Translations under genes and position numbers: made by a program | Origin: Phallusia mammillata | Taxonomy: Eukaryota | Assembly (NCBI GenBank): GCA_965637545.1 | Contig: OZ281496.1 | Coordinates: 27,714,001 to 27,778,000, forward strand | Length of the DNA stretch: 64,000 nt | Direction: 5' to 3' | Part shown: one piece after another, positions 1-64,000 of the stretch | Position numbering within the stretch: position 1 is the first letter of the stretch | Layout: every line of letters starts with the position of its first letter | The notes under the pieces: generated by a model | Database searches by the model: none | Seen by the model: the letters and a program-made list of their open reading frames with translations, nothing else | Told to the model about the DNA's origin: nothing

Positions 1-226
1 GATGCACAGTTTGAGAACTAACTGCTATAAATGATAGTCGCTCACAGATCTATTAATTGGAACGTTTAGTTTTTGGATGAACGCTGACGAACATTCGCGC
101 TACAAAACTAGTTGGAATATAAATACAAAAATCAGTGTTTCATAAATTAACTCTACAGTAGGTTTTGTTCATATATCGCCGCTCTTTTACATAACAATTA
201 GGAATATGAACAACAAACATGCCTAC

Positions 227-305
227 CCGCATTCGTTTCAATCTGAGCTGAGACGCAGCTTATCAAGGCCGCACCGAACAAGGCGATGAAAATCATAGAC
301 TTCAT
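227..305 (-). CDS. Gene J, first (signal-peptide) exon; rest of gene lies beyond the left edge
   Basis: ATG at 305 reads [26 protein letters not shown]+G, then donor gtaggc. 79 nt, phase 1, close paralog of the gene I leader exon (7700-7778). Confidence 0.8.
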
Positions 306-1804
306 TACGTTAATTCTGCGGTGTCTACTGATTCTCAGTTTCTATTAGAAATGATTTTAATTAATTTTCGTATAAAGTGGCACTGTTTATTAAAAGAAAC
401 AAAACTGTTGTTTATTCAACTGTAAAGATAGAAGCTCAATTTGGACAGCTAATCCGTGTAAACGTTATAAAGTAAAGCTGCTTATACACTTGATATAATA
501 TGTCACACTTTCAAACTGTGGCTGATGCAAGTTGATTGTTAAATCTTGAGAGGACACAAATGGCAACAGATATGGTTAATAGTGTGAATTGCATGACTTG
601 TTTTCTATTTTAACAAGTAGCGGGACGCCTGTTTTCTTCAATACTATGTTGGCTAACTTATATACATCTCAATTGCTTTATCACTGTTACCATATGTGCT
701 ACATTACTGCTAAGTTAAAATACAACAACACAAACAGTCTGGTATATAGTTTGTATTAAGCATTAGAATGACCTCAACCTGCCTTTTATCAAAGTGTGTG
801 TTTTCGTACCCTTCACGTGTCTATTTATTGGTCGGTTTACAGACAAAGGTTGTTATAAAACAGATTGTCAACCACACAACACCTGCAACTTTCTGTGGTC
901 AATATTGTTTTATTGAATCAAAGCCTGTTTTCGTGAGCTATGTATGAACAAATGGACCCAAACCCCATTTTGTTGAGGTTTGGTCACGCGTGCGTTTCAT
1001 TAACTTCGCACAGAAAACAAACAACATTGGTAACATTGTTTTTCCTAAACGTCATGGACACATATCTCGAATAAATTAAATTTTTAGTCTTTGCAACTCG
1101 AGCTGTTTTTTTTTTAAATTTAAGGATACGAGCATCAGTGTAATTGGCTCTGAATTAGTTTCAAATATTTTCACGTTTGTTGGACCTTCAAATGTATTTG
1201 CTTATCCGAAAATATCGCTAGTAAGACTCCTCTTTGTTCCGTGTTTTGTGTGATTATGCGAAAGCTACCTAACGAAAGCTGTTCGAAAAGTTCTAACACA
1301 TCACCTAATCGTTGTGAGAATTGGCACTTTGTATCACACACCCTATATCGGCCATCAGTGTTTATTGAGAACTCTTCATTAGGAGTTTACATACCTACAG
1401 TTTACTTAGAAAATAAGTTGTAGGCGTTTTGCTGTACAAATGCATGTGAGGGTTAAACCCGATGTTGTACAATGTAAAAACATTAACGAATATGAAAAAC
1501 GCGCAATACAAAATGTTACGTCGAAAAAAACAAAAACAATTTTCTTCATTAACAAATGACAAAAAATACTTTGTTATTCAAGTAAGTTTCTCGTTCAGTA
1601 GTAGTAGTAAAAAAACATGAAGCCAATAGATGATAACCGTGTAGTTTCCAGACAGTGAACACGGTTTCAGCCGTAGGTATAACTTGTTATTTCTAACAAA
1701 CTAGGGTGCTGTTGGGTGACTACGCTACCCAATACGGCCTGTTTCGCGTCACCAGCTGCACTGATGGGACCTTATAGATTCGAAACAGTGTGCATTGTCT
1801 ACAT

Positions 1805-2152
1805 CAGTGGTTCCCAACCTTTCGTGGACCGTGGCCCCCTTAAAGTAACTTTTTGGCCTCGTGGCCCCCTTCAAGTTACCATGTAGGACCTGTGGCCCCC
1901 TTAAAATGTAGATAGCAATCTCGCGTTGGAATGCGGTATAAAATTTTGGCCCTAAACAGGTCTAATAGAGTAAATGAGCATGATAAACCTCACTGCAAAC
2001 AAATAGTATGTAAAATAGTCCATTAAATTCAGGATAAAGTTAAAGTGAAAATGACTTTTAGTGGGTGTTTCTTGTCAATCTACGGCCGTGGCCCCCCAGA
2101 ACACAGCTTGTGGCCCCCCTGGGGGGCCATGGGCCCTGGTTGGGAACCACTG
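1805..2152. mobile_element. hAT-type MITE (348 bp)
   Basis: TIRs cagtggttcccaacc / ggttgggaaccactg and 8-bp TSD gtctacat (1797-1804, 2153-2160). The paralogous site near 9692 is empty. Confidence 0.92.
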
Positions 2153-2250
2153 GTCTACATCTTTACCGCTTTTTTAAATTTACACAATAGTCAGCATTTA
2201 CACAGCAAGTGCACACATTCAAAACATAATATACACAAATATAATTGCAT

Positions 2251-5200
2251 TCAAAAGCCAGGGATAAAAATACTGACAAATCCAAGCGCCATGAGAAGGA
2301 GAATTCCCCCAAACAGTCGCAGTCCGCTTGCATCGTTGGTGGTAGTTGTTGTAGTGGAAGTGGTGGTAGATGTAGTAGTTGTTGAGGCATTACCTTGTAA
2401 ATATTAAACTGACATTAGAATTTGGTTGCAGTGTGTCAATGCGCAAATACCTTAAAATGTGCGCCAGTTAAAAGATTATTGGATAAGATTCCATAAACAA
2501 CATATATCGAGATAAAATGCTGAAATAAGTAGCTTGGAGTATATACTGTTTTAATTAGGACATTGTTTACGAGAAAGATCCTTACCACATGCCATTTGTA
2601 AAAAACAAAAGAAGGACTTGTTTCGCTCTTTCAGTTTTAAGGCATACAATGCATCTAGCATTTGTGGTCATTGATGTTGCTACGTTAATCTTGCTTAGAG
2701 TTAAGATCCTATATGTGCCAATACCAGACATTTTGTGACGATTTTTACCTGTACAAAAAGTTCCGTTTCCAGTGAATCCAGTCATACAGGTGCAAGTGTA
2801 ACTTCCCGCAGTGTTCATGCAATCGGCGTTTGTATGGCAAGTTTCGTCCATATCACACTCGTTGTTGTCTGCAAACAAGTTAAACAGAGGTCAAACTAAC
2901 ATACCATTGAACGGCGTGTATATATTTTTTTAAATAAAGACTTTGCGTTCTGGCGTTGGCAAAAAATGATTTTCAAAACGCATTATCTCACTTATTTTTG
3001 GTTTTTAATGGTCCAATTACTCATTACTTCACTCAAACTGCTACATGCAAAAATAGTCCAGAACCAATCTTATAAGACTGCTATTGTGTAGATACTATAG
3101 TAACGATACGATTGCAGTTTCGTTGCATGCAAAATGCACTCACCGACACAAGATAATGGATTCATGGATAAGTCCATGCTGAAACCACTGTTACAATTAC
3201 AAGCATAAGAACCAACGTTGTTCATACACGTTCCGTTTGTGCCACAATTGTAGCTGCTATCCATGCATTCATCGATATCTGTTGAAAATGCTGAATAAGA
3301 AGTGCGCAAAAATGGTGCGTTTATTATAATTCTCCTTTTTAGCTTGGGTGTATTGTGATTTCCACTTGATTTAACAGACTGGCTGGTCTAAATGTACGTT
3401 TCACGCTTGACCTACTAACAAATACGCTCCGGTTAGTTTAACATATGCTTTTTTATTTATGAGTACATTTTCGTCTTTTTGATAAACACAGCTGTAGTTA
3501 TGCTGAAAATACGCCTTCTAACCCTATTTCTAACGCTATTTCATTACTGTTTATTCTAACATTTTTAAATCGATCGTAGTTATTACTCAATGAGATGACT
3601 TAAAACTCAAAACAAAGTAAATTGTTTAAAGGAAGGAAACTTGGTACCTGAACATGTAAAACCGTCTCCGGCATATCCCGTATTACACGCGCAAGTAAAA
3701 CTCCCACCAGCGTTTGAGCAAGTAGCGTCACTGTGGCAGTTGTTTGTTAAAGCATCGCTGCATTCGTTTACATCTGAAACATGTAGGTTAAAAAACGTTG
3801 GGAGACTTTACACGAAATATTAGCGACAAGAAATAATTCACATTTTTGTTTAGACGTGCAGAACCTCGTTCTCTGCCGAACTTTATTTAACTAGTTGACT
3901 TAAAACAAGGCAAGCATGTAGTTTTTTGTTTGTTTATGTGTTTAACATTACCATCGGAAACGAATATTTAACAGAAAACTCTCTGTTGGCTGGACGAAAC
4001 TCCGTTTATTTATTTGAACATTCAGTAGAACTAAGATATTGTTTATTCGTTTTCAATATACACCTACCTTGACATATGTTTCCCGAATCCATTACGTAGC
4101 CGCTATCACACGTACACGTGTAAGATCCTGGTTGGTTCATGCACTGGACGTTTCCCCCTGTACAGCCAATTGTCATACATTCGTCGATATCTGCGAATAT
4201 GTAACTTCGAAGTTCTGATGTATATGCTAAAGACTTATCCTACGGCAAATTTGGCCTATTGGTGCGACTAGGCTTGTCGATCATTGCTGATACATATGTT
4301 CACATCTGAATTGAGAAACCGTTTGCGGCCTAACAAAAATGCAGTCTTTTGTGCAATACATTGCAGTTAAATGTTTTTGAAGCCCCTAAGAGTAAAATCT
4401 AACATCACATGACAAAATACACAATCAGTGCGAATGCTATGAGAGAAGCAGAATTGATATGTATCCTTCTTAAACAAAATTATATTTTTGACATTATTGC
4501 AAGTACATTAATAGTTTTTCCTGTACAGGTTACTCCGTCTCCATTGAAGCCTGAATTACAAGTTAGGGATAAAATAAAGAGTTCACGTCTTTAATTTGCT
4601 GCAAAATATATGCAGTCTCATGAGTCTCCTTACCAACACATGTTAACGGGTCAATGGCTCCGTTCACTTGGTAACCAGCGTCACAGGTACAAGTATAAGA
4701 ACCGATATTGTCGACGCAAGTTCCGTTCGTTCCGCAATCGTATCCGAAATCCACACATTCATTGGTATCTGTTAACGTGGTTTACCAGAATTTAAATAAA
4801 TTTGAAACACATGTTTTTAAGACAGTAGCCTATTGGAAAAAAAAATGTTTATTGAACGGTGGCTGGAGTCTGCTTGGTTTGATATTTGATTAGATGCAGA
4901 ATCCTCTGCCACTACCTTTTTTGCGCTATAAATGGATCGAATGCATGAGCAATGCTTAACTCTTTTCTCTATTTAGGATACTTACTTGTGCAAATCAGTG
5001 CGGAGTTAAGAACGTAGCCAGAGTTGCAAGTACACTTGACTTAAAATTGTTGTAAAAATACTAAAACGCTTTTTGTACCAGATCGTCACATGCTCACCAA
5101 AACATACACAGTGGCCCTAAACTTTGACAACGACGTAAGAGCCGCATAAAACCTGGCGGAGAGCCGCTGGTTGTCCGCCCCTGGCCGACGCCATATATGA

Positions 5201-7778
5201 TAACGGTTAGTACACTCTCGCTACTCCTGGTTATTCTTAAACTCTTATTTGTGACAAGATTAGCTAAATTTTGACTTGCTGTTAGTTACAACAGTTTGTT
5301 TTTGAATTACAATCTATTTGTAACATTTTTTTGTTTCAAGTCGGCACTTTTAACACCCCCTAAGCTAGTCGTAATGTTTACGGTTACAAAACTAAAATAT
5401 AAAACAAACATTGTGACTACAACTGGGTGTTTTCGTGTTTTTGTGTGATTTGATGTTTTCTCGAATTGCTTAATTTGTTAATACATGACCGAACCGCACC
5501 ATACGTCAAGTGCCTGTTTAATTTTTTTAAGTTTGTTTCAATTTGCACATTCGTTGATTATATTCGGTATATACCATTGCATAAAATACAAGTTGCTTGT
5601 GGCTTTCCTTTGCCACGACATACTTTTGCCATCTAGTTGATTTTACCCGTGCAAGTCATGCCATTGCCCGTGTAGCCAGTGTTGCAAGCGCATGTGAAAC
5701 CCCCAGGTGTGTTGGTGCAAATTGCGTTCATATCACAAGAGTGAGATCCAGCCATGCATTCATCGATGTCTGAATAATTAGAAAACTTGTGGTTGATAGA
5801 TGACAATCGTAAGGCACTGTATTAAATATCGAAATACAGAGAGTTTATCTACAACATTGCCTTTAAAACATTATGAAGCATTGTGTTAACAAATTAAATC
5901 TGGATCGTGCGTTTATCTAAAACGTTTATTGACTGGACATAGATTGTTTGCTTACCAACACATGTCAATGGGTCCATGGTTCCGTTCACTTGGTAACCGG
6001 TGTCACAGGTGCAAGTGTAAGAACCGACGTTGTCAACACAAGTCCCGTTTGGACCACAATCATATCCGAAATCTGTGCACTCATTGAAATCTGTAAAAGT
6101 GGTTTTAAAGAATTGATTCGACAATTGTGTTTTGCACTTGTTGGTTTGTTGAGATGTGCTTGTAAGCGTTATAAACTAGCTATATATCTCAACGTTGGGT
6201 CTACTATTTAGGTTATTATTCATAACTTTTATACGAGTTACCTACCTGGGACGCTGAACGCATGTCTAGTTAAAAAGGTTTGCCAGAAATATCACAAAAT
6301 AATTGTGAAGTGATATTGTAAGAAAACGGCGTTTGTTTTTTGACCTGTGGTTAACAAACATCAACCGATGTAATATGTTCTTGTAAAATGGATACTTTAC
6401 CTGCACAAGTTAGTCCATCACCAGTAACATCTGCATTACAAGCGCAAGTAAAAGATGGGTCAGTGTTGGTGCAGGTAGCGTTTGCGTGACAGTTGTTCAA
6501 TGTGGCGCTCGCACATTCGTTAATGTCTACAATGACAAAGGCCAACAGATCATACTTTGATGATTTATGTAAACAAAAGTGGCAAACGCTCCACTTACCA
6601 ACGCAAACCAGAGCTGAATTAAGTTCGTAATCTGTATTGCAGGTACATGTGTAGGTTCCAGGCATGTTGGTGCATGAAGCAGTTTGCAGGCCGCATTCTG
6701 TACCGTTTCCGCACTCGTCAATATCTGAAAAATATCAATAAGCAATTACATCGCGGTTAATTTTTGTGATTTTTCGTGCTTAGTTTAAATATCCAATCAT
6801 ATTTTTTAGTAGAAAATACGCGTTTCAATTAACTTGTGAAATATTTCTCGTGCTTTTTCAAATTTATTGTAATAAGGTCTACTAGTTATTAAAACCGTTT
6901 AGGTATATTTTCTTCACACGACGTCGTTTTCTTCATAAAAAACGCATTTATCTTACCCGTGCATGTTGTTCCTGATGGTACCAGTGCAGTGGTAAACGTG
7001 GATGTGCTCATGTCGTCATAACCAGAATTACATACGCATTGCAACATTGAGGTGTCAAGATTAGTGCAAGTGGCGTCGCTGGCGCAAGGGTGGAGTGTCG
7101 TAGAGCAAACGTCGGTAACTGTAATAATTTCGTTTTGGATTAATATACATGCCTCAGTAGTAATTACTCCTATCACCTCCTTTCGCGGCAAAAGGTGACT
7201 GGACAATATTTTGTAATTTTTTTTGAATATAGGTTCAGAGTAAAAAATGTTTTGATTTCACTTAAGCAAAAAAAGATACTTACAGTTTTCGGCGTTACCA
7301 CCAGCCCGTATGGCGTCTAGCGCATTCGTGGCGATTGTAGAGTTTACGTAGGCGATAGTTTCAACAGTTTGGGTTATAACGAATCCTCCAAGACCATCCG
7401 GTGTACTTCGTGTTTGGTTGTACACAACGATAACTGTAAAAACTAATTATGGTGAAGTGAATTTAAGCCAACAAAAACACAGCACTTTATTTATTTGTTG
7501 TCTATTTTGGTCGTTTTGTTTAAAACGATAGTATTTTACAGATGCTGATTTGAATTGATTGGAATGTTCAGTTTTGAACAAACGCTCTCAAACTAGTAAT
7601 ATATAACAAAGCATTTTATAACTTAAACCTAAAGGTGTTATTTACATAAAACCGCACTCGCATATAGCAATTGAGAATACAAATGAAAAACATGCTTACC
7701 CGCATCGGTGTCAATCTGAGCTGAGACGCAGCTAATCAAGGCCGCACCGAATAAGGCGATAATAATCTTAGACTTCAT
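2251..7778 (-). CDS. Gene I: predicted GPI-anchored protein with signal peptide, Cys-free N-terminal domain, 10 EGF/cbEGF repeats and Thr-rich stalk (~560 aa)
   Basis: Exons 7700-7778 ([21 protein letters not shown]), 7284-7433, 6957-7118, 6599-6724, 6401-6526, 5956-6090, 5647-5769, 4634-4768, 4068-4190, 3648-3773, 3144-3278, 2749-2868, 2251-2393 (GNASTTTT...[28 protein letters not shown]). All junctions are GT-AG phase 1, total 1683 nt open. D-I-[DN]-E-C cbEGF motifs present. Confidence 0.85.
4521..4563 (-). pseudogene. Relic 3' end of an EGF exon ([14 protein letters not shown]) with dead donor
   Basis: Reads as an EGF C-terminus but the 5' part is missing and the donor position is GA (G|gaaaaa). 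The same relic is at 12057-12099. Confidence 0.7.
4986..5039 (-). other. Half-EGF exon remnant ([18 protein letters not shown]), 54 nt, frame-preserving
   Basis: Matches the 3' half of gene H exon 12482-12610 and keeps donor gtaagt. An acceptor-like ttttaag lies at the breakpoint. Confidence 0.6.
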
Positions 7779-7944
7779 TACGTTAAATCTGCGCTGTCTA
7801 CTGATTTTCAGTTTCTATTAGAAAACATTGCAATTAATTTTCGTATAAAGTGGCACTGTTTATAAAAATAAACAAAACTGTTGTTTATTCAACTGTAAAG
7901 ATGGAAACTCAAATTGGACAGCTAATCCACCTAAGTGTTTTTAC

Positions 7945-8366
7945 TAGTGATGCACGGAAATTTCGGTTGGCCGAAACATTTCGGTCTAATACGCTGGTTT
8001 TCGATGTTTCGGTTTCGGCCCGAACTTTTTTGAAAATTCGGCCGAAACCGAACTTTTTGATTGCATGGAATTAATGCGCAAACTAGCATTTTCACCAATA
8101 CAAAACGTCATAAATTAACTAATTGTTTTATCTATAAAATACGAGCGACTTTGTCTGTAAAATATTGCAAGTTTAGTAAAGCTACGAGATGGTGATTTTG
8201 ATTTGCATAATTCACTTCACTCGCATCAACCACACAAGGTTCAGTTGAAAACGTCCATAAGAAAGGGGATTTTAGCTTCGGCCTGATTCGGCCGAAATTA
8301 TTCGGCCCCGTGGCCGAATATTCGGTTTCGGCCCGAACCTATGTAGGCGGGTTCGGTGCATCACTA
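7945..8366. mobile_element. hAT-type MITE (422 bp) upstream of gene I
   Basis: TIRs tagtgatgcac / gtgcatcacta, 8-bp TSD gtttttac (7937-7944, 8367-8374), internal ccgaa/ttcgg repeats. Absent from the paralogous region near 450-490. Confidence 0.9.
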
Positions 8367-9788
8367 GTTTTTACACACTTGGTGTGTTATGTCACAGTTT
8401 CAAACAGGTTTGCCTGCGCAATGAAAAATCTTATAAGAAGGACACAAATAGCAACAGATATGGTTAATAGTGTGAATTACATGACTTGTTTCATATCTTA
8501 ACAAACGATTGAAGGCCGGTTTTCTGCAGTACTCTCTTTGCTAACTTATATCTCAATTGTTGTTTTTTTGCTGTTACTACATTTGCGACACAATTGCTAA
8601 GTTGAAATACAACAACACAAACAAACTGTTTTTGCTTTATAGTTTGCAAGCATTAGAATGACCTCAACCTGCGTTTTATCAATGTGTGTGGTTGTCGTAC
8701 CTGTTACGTGGCTATTTATTGATCTGATTACAGACAAAGTTTGTTATGAAACAGATTGTCAACCACACTACACCTGCAACTTTCTGTGGTCAATGTTGTT
8801 TTCACGAATCCAATCTTGTTTTCGTAAGCCATGTATGAACGAGTCTAGAGATAAGGCAAACCAATTGACGCGAACTTCGTTTTGTAGAGGTTTGGTCACG
8901 CGTGCATTTCATTAACTTGGCACAGAAAACAGGTAACATTGTTTTTCCTAATCGTCATGAACACAGAGCTGTGATAAATTAAATTTTTAGTCTATATCAC
9001 ACGAGCTATTTGAAAAAAAATTTCAACACATACGAGCACCAGTGTAATTGGCTCTGATGTAGTTCTTGAATGTTCACGGTTGTTGGACCATAAAGTGGGG
9101 TTGCTTATCGGAAAATATCGCTAGTAAGACTCCTCTTTGTACCGTGTTTTGTGTTGTGTTAGGCGAAAGCTACCCAACGAAAGTAATTTGATCTGGTCCT
9201 TTTGTTCCAACACAACACTTGAGAATGGGCACTTTGTATCACACACGCTATATCGGCAATCAGTGTTTATTGAAAACTCTTCATTAACCGTTTACATACC
9301 TACAGTTTTCTTCAAAAATAAGTTGTAGGTATTTTGCTGTACAAATGCATGTGAGGGTTAAACCAGATGTTGTACAATGTAAAAACATTAACGAATATGA
9401 AAAACGCGCAATACGCAATGTTACATCAAAAAAACTTTTTCTTTATTTGCAAGTGGCATGTAAAAATGATTACTTTCTTTTTCAAGCAAGTTTCTCTTTC
9501 AGTGGTACCAAATTCTTTAAAAAGGCTTTGAGCCAATAGATGATAAGCCACAGACAGTGTACACGATTTCGACCTGTTAGGTATAGCTTGTTACTCCCAT
9601 CAATGTGTCGTTGGGTGGCTACAGCCAATGCGACCTATCTGTCGTCACCAGCTGCACTGATGGGGCCTTATGGGTCGAAACAGTGTGCACTGTCTGCATC
9701 TTTGCCATTTTATAAACTTACACAATAGTCAGCATTTACACAGCAAGTGCACATATGCAAAGCATAATATACATAAATAGAATTGCAT

Positions 9789-12700
9789 TCAAAATCCAGG
9801 GATAAAAATACTGACAAATCCAAGCGCCATGAGAAGGAGAATTCCCCCAAACAGTCGCAGTCCGTTTGCGTCGTTGGTGGTGGTTGTTGTCGTTGTTGTA
9901 GTGGAAGTGGTGGTAGATGTAGTAGTTGTTGAGGCAGTACCTTGTAAATATTAAACTGACATTAGAATTTAGTTGCAGTATGTCAATGCGCAAATACTTT
10001 AATATGTGCGTCAGATAAAAGATAATTAGATGGGATTTCATTATCAACATATATCGAGAAAACATGCTGACATAAGTAGCTTGAAATATACTATGTTTCA
10101 ATTAGGAACATCATTGAGAAGAAATTCTAAACAACACAAGACATTTTTTAAATCAACAACATAAGGACTTATTTCGCTCTTTTATTTTAAGGGCATGCAA
10201 TGCATCTAACATTTGTCATTGATGTTGCTATACATCAACCTTGCTTAGAGACCCTATATGTGCCAAAACCAGGCATATTGTAACCATTTTTACTTGTACA
10301 AAAAGTTCCATTTCCAGTGAATCCAGTCATACAGGTGCAAGTGTAGCTTCCCGGAGTGTTCATACAATCGGCGTTTGTGTGGCAAGTTCCGTCTATATCA
10401 CACTCGTTGTTGTCTATAAAAAATGCAAAATAAGCGTTAAACTAACATACCATTGAACGGCATGTATATTTTTTAAAAGTAAAGACTTTGCGTTCTGGCG
10501 TTGGCAAAAATGATCTTCAAATCGCATTATTTCAACTATTACCGGTTATAAATGGCCCAAATATTCAATAATTCCATCACAACTACTACATGCAGAAGCA
10601 ACACAGAATCAGTAAGGCTACGATTGCAGTTTTTTTGTCGTCCTATTAAAAAATTTGCTCACCGACACAAGATAATGGGTTCATGGATAAGTCCACGCTG
10701 TAACCGCTGTCACAATTACAAACATAAGAACCAACGTTGTTCATACACGTTCCGTTGGTGCCACAATTGTAGCTGCTATCCATGCATTCATCGATATCTG
10801 TGAAAAACATTGTATCAGAAGTGCGTTCATTATTTATAGTCTGTTAGTTGATAATTTCTCTTTTCTAGACTGGGTGTATTGTGATTTCCTCTTGATTTAA
10901 TGTGCTGGCTGGTCTAAGTCTACGTTTTACGCTTGACCTACTAACAAATACGCTCCAGCACTTCCTTTATTTATGAGTACATTTTCGTCTTTTTGAGAAA
11001 CGCAGCTGTAGCTTTTGCTGGAGATACGCCTTCTAACGCTATTTCATTTCTGTTTATTCCAATATTTTAAAGTGGATTGTAGTTATTACTCAATGAGAGG
11101 ACGTAAAAGTCCATAAAAAGTAAAAAAAAGTTCAAAGGAAGGCAATTTGATACCTGAACATGTAAAACCATCTCCGGCATATCCCGTATTACACGCGCAA
11201 GTAAAACTTCCACCAGTGTTTGTGCAAGTAGCGTCACTGTGGCAGTTGTTTGTAGAAGCATCGCTGCATTCGTTTACATCTGAAACATGTAGGTAAAAAC
11301 GTTGCGAGATTTTATCTTCCATTTCAAAATATTAGCGACAAGAAATAATGCACATTTTTGTTCAGACGTGCAGAACCTCGTTCTCTGCCGAGCTTTGTAT
11401 AACTAGTTGATTTAAAACAAGCCAAGCTTGTTGTTTTTTGTTTGTTTATGTGTTTAACATTACCATTGGAAACGAATATTTCTCTCGGTTGACTGGACGA
11501 AACTCCGTTTATTTATTTGAATATTCAGTGTAACTAAGATATTGTTTATTAGTTCTCAATGTACACCTACCTTGGCATATGTTTGCCGAATCCATTACGT
11601 AGCCTCTATCACACGTACACGTGTAAGATCCTGGTTGGTTCGTGCATTGGACGTTTCCCCCTGTACAGCCAATTGTCATACATTCGTCGATATCTGTGAA
11701 TATGTAACTTCGAAGTTCTGATGTATGCTAAAGACTTGTGATACGGCAAATTTGGCCCATTGTGCGACTAAGCTTGTCGGTCATTTATAAATATGTTTAC
11801 ATCTGAATCTGAAATGAAAAAATCTGAAATGAGAAACCGCTTGCGGTCTGTTGAGTAACAAAAATGCAGTCTTTTGTGTAATACAATGCAGTTAAACGGT
11901 GACAAGTTTTTGAAGCCCCTAAGAGTAAAATCTAACATGACAAAATACACTATCAATGCGACTGTCATGAGAGAAGCAAAATTGATATGTATCCTTCTGA
12001 AACAAAACAAAATTATATTTTTGACATTATTGCAAGTAAACCATTAGTAGTTTTTCCTGTACAGGTTACTCCGTCTCCATTGAAGCCTGAATTACAAGTT
12101 AGGGATAAAATAAAGAGTTTACGACTTTAATTTGCTGCAGAATAAATACAGTCTCCTTACCAATACATGTTAACGGGTCCATGGTTCCGTTCATTTCGTA
12201 ACCGGTGTCACAGCTGCAAGTGTAAGAACCGATGTTGTCGACGCAAATCCCGTTTGTCCCGCAATCATATCCGAAATTCACACATTCATCGATATCTGTT
12301 GTATAATTTGAATAGATTTGAAACACATGTTTTTAATCAGTAGCCTATTGGAAAAAAATATTTGTAGAATTGTGGCTGAAGTCTGCTTGGTTTGATATTT
12401 GATTAGATGTAGAACCCCCTGCAACTACCCTTTTTGCCCCTTTAATGGATCAAATAACTCGTCTCTTTTTAGGATTCTTACTTGTGCAAATCAGTGCGGA
12501 GTTTAGAACGTAGCCAGAGTTGCAAGTACACGTGTAAGTTCCAGGATTGTTGTCACATGAAGCGGTTTGTGCACCGCAAATTGTGGAGTTTCCAGCGCAT
12601 TCGTCAATATCTGAGATGTATGTGATGTTAGATAGCATTTCCATGCAACATTAACGTTAAAGCCAATCAGAAAAAAAGTAGTTAAATGTCTGCCCGCTTA

Positions 12701-15161
12701 AAGATAGGACATCGCATGCTTTTTAGTAGATCTTGTGTTTGGGTAATGTGAGTGGAAAACACCAAATAAACAGTGATATATTGATTGTACGAAATCTTGT
12801 GTAATTAAATTGTGACAAAATTGTCTGACAACTTGAAATTACCTCTACGGAAGACATTTTTTCAAAAACATTTGTATTTTACACTCGGCAAAAATGTACA
12901 AAAAAAAATTGCGCAAATCAAACTGAGCGAATCATTTTACCTGCGCAGCTTAAACCGTCTCCTGTGAATCCAGTGTTACATGTACAGATGACAGCAGCTG
13001 CACCATTAGGTGTACAGGCAGCGTTGCTATCGCAGTTGTTTATAGTATCGTTCAAACACGCAGTGGTTTCTGAAATGTATAACGGTATTGTTTACATATT
13101 ACTACGTTAATATTTTTTTAGTGTTTGTTGTTATCATTTTTTTTATCATTTTACATAGATACTAGAGCAATGGCCGGGGCCGGTTCGTGAGGAATTTATT
13201 ACCGGGTTCTATACTTTTTCAGGTTTGAAGCTTTCATTGCTTATAAACATAATTACTAAATAAGCTTAAGGTTCTCATTGGATCAACTTTGTAATAGTTA
13301 CTTTAAATACCGGTCCGATAAAATTTCGGTTTTGAAACGGTCCGCAGTGCAAAAAAGGTTGCCATCTCCTGTGCTAAGCGTTTGTAGTGCTTAAATGTGT
13401 CTATGCAGGCTACTGGATAATGCCTTAAAATTGATAGAAAATTGTTTTTCACTTACCTACGCAAACCTGTTCACTATTGATTGAGTATCCATCATTGCAA
13501 GTACATGTGTAAGACCCGATGTTGTTTGTACATGAGGCAGTCTGTGGTCCGCACACGGTGGAGTTTACCATGCATTCATCAATGTCTAAAGAGTATTGCT
13601 CATTCTAATGATTTGGTGCAGACCAAGGCACTTTTTAAGTCACTTTGTGCTGTCTTCAAAGGCTTTTAATTTTCATTATGAGATGTGAGTTCTTTAGACC
13701 ATGAAAATTGTTTGTCAGGTCGGTGTAGCATTCAGTAACATTTGCTTCAGTAACACCCCTATTTTGTTAGGTTGTTTAGTAGGAAATCGTACTTAAACAC
13801 GCCGTTAAAAAGCATGATCGTTTTGAAATACACCTTAACACTTACATACTTACTGCTAGAGTATGCATTTAAACACTTTTTAAAATGTGCTCAACAATTG
13901 GATCACGCAGTTTGCGTCTTAATGCCTGTAAATCTTTTTTATTGGCACTTGTGCAGTCTGGGATGAACATGATAAACGTTACTGACCTGCGCAACTTGTT
14001 CCAGCTGGAACGATCCCGTTTGGATCCACCGTGACTGTGCTATTGTCGGTATATCCACTGTTACATGTGCACTGAACCAATGACAATCCTCGATCGGTGC
14101 ATGTCGCGTTGACGTGGCAAGGATGGAGTGTTGTAGAACAAACGTCACTAACTTTAAAATGTACATTAAGTTTTGTAATATCGCCAAAACATAATGAAAA
14201 GTTATTGTTTAAATCTTTTACATCTGGACCGTTCGTTGTGCTATACCTAAGTTTTATGTGACAAAAGTCATTCACTGATTAATATATAGTCCCTATTTTA
14301 ATTCAAATAACCATCCATACTATTTTGTAGATTCAATCGTTTAGAGAAGGGTCACCAAACTACGGCCCGCTGGCCGGATTTATTAGCTTATTAAACATCA
14401 ACACACTTATCCGGCCCGCAGTGAAAAAAGTTTGGTAACGCCTGGTTTAGAACACTGCATGTGGATCTGTGTAAAAGTTTAGTGATAAAATAACGGCTAT
14501 TTGACGTAAAAATCGACATGCTTTATCACTGATGATGCCATGAACATTTGCCGAAACGTTTGAACAAAAATGTTGCTTTTTACGTCTATTTGTGCCGTTG
14601 TTTTCATTATTTAATTGTTTGGTCTGTTACAGTAGCTTATAGTGCAAAGGTAGTTCAAATACACATATTAAAGAGCAAGGCCAGGCGTGTGACATTCGTT
14701 TAGTTTAACGCACTGCCTTCTTGATTTGACTCGGAGACTATGATGTTTCTTGAATCTTGTGCGATAGCCAAGTTGATGTAGGCCAGGGTTTCAGTGCTGG
14801 CCGTAATGGAGCCACCATCGCCACTTGGAACAGTACGGTTGTATACGACAATAACTGTGATGAAAAAGAAGATATGTTATGGTGGCAGTAGCATTTTTAT
14901 AATGTTAAGAGAATAAACACATATTTATAGAATTTATTCTTACATTTGTTATCTTTACGTTTTTTTTTGAAAAAAAACCTCGGCTCTTGTAAGGCCACCT
15001 TATCCGATAAACCAGCATTTCAAAGGATTTGACCGAGTAACGGATTTTAAACGCGCAGCACATTTACATTACACCAAACTTAACTTACCGGCGTCCGGAT
15101 TGACCTGGGCCCATCCACTGGTAATCATTGCGAACAACAACACTACATTCATAAGCAACAT
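9789..15161 (-). CDS. Gene H: predicted GPI-anchored protein with signal peptide, Cys-free N-terminal domain, 9 EGF/cbEGF repeats and Thr-rich stalk (~518 aa)
   Basis: Exons 15089-15161 ([24 protein letters not shown]), 14714-14854, 13987-14151, 13457-13585, 12941-13069, 12482-12610, 12161-12295, 11571-11693, 11154-11279, 10663-10797, 10294-10413, 9789-9940 (STASTTTT...[28 protein letters not shown]). All phase 1, 1557 nt open. Confidence 0.85.
12057..12099 (-). pseudogene. Relic 3' end of an EGF exon with dead donor (copy of 4521-4563)
   Basis: Same 43-nt [14 protein letters not shown] remnant followed by gaaaaa instead of gt. Confidence 0.7.
13165..13372. mobile_element. Degenerate hAT-like MITE, shared with the gene G intron (~19035-19228)
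   Basis: Right end cggtccgcagtgcaaaaaaggttgccatctcctg resembles the right end of the 36438-36609 element. Left TIR and TSD are decayed. Confidence 0.4.
14347..14444. mobile_element. ~100-bp hAT-type MITE, copy in gene H intron 2
   Basis: Imperfect TIRs (a)agggtcaccaaac / gtttggtaacgcctg, TSD gtttagag/gtttagaa. Same site as 20185-20284. Confidence 0.75.
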
Positions 15162-15794
15162 GTTTTTCTCTTTTGTGTAGCTTTTGAAACCACCGTGACC
15201 AAACTTTACGATTAGTTTTCAATATAGACGTACCTATGCGAAACTGCCTAAATTTTAAAGCAAAATCCGCCGTAGTTACAAAACAAAACAACCGGCTTTA
15301 TTGTTACAATGCCTTTTTAGAGTTGTTTCTAAATAAAAACGTTCAGCTGAACTTTGCCTTACACTGTACGGTTTTGAGGTTTTATTAAAACGAAAGCTCG
15401 AAAAACAAAAAATTCTACTGCCACAAGTACTCTTTTCTCACTGTTATTTCGTCCTTGTTAACCAGCACCTTACAATCTCGGCCATAAATTTCAAACAAGC
15501 ACATTTAACAACGTTGTACAACCTATTCGTGCTAATACTATGATCATAAGACATTGGTACCCACATCCAAATGGGGATAGGCGTTGTTCATTTTACACTA
15601 TTACGTCACATTGATGCTCGGTCGCGCGTAACCCATGATGGCTGCGCCCTAAAATGATTCAAAACATTGATTCGTACAAGTGTCGTAATACGGAAAACCT
15701 ATGTCGAGCACAAAACTAGAGGCTTTGATTTTCGGAAATTGTGGGGTTGGGAAGGGGTTTACCGCTTAGAATCAACAAAGCAGTTTTCACTGGT

Positions 15795-15928
15795 TATGTA
15801 CGGGAGTTATATAGGTAGAAAATGCTTTTTGTTTGGGAAACAAAACACGAAACTGGTCTTTTATGTACGGGAGTTATATAGGTAGAAAATGCTTTTTGTT
15901 TGGGAAACAAAACACGAAACTGGTCTTT
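15795..15928. repeat. 67-bp direct tandem duplication (also 21660-21793; single copy near 25460)
   Basis: tatgtacgggagttatataggtagaaaatg...gaaactggtcttt occurs twice in tandem. Confidence 0.9.
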
Positions 15929-16638
15929 TATGTACCGGAACCGCTATTTTACGTGTTACGACATTAGTGCTTATTTTATTCTGATTTACAGGTAAAAGGT
16001 TTGACAAGTCTACCGTTACCTCGCTATGCCGGTCGATAATGCAAAACCTTTCGGTACCATCCGATATGTCAGTTTACGAACCAAAACAATTAAACCAGCC
16101 AAGAGTGCACTTTTGTGTGATTTGTAGCACAAACTGTATACCTTGTTTGAAAACAACGTCGTTTTACGCTATAACCCAATGGTTTGACTCATTCATTTAG
16201 TATGATTGGTTTCTTTACTTATTTTAGGTGAAAGGACAAATTGGTATTTAATGTATTTTCTCCACTGATACGATTGGTTGTTTTGTTAATGCTAAAATTT
16301 ACACCATCCAGTCTATTCACAATTTCCACGTACAGGGCGTAATGTGTTAAAATTCTTTAACGTCTAGTGGCTAAAATGATCACCTCTAATCGCTTATGTA
16401 GACATGATGTTTCTTTGTGGAGCAACAAGCGTAACGAGGTCTAGGGTACAACTACAGTCATGAAATGTGTCGATGAACATCAATGTCAACAATTTGTTGG
16501 TCATGCTTTGTCCTGCTTCTTTTGTTTAAAATGTCTGCTTTTCTGTTTGTTGAAATAACTTTATCTTTAAAACCATTTGGCCTCGATTAGCCCCTTATGT
16601 CCATATGGTACATGCTCTTATCACGTATTCTTTTAAGG

Positions 16639-16654
16639 CAGTGGTTCTCAAACT
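16639..16654. mobile_element. Solo hAT-like terminal repeat (also 22507-22522)
   Basis: cagtggttctcaaact matches the other hAT TIRs in the window. No partner TIR or TSD found. Confidence 0.35.
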
Positions 16655-17614
16655 GCCGGAACTTTTCAGGTGGTATGCGAGTAGCTTTCTGTAATACCTA
16701 ATTTAAGTCCGATCTGAAATTGCAACTCAGCTGATGCACTGATCAGCCCTGGTTTGGGCAAAACTCGTGTTTTGTACAGTCTTTAGAAAATGTTAGGAAG
16801 ATTTGGCTTTAGAAAGCCTTTAGAAAACTTGCCTATTTTATGGGAAACCGTTTGACAAATATCCAGATTGGTTGTTAATAGCCTACATTTATTTGCGTCT
16901 AGGCAAAAGCAATTCTAAAGTAAATGATTCTAAGTTGTGTGTGGATGTTGTACATATAAAACCACTGTCCATCCCAGCTAATGGTTGACCAAGAAAACAG
17001 GTATACAAAACAACTGCATATACAACAATTTGGTCATGTCTGTCCCACCCAATCGTGATGCAGCGTTGCCTTGAATATCTGCAAACAAAAGTCAAATTAC
17101 AGTAACGTGGTTTAACGTGGTTTACTATAGTTCGAATAGATTTGAAACACAAGTTTTTAAGCAGTAGCCTATTGGGAAATGTTTGTAGGACTGTGGCATG
17201 ACGCAGTTTGTGCACCGCAAATTGTGGAGTTTCCAGCGCATTCGTCAATATCTGAGATGTATGTGACGTTAAATAGCATTTCCATGCAACATTTAACGTT
17301 AAAGCCAATCAAACCCGAGAAAAAAATAGTTAAATTTCTGCCCGCTTAACGATAGGACATCGCATGCTTTTTAGTATATCTTGTGTTTGGGTAATGTGAG
17401 TGGAAAACACCAAATAAACAGTGGTATACGTACGAAATCTTGTGTAATTAAATTGTGACAAAATTGTCTGACAACTTGAAATTACCTCTACTGAAGACAT
17501 TTTTTCAAAAACATTTGTATTTTACACTTGTCGAAAGTGTACAAACAAACATAAGTTTCACAAATCGATGTGAGTTTTACAAATCAAAAAAAAAAAATTA
17601 CCTGCGCAGCTTAA

Positions 17615-18844
17615 CCCTTTATAACTGCTGAATTCTTTTTGACAAAAATTATGGTTTAGACATGCTCTTGCTCTTTAAGGTTTTATGCAAAATCGATAGA
17701 AGATAGGCAAAAACTTTCTCCGGAAAAGTTGTTGGGTATAAAATTTTCTACAATTTAAAGAAATTTTTTTCGTCAATGACGTCATCACTTACGAAATGAC
17801 GTCATTTCAATTCTATTTTTTTATAAAATTGCAGTTTATTTATGTTTTTCGTTACAATTATTAGTTCCAAGTTGTTTTACAAACAATTCCTTAAAAAATA
17901 TTGATGTGTTTTTTTTCGATGACGTCATTAATTAGCCCATGACGTCATAATGAACAATTTTAGTTACTTGTTTTACTGTAGTAAAGGACAAAATCAATGT
18001 TTTTGAGGGTATAAAACTTGTTTTTAACAATAATTATTGGCAATCTTTCCAATTTACTGACTTATTCTAATGTTTACCAAATACCTGTACACATAATGCA
18101 TTCACAAGTGTTTGTACAGGGGATGTTTATTATGTATCATTACACCACAACATGTAAAATTTTGAAACACAGTTCACAGAAGTTAGCAGAAAAACCACAA
18201 TTCCAAGCATTCCAAAGGAATTTTGCACTGATTCTTCTGTATTTGTTGTCCATTTATGAGGCCAAATCCTCCCATCATTTGACAAATATAAATACAGTTG
18301 ATGACCAAATACAATCAAAATATAGGTCAGCAACCATAAACTTCTCGAGTCAAAAGGCTTCTACAACAGTTGTTTTCGTGATAAATAACTGCTGTCACCA
18401 CTAATAGTAGCTAAACTGACTGATACAGCATTATATTCAAGCAAACCAAGGCAAATTCACTGCCCCCAACTACCCACTTCCAAGCCCAATTCAGCTGCAC
18501 ACATATCAAATTGTAAACAAAGATCGCCGCGACACGCACGCAAAGCCCTGAAATCAACTCCAAACAGCTGTCTGTGAATCAACCAAGCGTAAAATAACAA
18601 AAAACGGCTTAAAAACAAAAATTAGGAAAAAACATGTGTTTTTCCGAATTTTTACTTTCTCCTTACTGTAATTAATTTTTTTCAAATACTGACATATCAT
18701 TTTTTTCGAATAAATTGAATACAATATGCATAAGCTTTCAAACGCACCCCAGTTGGAAAAAATATTCGCACTGATATGATTTTTATCGCTGTTTACAACG
18801 AGGCATGTCTCGGGGCGCATTTATGCGCCCCCCGCAGTTAAGGG
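17615..18844. mobile_element. Non-autonomous piggyBac-type element (1230 bp) inside an EGF exon
   Basis: TTAA on both sides (17611-17614, 18845-18848), ends CCCT...AGGG with imperfect TIRs (ccctttataactgc vs cccttaactgc). No transposase ORF. The uninterrupted exon is at 12941-13069. Confidence 0.85.
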
Positions 18845-20184
18845 TTAACATCTCCTATGAATCCAGTGTTACATGTACAGATGACAGCTGCTGCACCATT
18901 AGGTGTACAACCAGCGTTGCTATCGCAGTTGTTTATAGTTTCGTTCAAACACGCAGTGGTTACTGAAAAATATAACGGTATAGTTAGCATATCTCTACGT
19001 TATTATTTGTTGTTAACATTTTTACATAGATGCTAGAGCAATTGTCAGGTCCGGTGCCGGTTAGTGAGGAATTCATTACCGGGTTCTATACTTTTTCAGG
19101 TTAAAAGCTTTCATTGCTTCGCAACATAATTCCTAAACAAGCTTAAGGTTGTCATTTGGATTAACGTTGTAATAGTTATAATTTCGGTTTCAAAGTGGTC
19201 CGCAGTGCAAAGAAGGCTGCCATCCCTGTGCTAAGCATATGTAATGCTTACGTGTTTATGCAGGCTGCAGCATAGTGCCTTAAAATTGATAGAAAATTGT
19301 TTTTCACTTACCCACGCAAACCTGTTCAGCGTTGATCGAGTATCCATCATTGCAAGTACATGTGAAAGATCCGATGTCGTTTGTACATGAGGCAGTCTGT
19401 GGTCCGCACACGGTGGAGTTTACCATGCATTCGTCAATGTCTAAAACATATTGCTCATTCTAATGATTTGATGCAAACGAAGGCCACATTTTAAGTTTGT
19501 GTTTTCTTCATCAGCTTTTAATTTACATTATAAGATGTGAATTCTTTGGACGATGAAAATTGTTTGTTAGGTCAGTGTAGTATTACTGCTTCAGTAACAT
19601 TGCTATTGTGTTAGCTTGTTAAGTACGAAATCGCTTAAAACACGCGTCGTTGAAAAGCATGATCGTTTTTAAATACACCTCAGTACTTGCATACTTACTG
19701 CTAGACTATGTATTTAAGCACTTTTAAAAATGTGCTCGATTCAATTGGATCACGCAGTTTGATTCAATTGGATCACGCAGTAATTAGCACTTGTGTAGTC
19801 TGGGATGAACATGATAAACATTTCTGACCTGCGCAACTTGTTCCAGCTGGAACGATCACGTTTGGATCCAGCGTGACTGTGCTGTTGTCGGTATATCCAC
19901 TGTTACATGTGCACTGAACCAATGACAATCCTCGATCGGTGCATGTCGCGTTGACGTGGCAAGGGTGTAGTGTAGTCGAACAAACGTTACTAACTTTAAA
20001 ATGCACATTAAATTTTGTAATATCACCAAAACATATTGAAAAGTTATTGTTTAAATCTTCTACAACTGTACCTCTCGTTATGCTATTCCTTTAGTATTAT
20101 GTGAAAAAAGTCATTCACTGAATAATATCTAGCCCTAATTCAAGTAACCATCCACACTATTTTTTTAGAATAAATCGTTTAGAA

Positions 20185-20284
20185 CAGGGGTCACTAAACT
20201 ACGGCCCACAGGACGAATTTATTAAACATATTAGACAATATTAAACTTATCCGCCCCGCAGTGAAAAAAGTTTGGTAATCCCTG
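20185..20284. mobile_element. 100-bp hAT-type MITE, copy in gene G intron 2
   Basis: TIRs caggggtcactaaact / agtttggtaatccctg, perfect TSD gtttagaa (20177-20184, 20285-20292). Confidence 0.85.
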
Positions 20285-22845
20285 GTTTAGAATACTGCAT
20301 GTGGATCTGTTTATAAGTTTAGTGATAAAATAAGGACTTTATTTGACGTAAAAATCGACATGCTTTATCACTGATGATGCCATGAACATTTGCCGAAACG
20401 TTTGAACAAAAATGTTGCTTTTTACGTCTATTTGTGCCGTTGTTTTCATTATTTAATTGTTTGGTCTGTTACAGTAGCTTATAGTGCAAAGGTAGTTCAA
20501 ATACACATATTAAAGAGCAAGGCCAGGCGTGTGACATTCGTTTAGTTTAACGCACTGCCTTCTTGATTTGACTCGGAGACTATGATGTTTCTTGAATCTT
20601 GTGCGATAGCCAAGTTGATGTAGGCCAGGGTTTCAGTGCTGGCCGTAATGGAGCCACCATCGCCACTTGGAATAGTAAGGTTGTATACGACAATAACTGT
20701 GATGAAAAAGAAGATATGTTATGGTGGCAGTAGCATTTTTATAATGTTAAGAGAATAAACACATATTTATAGGATTTATTCTTACATTTGTTATCTTTAC
20801 GTTTTTTTTTAAAAAAAACTCGGCTCTTGTAAGGCCCTTATCCGATAAACCAGCATTTCAAAGGATTTGACCGAGTAACGGATTTCAAACAGTGCATCTA
20901 CATCGCTTGTTTAACGCGTAGCACATTTACATTACACTAAACTTGTAACTTACCGGCGTCCGGATTGACCTGGGCCCATCCACTGGTAATCATTGCGAAC
21001 AACAACACTACATTCATAAGCAACATGTTTTTCTCTTTTGTGTAGCTTTTGAAACCACCGTGACCAAACTTTACGATTAGTTTTCAATATAGACGTACCT
21101 ATGCGAAACTGCCTAAATTTTAAAGCAAAATCCGCCGTAGTTACAAAACAAAACAACCGGCTTTATTGTTACAATGCCTTTTTAGAGTTGTTTCTAAATA
21201 AAAACGTTCAACTGAACTTTGCCTTACACTGTACGGTTTTGAGGTTTTATTAAAACAAAAGCTCGAAAAACAAAAAATTCTACTGCCACAAGTACTCTTT
21301 TCTCACTGTTATTTCGTCCTTGTTAACCAGCACCTTACAATCTCGGCCATAAATTTCAAACAAGCACATTTAACAACGTTGTACAACCTATTCGTGCTAA
21401 TACTATGATCATAAGACATTGGTACCCACATCCAAATGGGGATAGGCGTTGTTCATTCTACACTATTACGTCACATTGATGCTCGGTCGCGCGTAACCCA
21501 TGATGGCTGCGCCCTAAAATGATTCAAAACATTGATTCGTACAAGTGTCGTAATACGGAAAACCTATGTCGAGCACAAAACTAGAGGCTTTGATTTTCGG
21601 AAATTGTGGGGTTGGGAAGGGGTTTACCGCTTAGAATCAACAAAGCAGTTTTCACTGGTTATGTACGGGAGTTATATAGGTAGAAAATGCTTTTTGTTTG
21701 GGAAACAAAACACGAAACTGGTCTTTTATGTACGGGAGTTATATAGGTAGAAAATGCTTTTTGTTTGGGAAACAAAACACGAAACTGGTCTTTTATGTAC
21801 CGGAACCGCTATTTTACGTGTTACGACATTAGTGCTTATTTTATTCTGATTTACAGGTAAAAGGTTTGACAAGTCTACCGTTACCTCGCTATGCCGGTCG
21901 ATAATGCAAAACCTTTCGGTACCATCCGATATGTCAGTTTACGAACCAAAACAATTAAACCAGCCAAGAGTGCACTTTTGTGTGATTTGTAGCACAAACT
22001 ATAAACCTTGTTTGAAAACAACGTCTTTTTACGCGATATTAACCCAATGGTTTGACTCGTTCATTAAGTATGATTGGTTTCTTTACTTATTTTAGGTGAA
22101 AGGACAAACTGGTATTTGATGTATTTTCTCCACTGATACGATTGGTTGTTTTGTTAATGCTAAAATTTACACCATCCAGTCTATTCACAATTTCCACGTA
22201 CAGGGCGTAATGTGTTAAAATTCTTTAACGTCTAGTGGCTAAAATGATCACCTCTAATCGCTTATGTAGACATGATGTTTCTTTGTGGAGCAACAAGCGT
22301 AACGAGGTCTAGGGTACAACTACAGTCATGAAATGTGTCGATGAACATCAATGTCAACAATTTGTTGGTCATGCTTTGTCCTGCTTCTTTTGTTTAAAAT
22401 GTCTGCTTTTCTGTTTGTTGAAATAACTTTATCTTTAAAACCATTTGGCCTCGATTAGCCCCTTATGTCCATATGGTACATGCTCTTATCACGTATTCTT
22501 TTAAGGCAGTGGTTCTCAAACTGCCGGAACTTTTCAGGTGGTATGCGAGTAGCTTTCTGTAATACCTAATTTAAGTCCGATCTGAAATTGCAACTCAGCT
22601 GATGCACTGATCAGCCCTGGTTTGGGCAAAACTCGTGTTTTGTACAGTCTTTAGAAAATGTTAGGAAGATTTGGCTTAAGAAAGCCTTTAGAAAACTTGC
22701 CTATTTTATGGGAAACCGTTTGACAAATATCCAGATTGGTTGTTAATAGCCTACATTTATTTGCGTCTAGGCAAAAGCAATTCTAAAGTAAATGATTCTA
22801 AGTTGTGTGTGGATGTTGTACATATAAAACCACTGTCCATCCCAG

Positions 22846-24300
22846 CTAATGGTTGACCAAGAAAACAGGTATACAAAACAACTGCATAAACAACAATTTG
22901 GTCATGTCTGTCCCACCCAATCGTGATGCAGCGTTGCCTTGAATATCTGCAAACAAAAGTCAAATTACAGTAATCATGTTTGGTATTCATAAATACATGC
23001 TTGAATCAATGCAATTGTTGTGGTTACAACGTGCGATTACCTATACCTCAGTTCGTTCATTTAATGTGATTTCAAACAGTGCTTTACCCATGAGATCTAC
23101 ACATGTTCCATTGACTGTCTTGAAAGTGTTTGCTCGGCAAATGCATAACGGTTTATTGAAGTTGTTTGACACGCATGACCCCAATCCACAGTCCCTGTTG
23201 CAATCGTTGGCTACGGTTTCGGCTTTGGCTACTGCAAAAACAAAAACCCTTGTGCCGCTGTTGACGGTTGCCTTTTAAAAGTTATCAGCAATGCCATTTA
23301 CGCAGTTTATCCGGCATGTAGCTCTCCTGTCCGGCAGACTGTTATTTTGTAGGGAATAATAGCTGTAGAGGACATATAATATTTAAGTTCAGTCGGTGGA
23401 CTTTCAAATTAAAGTGTATGTTGAAGAATTTTAAATGTGATGCGTATAACGTCAGATTTTTTGACCGTATATAAACTTACCACATACACCGCCTGCTGTC
23501 TTGATGGTTTGTTGAGTGCAGACACATTGCTGGTTGTTGATAGCATTAAGTACACAGATTCCCAAGCCGCAGTTCCTGTTACAGGCATCCTCTGCAAAAT
23601 TGAAAAAAAAATTATTAAGTGATCCGCCGAAAGCTACTATAGCCACGTAAATCGCCATAACATTTTGCTTTCGGAGAAGCTTATATTGAGGTAATTGAGT
23701 TTAAATAACGATGTGGGCTGGTTGTAGATACGTTGTGTGTAGACTACGTTTTGTAAGTTTTACCAGGGTCTCGTTGGAAGGAAGCTTGGACTTCAGCTTC
23801 CACATCATCCGATTGTCTAGGACTTCGTCTCCGCCTACAGTTGCGAACAAATATATCGAATAAGCATGCTAGTCTTTTTTAATATTTGTGTTGTATATTG
23901 AAAGAGTCGTGCAGGAAATTAAATACGCCTTTAATAAGCAGCCATATGACCCTTATCCTATGCAGACATTTTAGGGTGTTTATGCAGATAATAATTTAGC
24001 ATTCTGGTTATTTGCTTCCTACTAAGTTAGTCAGTTCCTCATTATGGAATATATTACACAAACTTTAACATGCCAGATTGGAATTTTATTCAGTGTGTGA
24101 TATAACTTAAGAGTATAAAATGACATCGTGCTTTTAACTGCACAAGCCACTTGTTACCACGGCGATAAGAAATACGCTTTATCCTGATGTGCTTACGCTT
24201 TATCCTGATGTAAAGTAAAGATGTTTTTGACTCTTGCGTGAATGCACCATGCTTCGTTGACCAATATAAAGAATAGAGCAATGAAAGTACTATACTTCAT
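22846..24300 (-). CDS. Gene F: small predicted GPI-anchored protein with two EGF-like modules and a basic pro-segment (176 aa)
   Basis: Exons 24197-24300 (MKYSTFIALFFILVNEAWC..., phase 2), 23764-23834 (RRRSPRQSDDVEAEVQASFQRDP), 23481-23591 (EDACNRNCGLGIC...), 23088-23231 (VANDCNRDCGLGSC...), 22846-22946 (DIQGNAASRLGGTDMTKLLFMQLFCIPVFLVNH*). 531 nt open. Confidence 0.82.
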
Positions 24301-24740
24301 TTTGAAACGTTCTTAAAACCCAACTCTCTTTTAAATATATTGGTTTACTGGGTTGTTTAAAGTGTGATACTCTACTCTTGCTTTTTAAGTTGCTATTGAT
24401 ACTGGGCGTTGTTATAAGCTTAGCAACCAAGACAAACTTCATCTGTGCTAGTGCTTAATAATTAAGTAGTACTTGACAACAAGGCAATTTTAACAGCAGA
24501 TCTAAAAACTGACACAGCATCGTTACAGCTCAGTTCTGCCCTCAAACTGAACACGAAATGTGCGCCCTCGTATTTTTTTTGACTCTGTTTGAAGCGTTTT
24601 GCCACACTACAAACCAATATGAAGTAAAGTTACAAAGGGCATATGGCAGTGGCCAATCGTGTTTACGTTTTCTCATATCGAAGCAATGAGGCGTTAATTC
24701 TGTTTCTACCTTTGCAGAATACACTAAACTTGTAACTTAC

Positions 24741-24813
24741 CGGCGTCCGGATTGACCTGGGCCCATCCACTGGTAATCATTGCGAACAACAACACTACAT
24801 TCATAAGCAACAT
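24741..24813 (-). other. Orphan G/H-type signal-peptide exon upstream of gene F
   Basis: Same [24 protein letters not shown]+G|gtaagt as the gene G and H leaders. About 20 nt into its intron the sequence switches to E/F upstream DNA (compare 24500-24718 with 28290-28480). Confidence 0.8.
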
Positions 24814-26440
24814 GTTTTTCTCTTTTGTGTAGCTTTTGAAACCACCGTGACCAAACTTTACGATTAGTTTTCAATATAGACGTACCGATGCGAAACTGCC
24901 TAAATTTTAAAGCAAAAACCGCCGTAGTTACAAAACAAAACAACCGGCTTTATTGTTACAATGCCTTTTTAGAGTTGTTTCTAAATAAAAACGTTTAGCT
25001 GTACGGTTTAACTTTGCCTTACACTGTACGGTTTTTAGGTTTTATTAAAACAAAAGCTCGTTTTACAAATTTTACTGCCACAAGTACTCTTTTCTCACTG
25101 TTATTTCGTCCTTGTTAACCAGCACCTTACAATCTCGGCCATAAATTTCAAACAAGCACATTTAACAACATTGTACAACCTATTCGTGCCAATACGTTCC
25201 CATGATCATGAGACATTGGTATCCACATCCAAATGGGAATAGGCGTTGTTCATTCTACACTATTACGTCACATTGATGCTCGGTCGCGCGTAACCCATGA
25301 TGGCTGCGCCCTAAAATGATTCAAAACATTTCGTTCGTAAGTGTTGTAATACGGAAAACCTCTGTCGAGCACAAAACTAGAAGCTTTAATGATCGGAAAT
25401 TGTGGGGTTGGGAAGGGGTTTATCGCTTGGAATTAACAAAGTAGTTTTCACTGGTTAAGTACGGAAGTTATATAGGTAAAAAATGCGTTTTGTTTGGGAA
25501 ACAAAACACGAAACTGGTCTTTTACGTACCGGAAACCGCTATTTTACATTTTACGACATAAGTGCTTATTTTATTCTGATTTACAGGTAAACGGTTTAAC
25601 AAGTCTACCGTTAGCTCGTTATGCCGGTCCATAATGCAAAACTTTTAGGTACCAGCATCCGATATGTCAGTTTACGAACCAAAACAATTAAACCAGCCAA
25701 AAGTGCACTTTTGTGTGATTTGTAGCACAAACTGTATACCTTGTTTGAAAACAACGTCGTTTTACGCTATAACCCAATGGTTTGACTCATTCATTTAGTA
25801 TGATTGGTTTCTTTGCTTATTTTAGGTGAAAGGACAATTGATATTTAATGCATTTTCTCCACTGATACGGTCGGATGTTTCGTTATTGCTAAAATTTACA
25901 CCACCCAGTCTATTCACAATTTTCACGTACAGGGCGTACCTAATGTGTTAAAATTCTTTAACGTCTAGTGGCAAAATGATTACCTCTGTAGGCTATATCA
26001 TAATCGCTCACGTAGACATGATGTTTCTTTGTCCAGCAACAAGCGTAACGAGGTCTAGGGCACAACTACAGTCATGAAATGTGTACATGAACATCGATGT
26101 CAACGCGTTTTTTGTTTAAAGTTTCTGCGTTTCTGTTTGTTGAATTACCTTTATGTTTAAAACCATTTGGCCTGGATTAGCCCTCTATGTCCATATGGTG
26201 CATGATCTTATCACTAATTAACTTACGCAATAACGCATTTCTTGTTTATTCAGCGCCATTTACACCTTAAGTTTCAACATCTTTTGGCGTAAAAGACTTG
26301 CCTATTTTATGCGAAACCGTTTGACAAATATTCAGATTGGTTGCTGATACATTTATTTGCATTTATACAAAAGCATTTCTAATCACATGATTCTAAGTGA
26401 TATTTGGATGTTGTATATCTTAAACCACTGCCCATCTAAG

Positions 26441-28051
26441 CTAATGGTTTAGCAGGTAAACGGGTATACAAAACAACAGCAGAAACAACAATTTGGCCAT
26501 ATCTGCCCCACCCAATAGTGCTGCAGCGTTGCTTTGAATATCTGCAAACAGATGACAAATTACAGCAAATCATGTTTAAATACATGCTTAAAACTTGAAT
26601 CTATGCAATTGTTGTTGTTCCAACGTGCGATTACCTATAACTTAGTTTGTTTATTTACTGTGATTTCAAAGAGTTCTTTACCCATGACAGCTACACATGT
26701 TCCAGGGACTGTCTTGAAACTGTTTGCTGGACAAATGCATATCGGATTATTGAAGTTGTTTGACACGCATGACCCCAATCCACAGTCCCTGTTGCAATCG
26801 TTGGCTACGGTTTCGGCTTCGGCTACTGCAAAAATAAAAACCGGTTGCCTTATTAAAAGTTATCAGCAATGCCATTTTCGCAGTTTATCCGGCATGCAGC
26901 ACCTCATGCCCGGCAGACTGTTATTTTGTAGGGTACAATAGCTATATAAGTCATATAATTTTTTACTTCGGTTGGTGGTGTTTAAAGTGTTTGTAAAGGA
27001 TTTTAAACATATTCCGTCAAATGTTTTGACTGTTTGTTGGTTACGTGTATGGGTTATTACATCCGCTGGCTAATGCAAATTTCAAAAATAATTAAAGCGC
27101 TGGCAACGCTTAATTGCTTTATTAGACCGTCCATAGATCCCAAACGTTACAGCAATTCTGTTTGTACATTTTCACTTATAACCATTTTTTGGGGCAATAA
27201 AGGTAGTTAGTTTAATGATACTGTTTTACGGTCTGCGTCGACATTAGTGAAATTTAAATGTAGTGGAGAAATTTAAATGTACCACATATTCCGTCAGGTG
27301 CCTTGATCGTTTCTTGAGTGCACACGCATTGCTGGTTGTTGACAGCGTCAAGCACACAAATTCCCAAGCCACAGTCTCTGCTGGAGGCATCCTCTACAGT
27401 ACACAATTAAAAGATATTTTATTAGGTGATCTCCTTAACTAAAGCCCCCAGCGACGTACACCGCTATAACATTTTGTTTTCGGAGAAGCTTACATATTGA
27501 GTTTAAATAACGATGTGTTTCTGGTTGTAGATACGTTGTGTGTATCTACGTTTGTAAGTTTTACCTGGTTCTCTTTGGAAGGAACATCATCAGATTGTCT
27601 GGGACTTCGTCTCCGCCTATAGTTGCGCCTTGAGAAATAATTACCGAAAATATGCATGTTAAACTGTTTTCCCGGTTTTGTTAAATAATGAACGATTTGT
27701 GCAAAACATCTAAATACGCCCTCAATGATCAGACATTACCTTTACCCTATCAAGATTATTTGGGGTGTTTATGCCAATAAAACTAAGTAAGTCAGTAAAT
27801 TATTGAAAGTATTGCAGAAACGTTGAAAATATGGTAATGGAATTTAATTTTAAGTGTGATATCTACAAAATGGCCATGTTTCTCCAATTGTACTAGTTTC
27901 CACTGAGCTAAGAAATAAATGACACAAATGTGCAACTGGGTACTTACGATTGTTCCTTAAGTATAGTCAAGATGTTTTTGTCCCCTGTTGGAATGCACCA
28001 CGTTTCGTTGACCAATAGAAAGAACAGAGCAATGAAAGTACTACACTTCAT
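26441..28051 (-). pseudogene. Gene E: paralog of gene F with an apparent frameshift
   Basis: Exons 27948-28051, 27565-27616 (52 nt vs 71 nt in F), 27283-27393 (first Cys changed to Ser), 26682-26825, 26441-26541 (DIQSNAAALLGGADMAKLLFLLLFCIPVYLLNH*). The 19-nt difference shifts the frame unless a cryptic AG is used. Confidence 0.7.
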
Positions 28052-28904
28052 TTTGAGACGATTTTTAAACCCAACTCTCTTTTTGAAATATATTGGTTTA
28101 CTGGTTTGTCTATGTTACAATACTCTTTTCTTGTTTTTGCTACTTGGCGTTGTTATCAACTACAACCAGGAAAGCAACCAAGAAAAACTTTAGCTGTGCT
28201 TGTACTTTAATACTGAAGCACTACTTGATGACAAGGCATTTTCAACAGCAGATGTACATTAAGAAAAAAATATGACGCAGCATCGCATCAGTTCGGTTCT
28301 GCACTTAAACTCAACACGAAACATGCGCCCTCACATTTTTGGTCTCTGTTTGAAGCGTTTTCCGCACTACAAATCAATATGAAGTAAAGTGACAAAGAGC
28401 GTTATGGGAGTGGCCAATCGTATCCACGTTTTCTCATATCGAAGCAATGAGGCGATAACGTATATTTCCACCTTTGCAGATGCACGCACTGAAAGAAGGT
28501 TTATATTTCATCTCGAAACAACAGCTGTGTTAGTTATTTTGACTTATTGTCCAACTGTTGTTTATGGCATAAAGCTAAAGTGATATTTTATCTACAGATT
28601 TCGGACAGAACTCTCTGAACTGACCGTGAAATGTTACAACATCACGAAATAGAACACAAAGACAATTACGACACAAGGATATGCGAGTAAGGTAAAAGTA
28701 AAGTAACACTGTGTAATTTACGTTCTTTTTTTGAAAGTAGTCGGTGGCGATTAAACGTCGGTTGTCGAGTAGGCTGGTGTGGACAATCTTTGCATTTTTT
28801 TAGTTAAGGACTGACAAGTTCTCATAACAAAAGTATGAATAAAGCCTTAAGTTATGGTCATATGACGGATGTCTAAACGAGTGTTGTAACTACACTACCG
28901 GAAA

Positions 28905-31900
28905 CTACGGTACTTGTTTGTTGGCAAATGCCGCGCATTCATCGATATCTGCAAAACAAATGTTTTTAATTAGTAAATTCAATTATTCATCTAAAACACC
29001 AGCATAACACTGATGATGGCATTACGTTATGCCGAAACGTTACAGAAAAGCAAGTCGGTCTATTTTAACCGTTTTAGGTCTATTTTAGCTGTTCTCTTTC
29101 TTATTGGACTTGATTCACTCATTATGCTAATGTGTAATTATAATGTTGAAAAAGTATATTTATCAACAACGTAACTAATAGTTTACCTTCGCATGTAAAG
29201 CCATCTCCATTGAACCCAGTAGAACACTGACAGTCAAAGCTACCAAATTTGTTGACGCAGATTGCGTAGGTGTGGCATGGTGACGTAAGACATTCATTAA
29301 TATCTGTAGTAAACACACAATAGGCTGGCTTATTCACGGCTAAGATATAAACTGTTAAACAAGTTTATACTTACCCTCACAAACAAACCCATTTCCAGTG
29401 AACCCCTTGATACAAGTGCACTTAAAACCGCCGTTGGTATTTATGCACGTCCCTTCTTCAGAGCAGTTGTGTTTTCCCGTTGCACATTCGTCTATGTCTG
29501 TAACAGTATGAAAATGCTGTTTTTGCTTTCAAAGATCGTATTTGTGTCAAACGAATTAGCAAAATACGGTTTTTACTAGGAGAGAGAGAGAGAGCACTTT
29601 TTGAAATCTTTTGAGATTATTCGTCTAAGATTTACCGCTGTCTATACTTGTTGATTAGTTCTGTTTCATTTATTGTTTACTTCTGTTTCATTGGGTAAAA
29701 AATGTTCGAGTAACGCATTTGAATTTTATTTGGATGAGTGATAGATTTTTTTTATCTTTCAAATAACTTTCCCTAAAGTTTTTTGTGGTATTACAGACAC
29801 CCTATGGGTTCTGTAGGCAAGCATTGAGGGTCTAGAATTTTTACAAAAGTGTATGCAACAAACCACTATGTAATGAAGCAATTATCTTTTGCATTCTCAC
29901 CTTTTCACAAAAACTGACACTTTCTGTATTGCAGAGACAGATAAAGTTAACAGGAGTATTGTTGCAATTAACGTTGTTGACGTACAGAAGTTAAATGCAC
30001 CTTATACCAATTAGTAAGATTCTATGTTCGTTATGCCCTGTCCTTAGTCTTTTACACAGTCGTATTGTGTAAAATTATGCTAGCTATCGTTACGGTAAAC
30101 CACAAAGTCGGGAATCAATACCGTTTAGTTGAAACTCAAACCCGAACACGCCCCGAAAAGCGACTTACAAACGCTGTGATGTGTTTCAAAGTAATCCTTA
30201 CCCTGACAAAACGTTCCGTTTCCAGTAAATCCGTTGTTACATGCACACGTGAAGCTCCCAGGGTTGTTGGTGCAGGTTGCGTTGGCATGACAACCGTGAT
30301 TTCCAGCGCACTCGTTAATATCTGCGGGTAACAAACAACGTCATGTGTTTGTCCATATACCGTGTTGTTAATATTACAATTTCATGTTAATTGTGGCAAT
30401 TGCTTTTTTGACACCGGGGACATTATTCACTAAAAAAGGCATTTGAAGAGAATTTGTACGAACTTATCCGAAAAAAATAATCAATTGCGTACTTTGTAGA
30501 TCAATGTAGATAAAAAAACACCTGTTACTCGATATAATGCTGCCTTCACGAGCAGAAATTAACCATAACGCAACATATGGTCACATATTGCTTTAAGTTC
30601 AATGTTTGTAGGATTTAATTTTTTTTTGCCTACCCGTGCAAGTCATGCCATCCCCCGAGTAACCAGTGTCGCAGGCGCATGTGAAACGCCCAAGTGTGTT
30701 GGTACACATTGCGTTCGTATCACAAGAGTGAGATCCAGCCATGCATTCATTGATGTCTGAGTAATATACAAACCGTTACTTAGAATAAAACTACTAGCTT
30801 ATCGATGCCGCTTATTAACTGAACGTGTATTATCTACTTACCAACACATGTCAATGGGTCTACGGTTCCTTTCACTTGGTAACCGGGGTCGCAGGTACAA
30901 GTATAAGAACCGACGTTGTCAACGCAAGTTCCGTGTGAACCACAATCATATCCGAAATCCACGCACTCATTAAAATCTGTAACAACGGTTTGCTGAATTT
31001 TAGCAAAATTAAAGAGCATTTTCTTATTCTCTTTTTGTTATTGAGAGTTTTGGTAGTACTATGAGCAAAATAACGTTTGTCTGTTGACCTGTGGTTAACA
31101 AATATCAGCTGATTTTGTGAAATTGTTGCTTTACCTACGCATGTCAATCCATCCCCAGTAAATCCAGCATTACAAGCGCAAGTGAAAGATGGGTCGGTGT
31201 TGGTGCAAGTAACATTGTCGTGACAGTTGTTGAAGTGCGGTTCGCGCATTCGTTAATGTCTACAATGACAAAAGCCAACAGTTTAAATTTTGATGCATAT
31301 AAGCAAAAGTTACATTGCAATACTTACCAACGCAAACCTTTGCTGAATTAAGTTTGTAACCTGTCGTACAGTTACAGGTGTAAGTTCCAGGAGAGTTAGT
31401 GCATGAAGCAGTTTGTGGGCCGCATACTGTAGCGTTTCCAGCGCATTCGTCAATATCTAGGAAATTTTGAAAGCATACTTAACATATCGCTTGTTTTTGC
31501 ACTATGACGCGTTTATGAAGTCGAAGGACAATAAAAAAATATTTATTATTTTGATTCCAAAAACGCAATCATTGCTTTTCTCATCTAAGGTCTCTTCAAA
31601 ATATCTAAAATATTTTGTGATAGAAATGAACAAGTAATTACTTTGCCTAGTAAACGTCTTTTAAAACTATGCCAAAGTTGCAGATAGTTGTTTACCCGTG
31701 CATGTTGTTCCTGATGGCACGAGTGTAGTGGCAAACGTGGATGTGCTCGAATCGCTGAAACCAGGGTTACATGTGCATTGCACCATTGATGTATCAAGAT
31801 TGGTGCAAGTGGCGTCGTTCGCGCAAGGATGGAGTGTCGTAGAGCAAATGTTAGTGACTGCAAGAATTTTGGATTAATATACATGCCTCAAACAGTAGTT

Positions 31901-32284
31901 AAAGGTGGCATGCTAAAAGATTTACAAACTTAGTAATTGCTCATACTACCTTTCGTGGCACATAATGAATTCTCACCTTTTTGAATTTTTGATTGAATAT
32001 AGGTTCAGAGAAAAAAATGTTTTGATTTCATTTAAACAAAAGAGATACTCACTGTTTGCAGCGTTTCTAGTAGCCAGATGGGCGTCTAGCGCCTCTGTGG
32101 CCTCTGATAAGTTTGCGAAGGTGAAAGTTTCAACAGTTTCGGTTGTAACGCTTCCTCCGATACCATCTGGTACGCTTCGTGTGAGGTTGTACACAACGAT
32201 AACTGTAAAAAATAATTATGGCGAAATAATTACGCAGCTAATCAAGGCCGCACCGAATAAGGCGAGAAAAATCTTAGGCTCCAT
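28905..32284 (-). pseudogene. Gene D: EGF-repeat paralog of gene I with broken leader exon, one frameshifted exon and no recognisable GPI tail
   Basis: Leader relic 32284-32232 ([17 protein letters not shown], donor lost). Exons 32053-32202, 31696-31857, 31328-31456, 31135-31259 (125 nt vs 126 in gene I), 30842-30976, 30634-30756, 30202-30321, 29375-29497, 29187-29303. The last acceptor at 28948 reads DIDECAAFANKQVP*. Confidence 0.7.
29580..29594. repeat. (GA)n microsatellite
   Basis: About 7 GA units in an intron of gene D. Confidence 0.8.
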
Positions 32285-32756
32285 TACGTTTATTACTAAA
32301 GTTAAAAAAAGCCTCCTAAAACTTTGTAGAATAACGTGTTAGTATAGGCAGAAGTGTATGAGCATACAAAATTTTGAAAAAAAAAATCACCCCAATTTTT
32401 TTTTCAAAACCGTTGAACGCAAATTCGACTGAACGGAATGCTTGATCGACTCTTCTCTCTTCTCCGGACATGGTAATGTCGGCCTGTAGGCATGACGGCA
32501 TGAAAAAACTCACTTAAATGTTTACTTTGTTCCATTTTTAAGCCCTTAATTTAGGACTTATTAGGTTTGGCGGATTGATTCTACGCATATAATTCGCCAC
32601 ATAAACAGTTTTTTCCCGGTTGTGTCGCATGTTCGGACTTTAATTTAAAGTGAATGTCAAAGAGGTTATAGTTGCAATTTACAGAGGTTAGTTTCAGTAA
32701 AGAAAAATCATGTTTGTATTAAAGTTTTCATCTGGCCTTAAATCTTTGACCAGAAT

Positions 32757-33044
32757 CTATTGTGGATACTGTAACTTTACATTGCCGTTTACTAGTTCTG
32801 TAACCTGCTGATTAGAACCGTCAAGAATCACTGGTCCGATTACTGTGACGTTGTACACGACGATAACTAAAAAAATTACCAGAAATTCACACAGTCGCGT
32901 TTTTGTATGTTTACACCAAAATCGGCATTTTAAGTATGACATGCACAGCAGTTAAAGAAGCTCACCTGCATTAATGCTTATCTGGCCTTTAACTGATTTG
33001 CCCAAGACGATCCAAAACCACACTAAACCGAACAACACTTTCAT
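32757..33044 (-). pseudogene. Gene D0: intact signal-peptide exon plus a stop-containing N-terminal-domain exon
   Basis: 32966-33044 reads MKVLFGLVWFWIVLGKSVKGQISINA+G|gtgagc (79 nt). The acceptor at 32866 gives VIVVYNVTVIGPVILDGSNQQ... to a TAG at 32757-32759 with no consensus phase-1 donor before it. Confidence 0.65.
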
Positions 33045-34444
33045 GTTTTAATGTAATTGTTGCTGTCGTATGGTTAATGCTGTTAACATATGCTGCACAA
33101 CAGCTATAAACTTAAATAGATGTGCACGAAATCCAGTAATCGCTAGTCGCTGCTATAGTAGTGTTTTGTATTTGCGCTTCTGTTAGAGCCGAATTGTGCT
33201 AAAACACCACGGCAGTCTGCATTAACAGTCATCCACTTTGCCTTCCTTTTTAAAAAGTAAGTTAATGTTACAAACTACTATAGAGGCTAACAAAGCTTTG
33301 CATAATTAGTTCGGCATTTTTTGTTTATAAAACACAACGCTAAGTAACTGAATATGTTAAACACAGCATTTAATACTAAATTGAATTGTGTTTGCTTACA
33401 ATACCCTACAATAAAATAATTGCACAGTGAAAGGAAACCTACTCATTAGGCGTACACTACCCACTTAACCATGACTAGTTTAAGTGCATAACGTTGAAGA
33501 AATTATTTATTGTTAAAAAACAAGAATTGTTTCTTCTGCTTTTATGTCGATAAGGTGAGTCCAAAAATCAAACTTATTTAAAGATGTGAGCTTACTTTGC
33601 AAGACGAGCTGCCAAATCCCAAGATATTTTCAAACCTAACATTCTAAACTACATCGAACAAATTGCCGTAGCTTAGATATTTTAAGTTCCACAAGTATCA
33701 AAAGTCATATCAAAGTATTTCTAAAATTCTGACACCAACGAGGCGAAGTGATAAATCCTGCAGGAATCGAACCCGTTTTGTTGAAATAGAAATCTAATTT
33801 TAACGCGATTCTCGTCCTTTCGTATCCAGTTCTGTAGCTTTTTGGCCGTGTTGTAATCGCTTATTGTTTTGTCTACATTTTCGCGGTGTATGTACTGTAA
33901 TAACCGATTTTTCTGCTAATCGGTACGTCATCTATTGTTTGCAGTGTCTGTTTTGAAACTCTGCTAACCATGACCATTAAGATTGTATTAGGCCCATTGA
34001 ATTTTCTTCGGCGTTAGTTTAACGTGATGTAACAAACACTTCCTGTCGACTGATTGTAAAACGGTCTTGCTTAGTCATAAAACACTGTGACGTTTTGTTT
34101 GTGAAACAAGTCTCTATCATAGAAACAGTCGTTTGTTAAATGTTTATGAAACGTATGACTTACCTAAACAATGCTAGGTGTTTCGTGAATTTAACTTTAA
34201 TTGCTAGTATAAACGCCAAAATTGACCACAAATTGCTGTGGCAAATATCATCCTATGACTTAATTGCCTTAGAATTTTTCCCACAATAAGTTTTTTCTTG
34301 AGTAGCAAGGAAAGTTTGATAAATAGTTTTATTTACAGCTGATTGCAGTTTTGGTTATACTTAACACACAAATATCATTTTTTACAATTTGAAAGGTCAT
34401 AAATTCTTAAAAGTTTCTCAAGAGTTTTAAGATCTCAAAAGCTT

Positions 34445-37400
34445 TTACATGAGCACGTCCATTGCAAAAGCAGTAATGAACGCAATAACTGCCATGAGGA
34501 GTAATCCTATGTCTCCGTGTAAAACCGTAGCAAAGCTGCATTCAGTTAGGTTCTGAGGAGGAGGAATGCCTTCAAAAGCGAAAGGAAATCAATTTATCAT
34601 ACATTTATAACAATATGTTTTAAAATAATTGCCTGGCGACGAATTTAGCTTCATAAACTCGTCGCATAAATTTATGAAATAAACTATTATGAAGCTATAC
34701 AATGAAATAGTTGTCCCTATTAATCAAACTACTGGAAGTTGCAATGCTTGTTAACTGGTAACTTTGAGGCACGTTTGTTACGTACCCATGCAGTAGGTTC
34801 CATTTCCATAGTAAGGATAGTTGCAACAACACGAGAAATCCCCTATGTGATTGGTGCAGGTTCCATTTTCATGACAATTGTCTTGTCCGTTGGTACATTC
34901 ATCGACATCTACAGAAAGCATCTTGTTTGTAAATGCTCGTTTTTATACCATTTTGCCAAGTTTACTATTCATTTTATAATGTATGATGTTTAGGTAATTC
35001 TTAAATCGGTACCTGGTTGACAGAAATAATGTGTCTTTGCGCAATAATACTAGACACAACTTGGCGAATGGGTTGTCGTTGTAAAACAATACTGTTAGTT
35101 TGTCCTATTTTCGATAGTTTGCTTCAAAGGTGGTTTGCACTTGCTTTAAAGTATAACAAGGTCACTAACCGTCGCAATAAGTTCCGTTTCCTGAGAATCC
35201 ACCATGACATGAGCATGTGTAACTTCCATCTGTGTTGATGCAGTCAGCATGTGGACTGCAAATTCGAGGCTGGTTGCATTCATTGATGTCTAAAACGGAG
35301 AAACGTTTGAACTCTAATCCATTTAGGCCAGGGGTGGGCAACATACGGCCCGCGGGCCGGATCCGGCCCGCGACGGGATTTTGAGCGGCCCGCAGACAGT
35401 TTCTGGTCTTGCATGATAATGTGGCCCGCAGCCACATTCTGCCGCAATCCCCTACTACTTGCTTACTCCGTCAAATTATAGTTGTAACGGACAGTAACGC
35501 TCCCCACTAGCAAAAAACTTTCCCGCCGTTGTAACCATCGCACCATACATCCATTGTTACGACATAACTGCAAACTTTGTGTTTGGCCTGATTTCTCGGT
35601 TTTCTTTCTTTCCACACGTGTAGCCTAGTTAGTGTTTCTAAGTCTGTGGTGTATGCATTAAATTTGCTGTGGTGAATAATTTTATGTTATATCAGTTAGA
35701 TTGTTTGGACTGTATTGTAATTGCGACGTTCTTGATTGTATTTAGTTTAGGTGGTCAAAAACCCGTTTTAAATCACTGGATAAATACGCGATTCAGGAAT
35801 CCGGCCCGCCAAGTACTTCATTTTCCCATATCAGGCCCGCCGACTGGAGAAGTTGCCCGCCCCTGATTTAGGCTAAATTGGTCGAAAGTATAAGTGATGC
35901 AAGATTTTTTTCTGTGGTGGTAAAGGTGAACCATGTATGTGTAGTTTCGTTTTTAAAACATTCCAAAACAGCCAGCTGATTAAAATCTCTCTATTTTGCA
36001 TTTGTTTTGTTATTTTGCTAATATTAGGCAGCACGCGTTGAAGTTTTCATGCAATTAAATTTTGTTTTGTCCACCTTTGTATACCTGTACAGTTGTTGGT
36101 AGTGTAACCGGCATGACAGAAACATTCAAAGCTGCCGATTGTATTCACACAATCGGAATGGGTTGGACAGTTATCTGCTGCTGTGTTGCACTCGTTAATA
36201 TCTGAAATGAAGTACAATGTATTTGGACATCTGTTGACCATTTAATGGAAATGCCTCGTCATTATTTTAACTACTTAAAAAGTTAAACTATAGTTATTTG
36301 GTCATACCAAACGATTTGCAAAGAACGGGACACTTGTGTTGCACATTTTCATTTATATGACGAGTGCCAAAAAGTGTGACTATATCTAATTAAAATGCTT
36401 TTTTTATTTCTTTTCATATAAAACTAATGCATTAGACCAGTGGTGGGCAACCGCCGGTCCGCGGGTTAAATGCTTTAAAACATTTTGCCCTTGTATCCCG
36501 TGGGTGTTAGGCGTTTTCAGTGCTAAATATTTGCATTTTTAAGGGCCGGTCCACGATAAAATTTCAGTTTCAAAAACGGTCCGCAGTACAACAAGGTTGC
36601 CGACCCCTACATTATACCATCCGCTTCAAAAACATCGGAAGCTAAAGATAATAATCGAAGTATCTAAATCGGTCAAATAACTTTAAATCGTTTTACACTT
36701 GGACTACCCGTGCAGTTGAATCCGTCTCCTTCATATCCAGCATTACAGGAGCAGGTATAGCCGCCTGGCGTGTTGAAGCATGTAGCCTCTTCGTGGCAAT
36801 TTGCAGCGTTGTTTAAACACTCGTCGAAATCTGCGCAGAAAGTCAATGTCCTCAAATAAATAATATCGACAAAGCGACACCTGTTAAATCCGTCCGGATT
36901 TCTTACATTTTGATTGTATTTAGGGGCTCATAGACGTTGACAACCTGTCGTTTACGGTTGAAAAAATAAAATAAAATTGAACACAACTTGCATTAAAATG
37001 CAGGGCAATTAAAAAAACATCGCTATGGCATCAAAATGCCTGGATTAGAAGCCACACAAAAGGTTGGGTAACAAACCTAGGGTAAACAAGTCGCTCTTCG
37101 CAATCAAATAAATACGATAATGTCCCATTGGGTGTTAATGTAAATTTTAATGACATACCTTGACAGTAAGTTCCATTGCCATCATATCCGCTATCACAAA
37201 CACACTCGTACATTGTGCTGGTATTGACACAACTGGCGTACTGGTCACAACCGAAGTAATAGCAGGGATCGTCCTCTGTAATGTAAACTTATGATGCCAC
37301 ATGCGAACGTAATCAAGTTAAACTTTTGTTTTCACAAAAACCATTTAGGCAAAAATACCACTGTTCAAAACGCGGTAACGCAACGTAAATTCTGTATTTT

Positions 37401-40396
37401 TAGTCCGCTTATGCCATGACTGCTTTTCGATGTTGTGTTAATCTCATTTCTATATCGACACCTAGACTTTAAAGCTTGTTGGCAGGTCGGCAGCATTCAG
37501 CTGCTGTTGATTATGCTTGCTACAGAATTAAATACTTGTGTGACTTTGCACTGTACGTATATGTGGCGTACAATGTTACGATTACACGGACCTTTAGAAT
37601 GCTGTACATTTTAACTAATGTGTTTTGAACAAATTTTATCACACATGGTATAGATCAAATACTTAACCCATCAAAAGTGATCAGTAAATCTCGAACCTTG
37701 GGCGGTCACTTAAATGTAACAAATTTAACTTGGTATTTTGGCCACATAGCTTTCTTACCAATACACAGGCTGTTGTCAATGAGCATATAACCGTCATCAC
37801 AAGTGCAGTTGTAAGTTCCCGGCAAGTTGTTGCATTGTGAAGTAAATTCTCCGCAAATGGTGCTGTTCCCTTGGCACTCGTCAATATCTACAACCAACAG
37901 GGTTAGATTGGGTTTTTGAGTTACTTTTTTTTGTGTGGTTCTGTTTGTTTTGAGTTTTATCCGTTTTCGTCAATATCTACCACCAACAGAGGGTTGGCTT
38001 GTGTCAGTAGGTTTGGCTCTTTGGTAAAATACGTTGGTTTTGACTTGACTTGGTTTGTGTTTTTGGTGCCAAAACAAAACTCTGGTTCTGGTATTGTGTA
38101 ATTTGTTTCGGAAAATTGCTGTGTGATCTCTTTATGTGCAAATGCTTGTTTTTCAGGAATTCATATGTCATTTTTGTGACTTTTACCTGTTTTTTTGGCT
38201 TTGATCAAAGACTTGCAGTTAGCACTGGATTGTAACAATTAAACATGAATATAATATTTTCTTGTTTTCGCTTTGAATGTGTACAGTAATGCCCGAAAAT
38301 ATATACATCAAAATTGCAAAACGCATCACCCATCAAAGATATTTACTTTTGTAAACAAAAACCTTCACGAAATTAAATCGGTTTTCCTATTAAATTGTTC
38401 AGTGAAAGCCGGTTTGATCAACTATATTAACGTAACGGAAACGCGTAAGCGCAAAACGCCGTGTTTGTCTGAAAACAAATCGCACGTCAATCCATTGTGT
38501 TGGTTTCAATGATTAAAACTTTCTTGTTTTTTTTACCCCATGATGACTTTATTTCTCACGTTGCTCGGTTTTATTCATCAGTTAAACTTTTGCGCCGGAA
38601 ACAGAGACACCATGAATAATTTCATTTAAATACGAAATCGCGATGATTCAGTACCATAATCGCAACTGGTTTTATGTTATGAGTTGTCATTGTTACGAAC
38701 TGATGCTGTTTTTTGCTAACCGATTGGTCATACAATCAAACAAATGCTAGTTTACAGTTAAAAAATTACCCGGATAGAACACTGTTGTACGTTGGAAAGT
38801 AAGTTTTTAAAATTGGTTTTGCGGCCTCTAAAGGGTACACACAAACATGATCGCCTTATAATTGCTAAAACTACATGAAAATGACGATTACACAATACTT
38901 AATACCGTTCTTAACTCCAAAGTGCCTTGATTTTCAGTTTTTAAATGTTTTTTTGGTTAGTTCGGTAACGCATTGTATGCAACCCAGAGAAGCGAATATT
39001 TTTCGTATGTCTTCCTCGCATTCTTCTGCATTGTCGTTTTAAGGTATTTTAAAGTATTATCTTCTAAAGGCCAAACAAACGTATGTTTCTGGCGCAAAAT
39101 TAGTGGTGAACGTATGAAATTTTTTAACATACAAAATTCGGTATAGCACACCCCGAAACCGTAATTGGCTAATTTCGTTGTGACTTGTACGACTTTTTAT
39201 ATGTTTAAACAGGGTATCATGCATCCCCAAGCATTAGCATTATTTCGTTGTCTCATTGATAACTTTGTTGTACCTTCGCATTGAGTTTCAGTTCCGTCAA
39301 CAAGAATAGGCTCCAGAGCTCCGTCCAACAGCGTGTAGTTTTGTCGAAAGCCGTCGCCGCATGCGCATGTAATCAGATATGTGTCTAACACATTACATGT
39401 AGCTCCATCCCCACAAGGGTTGACTGCGTTGCTGCAAGGGAACGGCACTGTTGACAACAACAAATATTATGTTAAGGCGCATGATTGTGTTATTTCCATG
39501 TGAAACAGAAGCTACATTTGTAAGAAGTTTAAAATGAATTTATAAAAACAAAACCACATATAGCTTGTTTTTACCAACTATCAAATCTAATTCAGCCTTT
39601 GTTAAGAAAACAATTGGTAATCATCCGGGCCAAGTATGATACACAAAGTCTAAAATGTTTGCGTCATATATAAGCTCCCTGGCAGTTTAGGTTTTAATCA
39701 AGAGACTTTGATGTGTAAGTTTCCCTTTCATATGTCGTTTTCCAAATATTAACCACAAACTGGTGTATTTTTGAAGAAGAGTACCTTCAGGTAACATGGC
39801 AACGATTTCAGTTTTACTTCCTACCTGCAGTCGAAGCGACAAAACTTGCGATCAGGGTTTCTGCTTCGGCCCGAGTATTGAAAGCGAAGTATTGGACATG
39901 GTTTTGTTCTGTAATCAATGTACGCAGAGCGATATCTGCAACATAATTTTAAAACAACGGTTATTGAAGCTAGTATTGGGTGTAAAACATAACAACGTTT
40001 CGACAGTTTCTTTTGTCATTGTTTGGTAAAATAAAACCAAAGAAAAAAAGAAAGGGTCGATGCGAAGTTAAAGTTAATAGCAATTAAGCCGAGATAAAAC
40101 ACAAGGGGGTTATTTCAGTTGGCGATTACAAAAGAATTAATGTTTATGTAAGACTGCTGCATTACGAAATGCATTTAGGACAGAAATTGTACTCTCTAAC
40201 ACTTTGTGGGCCTACGTTTTGTCGTCCAATTTACCCCACTTCATTGGAGTGATTAAGATTCAATGTTTGAAACATAACACATTAAAATTTTGACTATTTT
40301 GTTAAACTTACAAAGTGTTCCAGTTGTGCTTTGATTTCCATTACTAACTCTGAATGTTCCTGCTAATATAGCGATAAGAAAACAAACGGCCTTCAT
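34445..40396 (-). CDS. Gene C: predicted GPI-anchored 7-EGF protein (~407 aa)
   Basis: Exons 40312-40396 ([20 protein letters not shown]...), 39825-39935, 39274-39447, 37759-37887, 37159-37275, 36708-36830, 36085-36201, 35170-35289, 34786-34908, 34445-34569 ([41 protein letters not shown]). All phase 1, 1224 nt open. Confidence 0.85.
35329..35865. mobile_element. hAT-type MITE (537 bp) in a gene C intron
   Basis: TIRs caggggtgggcaac / gttgcccgcccctg, TSD atttaggc (35321-35328, 35866-35873). Sits 40 nt from the acceptor at 35289. Confidence 0.92.
36438..36609. mobile_element. hAT-type MITE (172 bp) in a gene C intron
   Basis: TIRs cagtggtgggcaacc / ggttgccgaccccta, TSD cattagac/cattatac (one mismatch). 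Confidence 0.78.
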
Positions 40397-41573
40397 GACA
40401 ATTCCTATTTATTTTAACTTTTTAACTGACTACTTTAAAAACAGTTGTTGTATCTTGGAGAAACTGTATCTCAGAATAGCAAAAGTTTATATTTCTTGCA
40501 ATTTTTATGTCAGAACAGAAATATTTTTTTTTAACTTGCATTACTAACAAAAAAATATTCAGCTTAAAAATGCAGGTCAAATTTCTAACCTTTTATTGCA
40601 AACAGATTCGACCGCATCGTTTAGATTAGACGATTTACCGCACGGTAGATGAGTGCATTTTGTACGCCGCGTATCCCTTTCTGTTAGCCAAATAGTAGAA
40701 AACACCTATTTTCAATGCGAAACCGATGTCGCGTCGATCGAATTAGTCAACACATACGTCGACGAACCAAATAATTATTAAACAACTATGTGGGACAAAC
40801 CAATTACGTATAAACGAGCTGTGATTGTTGAAAAACTATTCAGTATTAAAACATGTTATCAAAAAAAAAATGTTTTATTTCTAATACTGTTGGAGCGTAC
40901 GAATTTCCGGTTATATTTGTTTGTAAAAATGGGGAGCACTTTTATTTATACAATTTTTTATTGGATCACTCTTCCAGCACGAATTCTCCAACATAAATCT
41001 TTGCAGATTGATACGATTTTACTTGCTAATTTTGATGTCCATTTTACGTAAAGTCAAACACTAAAATAGTTTTGAGCCCTCGAACAAAATGGATGAAAGT
41101 CCAAGTTGCTACTAACTTTACCTTCATTTAGTAGCATGATATCCGCATTATTTTGTCTTAAATGGTGTATAACTGGCTAACTTTGATTCTATTTGCACAA
41201 GGTAAGCATCAGGATCGTGCCTGTGCCCCTTGCTGACTCGAGGCAAACAGCAAACTAAGCCAATAGGTTTGTACGCGGATCTTGCCCGAGGTTGGAAGCA
41301 ACTCAACGCTTTGTTGTTTTTGTGGTATCATTTTTTTTTGTTCACGAGTTTTTTTGACTTCAAGTTGCTACTAACTATACCTTCAGTCGTAAGCATTATG
41401 TCCACATTATTTTGTCATAAATTATATCCATCTTCAATGCTGGTTCGTTAAATTTGAACTATAAGTAATATGTATTTACAAAATAAGTGAACAATTTCAT
41501 TACACTTTTTGCCAAACATAACACAGTCAAACGCAATATGTACACAAAAAGCCCTGTACTAAAAAAGTTACAA

Positions 41574-44500
41574 CTATAAGGCAAATATAGGCGCCACAAT
41601 AATTAAACAAAGGAAAATGATTCTATAACTAGCGTAAACAATTGAGGTCGATCCAGGTTTTCCTGTGGTTGTTGTTGCTGTACCCGAAGGATTGCCACTT
41701 TGAGCTGCAGAGTTGCCAGTTCCACTCGAACCTGCTGATCCACTACTGCCACTTGCGGCGCTAGAACCACTGCTGCCACTTGATCCTATTGTGCCGTTTA
41801 GGTTGCCCGGCGCGGACTTACATAACGGCGCTATGGCTGTGAAAAGTTAAATTATACTATTAATTGTGTCCAGGTTGTTTTGTTCAAAACATGTAAGTTA
41901 TATGAATGTTCATCTGCCTCAAGTATTCAAATAACAGTACATCCTTTTTTAACCCGTAGTTTTAATCATGCGTGTTAATAGAAGTCCACACAACGGTTAT
42001 GTTTATGTTGTTAAAACTACCCTTGATATTATCTGCAGTTTGCAAGTTTTATGCGTTATAGGTTTGTTCACAACATTAAAATATCGTGTCAGTAACACTA
42101 CAATCTGGAAGCAAACAAGCGACGTTGAATTTAATTTGAACCGAAAAACATCAGTTTGCAAAGTGTTGTTTTCAAGACGTCTAGGAGGTGCATGTGTAAA
42201 ATGGTTGGTCTTTAATAATGCATTGGTAAGTGTGATATTGTTAGACTTTGTCATCAAACAAACGACTTAAAACCGATACACATCCATTTTGCAGCGCGTT
42301 TGCTGAAAGACTTACTTGAATATTAGGCTGTACAAACACATTGATAAGGTTTGTGCTTACCCGTACACCACGTCCCGTTGCCTGCGTAACCCGGGTATAT
42401 GCATTGACACGAATAGCTTCCTATGTGGTTAGTGCATATGGCGTCCTTGTGGCATTTGTTCTGTCCGTTCGTACATTCGTTCACATCTAAATCAATCATT
42501 TTCACAGATTAAGTTTTACGAAAATTCGATTTTAGATGAGGCTTAGAAAGGATGGGCTTATTCCTCTGTACCTTTACAAAGTGGTCCTTGATAGGCAAAG
42601 CCCTTTTCGCAGTCGCATCTGAAACTGCCTTGTGTGTTGACACAAACTGCTCGTCTTGTGCACGTGCCCGCCAGTGTTGAACATTCGTTAATGTCTGAAC
42701 AAAGAAAAAATATAAGGTTTGACGTAGGTACACAAATACACTTGATATTTATAAGTTACCAGCTGTTATTGTTTCTTATTCTTGTCACACTACATTTTTC
42801 AGTCCTCCAACAAACCCAATATTACTAAATAACTAGGCAAAATGCATTTAGGGTTCACAAATATTGGTACATGTGCAAAGCTGTGTATAAACTTTTACAC
42901 GCATTAAGTATTCGTGCAAAAATCGTTTCGAGATTTACTTGCGATCACGAAGGTCGATCGCTTGTTCTTATAAAATGTAGCCAAGTCAAGATACACAACC
43001 AAGAAAATTGTGATTGATTTTAAGTTCCAGGATGTTATTACTTGGTAATATTTTACCGTTCCTTTGCTACAAAAACAAAATATAGTAATGTTGTTGGTAT
43101 ACAGAGTTTTTACAACACAGACAATGGTGATTGATATTAACATCCAGGATGTTGTTAGCTTGTAACCTTTAGGACCGTTTCTTTGCTACAAGAAACATAA
43201 CATAGTAGCCTACCGTAGATGGTACAGAATTGTAAGTCGGGCCGGGCTTTTTGTGCCGGGGTTGGTCATGTGTTTGAATACAGGTTTGTATCGGTCCTGG
43301 CACTCAGCCTCATTTGTGTCGCAATTTTCATCTTTTAGGCCTAACTTTTAGGCCGGGTTTAGACAGGGTTTAAGTATCTAAGTACCTGTACACGTTCTTC
43401 CATCACCGCTGTATCCCGTATTGCAGTTGCATATGTAAGTGCCAATGCTGTTGGCGCAGGTGGCATGCGCAGAACATTTGTCAGTTTTCTTAACGCATTC
43501 GTTGATGTCTGTAGGTCAACATGTTAAATAGTGAAACAGAATTAAAGTTGTTTTGGGGCAGAATTATATCACACGGCCTTGTTGCGCAGATATCTGTCTT
43601 AAAATACAAAATAAGTGCGATAAAAACGTCAAGTTTCAATCATAACTACATGATTAAAGTACGTGGCTTAATGAAAAAGTAATGTTCCCATTTGGCAGAA
43701 TCACTTTAACTTAAATTGACCACCTCGTGTTTTTGAGGGTCCGAAATGCAGCAAAATTCATAAAAAATATCTTACCTGTACAGTGAGTTCCGTTTCCACT
43801 AAAACCAACATTACAAGAACATTTGTAACTTCCAATCGTATTTGAACACGTGGCGTGTGCACTGCACTTGTGTGTTCCCGCTCTACATTCGTTTATGTCT
43901 AAGGCAGAAAAAGCAGAATAATATACATAACTATGTACTGAGTACCAACTTCGTTAAGGCGCCGTCGTATTCAGCACTACTTCGTCAAACATACCCAGTG
44001 TTTCCTTTTAATTTTAGTTTTTTTTAGCAATCAAACAGTCAAACGTAGCAATCAAACTTTGAAGTTTTCGTTAAATACAAAAGTTCAATTAGGAAATATC
44101 CATGTGGGAATGCGATCTATGTATCAGGTGACGCCAATTGCCTGTTTGTGCCAATTTGGAGTTTTTTTTTCACCGTTTTGATTACCTGAACAGTTGCTCC
44201 CAGTTCCTTTGAATCCTGTGTTGCAAACGCACTGGTAATTCCCGGTTAAGTTTAGGCACGACGAGTTTGCGTGGCAGTTCTTGTAGTAACAAGGGTCGTA
44301 CTCTAAAAAAAATATCACCACTTTTCTGAAACACCTGCGTTGGTAAACTTGTATCGACTTAAACGCTTATGCTCAAGTGTGTTTGGCTCTGAAGTCTGTT
44401 AATCAACAGTATCCGTAGTTGGTCTAATGACAACAGTTACTTATTTATTCTACATCATAAACTTACTGATACACTTCTTTGGAGGAACCAGCATATACCC

Positions 44501-46658
44501 CTTCTTGCATGTGCAGTTGTATGTGCCAGGATAATTGTTGCATTTTAGTGTGTGAATTCCACAGATTGTGGTGTTTCCAATACACTCGTCGATGTCTGTG
44601 AAAGTTGCAGTTGTTTTACACATTGGTAGTTAGAAACGCGTCAAGTAAAATCAAAACATGACTTTTGCATAGCCCGTAAACATATAAAGCCAGTTCAATC
44701 GTAGGCGTTGAGGTACGCTGTAGTAATTTGTCACTGGCGAGAATTTTACAACTATGATCCTTGACGCTTTTCACAATGCATTTCTTACCTACGCATGCAG
44801 TTTTAGTCTTATGTATCATCACAGGTTCATTGATGCCCTTGATTAACTGGTAGGTTTGATTGTATCCTGGACTACACGAGCACTTCACTTCATACCCGCT
44901 GATATTGGAACATTTTGCGCCACCACCGCAGGGTGAACTTGCTGTGCTGCAGGGCTTAGGGACTGTAATGACAGAAAAATTAGATTAAATCATCAAAGCT
45001 AAGCTCGTTACGATGTTGACTAGGAATAGTATGGGGTCGTGACCGCAACTACATCCACGCTTGGGAGGTGCGTTAATGATATTTTCGTTGGTGTTGGTAG
45101 TACATTGGATTTAAAAGATTGCTCAAAGTTGGTTTGGGTATTGTCATACTTTTTGCTGGTGAATATGTCTTGCCAAAAAAGGTTTAATTTGTCACTTGTT
45201 CGTCAAAACTTTTTAGAATGCAGTTGGCCACTTACTTTGTACGTCAATTTTGGCCCAAATATTCATTACATTAAGTTGCTTCTTTTCTCAGCAAACGAAA
45301 TATTGTGCCAATCTTTGAGATGCTATGATCATCGGTGATATACCACTCTGAACCCCAAAAAACCCCAAGACTGCCCAATGCTGCATGTTTTAGCATAAAA
45401 TCTTTTGTTTTCTGCAAACGTTTATACCGCTTTAGTAGATTTAATTATTACTGAGAAATGCGCTTGTCAGTTTTCACGAAAAAAGATTTAAATATTTTGC
45501 TAATATTATGGAGTATTGAGGTACCTACGTTTGAGTTTTTGTCGGTGGATGCCTTTTGCCAAATAATTTGTAATTGCTGCATAAATACCAGGAAAGTGAA
45601 AGTAACGTGTTGGTTTTTAGGGCGACATTTCGTTTACTGGGTCTGGATTTCTTAAAACGTGTGGCACACACTGTGTCACATATGTCCATGATAATTTTGG
45701 AAATATCACAAAGTGTTTGAAGCAGTCCAGGAAGTCCTGTTTAATAATTTCCTCTTATTGTTGTAGAGTTTAAAAGAAACTCCTCGCCGTTTAATCATGC
45801 TTTTCTAACTCGGTTACAAAGCGTTTACCCCACCAGCCGTGTACTCATATTACATTTTTCGTGCTGGAAACCAGGCAACGATTAATTACGTTTTGTGCCG
45901 ACACCTTCGACCTACTGTACGTTTTTATGTTACATTACATACGACTGGTTTTTTAGTTTATGTATATTGCGGTAACTTGTTCTGGTAACAGGTTCAGCTC
46001 ACTGAAAAGTTACTGTAAAAAGAAATTATGACTAAATTTGTCCCCCAAAATATCGCATTCTTTGATATTCAAAGTACGACAAGAACGATAAAGTCACGAA
46101 ACACGTGTAACAACCTCTGGAATCTTATATGCCGCTGCATTATCCGTCAAAAACAATAAATTGCAAACATCACTTACTTGGAATTGAGGCAACAAGCTTG
46201 TTCTTAATTGCTGCGGCATCCGTAAAGTTATGGAAGGGGTAGTACTGAATATGGTTTGGATTTGTGATCAGTGTTTGCAATGCAATGTCTAAATACACGG
46301 CATATTGATTACTCTAGTAACACAGTGGTAAACTTAATCCCCAAACTTTGGATCGATTCTAAGTGCTGTTAGCATTACTGCTTAGGTAAAAATGTTAGTT
46401 TGAATGCTACAACAGCAGTTGTTAAGACTTTAAATTGTACATACACTTTAAAATCATTTCCTGACACGAAACGGTGCAACTAATTCTTAAATGATGAAGC
46501 TTATAAGGTACATATGTATCACAAACTGCTGTTGCAGTCTATAACTTTTCAACACCTTCTATCTAAGACTTACACACGTCTTGGATAATTGCTTGGGTAG
46601 CAGAAATCCTTGCTTTGGATAAAAAAGCTACCGCAAACAGAACAGTGACCACCTTCAT
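41574..46658 (-). CDS. Gene B: predicted GPI-anchored 7-EGF protein with Ser/Gly-rich stalk (~457 aa)
   Basis: Exons 46574-46658 ([28 protein letters not shown]), 46178-46288, 44789-44962, 44467-44595, 44186-44302, 43776-43898, 43386-43508, 42572-42694, 42361-42486, 41574-41836 ([26 protein letters not shown]...[25 protein letters not shown]). 1374 nt open. Confidence 0.87.
43003..43205. repeat. Degenerate ~117-bp tandem duplication in a gene B intron
   Basis: ccaggatgtt...ctttgctaca occurs near 43027 and again near 43144, each preceded by a gtgattgat motif. Confidence 0.55.
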
Positions 46659-48240
46659 TCCAACAATTTGGTCAGCAGATTCACCGTTAACCCTCGGCAC
46701 CAACAACCGTAATTAAAGTAATCTAAGCTGTTTCTACTTAAAATGAACATAAAATTCGTTAGTTGGATGAAATGGTTAGCACTATTTTTCTGTTTTTGTG
46801 TAAAATAAAGCTTCAGTCAATTTTACGCTAACCATGCTATTTTGAACAAGCATCGTCTTCCTGTACGCATGACGCCGAACAACTTCACTTTCTCCGCCCA
46901 TCCTGAAACAACCATGTTACATCATCGCGATTCAAAAGTGCTCGCATTTAAGCACCCAAGCTAACTAGCCCTTGCGTTTTTGCTGCCCTTTACTTAGCAT
47001 GGACCTAAAGTAATGCTCTAGTATAGGAAACTAAATCCTGAAATAAACAGAAAAGTGCCAGCTCTATTGACGTGTGTTTAAAATAATATATAATATCATA
47101 GTTAACACAACATGTCAAAAGTACTCTTTCAAACAAATTTGCATGGCAGAAACGCTAAAACAAATAGTCTTGTTTGTTTTGGCAAAATTCCATGCGCTAA
47201 TATAATCGTGCTGCTTTGACGCTAGCTTGAAGCGATTACTCGTCAGTATCGCAGGAGTGCTTATAGGAAGTCCACAACTTTTCGGCTGGATGTTTATACT
47301 ACAGCTAAACAAATACCTGCATATCAGAATTTACTATTGATTCCCGTACGTTCAACGTGTTTTTATTGAAAGACTTCCGTCATTTTTGCGATTTTGCTAG
47401 TTGTTTGCAAAAGGATGTTGTGTAGTTTGCTTATAGTTTTGTGGCAGTGAAATACGTTTTTGGCCCATTTGTGTGGTTAAATGATAAAAATAAGTTGAAT
47501 CTTCATAAAACTGGGGGTGCTTTTGAGCCCCTCAAACCCTCTTTAAGAGCAACGCCTTTTCTATTGTTTATGTTTGGAAATCACATAAACGGTCCCTTGG
47601 GTTGTAAATGTCCATCACCTATTATTGTAAGGATATCACCTTTGGGACTTCCATCAACGTCCGGCTGTCGAAAGTGATTGCAGATGCCTAGTTTATACCC
47701 CTTGGGAAAATCAATTGCTGGCCCCTGTGTGGACTCAAGCTTTGATTTCGTATTTCGTATTGTGAATGCGTTCCAAAACTAACAACGCAATGGCCTCATA
47801 TCCTGATCCGTAATTTTTCTATGAAAGTTTACTACGCTCAGGCTTACGCGTATCCCTATTATTTTAAATCCAGTTTTTTTTTCCGTAGCACCAACGTTGT
47901 TTTGTATTCTACTGTTAGGCATTGAATTTGAGTTTAGTGCATATTGCGAGTTCACTTATGATTGTGCATCCTATTAGCTGTTTTCTATTTAAGGAGAAAT
48001 TCATGGTCTTCTCATAACAACATACTACGGTCAACAGTTCAAAAAATGAATGTTCTGCAACATTCAGTTAACAACACCGCCTTGTGCAGGTTTTAAAGGT
48101 TGGTTATTTTAATATTGGAAGCCAACAAACTGAATCATATACACAACAAAACGTATTTACATTTGTACACAACAATTACACTACAAAAAATGACGTTTCG
48201 AAGTCTATGAAATGAAATCTTAGGAATCCAATCTTCTTCT

Positions 48241-51200
48241 TTAATTTTTCGCGCACGTTTCTGAAACAAATACAATTTTCTCGATTAGAAATTGCGTTTT
48301 TTGTACTTCCAGTGCTTCAAAGATACGTAAAACTATTGCTGGTAAGAACAGATATGTTTTTTGTTGTTGAATAAATAAATAAAAAAGTCGGGTAATTTTT
48401 GCAAGCCTTACTGTATGCTGTCGTTCATTGCTTTGTCTATATTTTGAAACCATATCTTTTAAGCTACAAATCATGGGATAGATTTCTTACGTTTGCACCA
48501 AGTTCCATTTCCAACGAAGCCAGGATATTTACACATACAGGAGTAGCTTCCAATGTGGTTAGTGCACGTAGCCTCTTTATGACACTTGCCCTGTCCGTTC
48601 AGACACTCGTCCACATCTGCACAAATTGTTTGTTTGCGATTAAAACAAAACGGCATTTTATGCCTTACGACATTAATTTGGTTACACAAAATCACGCCTT
48701 TAATAGGCCTGGCGTACTATGAATTACACAAAATGGTTCTAAATAAGCAAGTTGATACAATGCAATGGCTGCTTGAGTTCATTTACCCCATGTTGACATG
48801 TGAAACCGTAGAGACGTTGAATATTAATTGCTTGCTGAGAATATTAGCTAATTGTTTGACCGTGGCAAGAGTTATTTCGCGAAACATTTATTGTTTGCTA
48901 CCGCAATTTGGGGACTACAATCACTATAATTGTACTTTGTTCTAAAGTGCAATGGTGCTGAATAGATAATGCAAGGATATTTAACAGGTATCTTTCCTTG
49001 TTTTTCATTCATTTTTGACCCGAAAGTTTTAAAATATTCATACCTTTGCAAAGTTTTCCTTGGTATGCGAATCCAGGTTGGCACTTGCACTCATAACTTC
49101 CCGGTGTGTTAACGCAATTGGCGTACAAAGTGCAGTTCCCGTTGCCAGGCAGCAGGCATTCGTTGATATCTGTGAATTACAGCAATACATCTTGTTTTTT
49201 CTGGCATTTATCTTCGCGTAATTGATGCATTTAATTGTATTCGCACTTATATACTTGTGTTGCTCTGAAAGGATTTGGAGGTCCTATAACTAAAAGTTGT
49301 ACTTTGTGCATACAAATTGTGCGAGTTAACTTACGTGTAAGTGAATAATTATGCACAAGATAATTTAGCCCCCTTCAATACACTTTAAAATATTCCAGAG
49401 CAAAAATACTCTATTAAAACAAATGATATGTCGTCACAAATCTTCCAAAAGTACATCAGCTTTTCTTGTTGTGGTTGTTGTTTTTATCAACATAATGCGA
49501 TTGCTGCGTCAGGGGAGTTCATGCTTGTAACGAGTTACTGCCGTTTCCTATGTTTTACTGACGTAAACTTCCTTGACCCGTGCCGATTTTTCGCTTTTGC
49601 AAACAACGCTGTAATGACAAGCGGAATTTCTCAGCATGAACTATTACATAATGGACGTATTCTTTACCTGACTTCGGGATTTTGTACCCTGTGTTTATTC
49701 TCAGTAACATCCTGTTTACGGAAATTTTTCGTTTATACAATTCTGCACATGTGTCACGAACAAAAGCGACAAGTATTAGTTGTAAACAACGTAATATTAA
49801 GACTACGTCAGTCGCATTTAGCAGCGTTGTGGGGTCTTTAGTCAGTCAACACGACGTTTTTCTTGAACTAACTTTGATTGGGCGGTTTTGTGCAACAGTT
49901 TTCGTCACATAAGATTCAACTACCAGTAGCATAAATAATACTCATGCTTTTGATTTTTACTTAAGACCAAGTTTTCGTAACAAAACAACACTTTTCTGGA
50001 GTAATAAGCTGTGTTCAGTTCTCATGTTGACAATATATGTGTGCTAAAGATCTAATCTCTTACCTGTGCAGACCTGTCCGTTTCCAGTGTATCCTGGTAA
50101 GCATGTGCAAGTGTGACCCCCAAACGTATTCGCACAAACTGCGTTCTTGGAGCAATTGTTGGTTTTTAGTGCACATTCGTCCACGTCTAGAAAAATATTC
50201 GAAATACTTTCTGTTTAAATGGTAGCCCTTTGAGCGAATAAGTTGAGAAAACAATTTGATTCGATATTATCAAGCAATGTGTAATAATTGTAAAATAACC
50301 ACCGGCAAAGAACTATTGTACACTATCTATGATTCGTTTGATATTCACTACTGTAATTTGTAGTTGATCGATTGAGCAAAACTTACAATTTGACGTATGG
50401 CATTCTACAGTTCAGTAGTTTTTGATGCAGTTAGTTCTGCCCCCAGATAAATGGAGGGAAAAGTAAATCTTACCGGAACAGTTTCGTCCGTCTCCGAAGT
50501 ATCCTGGTTTACATTTGCATGTGTAGCTTCCCACCGTATTGGCACAAGTGGCGTTTGAGTGACAAGTCGCAGTTCCCTTCGTACATTCGTTTATGTCTGT
50601 GAACGCAATGCGAAACGTAAAGCTTTCCGCAAGCAATATTGCCAGATTACTTTTAAAATCGTTGTCGAAAAACCGAAAAATCAGGGGTTTGAACTGGTTA
50701 AGTTTAGCTCAAGAATCATTTGCTACAGACGATTACACAAATCTCTTGGTAAAGCTATTTCTGTGTTAAAATATATTGTAAATGCAAACTGCATTGCTAA
50801 CTTATGCTCTTAAGACTAAGTTTGTCAAGTGTGTGCTGTTGCATTCTATACTGATTTTGAACGACATTTACCTGTGCAATAGGACCCGTTGCCACTAAAA
50901 CCTGTGTTGCAAACGCATTGAAAGTTTCCACTAGCATTCGAACAAGACGAGTTGGCGTGGCAGTTCATGTAGTAGCATGGATCGTATTCTGTTGAAATAT
51001 TTAGTACCTTAATCAGTGGCCATCATTGTGTTTAATTGCTTACCCATTCGAAAGACAATTATTCTGCAAAATGTATACTGAAGGCAGGCTTCGAGCATGC
51101 ACTATGTAATTTTAATCAAAGCCATACAATATTCATGCTATCTCCGTTTAAGTTTGAAAGTGAAACGTGTTGTCGTTGGGAAGGTTTGTGGCCGTAATGT

Positions 51201-52338
51201 GGTTTACTTACTGATACATTTCTTAGGAGGAACCAGCATATATCCATTTTTGCACGTGCAGTTGTATGTGCCAGGATAGTTATTGCATTTCAACGTATGA
51301 ATTCCACAGATTGTGCTGTTTCCAATACATTCGTCCACATCTAATAAAATAAATTTAGGTAAAATTGGAAAAAATGGAACCATTAACATTTATTTGCGAG
51401 GTTCGAAACGAAAGCATTGTAGTGTAAAACTTAATGGTATTTGGAAACCAAGATAAGATTATCACTATACAATCTCTGCCAACTTTAAAGGCCTTTGGTG
51501 ATGTTGCTTATATATTGGTGGAATAATATAACTAACAGCTTGTTCTCCAAGTTAACGTCCACTGTAAGCTACTGGTTAGACAAAGTCTTATACCTTGACA
51601 TGCCGTTTTCGTGCCAACTACCATCACTGGTGTTGTGATGCCTTTGATCAGTTGAAAGGTTTGATTGTATCCTGGACTGCACGTGCATTTCACCTCGTAC
51701 CCGCTGATATTTGTGCATTTTGCCCCGACGCCACAAGGTGAATTGGTAGCACTGCATGGCTGTGTTACTGTAAAACAATACAGCAGCTTTGTGTTTGATA
51801 AACATCCGTATCAACACTGCCTGTTTATTCCTAAAATACTGCGTTTACCACACCCACACTATATAATCTACTAGTGTATTTGTGTCGTAAAACTGTTAAG
51901 ACAACATACCAGTTGTTACAAAGTAAATCATGTGGCTAACTTTTACACATTGTCTGGTACCTGGAATGGTAGCCACGAATGCTTTTCTGACGTTAGCTGC
52001 TCCTGTTTGTGTGTAGAAGGGGTAATACTGTATGTGACTTGGATTAGTAATCAAGGTCTCCAGTGATATATCTACAAAGGACAATCTAATTAACGTATCG
52101 TTCTCTTGGTTATTTACACTCTTTACCGAAAGTTATGTGATTAATGTTAATTTAGCTATGCGCAAATGTAGACATTACAACATTTATCGAAACCAGTCAG
52201 ATACTTATAGTAATAACTATTGCAGCATTTCAGGATTTTGCCAAGATACTTACAAGAATCTTGATAAATGCTTGAGACCGCTTCATTTTCTCCCACCATG
52301 CAAACTGCTATAGTTAATACCAGTACAAAACTATTCAT
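48241..52338 (-). CDS. Gene A: 7-EGF paralog of B and C, probably secreted (no GPI tail found; ~377 aa)
   Basis: Exons 52254-52338 (MNSFVLVLTIAVCMVGENEAVSSIYQDS), 51961-52071, 51594-51767, 51212-51340, 50872-50988, 50474-50596, 50064-50186, 49044-49169, 48491-48616. Sizes of the first seven exons match gene B. The best terminal exon is 48241-48260 (tttgtttcag|QTCAKN*) and is less certain. Confidence 0.8.
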
Positions 52339-52619
52339 ACTTCTGGATTATATTAAATGTTTTTTGTTACCCAGTGTTAGCTGCAAAAATACTGAAAGCT
52401 GTAGAAATAAATTTGAAACTGTTAGCTGGTAAGTTATAAATGCACATGGCATGGAGTAATGTAGGCTTGCATCTATTCATTCTGTTTTACTCTTTTAATC
52501 ATCTCGTTGTGTAACATTTGCATTTTCTTTTGACGAAATGCACATGCAGCAATTACCCGATAAACTTCCAGAATTTCTGACAATATTTGCTACGATAACA
52601 CCATAATCAAACTCCACCA

Positions 52620-52740
52620 TGCAGTAACTCCTAGCCAATAAGTTTGCTTCGTCGCGCTGCTGAGCTACGCTGCGGTGCAGGAAGGCTCATATTAATTGGT
52701 AAAGTGACGTTACGGCGCAGGCTGGCCTAAAAAGCCAGGA
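52620..52740. promoter_or_regulatory. Candidate promoter between gene A and the plus-strand array
   Basis: Locally GC-richer stretch with CCAAT (52635-52639), ATTGG (52695-52699) and TGACGT (52705-52710), about 300 nt upstream of the gene A ATG. Motif match only. Confidence 0.35.
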
Positions 52741-53608
52741 TGTACTGTTATGCGCGAAACAAACAAGCGGCTTTCATTCTTGTATACATAATTTTGTAAG
52801 TGACATTGTGTAAATATAAAGTGGTGCGTATAATTTTTTCCTCTAAAGTTTGTTTTTGAAGTCGTTTTTTAGAAATGGTTTGAAATTGCTTGGTTTGTGT
52901 CGGTATTTGGCGGTGAATTTTTCTGCTTTGTTAACGACTACGTTGGGGCATATTGGTGTCTTGGAATCTGTTTTGTCATGGCATTAATGATTGATGCTTA
53001 GCGCTGGTTAGCGGATAGTTTTTTCATGCAATTTTGTTGTGGATATTCTTGCTAGCACAAAACAAAACTGAAATTGGTTCAAATAGCATTCAAAAAAATC
53101 AAAAGCTTGAAACGAAACCACAATGCGCTAGTACTATCTGCCGCAAGATTTTCTATTTTCACCATTAATGGCGATCTTTTAGGGCATTTTGTGATAAATC
53201 GAACGCTACAAAATTAGAAGCAGTAAATATTGCAAGTTTGCTAGGCAGGTATTATATAGGCCCGGATTGCGCCATTATATCGCATCACCTGATTTTTTAT
53301 TGTTACATGGAAACCATCAATAATTGTAAAACATTCCGCCCCGTGACTGACGATTAAGCTCGTTCAGCTTTGTTGGTGGGCAATTTTTGAGCGCGCCAAT
53401 GGCGTTGGCAAAGCAACTGTTCTGGTTGGTCAAATAAAAAGACGGAACGAGCCTTGTTCTGGTGTGTGTGCTGGTCCGATTGCTAGTCGATGATTTGGAG
53501 GTATTTAAGGCACTAAATTTTCGCCCAGATGCTATAATAAATAATAACTACTATAAGTTAAAATATTGTAACCCTCATGTTAATAGTAGGATTGTTTATG
53601 CTCTATGC

Positions 53609-53994
53609 CAGTGGTGCTCAACCGGGACCCTCGCCCCACAGGGGGGGGCACGAGCTGTATTCCGGGGTGCCACGGGCGTGGTCGCACCAGAAACACCCAC
53701 CAAAAATCAGCGAGTCTTTTTCTTTTAACTTATAATGCGCAGAATTGAGTGTGCGCTGCGAATATCTTTATTCCCTAACACTCTTTATATATATTGAGAT
53801 TTGTCACGATTACAGTTTGTTGTTTATTCTATTCGACTTGTTTAAAGCCGAAATTAATACTGAATTGTAACACGAGTTTGCAATTTACGTTTTTTACAGA
53901 GGGCCACAGATCTTACATTGTTATTCAAAGAGGGCCACGAGGCCCAAAATATACTTTTAGGGGGCCACGATCCATGAAAGGTTGAGAATCACTG
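53609..53994. mobile_element. hAT-type MITE (386 bp) in the array
   Basis: TIRs cagtggtgctcaacc / ggttgagaatcactg, TSD ctctatgc (53601-53608, 53995-54002). Confidence 0.92.
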
Positions 53995-54399
53995 CTCTAT
54001 GCTGTGTGTTTGAAAATAGTATGACGACTATGTTGGGGCATATTGGCGTCTTGGAATCTTGTTTTGGCATGCCAGTAATGTTTGACATTTAGCGCCCGTT
54101 AGTGGTCAGTTTTTTTCGTGCGTTTTCGTTTGGATATTCTTGCTAGATCCAAAGGACATTGGTTCAAACAGAATTTAAAAAAATCAAAAGCTCGAAACGA
54201 AACCACAATGAGCAAGTGCTATCTGCCGCAAGATACTGTTTAAGTAAACTTAGAATTTTCCCATTAATGTGAGGCATTTTATGATAAATCGAACGCTAAA
54301 AAATTAAAAACAGTAAATATTGCACGTTTGCTAGGCAGGTATTATATAGGCCCGAATTGCGTCATTCTATCGCATCACCTGATTATTGTTACAAGGAAC

Positions 54400-54825
54400 T
54401 AGAGATAGACAGATATGTTTTTTTAGGGCCGATACCGATAACCGATTATCTGTAGTCAAGAAGGCCGATAACCGATATTTTGGGCCCATATATTTTAAGG
54501 AAAAATTTTAGTCTCAGGAACAATCAAATATCTCACTTAACCTTGGCTGTATGCCTTGAAGCACATGTTTATTGGATAATAACTAAAATGTTTTTGGCCG
54601 CTACAGGCCACACAATTTTGGTTTACATCCTTGAACCAAGCTCTGTTAATGAACTGTGTTCGCTTGAGCTTAACAATACTGCAGGACAGAGTAAGTACAA
54701 AATAATGGTGTCGCAAGTAATGATTGTGCGACAAAATGTTCGACAACTGCAAAGAAAGTTAGTCTTGTATGTTTTAATACATGCTGTACAAAAAACAGAA
54801 AAATCTGTTTTAATGTTAGGGGTCC
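54400..54825. mobile_element. Probable transposon-derived insertion interrupting an array unit
   Basis: Array similarity stops near 54400 and resumes near 54826. The insert starts tagagatagacagata with ccgata repeats. No matching right end seen. Confidence 0.35.
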
Positions 54826-57800
54826 AGAAGGGGGTAGGCGTCTAGAACTAATTGTCTTGTTTCCGATTTCGATTAAAACCGTAGTTTAAGGCACTACCTT
54901 TTGCTCACATTGTACCAAAACAACTTTCTATTTAACCATAAACATTACTGCCAAGGTACTGGTGTATATAGAATACATCGTTCAGACCTCTCGACAATCT
55001 CTGTTGTACCTGCACTGATGATGACAAGAGAGATTGTATTCTATATACACTAGTACCTTGGCAGTAATGTTTATGATTAAATTACTTTTTAAGTCCGTGT
55101 GTAGTATTCCTAACTTTCTATTTCGGGTTTTAGACTCACAGCGAGCGTTTCTCAATTCATGCGATGTCACGTCAATTTTACCGCCAAGTTTCCAACGTTT
55201 ATGCCGCCCGCATTCAATCATTTAGTGCTTTTGGATGATTGAGCGTCCATGTGACGTTTTAGAAGCAAGCGTTCTGATTGGTGGAAGGAAAAGAAAAAAG
55301 GGAATCGACAAACCTTGGCCGTGTGTAATCTGTCATTCTTTCTTTAGCATCTCGTGGTGAAGGTCGCTGTTTCAAAGGTAGTCAGACTTTCAGGCGGAAA
55401 ATCAACAGGTAAAAATATTTGTTGTTTGTGCCGCAGAAAACTATGGACTTTGTGGAGTTGTAGTAGGTATGTTGAAGTTTAAAGACAGCAAACCTTTCAA
55501 AGACAGTGTTTAAAGACGGTTATTTGATTTTGCTTTCGGTCTTAGGATGGTCAGATGTGTTTCGATGAAATTTGTTGACCGTGAGAACCTTGAGGTCAAT
55601 CGTGATGATGAAGAGGTTCTGTTTTGTGAGTTCAGATAAAATTGAAGGTAAGTTACTTGGTAAAGGTAAATAACTTGTACGTTAAATAACTTGCGTCTAA
55701 TAAGTTATGTCATACTTTAATTTGACGTTAATGTAGTTGATGCTCATAAAAAATCCCATGCAAGCGTATTTTGTTTATATACTCGTAGTATATTAGTTAT
55801 AGATTGGGGTCTTGCAATCTGTTTTGTCATGTGATACTTAGTGCCGATTAGCGGACAGATTTTGCGTGCATTTTTATTGTGGATATTCTACTAGGTCAAA
55901 GCAAAAAAAAAACGTTACCTCAAACAGCGTTAGAAAAATGAAACAAAACAGGAATGAGCTGGTACAATCTGTCCCAAGATATCGTTTAGCAAATTCATAT
56001 TTTTTTTGTATTCTAACCGTCTTTTGTGCCATTTTGTATTGCAAGTTTGCTAAGCAGTTATTATTTGAGAGTAAATGTTTGTTTAACAAGTTTATTTAAA
56101 AGTTTTCGAACTAGTTATTGTTTATTACGACTCAATTTCGTAGTCATGATTATAGGCCAGAAATACGCCATTCTATCGTATTACCTTCCTATTTTATTGT
56201 TACAGGGAAACAAAATTCAGCATTGCTTCCCGAGACTGACGATTAAGTTCATAGAGCTCAAGCAATCGTTCTGGTTGGTCGAAGAAAAAAGACGGAATAA
56301 GCCTTGCTCTGATGCGTGTGCTGGTCCGTTTGTCATGATTCGATTAAGAGGTATATGATGTAGTGTTTGAACCGTAATCTAAGGCACTAAATTTTCGACC
56401 AGATGCTATGAAAAATGTTAACTACTGTAAGTAAATATACTGTAACCTTCATGGTTATAGTACGATTGTAAACTCGATGCTGTGTGTCTGAAAGTAGGAT
56501 AATTTTCGATTCTGATATAAACCGATTAGAGGTGCAGTAGAAGGCCATAAGCATCTACTGCAATTTGTTTAATATTAGAAATTCCTAGTTTCTTATTTCA
56601 AATGTAACCGAAAGGACGTAGGCGTCTAGAACTTATCTTCCACGTTGAAAATAATTCGAACTAATTGTCTTGTCTTTAAATTTGGAGAAAGCGCTTCTTC
56701 ATTCATACGATGTCGCGTCAGCTTGTCCGCCAAGTTTCCAACGTTTTGCTTTCCGCAATCAATCATTCAACTAATAGCGTAATTTACAGGTTGGTATACA
56801 AAGCTGCCTTTGGATGTTAAAGAGCGTCAAACCGACAAACCTTGGCCGTGTGTAATCTGTCATTCTTTCTTTAACAACTCGTGGTGAACTTGTACGTTAC
56901 ATAATTGTTGCGTCTTATGTGAAACTTTAATTTGACCATCATGTTGTTGGTACATCATAGCTTGTCATTATTCATGCGAAAGGGATGCTCATAAACATCC
57001 TATGCAAGCGTATTTTGTTTGTATACTCGTAGTATATAAGTAATAGATTGGCGTCTTGCAATCTGTTTGTCTCCAGCAATCGATCATTCAACTAGCAGTG
57101 TTGTTTACAGGTTGCCTTTGGACTGTTGAAGAGCGTCCATGTGACGTTTTAGAAACAAGCGTTCTGATTGGTGGAAAGAAAACGACAAAGGGAACCGACA
57201 AACCTTGGCCGTGTGTGATCTGTCATTCTTTCTTTAGCACCTCGTGGTGAAGGTCGCTGTTTCAAAGGTAGTCAGACTTTCAGGCGGAGATTTAAACAGG
57301 TGAAACTATTTGATGTTTGTCCAGCAGTAAACTATATATAAGACTTTGTGGAGTTGTAGCAAGGTAGTTAAAAGACGGTGTAATCAATACATGGGTTTAA
57401 TTTTGATTTCGGTCTTAGGATGAAGTTTGTTGACCGTGACCATGAAAGCTGGAGAAAGACAGGCGTGATGATGAAGAGGTTCTGTTTTCTAAGTTCAGAC
57501 AAAATTGAAGGTAAGTTACTTGGTAAATGGTAAATATCTTGTACGTTACGTAACTTGCGTCTTATACTTAAGTTAAGTGAAACTTTAAATTGACATTAAT
57601 GTTGTTGGTACATCATAGCTTATCATTAGTCATGCGAAAGGGATGCTCTTAAAAAATCGCATGCAAGCGTATTTGATTATATACTCGTAGTATATTGGTA
57701 ATATATTGGCGTCTTGCAATCTGTTTTGTCATGTTATATTTAGCGCCGGTTAACGGACAGATTTTTTGTACATTTTTTTCATTGTGAATATTCTACGAGC

Positions 57801-60800
57801 TCAAAGCAAAAAAGTTGCTTCAAACAACATTAAAAAACCAACTAAACGGCAATAAGCTGGCACAATCTGTCCCAAGATTCTGTTTAGCAAATTTAGATTT
57901 TTTCTATTTCTGGGCGTCGTTTGAGGCATTTTGTGATAGATCGAACGCTAAAAAATATTGCAAGTTTGCTAAGCAGGTATTATTGGACGGTAAATTTATG
58001 TGGTTGTTTATTTTGACTCTCTGTCGTATTCGTAAATATAGGCCCAAATAATGCCATTCTATTGCATCATCTTCTTTTTTTATTATTACAGGGAAACCAA
58101 TCAATGTTCGTGAAACATTACGGCCCGGGACTGACGATGAAACTTACTAAACTCTGTGCTTGGGCGATTTTTGAACTCGCCAAGAGCGTTGCTTAAGCAA
58201 CCGTTCTGATTGGTCGAAGAAAAAGATGGAACGAGTCTTGCTCTGACGGGTGTGCTGGTCCGATTTTCTGTCGTCGATTTATGGGTAAAGGACGTAGTTT
58301 TTAAACCGTAATCTGACGCACTAACTTTTTGCCCAGATACTACAATAAATATTAACTACTATAAGTTGATATATTGTAACCATGGTAATAGTACGATTGT
58401 AAACTCTATGCTGTGTCTAAAAAAAAGTATAATTTGAATGAGAATATAATTTTTTTTGTTTTCGATTCCTATTTGAACCCAGAGGTTCGGTAGAAGACCA
58501 TAAGCATCTACTGCAATTTATTTGAATTAGAAATTCTTAGTTTCCATTTTTAAATGTAACCGGAAGGACGTAGGCGTCTAGAACTTGTTGAAAATTAGAA
58601 AAGTCTGTCAGCAATCCAATAAAAAGCTAAACTTTTTTTCGATGTTTTTCCCAAGACTGAAATAATTCGAATTAATTGTATTGTTTTCGATTTTAATTAA
58701 AACCGCAGTCTAAGGCACTAACTTTTGCCCACATCAAACCAAAATAACTTCATTTTTCTGTTTTCTGACTTACAGCAAGCGCTTCTTAATTCACGCGATG
58801 TCACATCCGCTTATCCTTAAAGTTTCCAACATTTATGCCTCCCGCAATCAATCATTCGGTACAAGAAAAGTTGCTGCCTTAGGACGATTGAAGAGCGTGC
58901 ATGTAACGTTTCAGAAGCAAGGGAACCGACAAAACTTGGACGTGTGTGATATGTCATTCTTTCTTTAGCAACTGTTGGTGAGGGTCGCTGTGTCGATGTT
59001 ATTCCGACTTTCAGGCGGAGATTTTAACAGGTAAAAGCTATTGTTTGTGCAGCAGTAAACTATAGATACGACTTTGTGGAGTTGTAGCAATGTATGTTGA
59101 AGTTAAAAGACACTGTTCTCAATACATGGGTTTAATTTTGCTTCCGGTCTTAGGATGAAGTTTTTGATCGTGAGAAAGACAGGCTTGAGGATAAAGAGGT
59201 ACTGTTTTCTAAGTTCAAACAAAATTAAAAATAAGTTGTTTGATTCCACATTTAAACATGGTAAATAACTTGTACGTTACACAACTTCTGCGTCTTGTAA
59301 GTTATCTGAAACTTTAATTTGGCATTTATGTTGTTGGTACGTTAGCTTATCTTTAGTCATGCGAAAGGGATGCTCATAAAAAATCCCATGCAAGCGTATT
59401 TGTTTATATACTCGTAGTTTATGTCATAGATTGGCGTCTTGCAATCTGTTTTGTCACGTGATACTTAGCGCCGGTTAGCGGACAGATTTTGCATACAATT
59501 AAAACATTGGTTCAAACAGCATTAAAAAAATTCAAAACGAAACGGCAATAAACTGGTGCAATCTATCCCAAGATATTGTTTAGAAAATTGGATTTTTTTT
59601 CTTTTTCTGACCGTCTTTCAAAGGCATTTTTTGATAGATCGAACGCTAAAAAATATTGCAAGTTTGCTAAGCAGGTATTATTGGACGGTAAATGCTTTCT
59701 AACAAGTTTATGTGGTTGTTTATTTTGACTCTCTGTCGTATTCGTAAATATAGGCCCGAATAATGCCATTCTATTGCATCATCTTCTTATTTTATTATTA
59801 CAGGGAAACCAATCAATGTTCGTGAAACATTTCGTCCTGAGACTGACGATGCTTGCTTGGGCGATTTTTGAACGCGACAAGACTGTTGCTAAAGCAACCG
59901 TTCTGATTGGTCGAAGAAAAAGACGAAACTAACCTTGCTCTGATGCGCGTGTGTCGGTCGTCGATTTAAAAGGTATGGGTCGTAGTTTTAAAACCGTTAC
60001 CAAAGGCAATAAATATTTGCCGACATGCTATAATACATATAAATTACAATAAGTTTTTTTTATCCCTAACGATTATAGTAGGATTGTAACCTCTATGGTG
60101 TGTGTCTGAAAGTAGTATAATTTTCGATTCAGATATAAAACGGTTAGAGGTGCGGTAGAAGGCCGTAAGCATCTACTGCAATTTATTTGAAATTAGAAAT
60201 TCCTAGTGTCTGCTTTCAAATGTAACCAGAAGGATGTAGGCGTCTATAGCTTGTTCAAAAATTAGAAAAGTTTGTCAGTAATCCATCAGAAGCAGAACTT
60301 ATCTTCGACGTTTAGGTCTTCCACGACCGTAACTAATTGTGTTGTCTTCAAATTTGGCTTAAACGGTAGTCAAAGGCACTAAATTTTACCCGCATTTTAC
60401 TTTGACAACTTTCCATTTTTTTCTGTTTTTAGACATACAGCAAGCGCTTATTAATTTACGTGATATCACGTCAGCTTGTCCGCCAAGTTTCCAACTTTTA
60501 TGCCTCCCACAATCAATCATTCTACAAGCAGTGTAATTTACAGGTTGTGTTTGGACTGTTGAAGAGCGTCCATGTGACGTTTCAGATGCAAGCGTTCGGA
60601 TTGGTTGAAGAAAAGAAAAGAAAGAAGGATCTGTCATTCTTTCTTTAGCAACTTGTGGTGAGGGTCGCTGTTTTAAAGGGAGTCAGACTTTCAGGCGGAG
60701 ATTTTAACAGGTGAAACTAATTGGTCTTTGTGCAGAAGTAAACTATGGATGAGACTTTGTGGAGTTTTAATATCTATGTTAAAGTTTAAAGACAGCGTAA

Positions 60801-62555
60801 TCAATACATGTTTTTGGTCTTAGGATGGTTAGATGTGTTTCGATCAAATTTGTTGACCGAGAGAATAAAACCCTTGAGAAAGAGAGGCGTGATGATGGAG
60901 AGGTTCTGTTTTGCAAGTTCAGCCACATTAAGGGTAAGTTGTTTGATGCCACTTTTGAACATGGTAAACAACTTGTACGTTACACAACTTTACATCATAG
61001 CATTCTGCTTTGTCGGGCCAGTAATGTTTAATACTTAGCGCGGGTTTTTGTGCACATTTTGCGTACCTTTTTAATGGTGGATATTCTACTAGCTGAAAGC
61101 AAAAAGAGTTGCCTCAATCAGCTTAAAAAAATCAAACGAAACGGCAATAAGATGGTACAATCTGTCCCAAAATACTGTTTAGCAAATTTGGAATTTTTTG
61201 TATTGTTGACCGTCTTTTAAGGCATTTTTTGATAGATCGAACGTTAAAAAATATTGCAAGTTTGCTAAGCAGATATTGTTGGACGATAAGTGTCTTCCAA
61301 CAAGTTTATGTGGTTGTTTATTATGATTCTCTGTCGTATACCTTTTAAGTATAGATCCAAATTACGCCATTCTATCGCATAACCTTCTTATTTTATTATT
61401 ACAGAAAACCTTAATGTTCGTGAAAACATTTCGGCCCGTGACTTACGATGAAGCGCATTCAGCTCGGTTGGTGGGGAGTTTTTGAACTCGACAAAAGCGT
61501 TGCTAAAGCATCCGTTCTGATTGGTCCAAAAGAAAAGATGGAACGAGCCTTGCTCTAATGCGCGTGTGCCGGTCGTCGATTTTGGAGGTATAGGACGTAG
61601 TTTTTAAACCGTTATCTAAGGCAATAAATTTTTGCCCACATGCTATAATTAATGTTAACTACAATAAGTTTGTAACCCTCATGGTTATAGTAGGATCGTA
61701 AGTTCTATGCTGTGTCTGGAAATAGTATAATTAGATCGATTTCAGCCGTTTAGAAGTTGGATGGAAGGCCATAAGCATCTATTGAAATCTATGAGAAATT
61801 TAAAATGTAACCGGAAGGATGTCGGCGTCTAGAACTTGTTTAAATATAGTCTGTCAGCAATCTTTGCCTTTTCACCAGACCAAAATATTTCGAACTAATT
61901 GTCTTGTCTTCGATTTCGATTAGGACCGTAGTCTAAGGCACTAACTTTTGCCCACATTATGCCAAAACAACTTTCCATTTTTTTCGTTTTCAGACATTCA
62001 CGCGATGTCATGCCACCTATTTGCCAAGTAACCAAAATTTATGCCTCCCGCAATCAATCATTTGGCACAAGAAAAGCAGCTGCCTTAGGATGGTTGAAGT
62101 GACGTTTCTGAAGCAAGCGTTCTGATTGGTTGAAAGAAAGGAAAATAGGGGAACCGGGGAACTGTCATTCTTTCTTTAGCAACTGTTGGTGAAGGTCTGT
62201 GTCGAAGTTTGTCAGGCGGAGAATTAGCAGGTGACTATTTGGTTATAGATAGGACTTTGTGGGAGTAGTAGCAATGTATGTTGAAGGACAGTGTAATCAA
62301 TACATATAATGCTGCTGTTTATTTTTTTTCTGGTCTTAGGGATTGTTTCAGGATTCATGTCAGGGAGATACGTTATGGTGAAATTGGTTGACTGGCAGGA
62401 TCAAACCTAGAAAGCGGCAGGCGTGACGATTTTCTGTTATGATGCAGAGGGTCTGTTCTGTTAGTTCAGGCAAAATTAAAGGTAAGTTTGGATAATGATC
62501 ACTTCTACGTTATATAATTTTTGTGTCTATTTAATTTGACATTCGTGTTGTAGTT

Positions 62556-64000
62556 TAATTTAATCAGCTTTGTTTTGTTTTAGTTTCAGAATTCATCATC
62601 ATCATCATCCAGCGGACACTTCCACTTTTGTGTGTTATTTGTTTGTCTATCGTTGCATGTCTTTTGTGTTTTATGTTTTGTTTATTCTGTTTTTAATCAG
62701 CTTTGTTTTAGTTTCAGAATTCATCATCATCATCCAGCGGACTCTTCCACTTTTGTGTGTTATTTGTTTGTTGTGTTTATCGTTCCGTAATTTTTGTGTT
62801 TTATGTTTTATTATTGTGTTTTATTGTAGTATAGAATAATTTAATCAGCTTTGTTTTAGTTTCAGAATTCATCAACATCCAGAGGACCTTCTTCGGTTTT
62901 TGTGTGTTATTTGTTTGTTTGTTCTTTCATCGCTGCGTGTTTTTTTATGTTTTTTTTTGTTGTGTTTTATCTAGTATTAGTATAGATTAATTTAATCAGC
63001 TTTGTTTTAGTTTCAGAATTCATCAACATCCAGAGGACCTTCTTCGGTTTTTGTGTGTTATTTGTTTGTTCTTTCATCGCTCCGTGTTTTTTATGTGTTT
63101 TTTTATTGTGTTTTATCTAGTATTAGTATAGATTAATTTAATCAGCTTTGTTTTAGTTTCAGAATTCATCAACATCCAGAGGACCTTCTTCGGTTTTTGT
63201 GTGTTATTTGTTTGTTCTTTCATCGCTCCGTGTTTTTTATGTGTTTTTTTATTGTGTTTTATCTAGTATTAGTATAGATTAATTTAATCAGCTTTGTTTT
63301 AGTTTTAGAATTCATCAACATCCAGAGGACCTTCTTCGGTTTTTGTGTGTTATTTGTTTGTTCTTTCATCGCTCCGTGTTTTTTATGTGTTTTTTTATTG
63401 TGTTTTATCTAGTATTAGTATAGATTAATTTAATCAGCTTTGTTTTAGTTTTAGAATTCATCAACATCCAGAGGACCTTCTTCGGTTTTTGTGTGTTATT
63501 TGTTTGTTTGTTCTTTCATCGCTGCGTGTTTGTTAATGTTTTTTTGTTGTGTTTTATCTAGTATTAGTATAGATTAATTTAATCAGCTTTGTTTTAGTTT
63601 CAGAATTCATCACATCCAGAGGACCTTCTTCGGTTTTTGTGTGTTATTTGTTTGTTCTTTCATCGTTGCGTGTTTTTTATGTGTTTTTTGTTGTGTTTTA
63701 TCTAGTATTAGTATAGATTAATTTAATCAGCTTTGTTTTAGTTTCAGAATTCATCAACATCCAGAGGACCTTCTTCGGTTTTTGTGTGTTATTTGTTTGT
63801 TTGTTCTTTCATCGCTGCGTGTTTGTTATGTTTTTTGTTGTGTTTTATCTAGTATTACTATAGACTAATTTAATCATCTTTGTTTTAGTTTTAGAATTCA
63901 TCAACATCCAGCGGACCTTCTTCGGTTTTTGTGTGTTATTTGTTTGTTTGTTCTTTCATCGCTGCGTGTTTGTTATGTTTTTTGTTGTGTTTTATCTAGT
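62556..64000. repeat. ~147-bp T-rich tandem satellite, 10 copies, continues past the right edge
   Basis: GAATTC once per unit at 62589, 62718, 62865, 63016, 63162, 63308, 63454, 63603, 63747, 63894 (spacing 129, then 144-151). Confidence 0.95.

Follow-up and report, generated by a model that had tools for sequence, protein, structure and literature searches.

The window, a 64,000-nt stretch of Phallusia mammillata contig OZ281496.1, harbors ten gene units on its minus strand (G1 to G10; Table 1), extending from the ATG of G1 at position 52338 to the leader donor of G10 at position 227. An EGF-exon pattern (AG, an open frame, six Cys, GT; alternative donors tallied separately) matched the minus strand 70 times, 65 of them in phase 1, and yielded no match on the plus strand or in five shuffles. 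The curated models comprise 54 EGF exons, of which 7 are atypical first EGFs and 47 others, along with 10 leader exons, a further 2 relic leaders, 7 tip exons devoid of Cys and 7 last exons of the GPI type. Five genes, encoding 176–560 aa, are intact; one further unit has a probable secreted end, three are damaged and one leaves the window. Frames were checked by joining exons computationally, and homology searches were run exon by exon. The scans bear out a preliminary description, which had counted at least ten same-strand units in 52 kb. It had also derived all units from one cassette kit; however, G5 and G6 are a separate gene type within the cluster, built from a phase-2 leader, two non-calcium EGFs and, where the tip would be, a short exon encoding a basic site (RRRSPR), the G1 and G4 models contain no GPI exon, and only the leader of G10 falls within the window. 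A last exon resembling that of G2/G3 was searched for behind G1 and not found; given a putative 20-nt last exon, the G1 product is probably a 377-aa secreted protein.

Table 1 Coordinates of gene units and other features in the window.
Feature	Position	Strand	Exons and remarks
G1	48241..52338	minus	leader 52338-52254, tip 52071-51961, atypical EGF 51767-51594
G1 stalk	51340 to 48491	minus	six EGF exons
G1 candidate last exon	48260-48241	minus	20 nt; predicted, no RNA support
G2	41574..46658	minus	intact, 457 aa; leader 46658-46574, tip 46288-46178
G2 remainder		minus	atypical EGF 44962-44789, six EGFs, Ser/Gly spacer and GPI-type signal 41836-41574
G3	34445..40396	minus	intact, 407 aa; leader 40396-40312, tip 39935-39825
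G3 remainder		minus	atypical EGF 39447-39274, six EGFs, GPI-type exon 34569-34445
G4	28905..33044	minus	damaged; leader 33044-32966, tip 32202-32053, atypical EGF 31857-31696
G4 relic leader	at 32284	minus	deleted
G4 stalk		minus	seven EGFs; 31259-31135 with 1-nt deletion; last EGF truncated, ends at stop
G5	26441..28051	minus	probable pseudogene, copy of G6; exon 2 lacks 19 nt, EGF1 lacks its first Cys, acceptor eroded
Orphan leader exon	24741..24813	minus	peptide identical to G7/G8 leader
G6	22846..24300	minus	intact, 176 aa; phase-2 leader, basic-site exon 23834-23764
G6 remainder		minus	two non-calcium EGFs, GPI-type exon 22946-22846
G7	16978..21026	minus	damaged chimera; G8-type leader, tip (GC donor), atypical EGF, EGF1
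G7 remainder		minus	two broken EGFs, then copy of G6 GPI exon
Insertion, 1234 nt	17611..18848		flanked by two TTAA sites, CCCTT ends; splits second stalk EGF exon of G7
2.6-kb block	14458..17105		near-identical to 20331-22973, 21 mismatches in 2611
G8	9789..15161	minus	intact, 517 aa; leader 15161-15089, tip 14854-14717 (GC donor)
G8 remainder		minus	atypical EGF 14151-13987, eight EGFs, Thr-rich spacer and GPI-type signal 9940-9789
G8 relic half-exon	at 12086
G9	2251..7778	minus	intact chimera, 560 aa; leader 7778-7700, tip 7433-7284, atypical EGF 7118-6957
G10 leader exon	227..305	minus	90% like G9 leader; gene runs past window

Main-type proteins consist, in this order, of a signal peptide, a Cys-free tip of 36–49 aa, an atypical EGF whose last loop is long, an EGF stalk and a GPI signal. 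The stalk is made up of 6–9 modules, mostly calcium-binding, and there are 9–12 N-glycosylation sites. Among the 53 in-frame EGF exons, 38 open with the calcium consensus, 40 bear the hydroxylation consensus and 26 have O-fucose consensus sites; the one exon tested against Pfam scored above the cut-off for EGF_CA (3.7e-11). These motifs place the stalks among calcium-binding EGF array proteins. The last exons of seven units end hydrophobically (15-residue Kyte-Doolittle mean 1.9–3.2) with no basic tail, and GPI anchoring of these units is predicted from small residues, a spacer and a hydrophobic tail with no cytoplasmic part. The models contain neither Ig or sushi domains nor transmembrane receptors with signalling tails; ZP and D8C exons were absent from the exon scans, and the five complete frames pass from EGF directly to the GPI exon, although a ZP exon deep in a long intron may, with low probability, have escaped recognition.

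As the preliminary description had noted, nearly all junctions are in phase 1: phase 1-1 borders and a length divisible by 3 characterise 60 of 61 tip/EGF exons (the sole exception being due to the 1-nt deletion in G4), and 8 of 10 leader exons end in phase 1. The genes qualify as class 1-1 modular EGF proteins with one module per exon. The chimeras, deletions and relics reported earlier were likewise recovered: G7 and G9, the orphan leader, the relic leader of G4, the 19-nt deletion in G5 and the half-exon in G8. G5 together with the orphan leader, G7 and G9 can all be traced to three tandem duplications, whose breakpoints are readable directly in the sequence; the duplication that left the orphan leader ends just behind this exon. 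The 5′ half of G9 (leader to EGF1–4) is of G4/G10 type and its 3′ half (EGF5–9 and the GPI-type exon at 2393-2251) of G8 type, the halves meeting near 5040; in the exon tree, EGF1, 2, 3 and 4 group with G4 and EGF5–9 with G8. Chimeras stay in frame because their exons are symmetric, and skipping the broken exons would give computed frames of 201 aa for G7 (both exons) and 393 aa for G4. Each duplication is thus legible base by base, and each product is an in-frame or rescuable chimera. The cluster is a compact, recent example of class 1-1 EGF exon shuffling: symmetric phase-1 exons, recombination in introns and in-frame gain or loss of modules are the features described for this process (PMC3927616), with no difference in principle. 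Old conserved members, recent duplicates and pseudogenes occur together (dS values range from 0 to saturation, and three units are damaged), and this age mix appears to fit a birth-and-death multigene family.

Part of the turnover would be spurious if G7 and the 2.6-kb block, which contains a G6-type GPI exon, intergenic DNA and a G7/G8 leader and tip, represented two haplotypes joined in tandem by the assembly. The block copies differ by 0.8%, close to what separates individuals (about 1.1%, from a word share of 0.70), but identity drops to 86–91% in the 1.5 kb that adjoins the block within this duplication, G7 has its own 1.2-kb insertion (putatively piggyBac-like) and a junction with a few shared bases, and the window is free of N gaps. 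The G8/G9 and G5/G6 pairs lie 7–18% apart. Such an artefact is very unlikely and could remove at most one unit. Still less credence is due to a single splicing unit, with transcripts crossing gene boundaries (G1 into G2; the orphan leader into G6) and thereby mixing tips, stalks and anchors. Phase symmetry would put almost any join in frame, and neither G1 nor G4 has its own GPI exon; yet such frame compatibility is general to class 1-1 exons, each unit has its own leader, most have a stop codon followed by a poly(A) signal, and no RNA joint was seen, the RNA contigs covering no exon. The separate leaders, stop codons and poly(A) signals argue for a multi-gene cluster over one long gene, as originally proposed.

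Selection was assessed per exon by comparing paralogues. Nearly all aligned exon pairs showed dN/dS values of 0.04–0.4, a mark of purifying selection, and codon maximum likelihood (ML) gave 0.06–0.38 (p<0.001 against 1) for every exon class except the type II tip, carried by the G4–G10 turnover group. At 0.60, not different from 1, this tip is the fastest-changing module, and the two exons behind it in the group score 0.38 and 0.25; no exon class showed significant positive selection. In G1–G3, synonymous sites are largely saturated and dN/dS is 0.06–0.12, with the type I tips strongly conserved (0.06). The label "rapidly diversifying" given to the cluster therefore suits only G4–G10, where it describes turnover. 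Its companion claim, that recombination generates a repertoire differing in tip, stalk length and anchoring, stands insofar as intron recombination yielded in-frame chimeras and both stalk length and anchoring vary; tips, however, were not swapped independently, since tip, first EGF and next EGF show the same groupings.

That the cluster recognizes self, mates or microbes may be put forward as a hypothesis. In its general form, a diversified repertoire (for microbes, blood-cell contact or gamete species) would have type II tips selected to differ and haplotypes differing in gene content. The elevated rate of this tip relative to the two following exons points in that direction, as does the G4–G9 tip pair, with a dN/dS of 1.45 and a nonsynonymous share exceeding that of the stalk (p=0.03). 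But no ratio significantly exceeds 1, the p-value is one of many comparisons, and the G4 rate may reflect decay because this gene is frameshifted. Two other samples, which hold 67–70% of the G2/G3-region words, have the 3′ half of G8 and the G8–G9 spacer either missing or ~6% divergent; this hints at haplotype or gene-content differences around G8–G9, although holes in contig data are no proof of absence. In another individual, by contrast, the G9 tip is identical over 585 nt, and the G7 and G8 tips are 2 bases apart while their stalks differ more, the reverse of what an allele-discriminating tip predicts. The conserved type I tips, the lack of a cytoplasmic signalling part and the self-fertility of P. 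mammillata (PMC9265791) likewise speak against such a repertoire, which we consider fairly unlikely. More doubtful still is a version in which the G4–G10 half forms a copy-number-variable repertoire telling cells or microbes apart in a solitary ascidian; there, an orphan tip on cbEGF stalks of adjustable length would be recombined between haplotypes, perhaps with splicing across units. To our knowledge, blood-cell self/non-self reactions of solitary ascidians have no known gene, and should selection prove to lie behind both the differing haplotypes and the faster change of the type II tip, the cluster would become a candidate recognition locus in such an animal, a status of which the present evidence falls short.

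We hold it moderately probable, partly by analogy, that the locus is a lineage-specific birth-and-death cluster encoding GPI-anchored, calcium-binding EGF surface glycoproteins with a coat or adhesion role. Calcium, which is known to stiffen cbEGF arrays of the fibrillin and Notch type, would turn the stalk into a rod holding the tip off the membrane. The proteins might make up a glycosylated layer, serving as a coat or for adhesion, and bind a fixed partner, and the variety in stalk length would largely be a by-product of duplication mechanics. Two observations count against this reading: the fast type II tip, and two RNA-type runs of unspecified tissue, in which no contig covered any G8/G9 exon. 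Run X9 was rejected as a sign of expression at 33.5–43.4 kb, its word share of 5% falling short of the 7–11% predicted for either G2-3′ or G3 and lying close to the 2–3% of other runs. The interpretation offered earlier is supported in part, and the observation beneath it is confirmed.

Uromodulin and GP2 are GPI-anchored glycoproteins with calcium-binding EGFs near the N-terminus, resembling the predicted products in both respects; they are defined by polymerising D8C and ZP domains, which the exon inventory here lacks, and their anchor serves as a temporary tether. With a similar tether, the proteins of the cluster could be shed or secreted matrix components (of mucus, tunic or an egg-coat layer), released as rods and cross-linked. 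G1 and G4 have no anchor, G1 and G2 each seem to retain one Cys to spare close to the C-terminus (mature G2 has 43), and the ascidian secreted EGF-repeat proteins Hemps and Ci-meta1 work outside cells (PMC3760835). No ZP exon was recognised in any window gene, however, and no conserved cleavage site was seen above the anchor, making this scenario clearly unlikely. Hemps and Ci-meta1 share with the cluster an ascidian, lineage-restricted make-up of mostly EGF and cbEGF repeats; they are metamorphosis-linked, with no GPI signal or tandem cluster described there (PMC3760835). The egg-coat proteins HrVC70/HrVC120 and CiVC57 are also ascidian and combine a signal peptide with long EGF arrays and O-fucose consensus sites, but have a ZP domain where a GPI-type end is found here; they are expressed in the gonad, and HrVC70 is polymorphic between individuals (PMC9265791). 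The sea urchin 63-kD sperm flagellar membrane protein matches in signal peptide, EGF repeats, GPI anchor (PI-PLC-proven), length (~470 aa) and location on a marine deuterostome cell surface; unlike the clustered genes with their 7–10 EGF stalks and unrelated tip, it is apparently single-copy with two separate EGF repeats, and the two were compared at the EGF level only (PMC2119707). The Botryllus fuhc locus (fuhc-sec, fester, FcoR) is another tunicate cluster of surface or secreted proteins, and fuhc-sec has two EGF domains; none of the Ig and sushi domains, ITIM/hemITAM-tailed transmembrane receptors or hundreds of alleles of that locus (PMC12065747) was seen here, where two other DNA samples bear on allelic variation.

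The family, so far undescribed, combines ordinary parts with a small tip module for which no relative was detected. Searches of Pfam, PDB sequences and the ESM Atlas gave nothing credible for the tip, a word-indexed search with tip and first-EGF profiles, limited to proteins of similar length, was blank, and literature searches found no ascidian GPI-EGF gene cluster, in agreement with the earlier view that the family has no name. Fourteen weak matches of the tip profile among 1.84 billion representatives, from apparently unrelated and mostly Cys-free proteins, were rejected as summed short repeats. A tip model (pLDDT 70, 7 sequences) comprises a hairpin, predicted to be a beta-hairpin, plus a helix; it had no Foldseek match at E<=0.001, and its resemblance to the end of a PH domain (best VIA Z 4.6) was rejected as evidence, the arrangement being common. 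A search with a two-EGF open frame retrieved generic EGF matches; the three loci examined are giant cbEGF arrays with no homology to the tip, the first-EGF loop or the GPI exon, and are therefore not orthologues; the searches retrieved no orthologous locus of another species. Arrays of 123-nt phase-1 cbEGF exons are also present in unrelated contigs.

The minus strand of the window holds a real and previously undescribed gene cluster, built of standard parts together with a small orphan tip. Six-frame translation confined EGF patterns to this strand, between 2.7 and 51.8 kb, and scanning for open frames bounded by AG and GT resolved them into single-module exons of 111-174 nt. The EGF-exon pattern matched 70 times on the minus strand (65 in phase 1), with no match on the plus strand and none in five shuffles. 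Sequence reading and the placing of leaders and last exons yielded ten gene units (G1-G10, numbered from 52338 down to 227), G10 being represented within the window by its leader only. Eight of ten leaders end in phase 1, and 60 of the 61 tip and EGF exons are symmetric (phase 1-1). This bears out the preliminary description, which had reported at least ten same-strand units with chimeras, deletions and relics, and junctions nearly all in phase 1. Complete frames were obtained for G2 (457 aa), G3 (407 aa), G6 (176 aa), G8 (517 aa) and G9 (560 aa). The frame of G1 stays open across seven EGFs; no GPI exon was found for it, and judging from a candidate terminal exon its product would end at 377 aa and be secreted. 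Three units are damaged. G4 has lost 1 nt and is truncated at its end, a 19-nt deletion affects G5, and G7 carries one insertion and one deletion.

Coordinates of individual features in the window
Position	Feature	Observation
62551-64000	146-bp tandem repeat	~9 copies, 93% match; continues past window end
52930-62555	Diverged repeat units adjoining the cluster	~1.6-1.8 kb, 65-80% alike; strand-biased composition, apparently non-coding
48260	Candidate 20-nt exon	Putative end of G1
27391-27393	Candidate weak second acceptor, 2 nt downstream	Would compensate the G5 frameshift if used
24813	Orphan leader	
22846-24300	G6	
14717, 20559	Tip exons of G8 and G7, respectively	Apparently GC donors, not GT (G4/G9 tips: GT)
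17611-18848	1234-nt insertion between TTAA sites, CCCTT ends	Inside a G7 EGF exon; apparently non-coding; presumably piggyBac-like
12086, 4550	Relic half-EGF exon without GT donor	Kept in G8 as well as G9
9640-9702	Short repeat	Very high copy number
7943-8368	Short repeat	Very high copy number; 17-nt terminal inverted repeats, MITE-like
5040-5240	Short repeat	Very high copy number; at G9 chimera junction

Products of the main-type genes start with a signal peptide, followed by a Cys-free tip and an atypical first EGF; full-length units add a further 6-9 EGFs. Tips are of two types, 36 aa in type I (G1-G3) and 45-49 aa in type II (G4, G7-G9), which align weakly with each other (14-17% identity); the first EGF, with its long last loop, can be aligned in all seven main-type genes. 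Among 53 in-frame EGF exons, 38 start with a calcium-binding consensus; a hydroxylation consensus is present in 40 and an O-fucose site in 26. Each intact main-type protein has 9-12 N-glycosylation sites. Seven last exons combine small residues, a short spacer and a terminal hydrophobic run with no charged tail, a sequence pattern consistent with GPI signals. The single cassette kit originally proposed thus describes the main-type genes, but not G5 and G6, which belong to a different gene type. In G6 a phase-2 leader precedes a 23-aa exon containing RRRSPR, which a furin-type protease may cut; two non-calcium EGFs follow, and the end is GPI-type. The gene appears as a small gene of its own kind inside the cluster, with a possible propeptide bearing the basic site and two atypical EGFs, the first of which had no match in Pfam.

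Duplication and recombination within the cluster diversified these genes, in line with the unequal recombination proposed earlier: three duplications, visible when the window is compared with itself, account for G5 and an orphan leader, G7, and G9. The first, from G6 to just beyond the next leader, left G5 and the orphan leader. The second, spanning the last G6 intron to mid-G8, produced G7, in which a G8-type 5' part is joined to a copy of the G6 GPI exon via a few shared bases. The third, of ~7.5 kb, produced G9, whose leader is 90% like that of G10 and whose first four stalk EGFs group with G4 and last five with G8 in an exon tree (support mostly strong), the junction lying at a half-deleted exon adjoining a high-copy repeat. 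Tip, first EGF and next EGF gave identical groupings, and therefore recombination swapped 5' for 3' halves rather than tips alone. For EGF modules, in-frame products from class 1-1 exons, i.e. exons in phase 1 at both ends, are established (PMC3927616), and the chimeric products here remain in frame because their exons are of this class. The G7/G8 duplicate contains a 2.6-kb block with just 21 mismatches, adjoining 1.5 kb that are 86-91% identical. A false duplication is the less likely source of this pair; the step in identity fits recent conversion or crossing-over between divergent alleles.

The cluster genes are, or recently were, functional. Pairwise dN/dS was 0.04-0.4 in nearly every tip, EGF and stalk comparison, synonymous sites being largely saturated among G1-G3. 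Codon models gave 0.06, 0.12 and 0.07 for tip, first EGF and next EGF of type I, and 0.60, 0.38 and 0.25 for those of type II, where the tip alone was indistinguishable from 1 (p = 0.09). The G4-G9 tip pair, which includes the damaged G4, reached 1.45, not significantly above 1, and exceeded its stalk at an uncorrected p = 0.03. Neither pairwise nor codon-model dN/dS of tip and EGF exons showed positive selection. Runs of two further samples shared 67-70% of the sequence words in 33.5-43.4 kb. Over 4440-10430, we compared contigs of these samples and of two RNA-type runs, the latter touching repeats only. One animal (S3) nearly exactly matched the 5' half of G9, with no difference across a 585-nt stretch that takes in the tip; at the last exon of G8 its contig differed at 15 of 268 bases (9 of the 12 listed differences being G9-type) and its spacer contig at 14 of 235. 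The other (S4) had no contig at 92% likeness across most unique parts of the G8 3' end, the spacer and the G9 3' end, although such contig holes are no proof of absence. These comparisons give hints of divergent or structurally different haplotypes around G8-G9. Together with the faster evolution of the type II tip, they are the positive evidence for a selected recognition repertoire, but nothing else speaks for it and we consider it unlikely; a surface coat or adhesion is, by a modest preference, the probable role.

No description of this architecture was found in the literature, and the cluster stays outside any named family, as first noted. By analogy, the nearest counterparts in mode of action would be GPI-anchored EGF surface glycoproteins, among them uromodulin and the sea urchin 63-kD sperm protein (PMC2119707); no ZP or D8C domain was found in the genes of the window. 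Membership of the HrVC70/CiVC57 egg-coat family was rejected, as exon scans of the window revealed no ZP, and so was membership of the Botryllus fuhc system (PMC12065747), given the lack of Ig, transmembrane and signalling parts in the gene models. Phallusia mammillata is listed as self-fertile in a review (PMC9265791), and self-fertility would lessen the case for a self/non-self role in gametes. Searches of Pfam, 1.84 billion representatives, a word-indexed database, the ESM Atlas and the PDB brought up no credible relative for the tip, blanks that carry little weight because the queries were single exons. Modelled, the tip forms a hairpin plus helix, an arrangement whose structural matches were all commonplace. 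The sole loci retrieved, three on animal contigs (L001-L003; ENA ERZ25066847, ERZ25066843) with 27-43 near-identical 123-nt phase-1 cbEGF exons per 20 kb, were rejected as relatives, having nothing in common with the cluster beyond EGF. Since giant arrays of this kind exist in unrelated loci, phase-1 cbEGF exon arrays are ordinary.

Follow-up and report, generated by a model that had tools for sequence, protein, structure and literature searches.

Ascidians possess several allorecognition and self-sterility systems that consist of polymorphic extracellular repeat proteins, and for most of these systems the recognition determinants are undefined. In the vitelline coat, HrVC120/HrVC70 of Halocynthia roretzi and CiVC57 of Ciona are composed mainly of 12-24 EGF-like repeats with variable regions, and these proteins function in gamete binding and self/non-self recognition (PMC9265791). 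HrVC120 and CiVC57 possess a C-terminal ZP domain, and CiVC57 additionally possesses a transmembrane segment and an N-terminal vWF domain. The calcium-binding EGF arrays of the fibrillin/Notch type begin with Cys-rich modules or with EGF itself. To our knowledge, no Cys-free beta-hairpin/helix cap stands at the N-terminus of a known calcium-binding EGF array.

Here we analyzed a 64,000-nucleotide stretch of Phallusia mammillata DNA (the window). Seven adjoining genes (A, B, C, D, G, H, and I), all on the minus strand, encode EGF-repeat surface proteins. Like HrVC120/HrVC70 and CiVC57, with which they were compared by description only, they are secreted or surface proteins of ascidians in which EGF-like repeats predominate. 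In contrast to the vitelline-coat proteins, for which no such segment is described, they begin with a Cys-free head of 37-50 residues. The earlier note had claimed an unrecognised, Cys-free N-terminal segment on every long protein, and such a segment is present in 7 of 7 long genes. The peptides quoted for D, I, and H matched the minus strand exactly, and those for A, B, and C matched except at residue 1, because its codon is split over the splice junction. The head of gene G is a seventh copy, which is absent from the quoted peptides. In all seven genes, the head exon is bordered by an AG acceptor and a GT donor, is divisible by 3 in length, has phase 1-1, and encodes no Cys. A signal-peptide exon is placed upstream and an atypical EGF exon downstream. 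The span originally assigned to the feature, 7284-52071, corresponds to the outermost head-exon borders, from gene I to gene A. The heads fall into class 1 (A, B, and C) and class 2 (D, G, H, and I), and a decayed eighth copy is also present.

51961..52071, minus strand: gene A exon 2, class 1 head, 37 codons including the split junction codons (peptide match; both splice joints in X1 contigs)
46178..46288, minus strand: gene B exon 2, class 1 head (peptide match, exon borders and phase)
39825..39935, minus strand: gene C exon 2, class 1 head (peptide match, exon borders and phase)
32759..32866, minus strand: decayed eighth head-like exon, starting IVVYNVT..., with an in-frame stop and without a phase-1 donor
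32053..32202, minus strand: gene D exon 2, class 2 head, 50 codons (exact peptide match; AlphaFold2 hairpin and helix, pLDDT 82)
20556..20696, minus strand: gene G exon 2, class 2 head, 47 codons (exon borders and phase)
14714..14854, minus strand: gene H exon 2, class 2 head (exact peptide match, exon borders and phase)
7284..7433, minus strand: gene I exon 2, class 2 head (exact peptide match, exon borders and phase)

The signal-peptide exons upstream of the heads were located as follows.

52254..52338, minus strand: gene A exon 1, signal peptide and about 12 residues of the mature N-terminus (donor joint 52254 in RNA contigs)
46658-46574, minus strand: gene B exon 1, signal peptide
40396-40312, minus strand: gene C exon 1, signal peptide
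21026-20954, minus strand: gene G exon 1, signal peptide
15161-15089, minus strand: gene H exon 1, signal peptide
7700..7778, minus strand: gene I exon 1, signal peptide ending ...CVSA, followed by QIDTDA

Signal-peptide cleavage sites of the A-x-A type lie 6-12 residues ahead of the head. Exon 1 ends with one extra base before GTAAGT; the resulting split codon is Tyr in class 1, where this base is T, and Val in class 2, where it is G. Gene D is the exception: its own exon 1 is truncated and the donor is out of phase. An intact exon 1, ending in G before GTGAGC, is located upstream of gene D at 33044-32966. In gene A, spliced contigs of run X1 contained the joints 52254 to 52071 and 51961 to 51767 with GT..AG ends, together with 7 more spliced introns. 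Since the joints are exact to the base at both borders of exon 2, the mature mRNA of gene A carries this exon as predicted. No differences in gene A exon 2 were listed for the X1 transcripts. The direct RNA support for the head exon comes from gene A only. A further X1 contig spans exon 1 and the 5'UTR of gene B (46601-46737), and the arithmetic of its length suggests that exon 2 is included in this transcript as well.

As for the fold, a small beta-beta-alpha structure had been proposed for both subfamilies. AlphaFold2 predicted a beta-hairpin followed by a helix for the class 2 head (E2-12, E17-28, H31-48; pLDDT 82), and 4 of 5 models had a pLDDT of 74.6 or higher. An invariant Asn stands directly before the helix. 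For the class 1 head, two helices without a hairpin were predicted at a pLDDT of 65, and only the C-terminal helix is common to the two classes. Both models were made from the isolated exon with alignments of only 3-4 paralogs, and the class 1 model lacks the approximately 12 mature residues from exon 1. Thus, the proposed fold agrees with the class 2 model, whereas it does not describe the class 1 model. The head was not predicted to be disordered. In class 2, the invariant positions are IVVYN.T, P.G.GG, T.ET, N30, and A34, with variable residues between them. The NxT sequon at residue 5 is conserved while its middle residue varies, and the G and H heads differ by two non-synonymous changes, which adjoin this sequon.

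The exons that follow the head encode EGF domains, beginning with an atypical one.

51594..51767, minus strand: gene A exon 3, atypical EGF with a long C5-C6 loop, adjoining the head (RNA contigs, exon anatomy, Pfam)
44962-44789, minus strand: gene B exon 3, atypical EGF
39447-39274, minus strand: gene C exon 3, atypical EGF
31857-31696, minus strand: gene D exon 3, atypical EGF
19993-19829, minus strand: gene G exon 3, atypical EGF
14151-13987, minus strand: gene H exon 3, atypical EGF
7118-6957, minus strand: gene I exon 3, atypical EGF

Exon 3 of A, D, and H matched Pfam EGF_3 at 29.9-32.1 bits (cutoff 28.5). Exon 4 of A and of D matched EGF_CA at 34.1 and 40.5 bits, respectively (cutoff 27). 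With six-Cys domains and matches above the curated cutoffs, the host proteins are EGF and calcium-binding EGF repeat proteins. From exon 4 onward, they resemble the fibrillin/Notch-type arrays in the EGF_CA match (34-40 bits against 27), the D-x-D/N-E-C start, the six Cys, and the phase 1-1 exons.

These exons bear on whether the head is a domain of its own. The hairpin might instead be an N-terminal extension that combines with the long, beta-prone C5-C6 loop of the first EGF into a composite fold, so that exons 2 and 3 together would be the functional unit. The EGF_3 match covers only residues 4-34 of exon 3, and about 20 further C5-C6 residues lie outside the profile. Each head class is always paired with its own type of exon 3, which measures 174 nt for class 1 heads and 162-165 nt for class 2 heads. 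Across the classes, exons 2 and 3 have diverged to about the same degree (23-34% and 26-38% identity, respectively), whereas exon 4 is far better conserved (52-54%). In addition, a two-stranded sheet with one helix leaves one face of the sheet open. However, the class 2 head alone is already modelled as compact, and this model superposes on an 82-residue Atlas model with an rmsd of 1.3 A over 44 residues. We consider the composite fold rather unlikely.

The two head subfamilies had also been taken to fit one common pattern of strands and helix. Their sequence similarity was not significant in a profile alignment (hhalign, P=0.042) or in Smith-Waterman comparisons against 2000 shuffles (z<1.1). 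The position and phase of the exon are the sole links between the class 1 and class 2 heads, which may share a common descent.

Putative terminal exons with phase-compatible acceptors were assigned to four genes.

41837-41574, minus strand: gene B putative terminal exon, stalk and GPI-like tail
34570-34445, minus strand: gene C putative terminal exon, stalk and GPI-like tail
9789..9941, minus strand: gene H putative terminal exon, Thr-rich stalk and hydrophobic, GPI-like C-terminal tail
2394-2251, minus strand: gene I putative terminal exon, stalk and GPI-like tail

A GPI-type C-terminal pattern, with small omega-site residues, a short spacer, and a hydrophobic tail of 15-20 residues up to the stop, is visible by eye in H, I, B, and C. 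Judging from the sequence pattern, these four proteins may be GPI-anchored. Since they end in a stalk and a hydrophobic tail, a membrane-distal position of the head, as had been suggested, is plausible. Only one intron (200-550 nt) separates the terminal exon from the last EGF exon in B, C, H, and I, which leaves no room for a ZP domain, and none follows the EGF array in these genes. The 3' ends of genes A and D were not found, and tblastn detected no conserved 3' coding blocks of A, B, and C.

No credible relative of the head was found in Pfam, PDB sequence, word-index, profile (1.84 billion proteins), metagenome, Foldseek, VIA-align, or ESM Atlas searches. In Pfam, nothing was detected for 5 of the 7 heads at E-values up to 10. 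DUF5026 reached at best 16.8 bits on I and 12.5 on D, below its cutoff of 25, over profile positions 20-45 of 82 only; it was rejected, as was DUF7456 (15.1 bits on I, cutoff 27). Thus, the head exon belongs to no EGF-type or other Pfam family. The best E-value of the PDB sequence profile search was 0.56. Word-index protein searches were blank for the ORFs surrounding exon 2 of gene D and exons 2 and 3 of gene A; as they considered only candidates of about 44-161 residues, they are uninformative on full-length relatives. Metagenome scans with the class 1 and class 2 profiles were also blank, and the ESM Atlas feature search gave no usable match. With Rfam, nothing was detected in the whole window, and we found no paper on such a family.

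When the seven heads were used as the query against the 1.84 billion representatives, 20 matches were obtained, all of them multi-repeat microbial proteins, with E-values down to 4.8e-7. The top matches, the unannotated proteins P0001-P0008, carry SGYTSGG...IDKFPFATDANATDVGDL units, and their repeats align to head positions of about 12-45 with the common motif F-x-F-A-x-x-x-x-A-T. However, they have no EGF context and no single N-terminal copy. Each stretch scored 1-22 bits, with a best library-wide i-Evalue of 16, and the total is the sum of 3-7 near-identical repeats. They were rejected as relatives, and we treat the resemblance as an apparent chance likeness of motif. A class 2 self-match would score 86-89 bits, and the proteins of Phallusia mammillata are apparently absent from this library, so that the absence of relatives is weak evidence.

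Among known structures, the best matches of the class 2 model in the wide VIA-align search were generic hairpin-and-C-terminal-helix motifs such as those of PH domains (strands 6-7 and the C-helix; 3qwm_A and others), with a Z of 4.3 and an rmsd of 2.6 A over 44 residues. These are fragments of larger folds with a Z below 5, and according to the tool itself, a match with a Z below 8 may show nothing more than a common arrangement. Foldseek against the PDB gave a best E-value of 1.8. There is thus no evidence of kinship with PH domains. The Atlas shape search returned small hypothetical proteins from phages and bacteria; their TM of 0.75 over 44 residues is hardly informative for so short a chain. 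The head remained without a confident known-domain match, in line with the earlier note. We conclude that the head exon is a real, transcribed, lineage-restricted orphan cap.

The head had further been described as strongly divergent between paralogs. Between D and I, the head has a pN of 0.256 and a pS of 0.188 (pN/pS 1.36), and the next four (EGF) exons have a pN of 0.101 and a pS of 0.249 (pN/pS 0.41); the head differs from these neighbors (Fisher p=0.031), a comparison that the damaged 5' end of gene D may affect. Purifying selection acts on the EGF exons (p=1e-4). Thus, the D-I pair bears out the description. In contrast, the A and B heads are 61% identical with a pN of 0.23, and their cbEGF exons 6-8 diverge as much or more (pN 0.27-0.32).

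The rate in the D-I head is indistinguishable from neutral (p=0.51). Hence, relaxed constraint fits as well as diversifying selection, without the need of a binding role. The head could accordingly be a weakly constrained spacer or cap that was inherited from the founding exon of the family and drifts almost neutrally, with no specific binding role. Its nucleotide divergence between D and I (24%) is near that of intron 2 (18%), the class 1 model is of low confidence, and no relatives were found outside the Phallusia mammillata genome in word, profile, and metagenome searches. However, 16 of 49 class 2 positions are invariant despite saturated dS between D/I and H, and dN/dS is 0.18-0.35 for D-H and I-H. 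Moreover, neither the sequon nor the turn glycines nor the N-cap has been lost, and the exon is retained in 7 of 7 genes with phase and splice sites intact. We regard drift of a mere spacer as improbable.

Propeptides typically follow the signal peptide directly, as the head does, and protease processing is known for EGF-repeat coat proteins of ascidians (PMC9265791). The head might therefore be cut off in maturation, as in the conversion of HrVC120 to HrVC70. However, neither a furin-type RX[KR]R motif nor a conserved dibasic site was detected within the seven heads or at their border with the first EGF. The sole basic pair is RK in gene A, which is not present in B or C, and the known cleavage of HrVC120 is C-terminal, at Arg668 (PMC9265791). 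Removal of the head as a propeptide is very improbable.

Taken together, the exon, its orphan status, the class 2 fold, and a plausibly distal position stand from the earlier note, but the class 1 hairpin, the likeness of the classes, and a general strong divergence do not, and the binding module proposed there is conjecture. The explanation that we favor, with somewhat more belief than doubt, is an orphan head on EGF rods, forming a variable membrane-distal tip that would set partner specificity or cap the rod. The proteins would be tandem-family EGF-repeat surface glycoproteins with the predicted architecture of signal peptide, head, atypical EGF, 6-9 calcium-binding EGFs, short Thr/Ser/Gly stalk, and GPI-type tail. 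After cleavage of the signal peptide, the head would form the mature N-terminus. The class 2 head (D, G, H, and I) would most likely be an N-glycosylated beta-hairpin with the amphipathic helix packed across it and capped by the invariant Asn; for class 1 (A, B, and C), the models support the helix alone. The head may pack on the first EGF, and together with this equally fast-evolving domain it may form the variable tip of a stiff rod. Such a tip could determine which partner is bound or could simply cap the rod, and a binding role of the head is conceivable. A bolder reading, to which we give little credence, is that the head and the first EGF constitute an undescribed, fast-diversifying recognition domain on tunicate-specific GPI-anchored EGF rods. 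Such a domain would serve to recognize gametes or to tell self from non-self, as a parallel to HrVC70, and the two classes would represent ancient specificity groups.

If the head is only a cap, it would be an ordinary lineage-specific N-terminal extension, mainly of interest for annotation, since it would receive no label from gene predictors or domain databases. The tip itself, with 50 residues encoded by one exon, is small enough to be readily accessible to experiment. EGF rods from a tandem family that is still duplicating, with an orphan tip that changes fast, would be candidates for a recognition determinant.

The head, a Cys-free N-terminal segment of 37-50 residues, is encoded by exon 2 of seven tandem EGF-repeat surface-protein genes. 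Genes A, B and C carry class 1 heads, and D, G, H and I carry class 2 heads. Their exons, together with a decayed copy, were located as follows (GC content of the window, 37%; N runs, absent).

Exon 2 of the seven genes and a decayed family copy
52071-51961, minus strand: gene A exon 2
46288-46178, minus strand: gene B exon 2
39935-39825, minus strand: gene C exon 2
33044-32759, minus strand: decayed eighth family copy between C and D
32202-32053, minus strand: gene D exon 2
20696-20556, minus strand: gene G exon 2
14854-14714, minus strand: gene H exon 2
7433-7284, minus strand: gene I exon 2

The peptides quoted in the earlier note for D, I and H were matched exactly on the minus strand, and those for A, B and C were present except for one first-residue difference, explained by a codon that spans the splice junction. 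Gene G carries a seventh head, near-identical to that of H. The outermost borders of exon 2 are those of the span proposed earlier (7284-52071). In all seven genes, exon 2 is bordered by an AG acceptor and a GT donor, is in phase 1-1, has a length divisible by three (111, 141 or 150 nt) and contains zero Cys codons, as had been claimed. Except in gene D's own exon 1, the upstream signal-peptide exon ends with one extra base followed by GTAAGT. In class 1 this base is T, which yields the Tyr read previously at the junction; in class 2 it is G, which yields Val. From this anatomy, the mature chain would begin 6-12 residues ahead of the first predicted strand.

RNA support was confined to gene A (spliced joints) and gene B (exon 1 and 5'UTR). 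In X1, one public RNA-type run, spliced contigs of gene A possessed the joints 52254|52071 and 51961|51767 and seven more introns, all GT..AG on the minus strand. The joined exons translate openly into a signal peptide, the head, an atypical EGF and then seven cbEGF-type domains. A second contig (46601-46737) covered exon 1 and the 5'UTR of gene B; its length fits the inclusion of exon 2, by arithmetic only. Within intron 8 of gene A, a 33-nt segment (48694-48726) matched the interior of many contigs in all four RNA-type runs, with both flanks unrelated; it seems to represent a short repeat that is dispersed and transcribed.

Relatives of the head were sought. Pfam gave only sub-threshold matches among the seven heads (DUF5026 and DUF7456, on D and I), in agreement with the description of the segment as unrecognised. 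The best E-value against PDB sequence profiles was 0.56, and length-limited word searches of proteins (including the exon-3 ORF of A), metagenome scans and an ESM Atlas feature search were blank. A profile search of 1.84 billion representatives gave 20 matches (best, 45.9 bits), all of them microbial proteins of ~45-residue repeats (SGYTSGG...IDKFPFATDANATDVGDL). Each repeat scored only 1-22 bits, and for a single stretch the library-wide E-value was 16 at best. Thus, the significance is a sum over near-identical repeats, and these proteins were rejected as relatives. Eight of the library proteins (P0001-P0008) form an unannotated microbial family (SGYTSGG...IDKFPFATDANATDVGDL...GQSS) with no Pfam family above cutoff. 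The self-match expected for class 2 (86-89 bits) was not among the results, so the library appears to lack the proteome of this species; the missing relatives are therefore weak evidence.

The earlier note proposed a beta-beta-alpha fold for both subfamilies. For the four class 2 heads, AlphaFold2 gave a mean pLDDT of 82 (at least 74.6 in four of the five models), placing two strands (2-12 and 17-28) ahead of a helix (31-48). This model agrees with three invariant elements of the sequence: the turn P.G.GG, Asn30 directly preceding the helix, and an NxT sequon within strand 1. In contrast, class 1, modelled as a fragment without ~12 mature exon 1 residues, gave a pLDDT of 65 and two helices (3-8, 21-33) but lacked a hairpin. 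Thus, the proposal is supported for class 2 only, whose head is probably a small beta-hairpin/helix unit as modelled. Structure searches with this model returned generic hairpin-plus-helix fragments only: Foldseek gave no relative (best E-value, 1.8), the best VIA-align Z was 4.3, to PH-domain C-termini, and the Atlas shape search reached TM 0.75 to a phage hypothetical protein of 82 residues.

The profile-profile alignment of the two classes did not bear out a common domain (hhalign P=0.042). Aligned by MAFFT, they shared 17-22% identity, the turn being interrupted by a gap of 10 residues, and Smith-Waterman scores between the classes were not above shuffles (z<1.1). Exon 4 is clearly paralogous between the classes (52-54% identity). 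Common descent is argued from position, since exon rank, phase, the kind of exon 3 and a paralogous exon 4 are all shared.

Strong divergence of the head had also been claimed. D-I is the sole pair with unsaturated dS. Its head was not distinguishable from neutrality (pN 0.256, pS 0.188; p=0.51), whereas the next four exons are under purifying selection (pN 0.101, pS 0.249; p=1e-4); the non-synonymous/synonymous counts differed between them (Fisher p=0.031). G and H heads differ by two non-synonymous and zero synonymous changes, and head dN/dS was 0.18-0.35 in D-H and I-H. However, the A-B head identity (61%) lies inside the EGF exon range (47-93%). Thus, the claim applies to D-I and not in general.

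The eighth copy has kept its signal-peptide exon intact (33044-32966; donor G|GTGAGC). Its head-like exon (32866-32759), 99 nt downstream, starts with IVVYNVT, has an in-frame stop at 32761-32759 and lacks a phase-1 donor. Gene D's own exon 1 (32284-32234, minus) is truncated, apparently by a deletion when compared with gene I; only 31 nt separate it from exon 2, and read-through (32284-32203, minus) meets an in-frame stop. Since its donor is also out of phase, gene D may instead use the upstream exon 1 (33044-32966) for its expression. Another class 2 gene has its signal-peptide exon at 305-227 (minus), and its head exon must lie just past the window start. Between D and G, a different, short type of gene occurs in two copies (28114-26400 and 24339-22700, minus), with a signal peptide (MKCSTFIALFFLLVNETW...), small exons of six Cys (DCNRDCGLGSCV...) and no head exon. 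In the AT-rich intron preceding the gene C exon at 35289, a GC-rich open frame of ~140 nt (35470-35330, minus) may be an inserted repeat.

Beyond the head, exon 3 encodes an EGF_3 domain, whose Pfam match ends at residue 34 of 53-57 and leaves out the long C5-C6 loop; exon 4 and subsequent exons encode EGF_CA. The terminal exons of H, I, B and C are phase-compatible; they encode a stalk rich in Thr or in Ser/Gly, followed by a hydrophobic tail up to the stop codon, as in GPI signals. For A and D, the 3' ends were searched for and not found. The stalk and GPI-like tail make the membrane-distal placement of the head plausible. Neither an RX[KR]R motif nor a conserved dibasic site for propeptide cleavage was found.

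In the ascidian coat proteins HrVC120/HrVC70 and CiVC57, EGF arrays occur together with a ZP domain, and in CiVC57 with a transmembrane domain and a vWF head as well (PMC9265791). Unlike these, the window genes have a GPI-like tail and an orphan head, and B, C, H and I have no space for a ZP domain. No paper on a head-bearing EGF family was found. We conclude that the head is a real orphan N-terminal cap and is expressed, with direct splice evidence in gene A. The most likely reading of its putative role is partner recognition at the distal tip.
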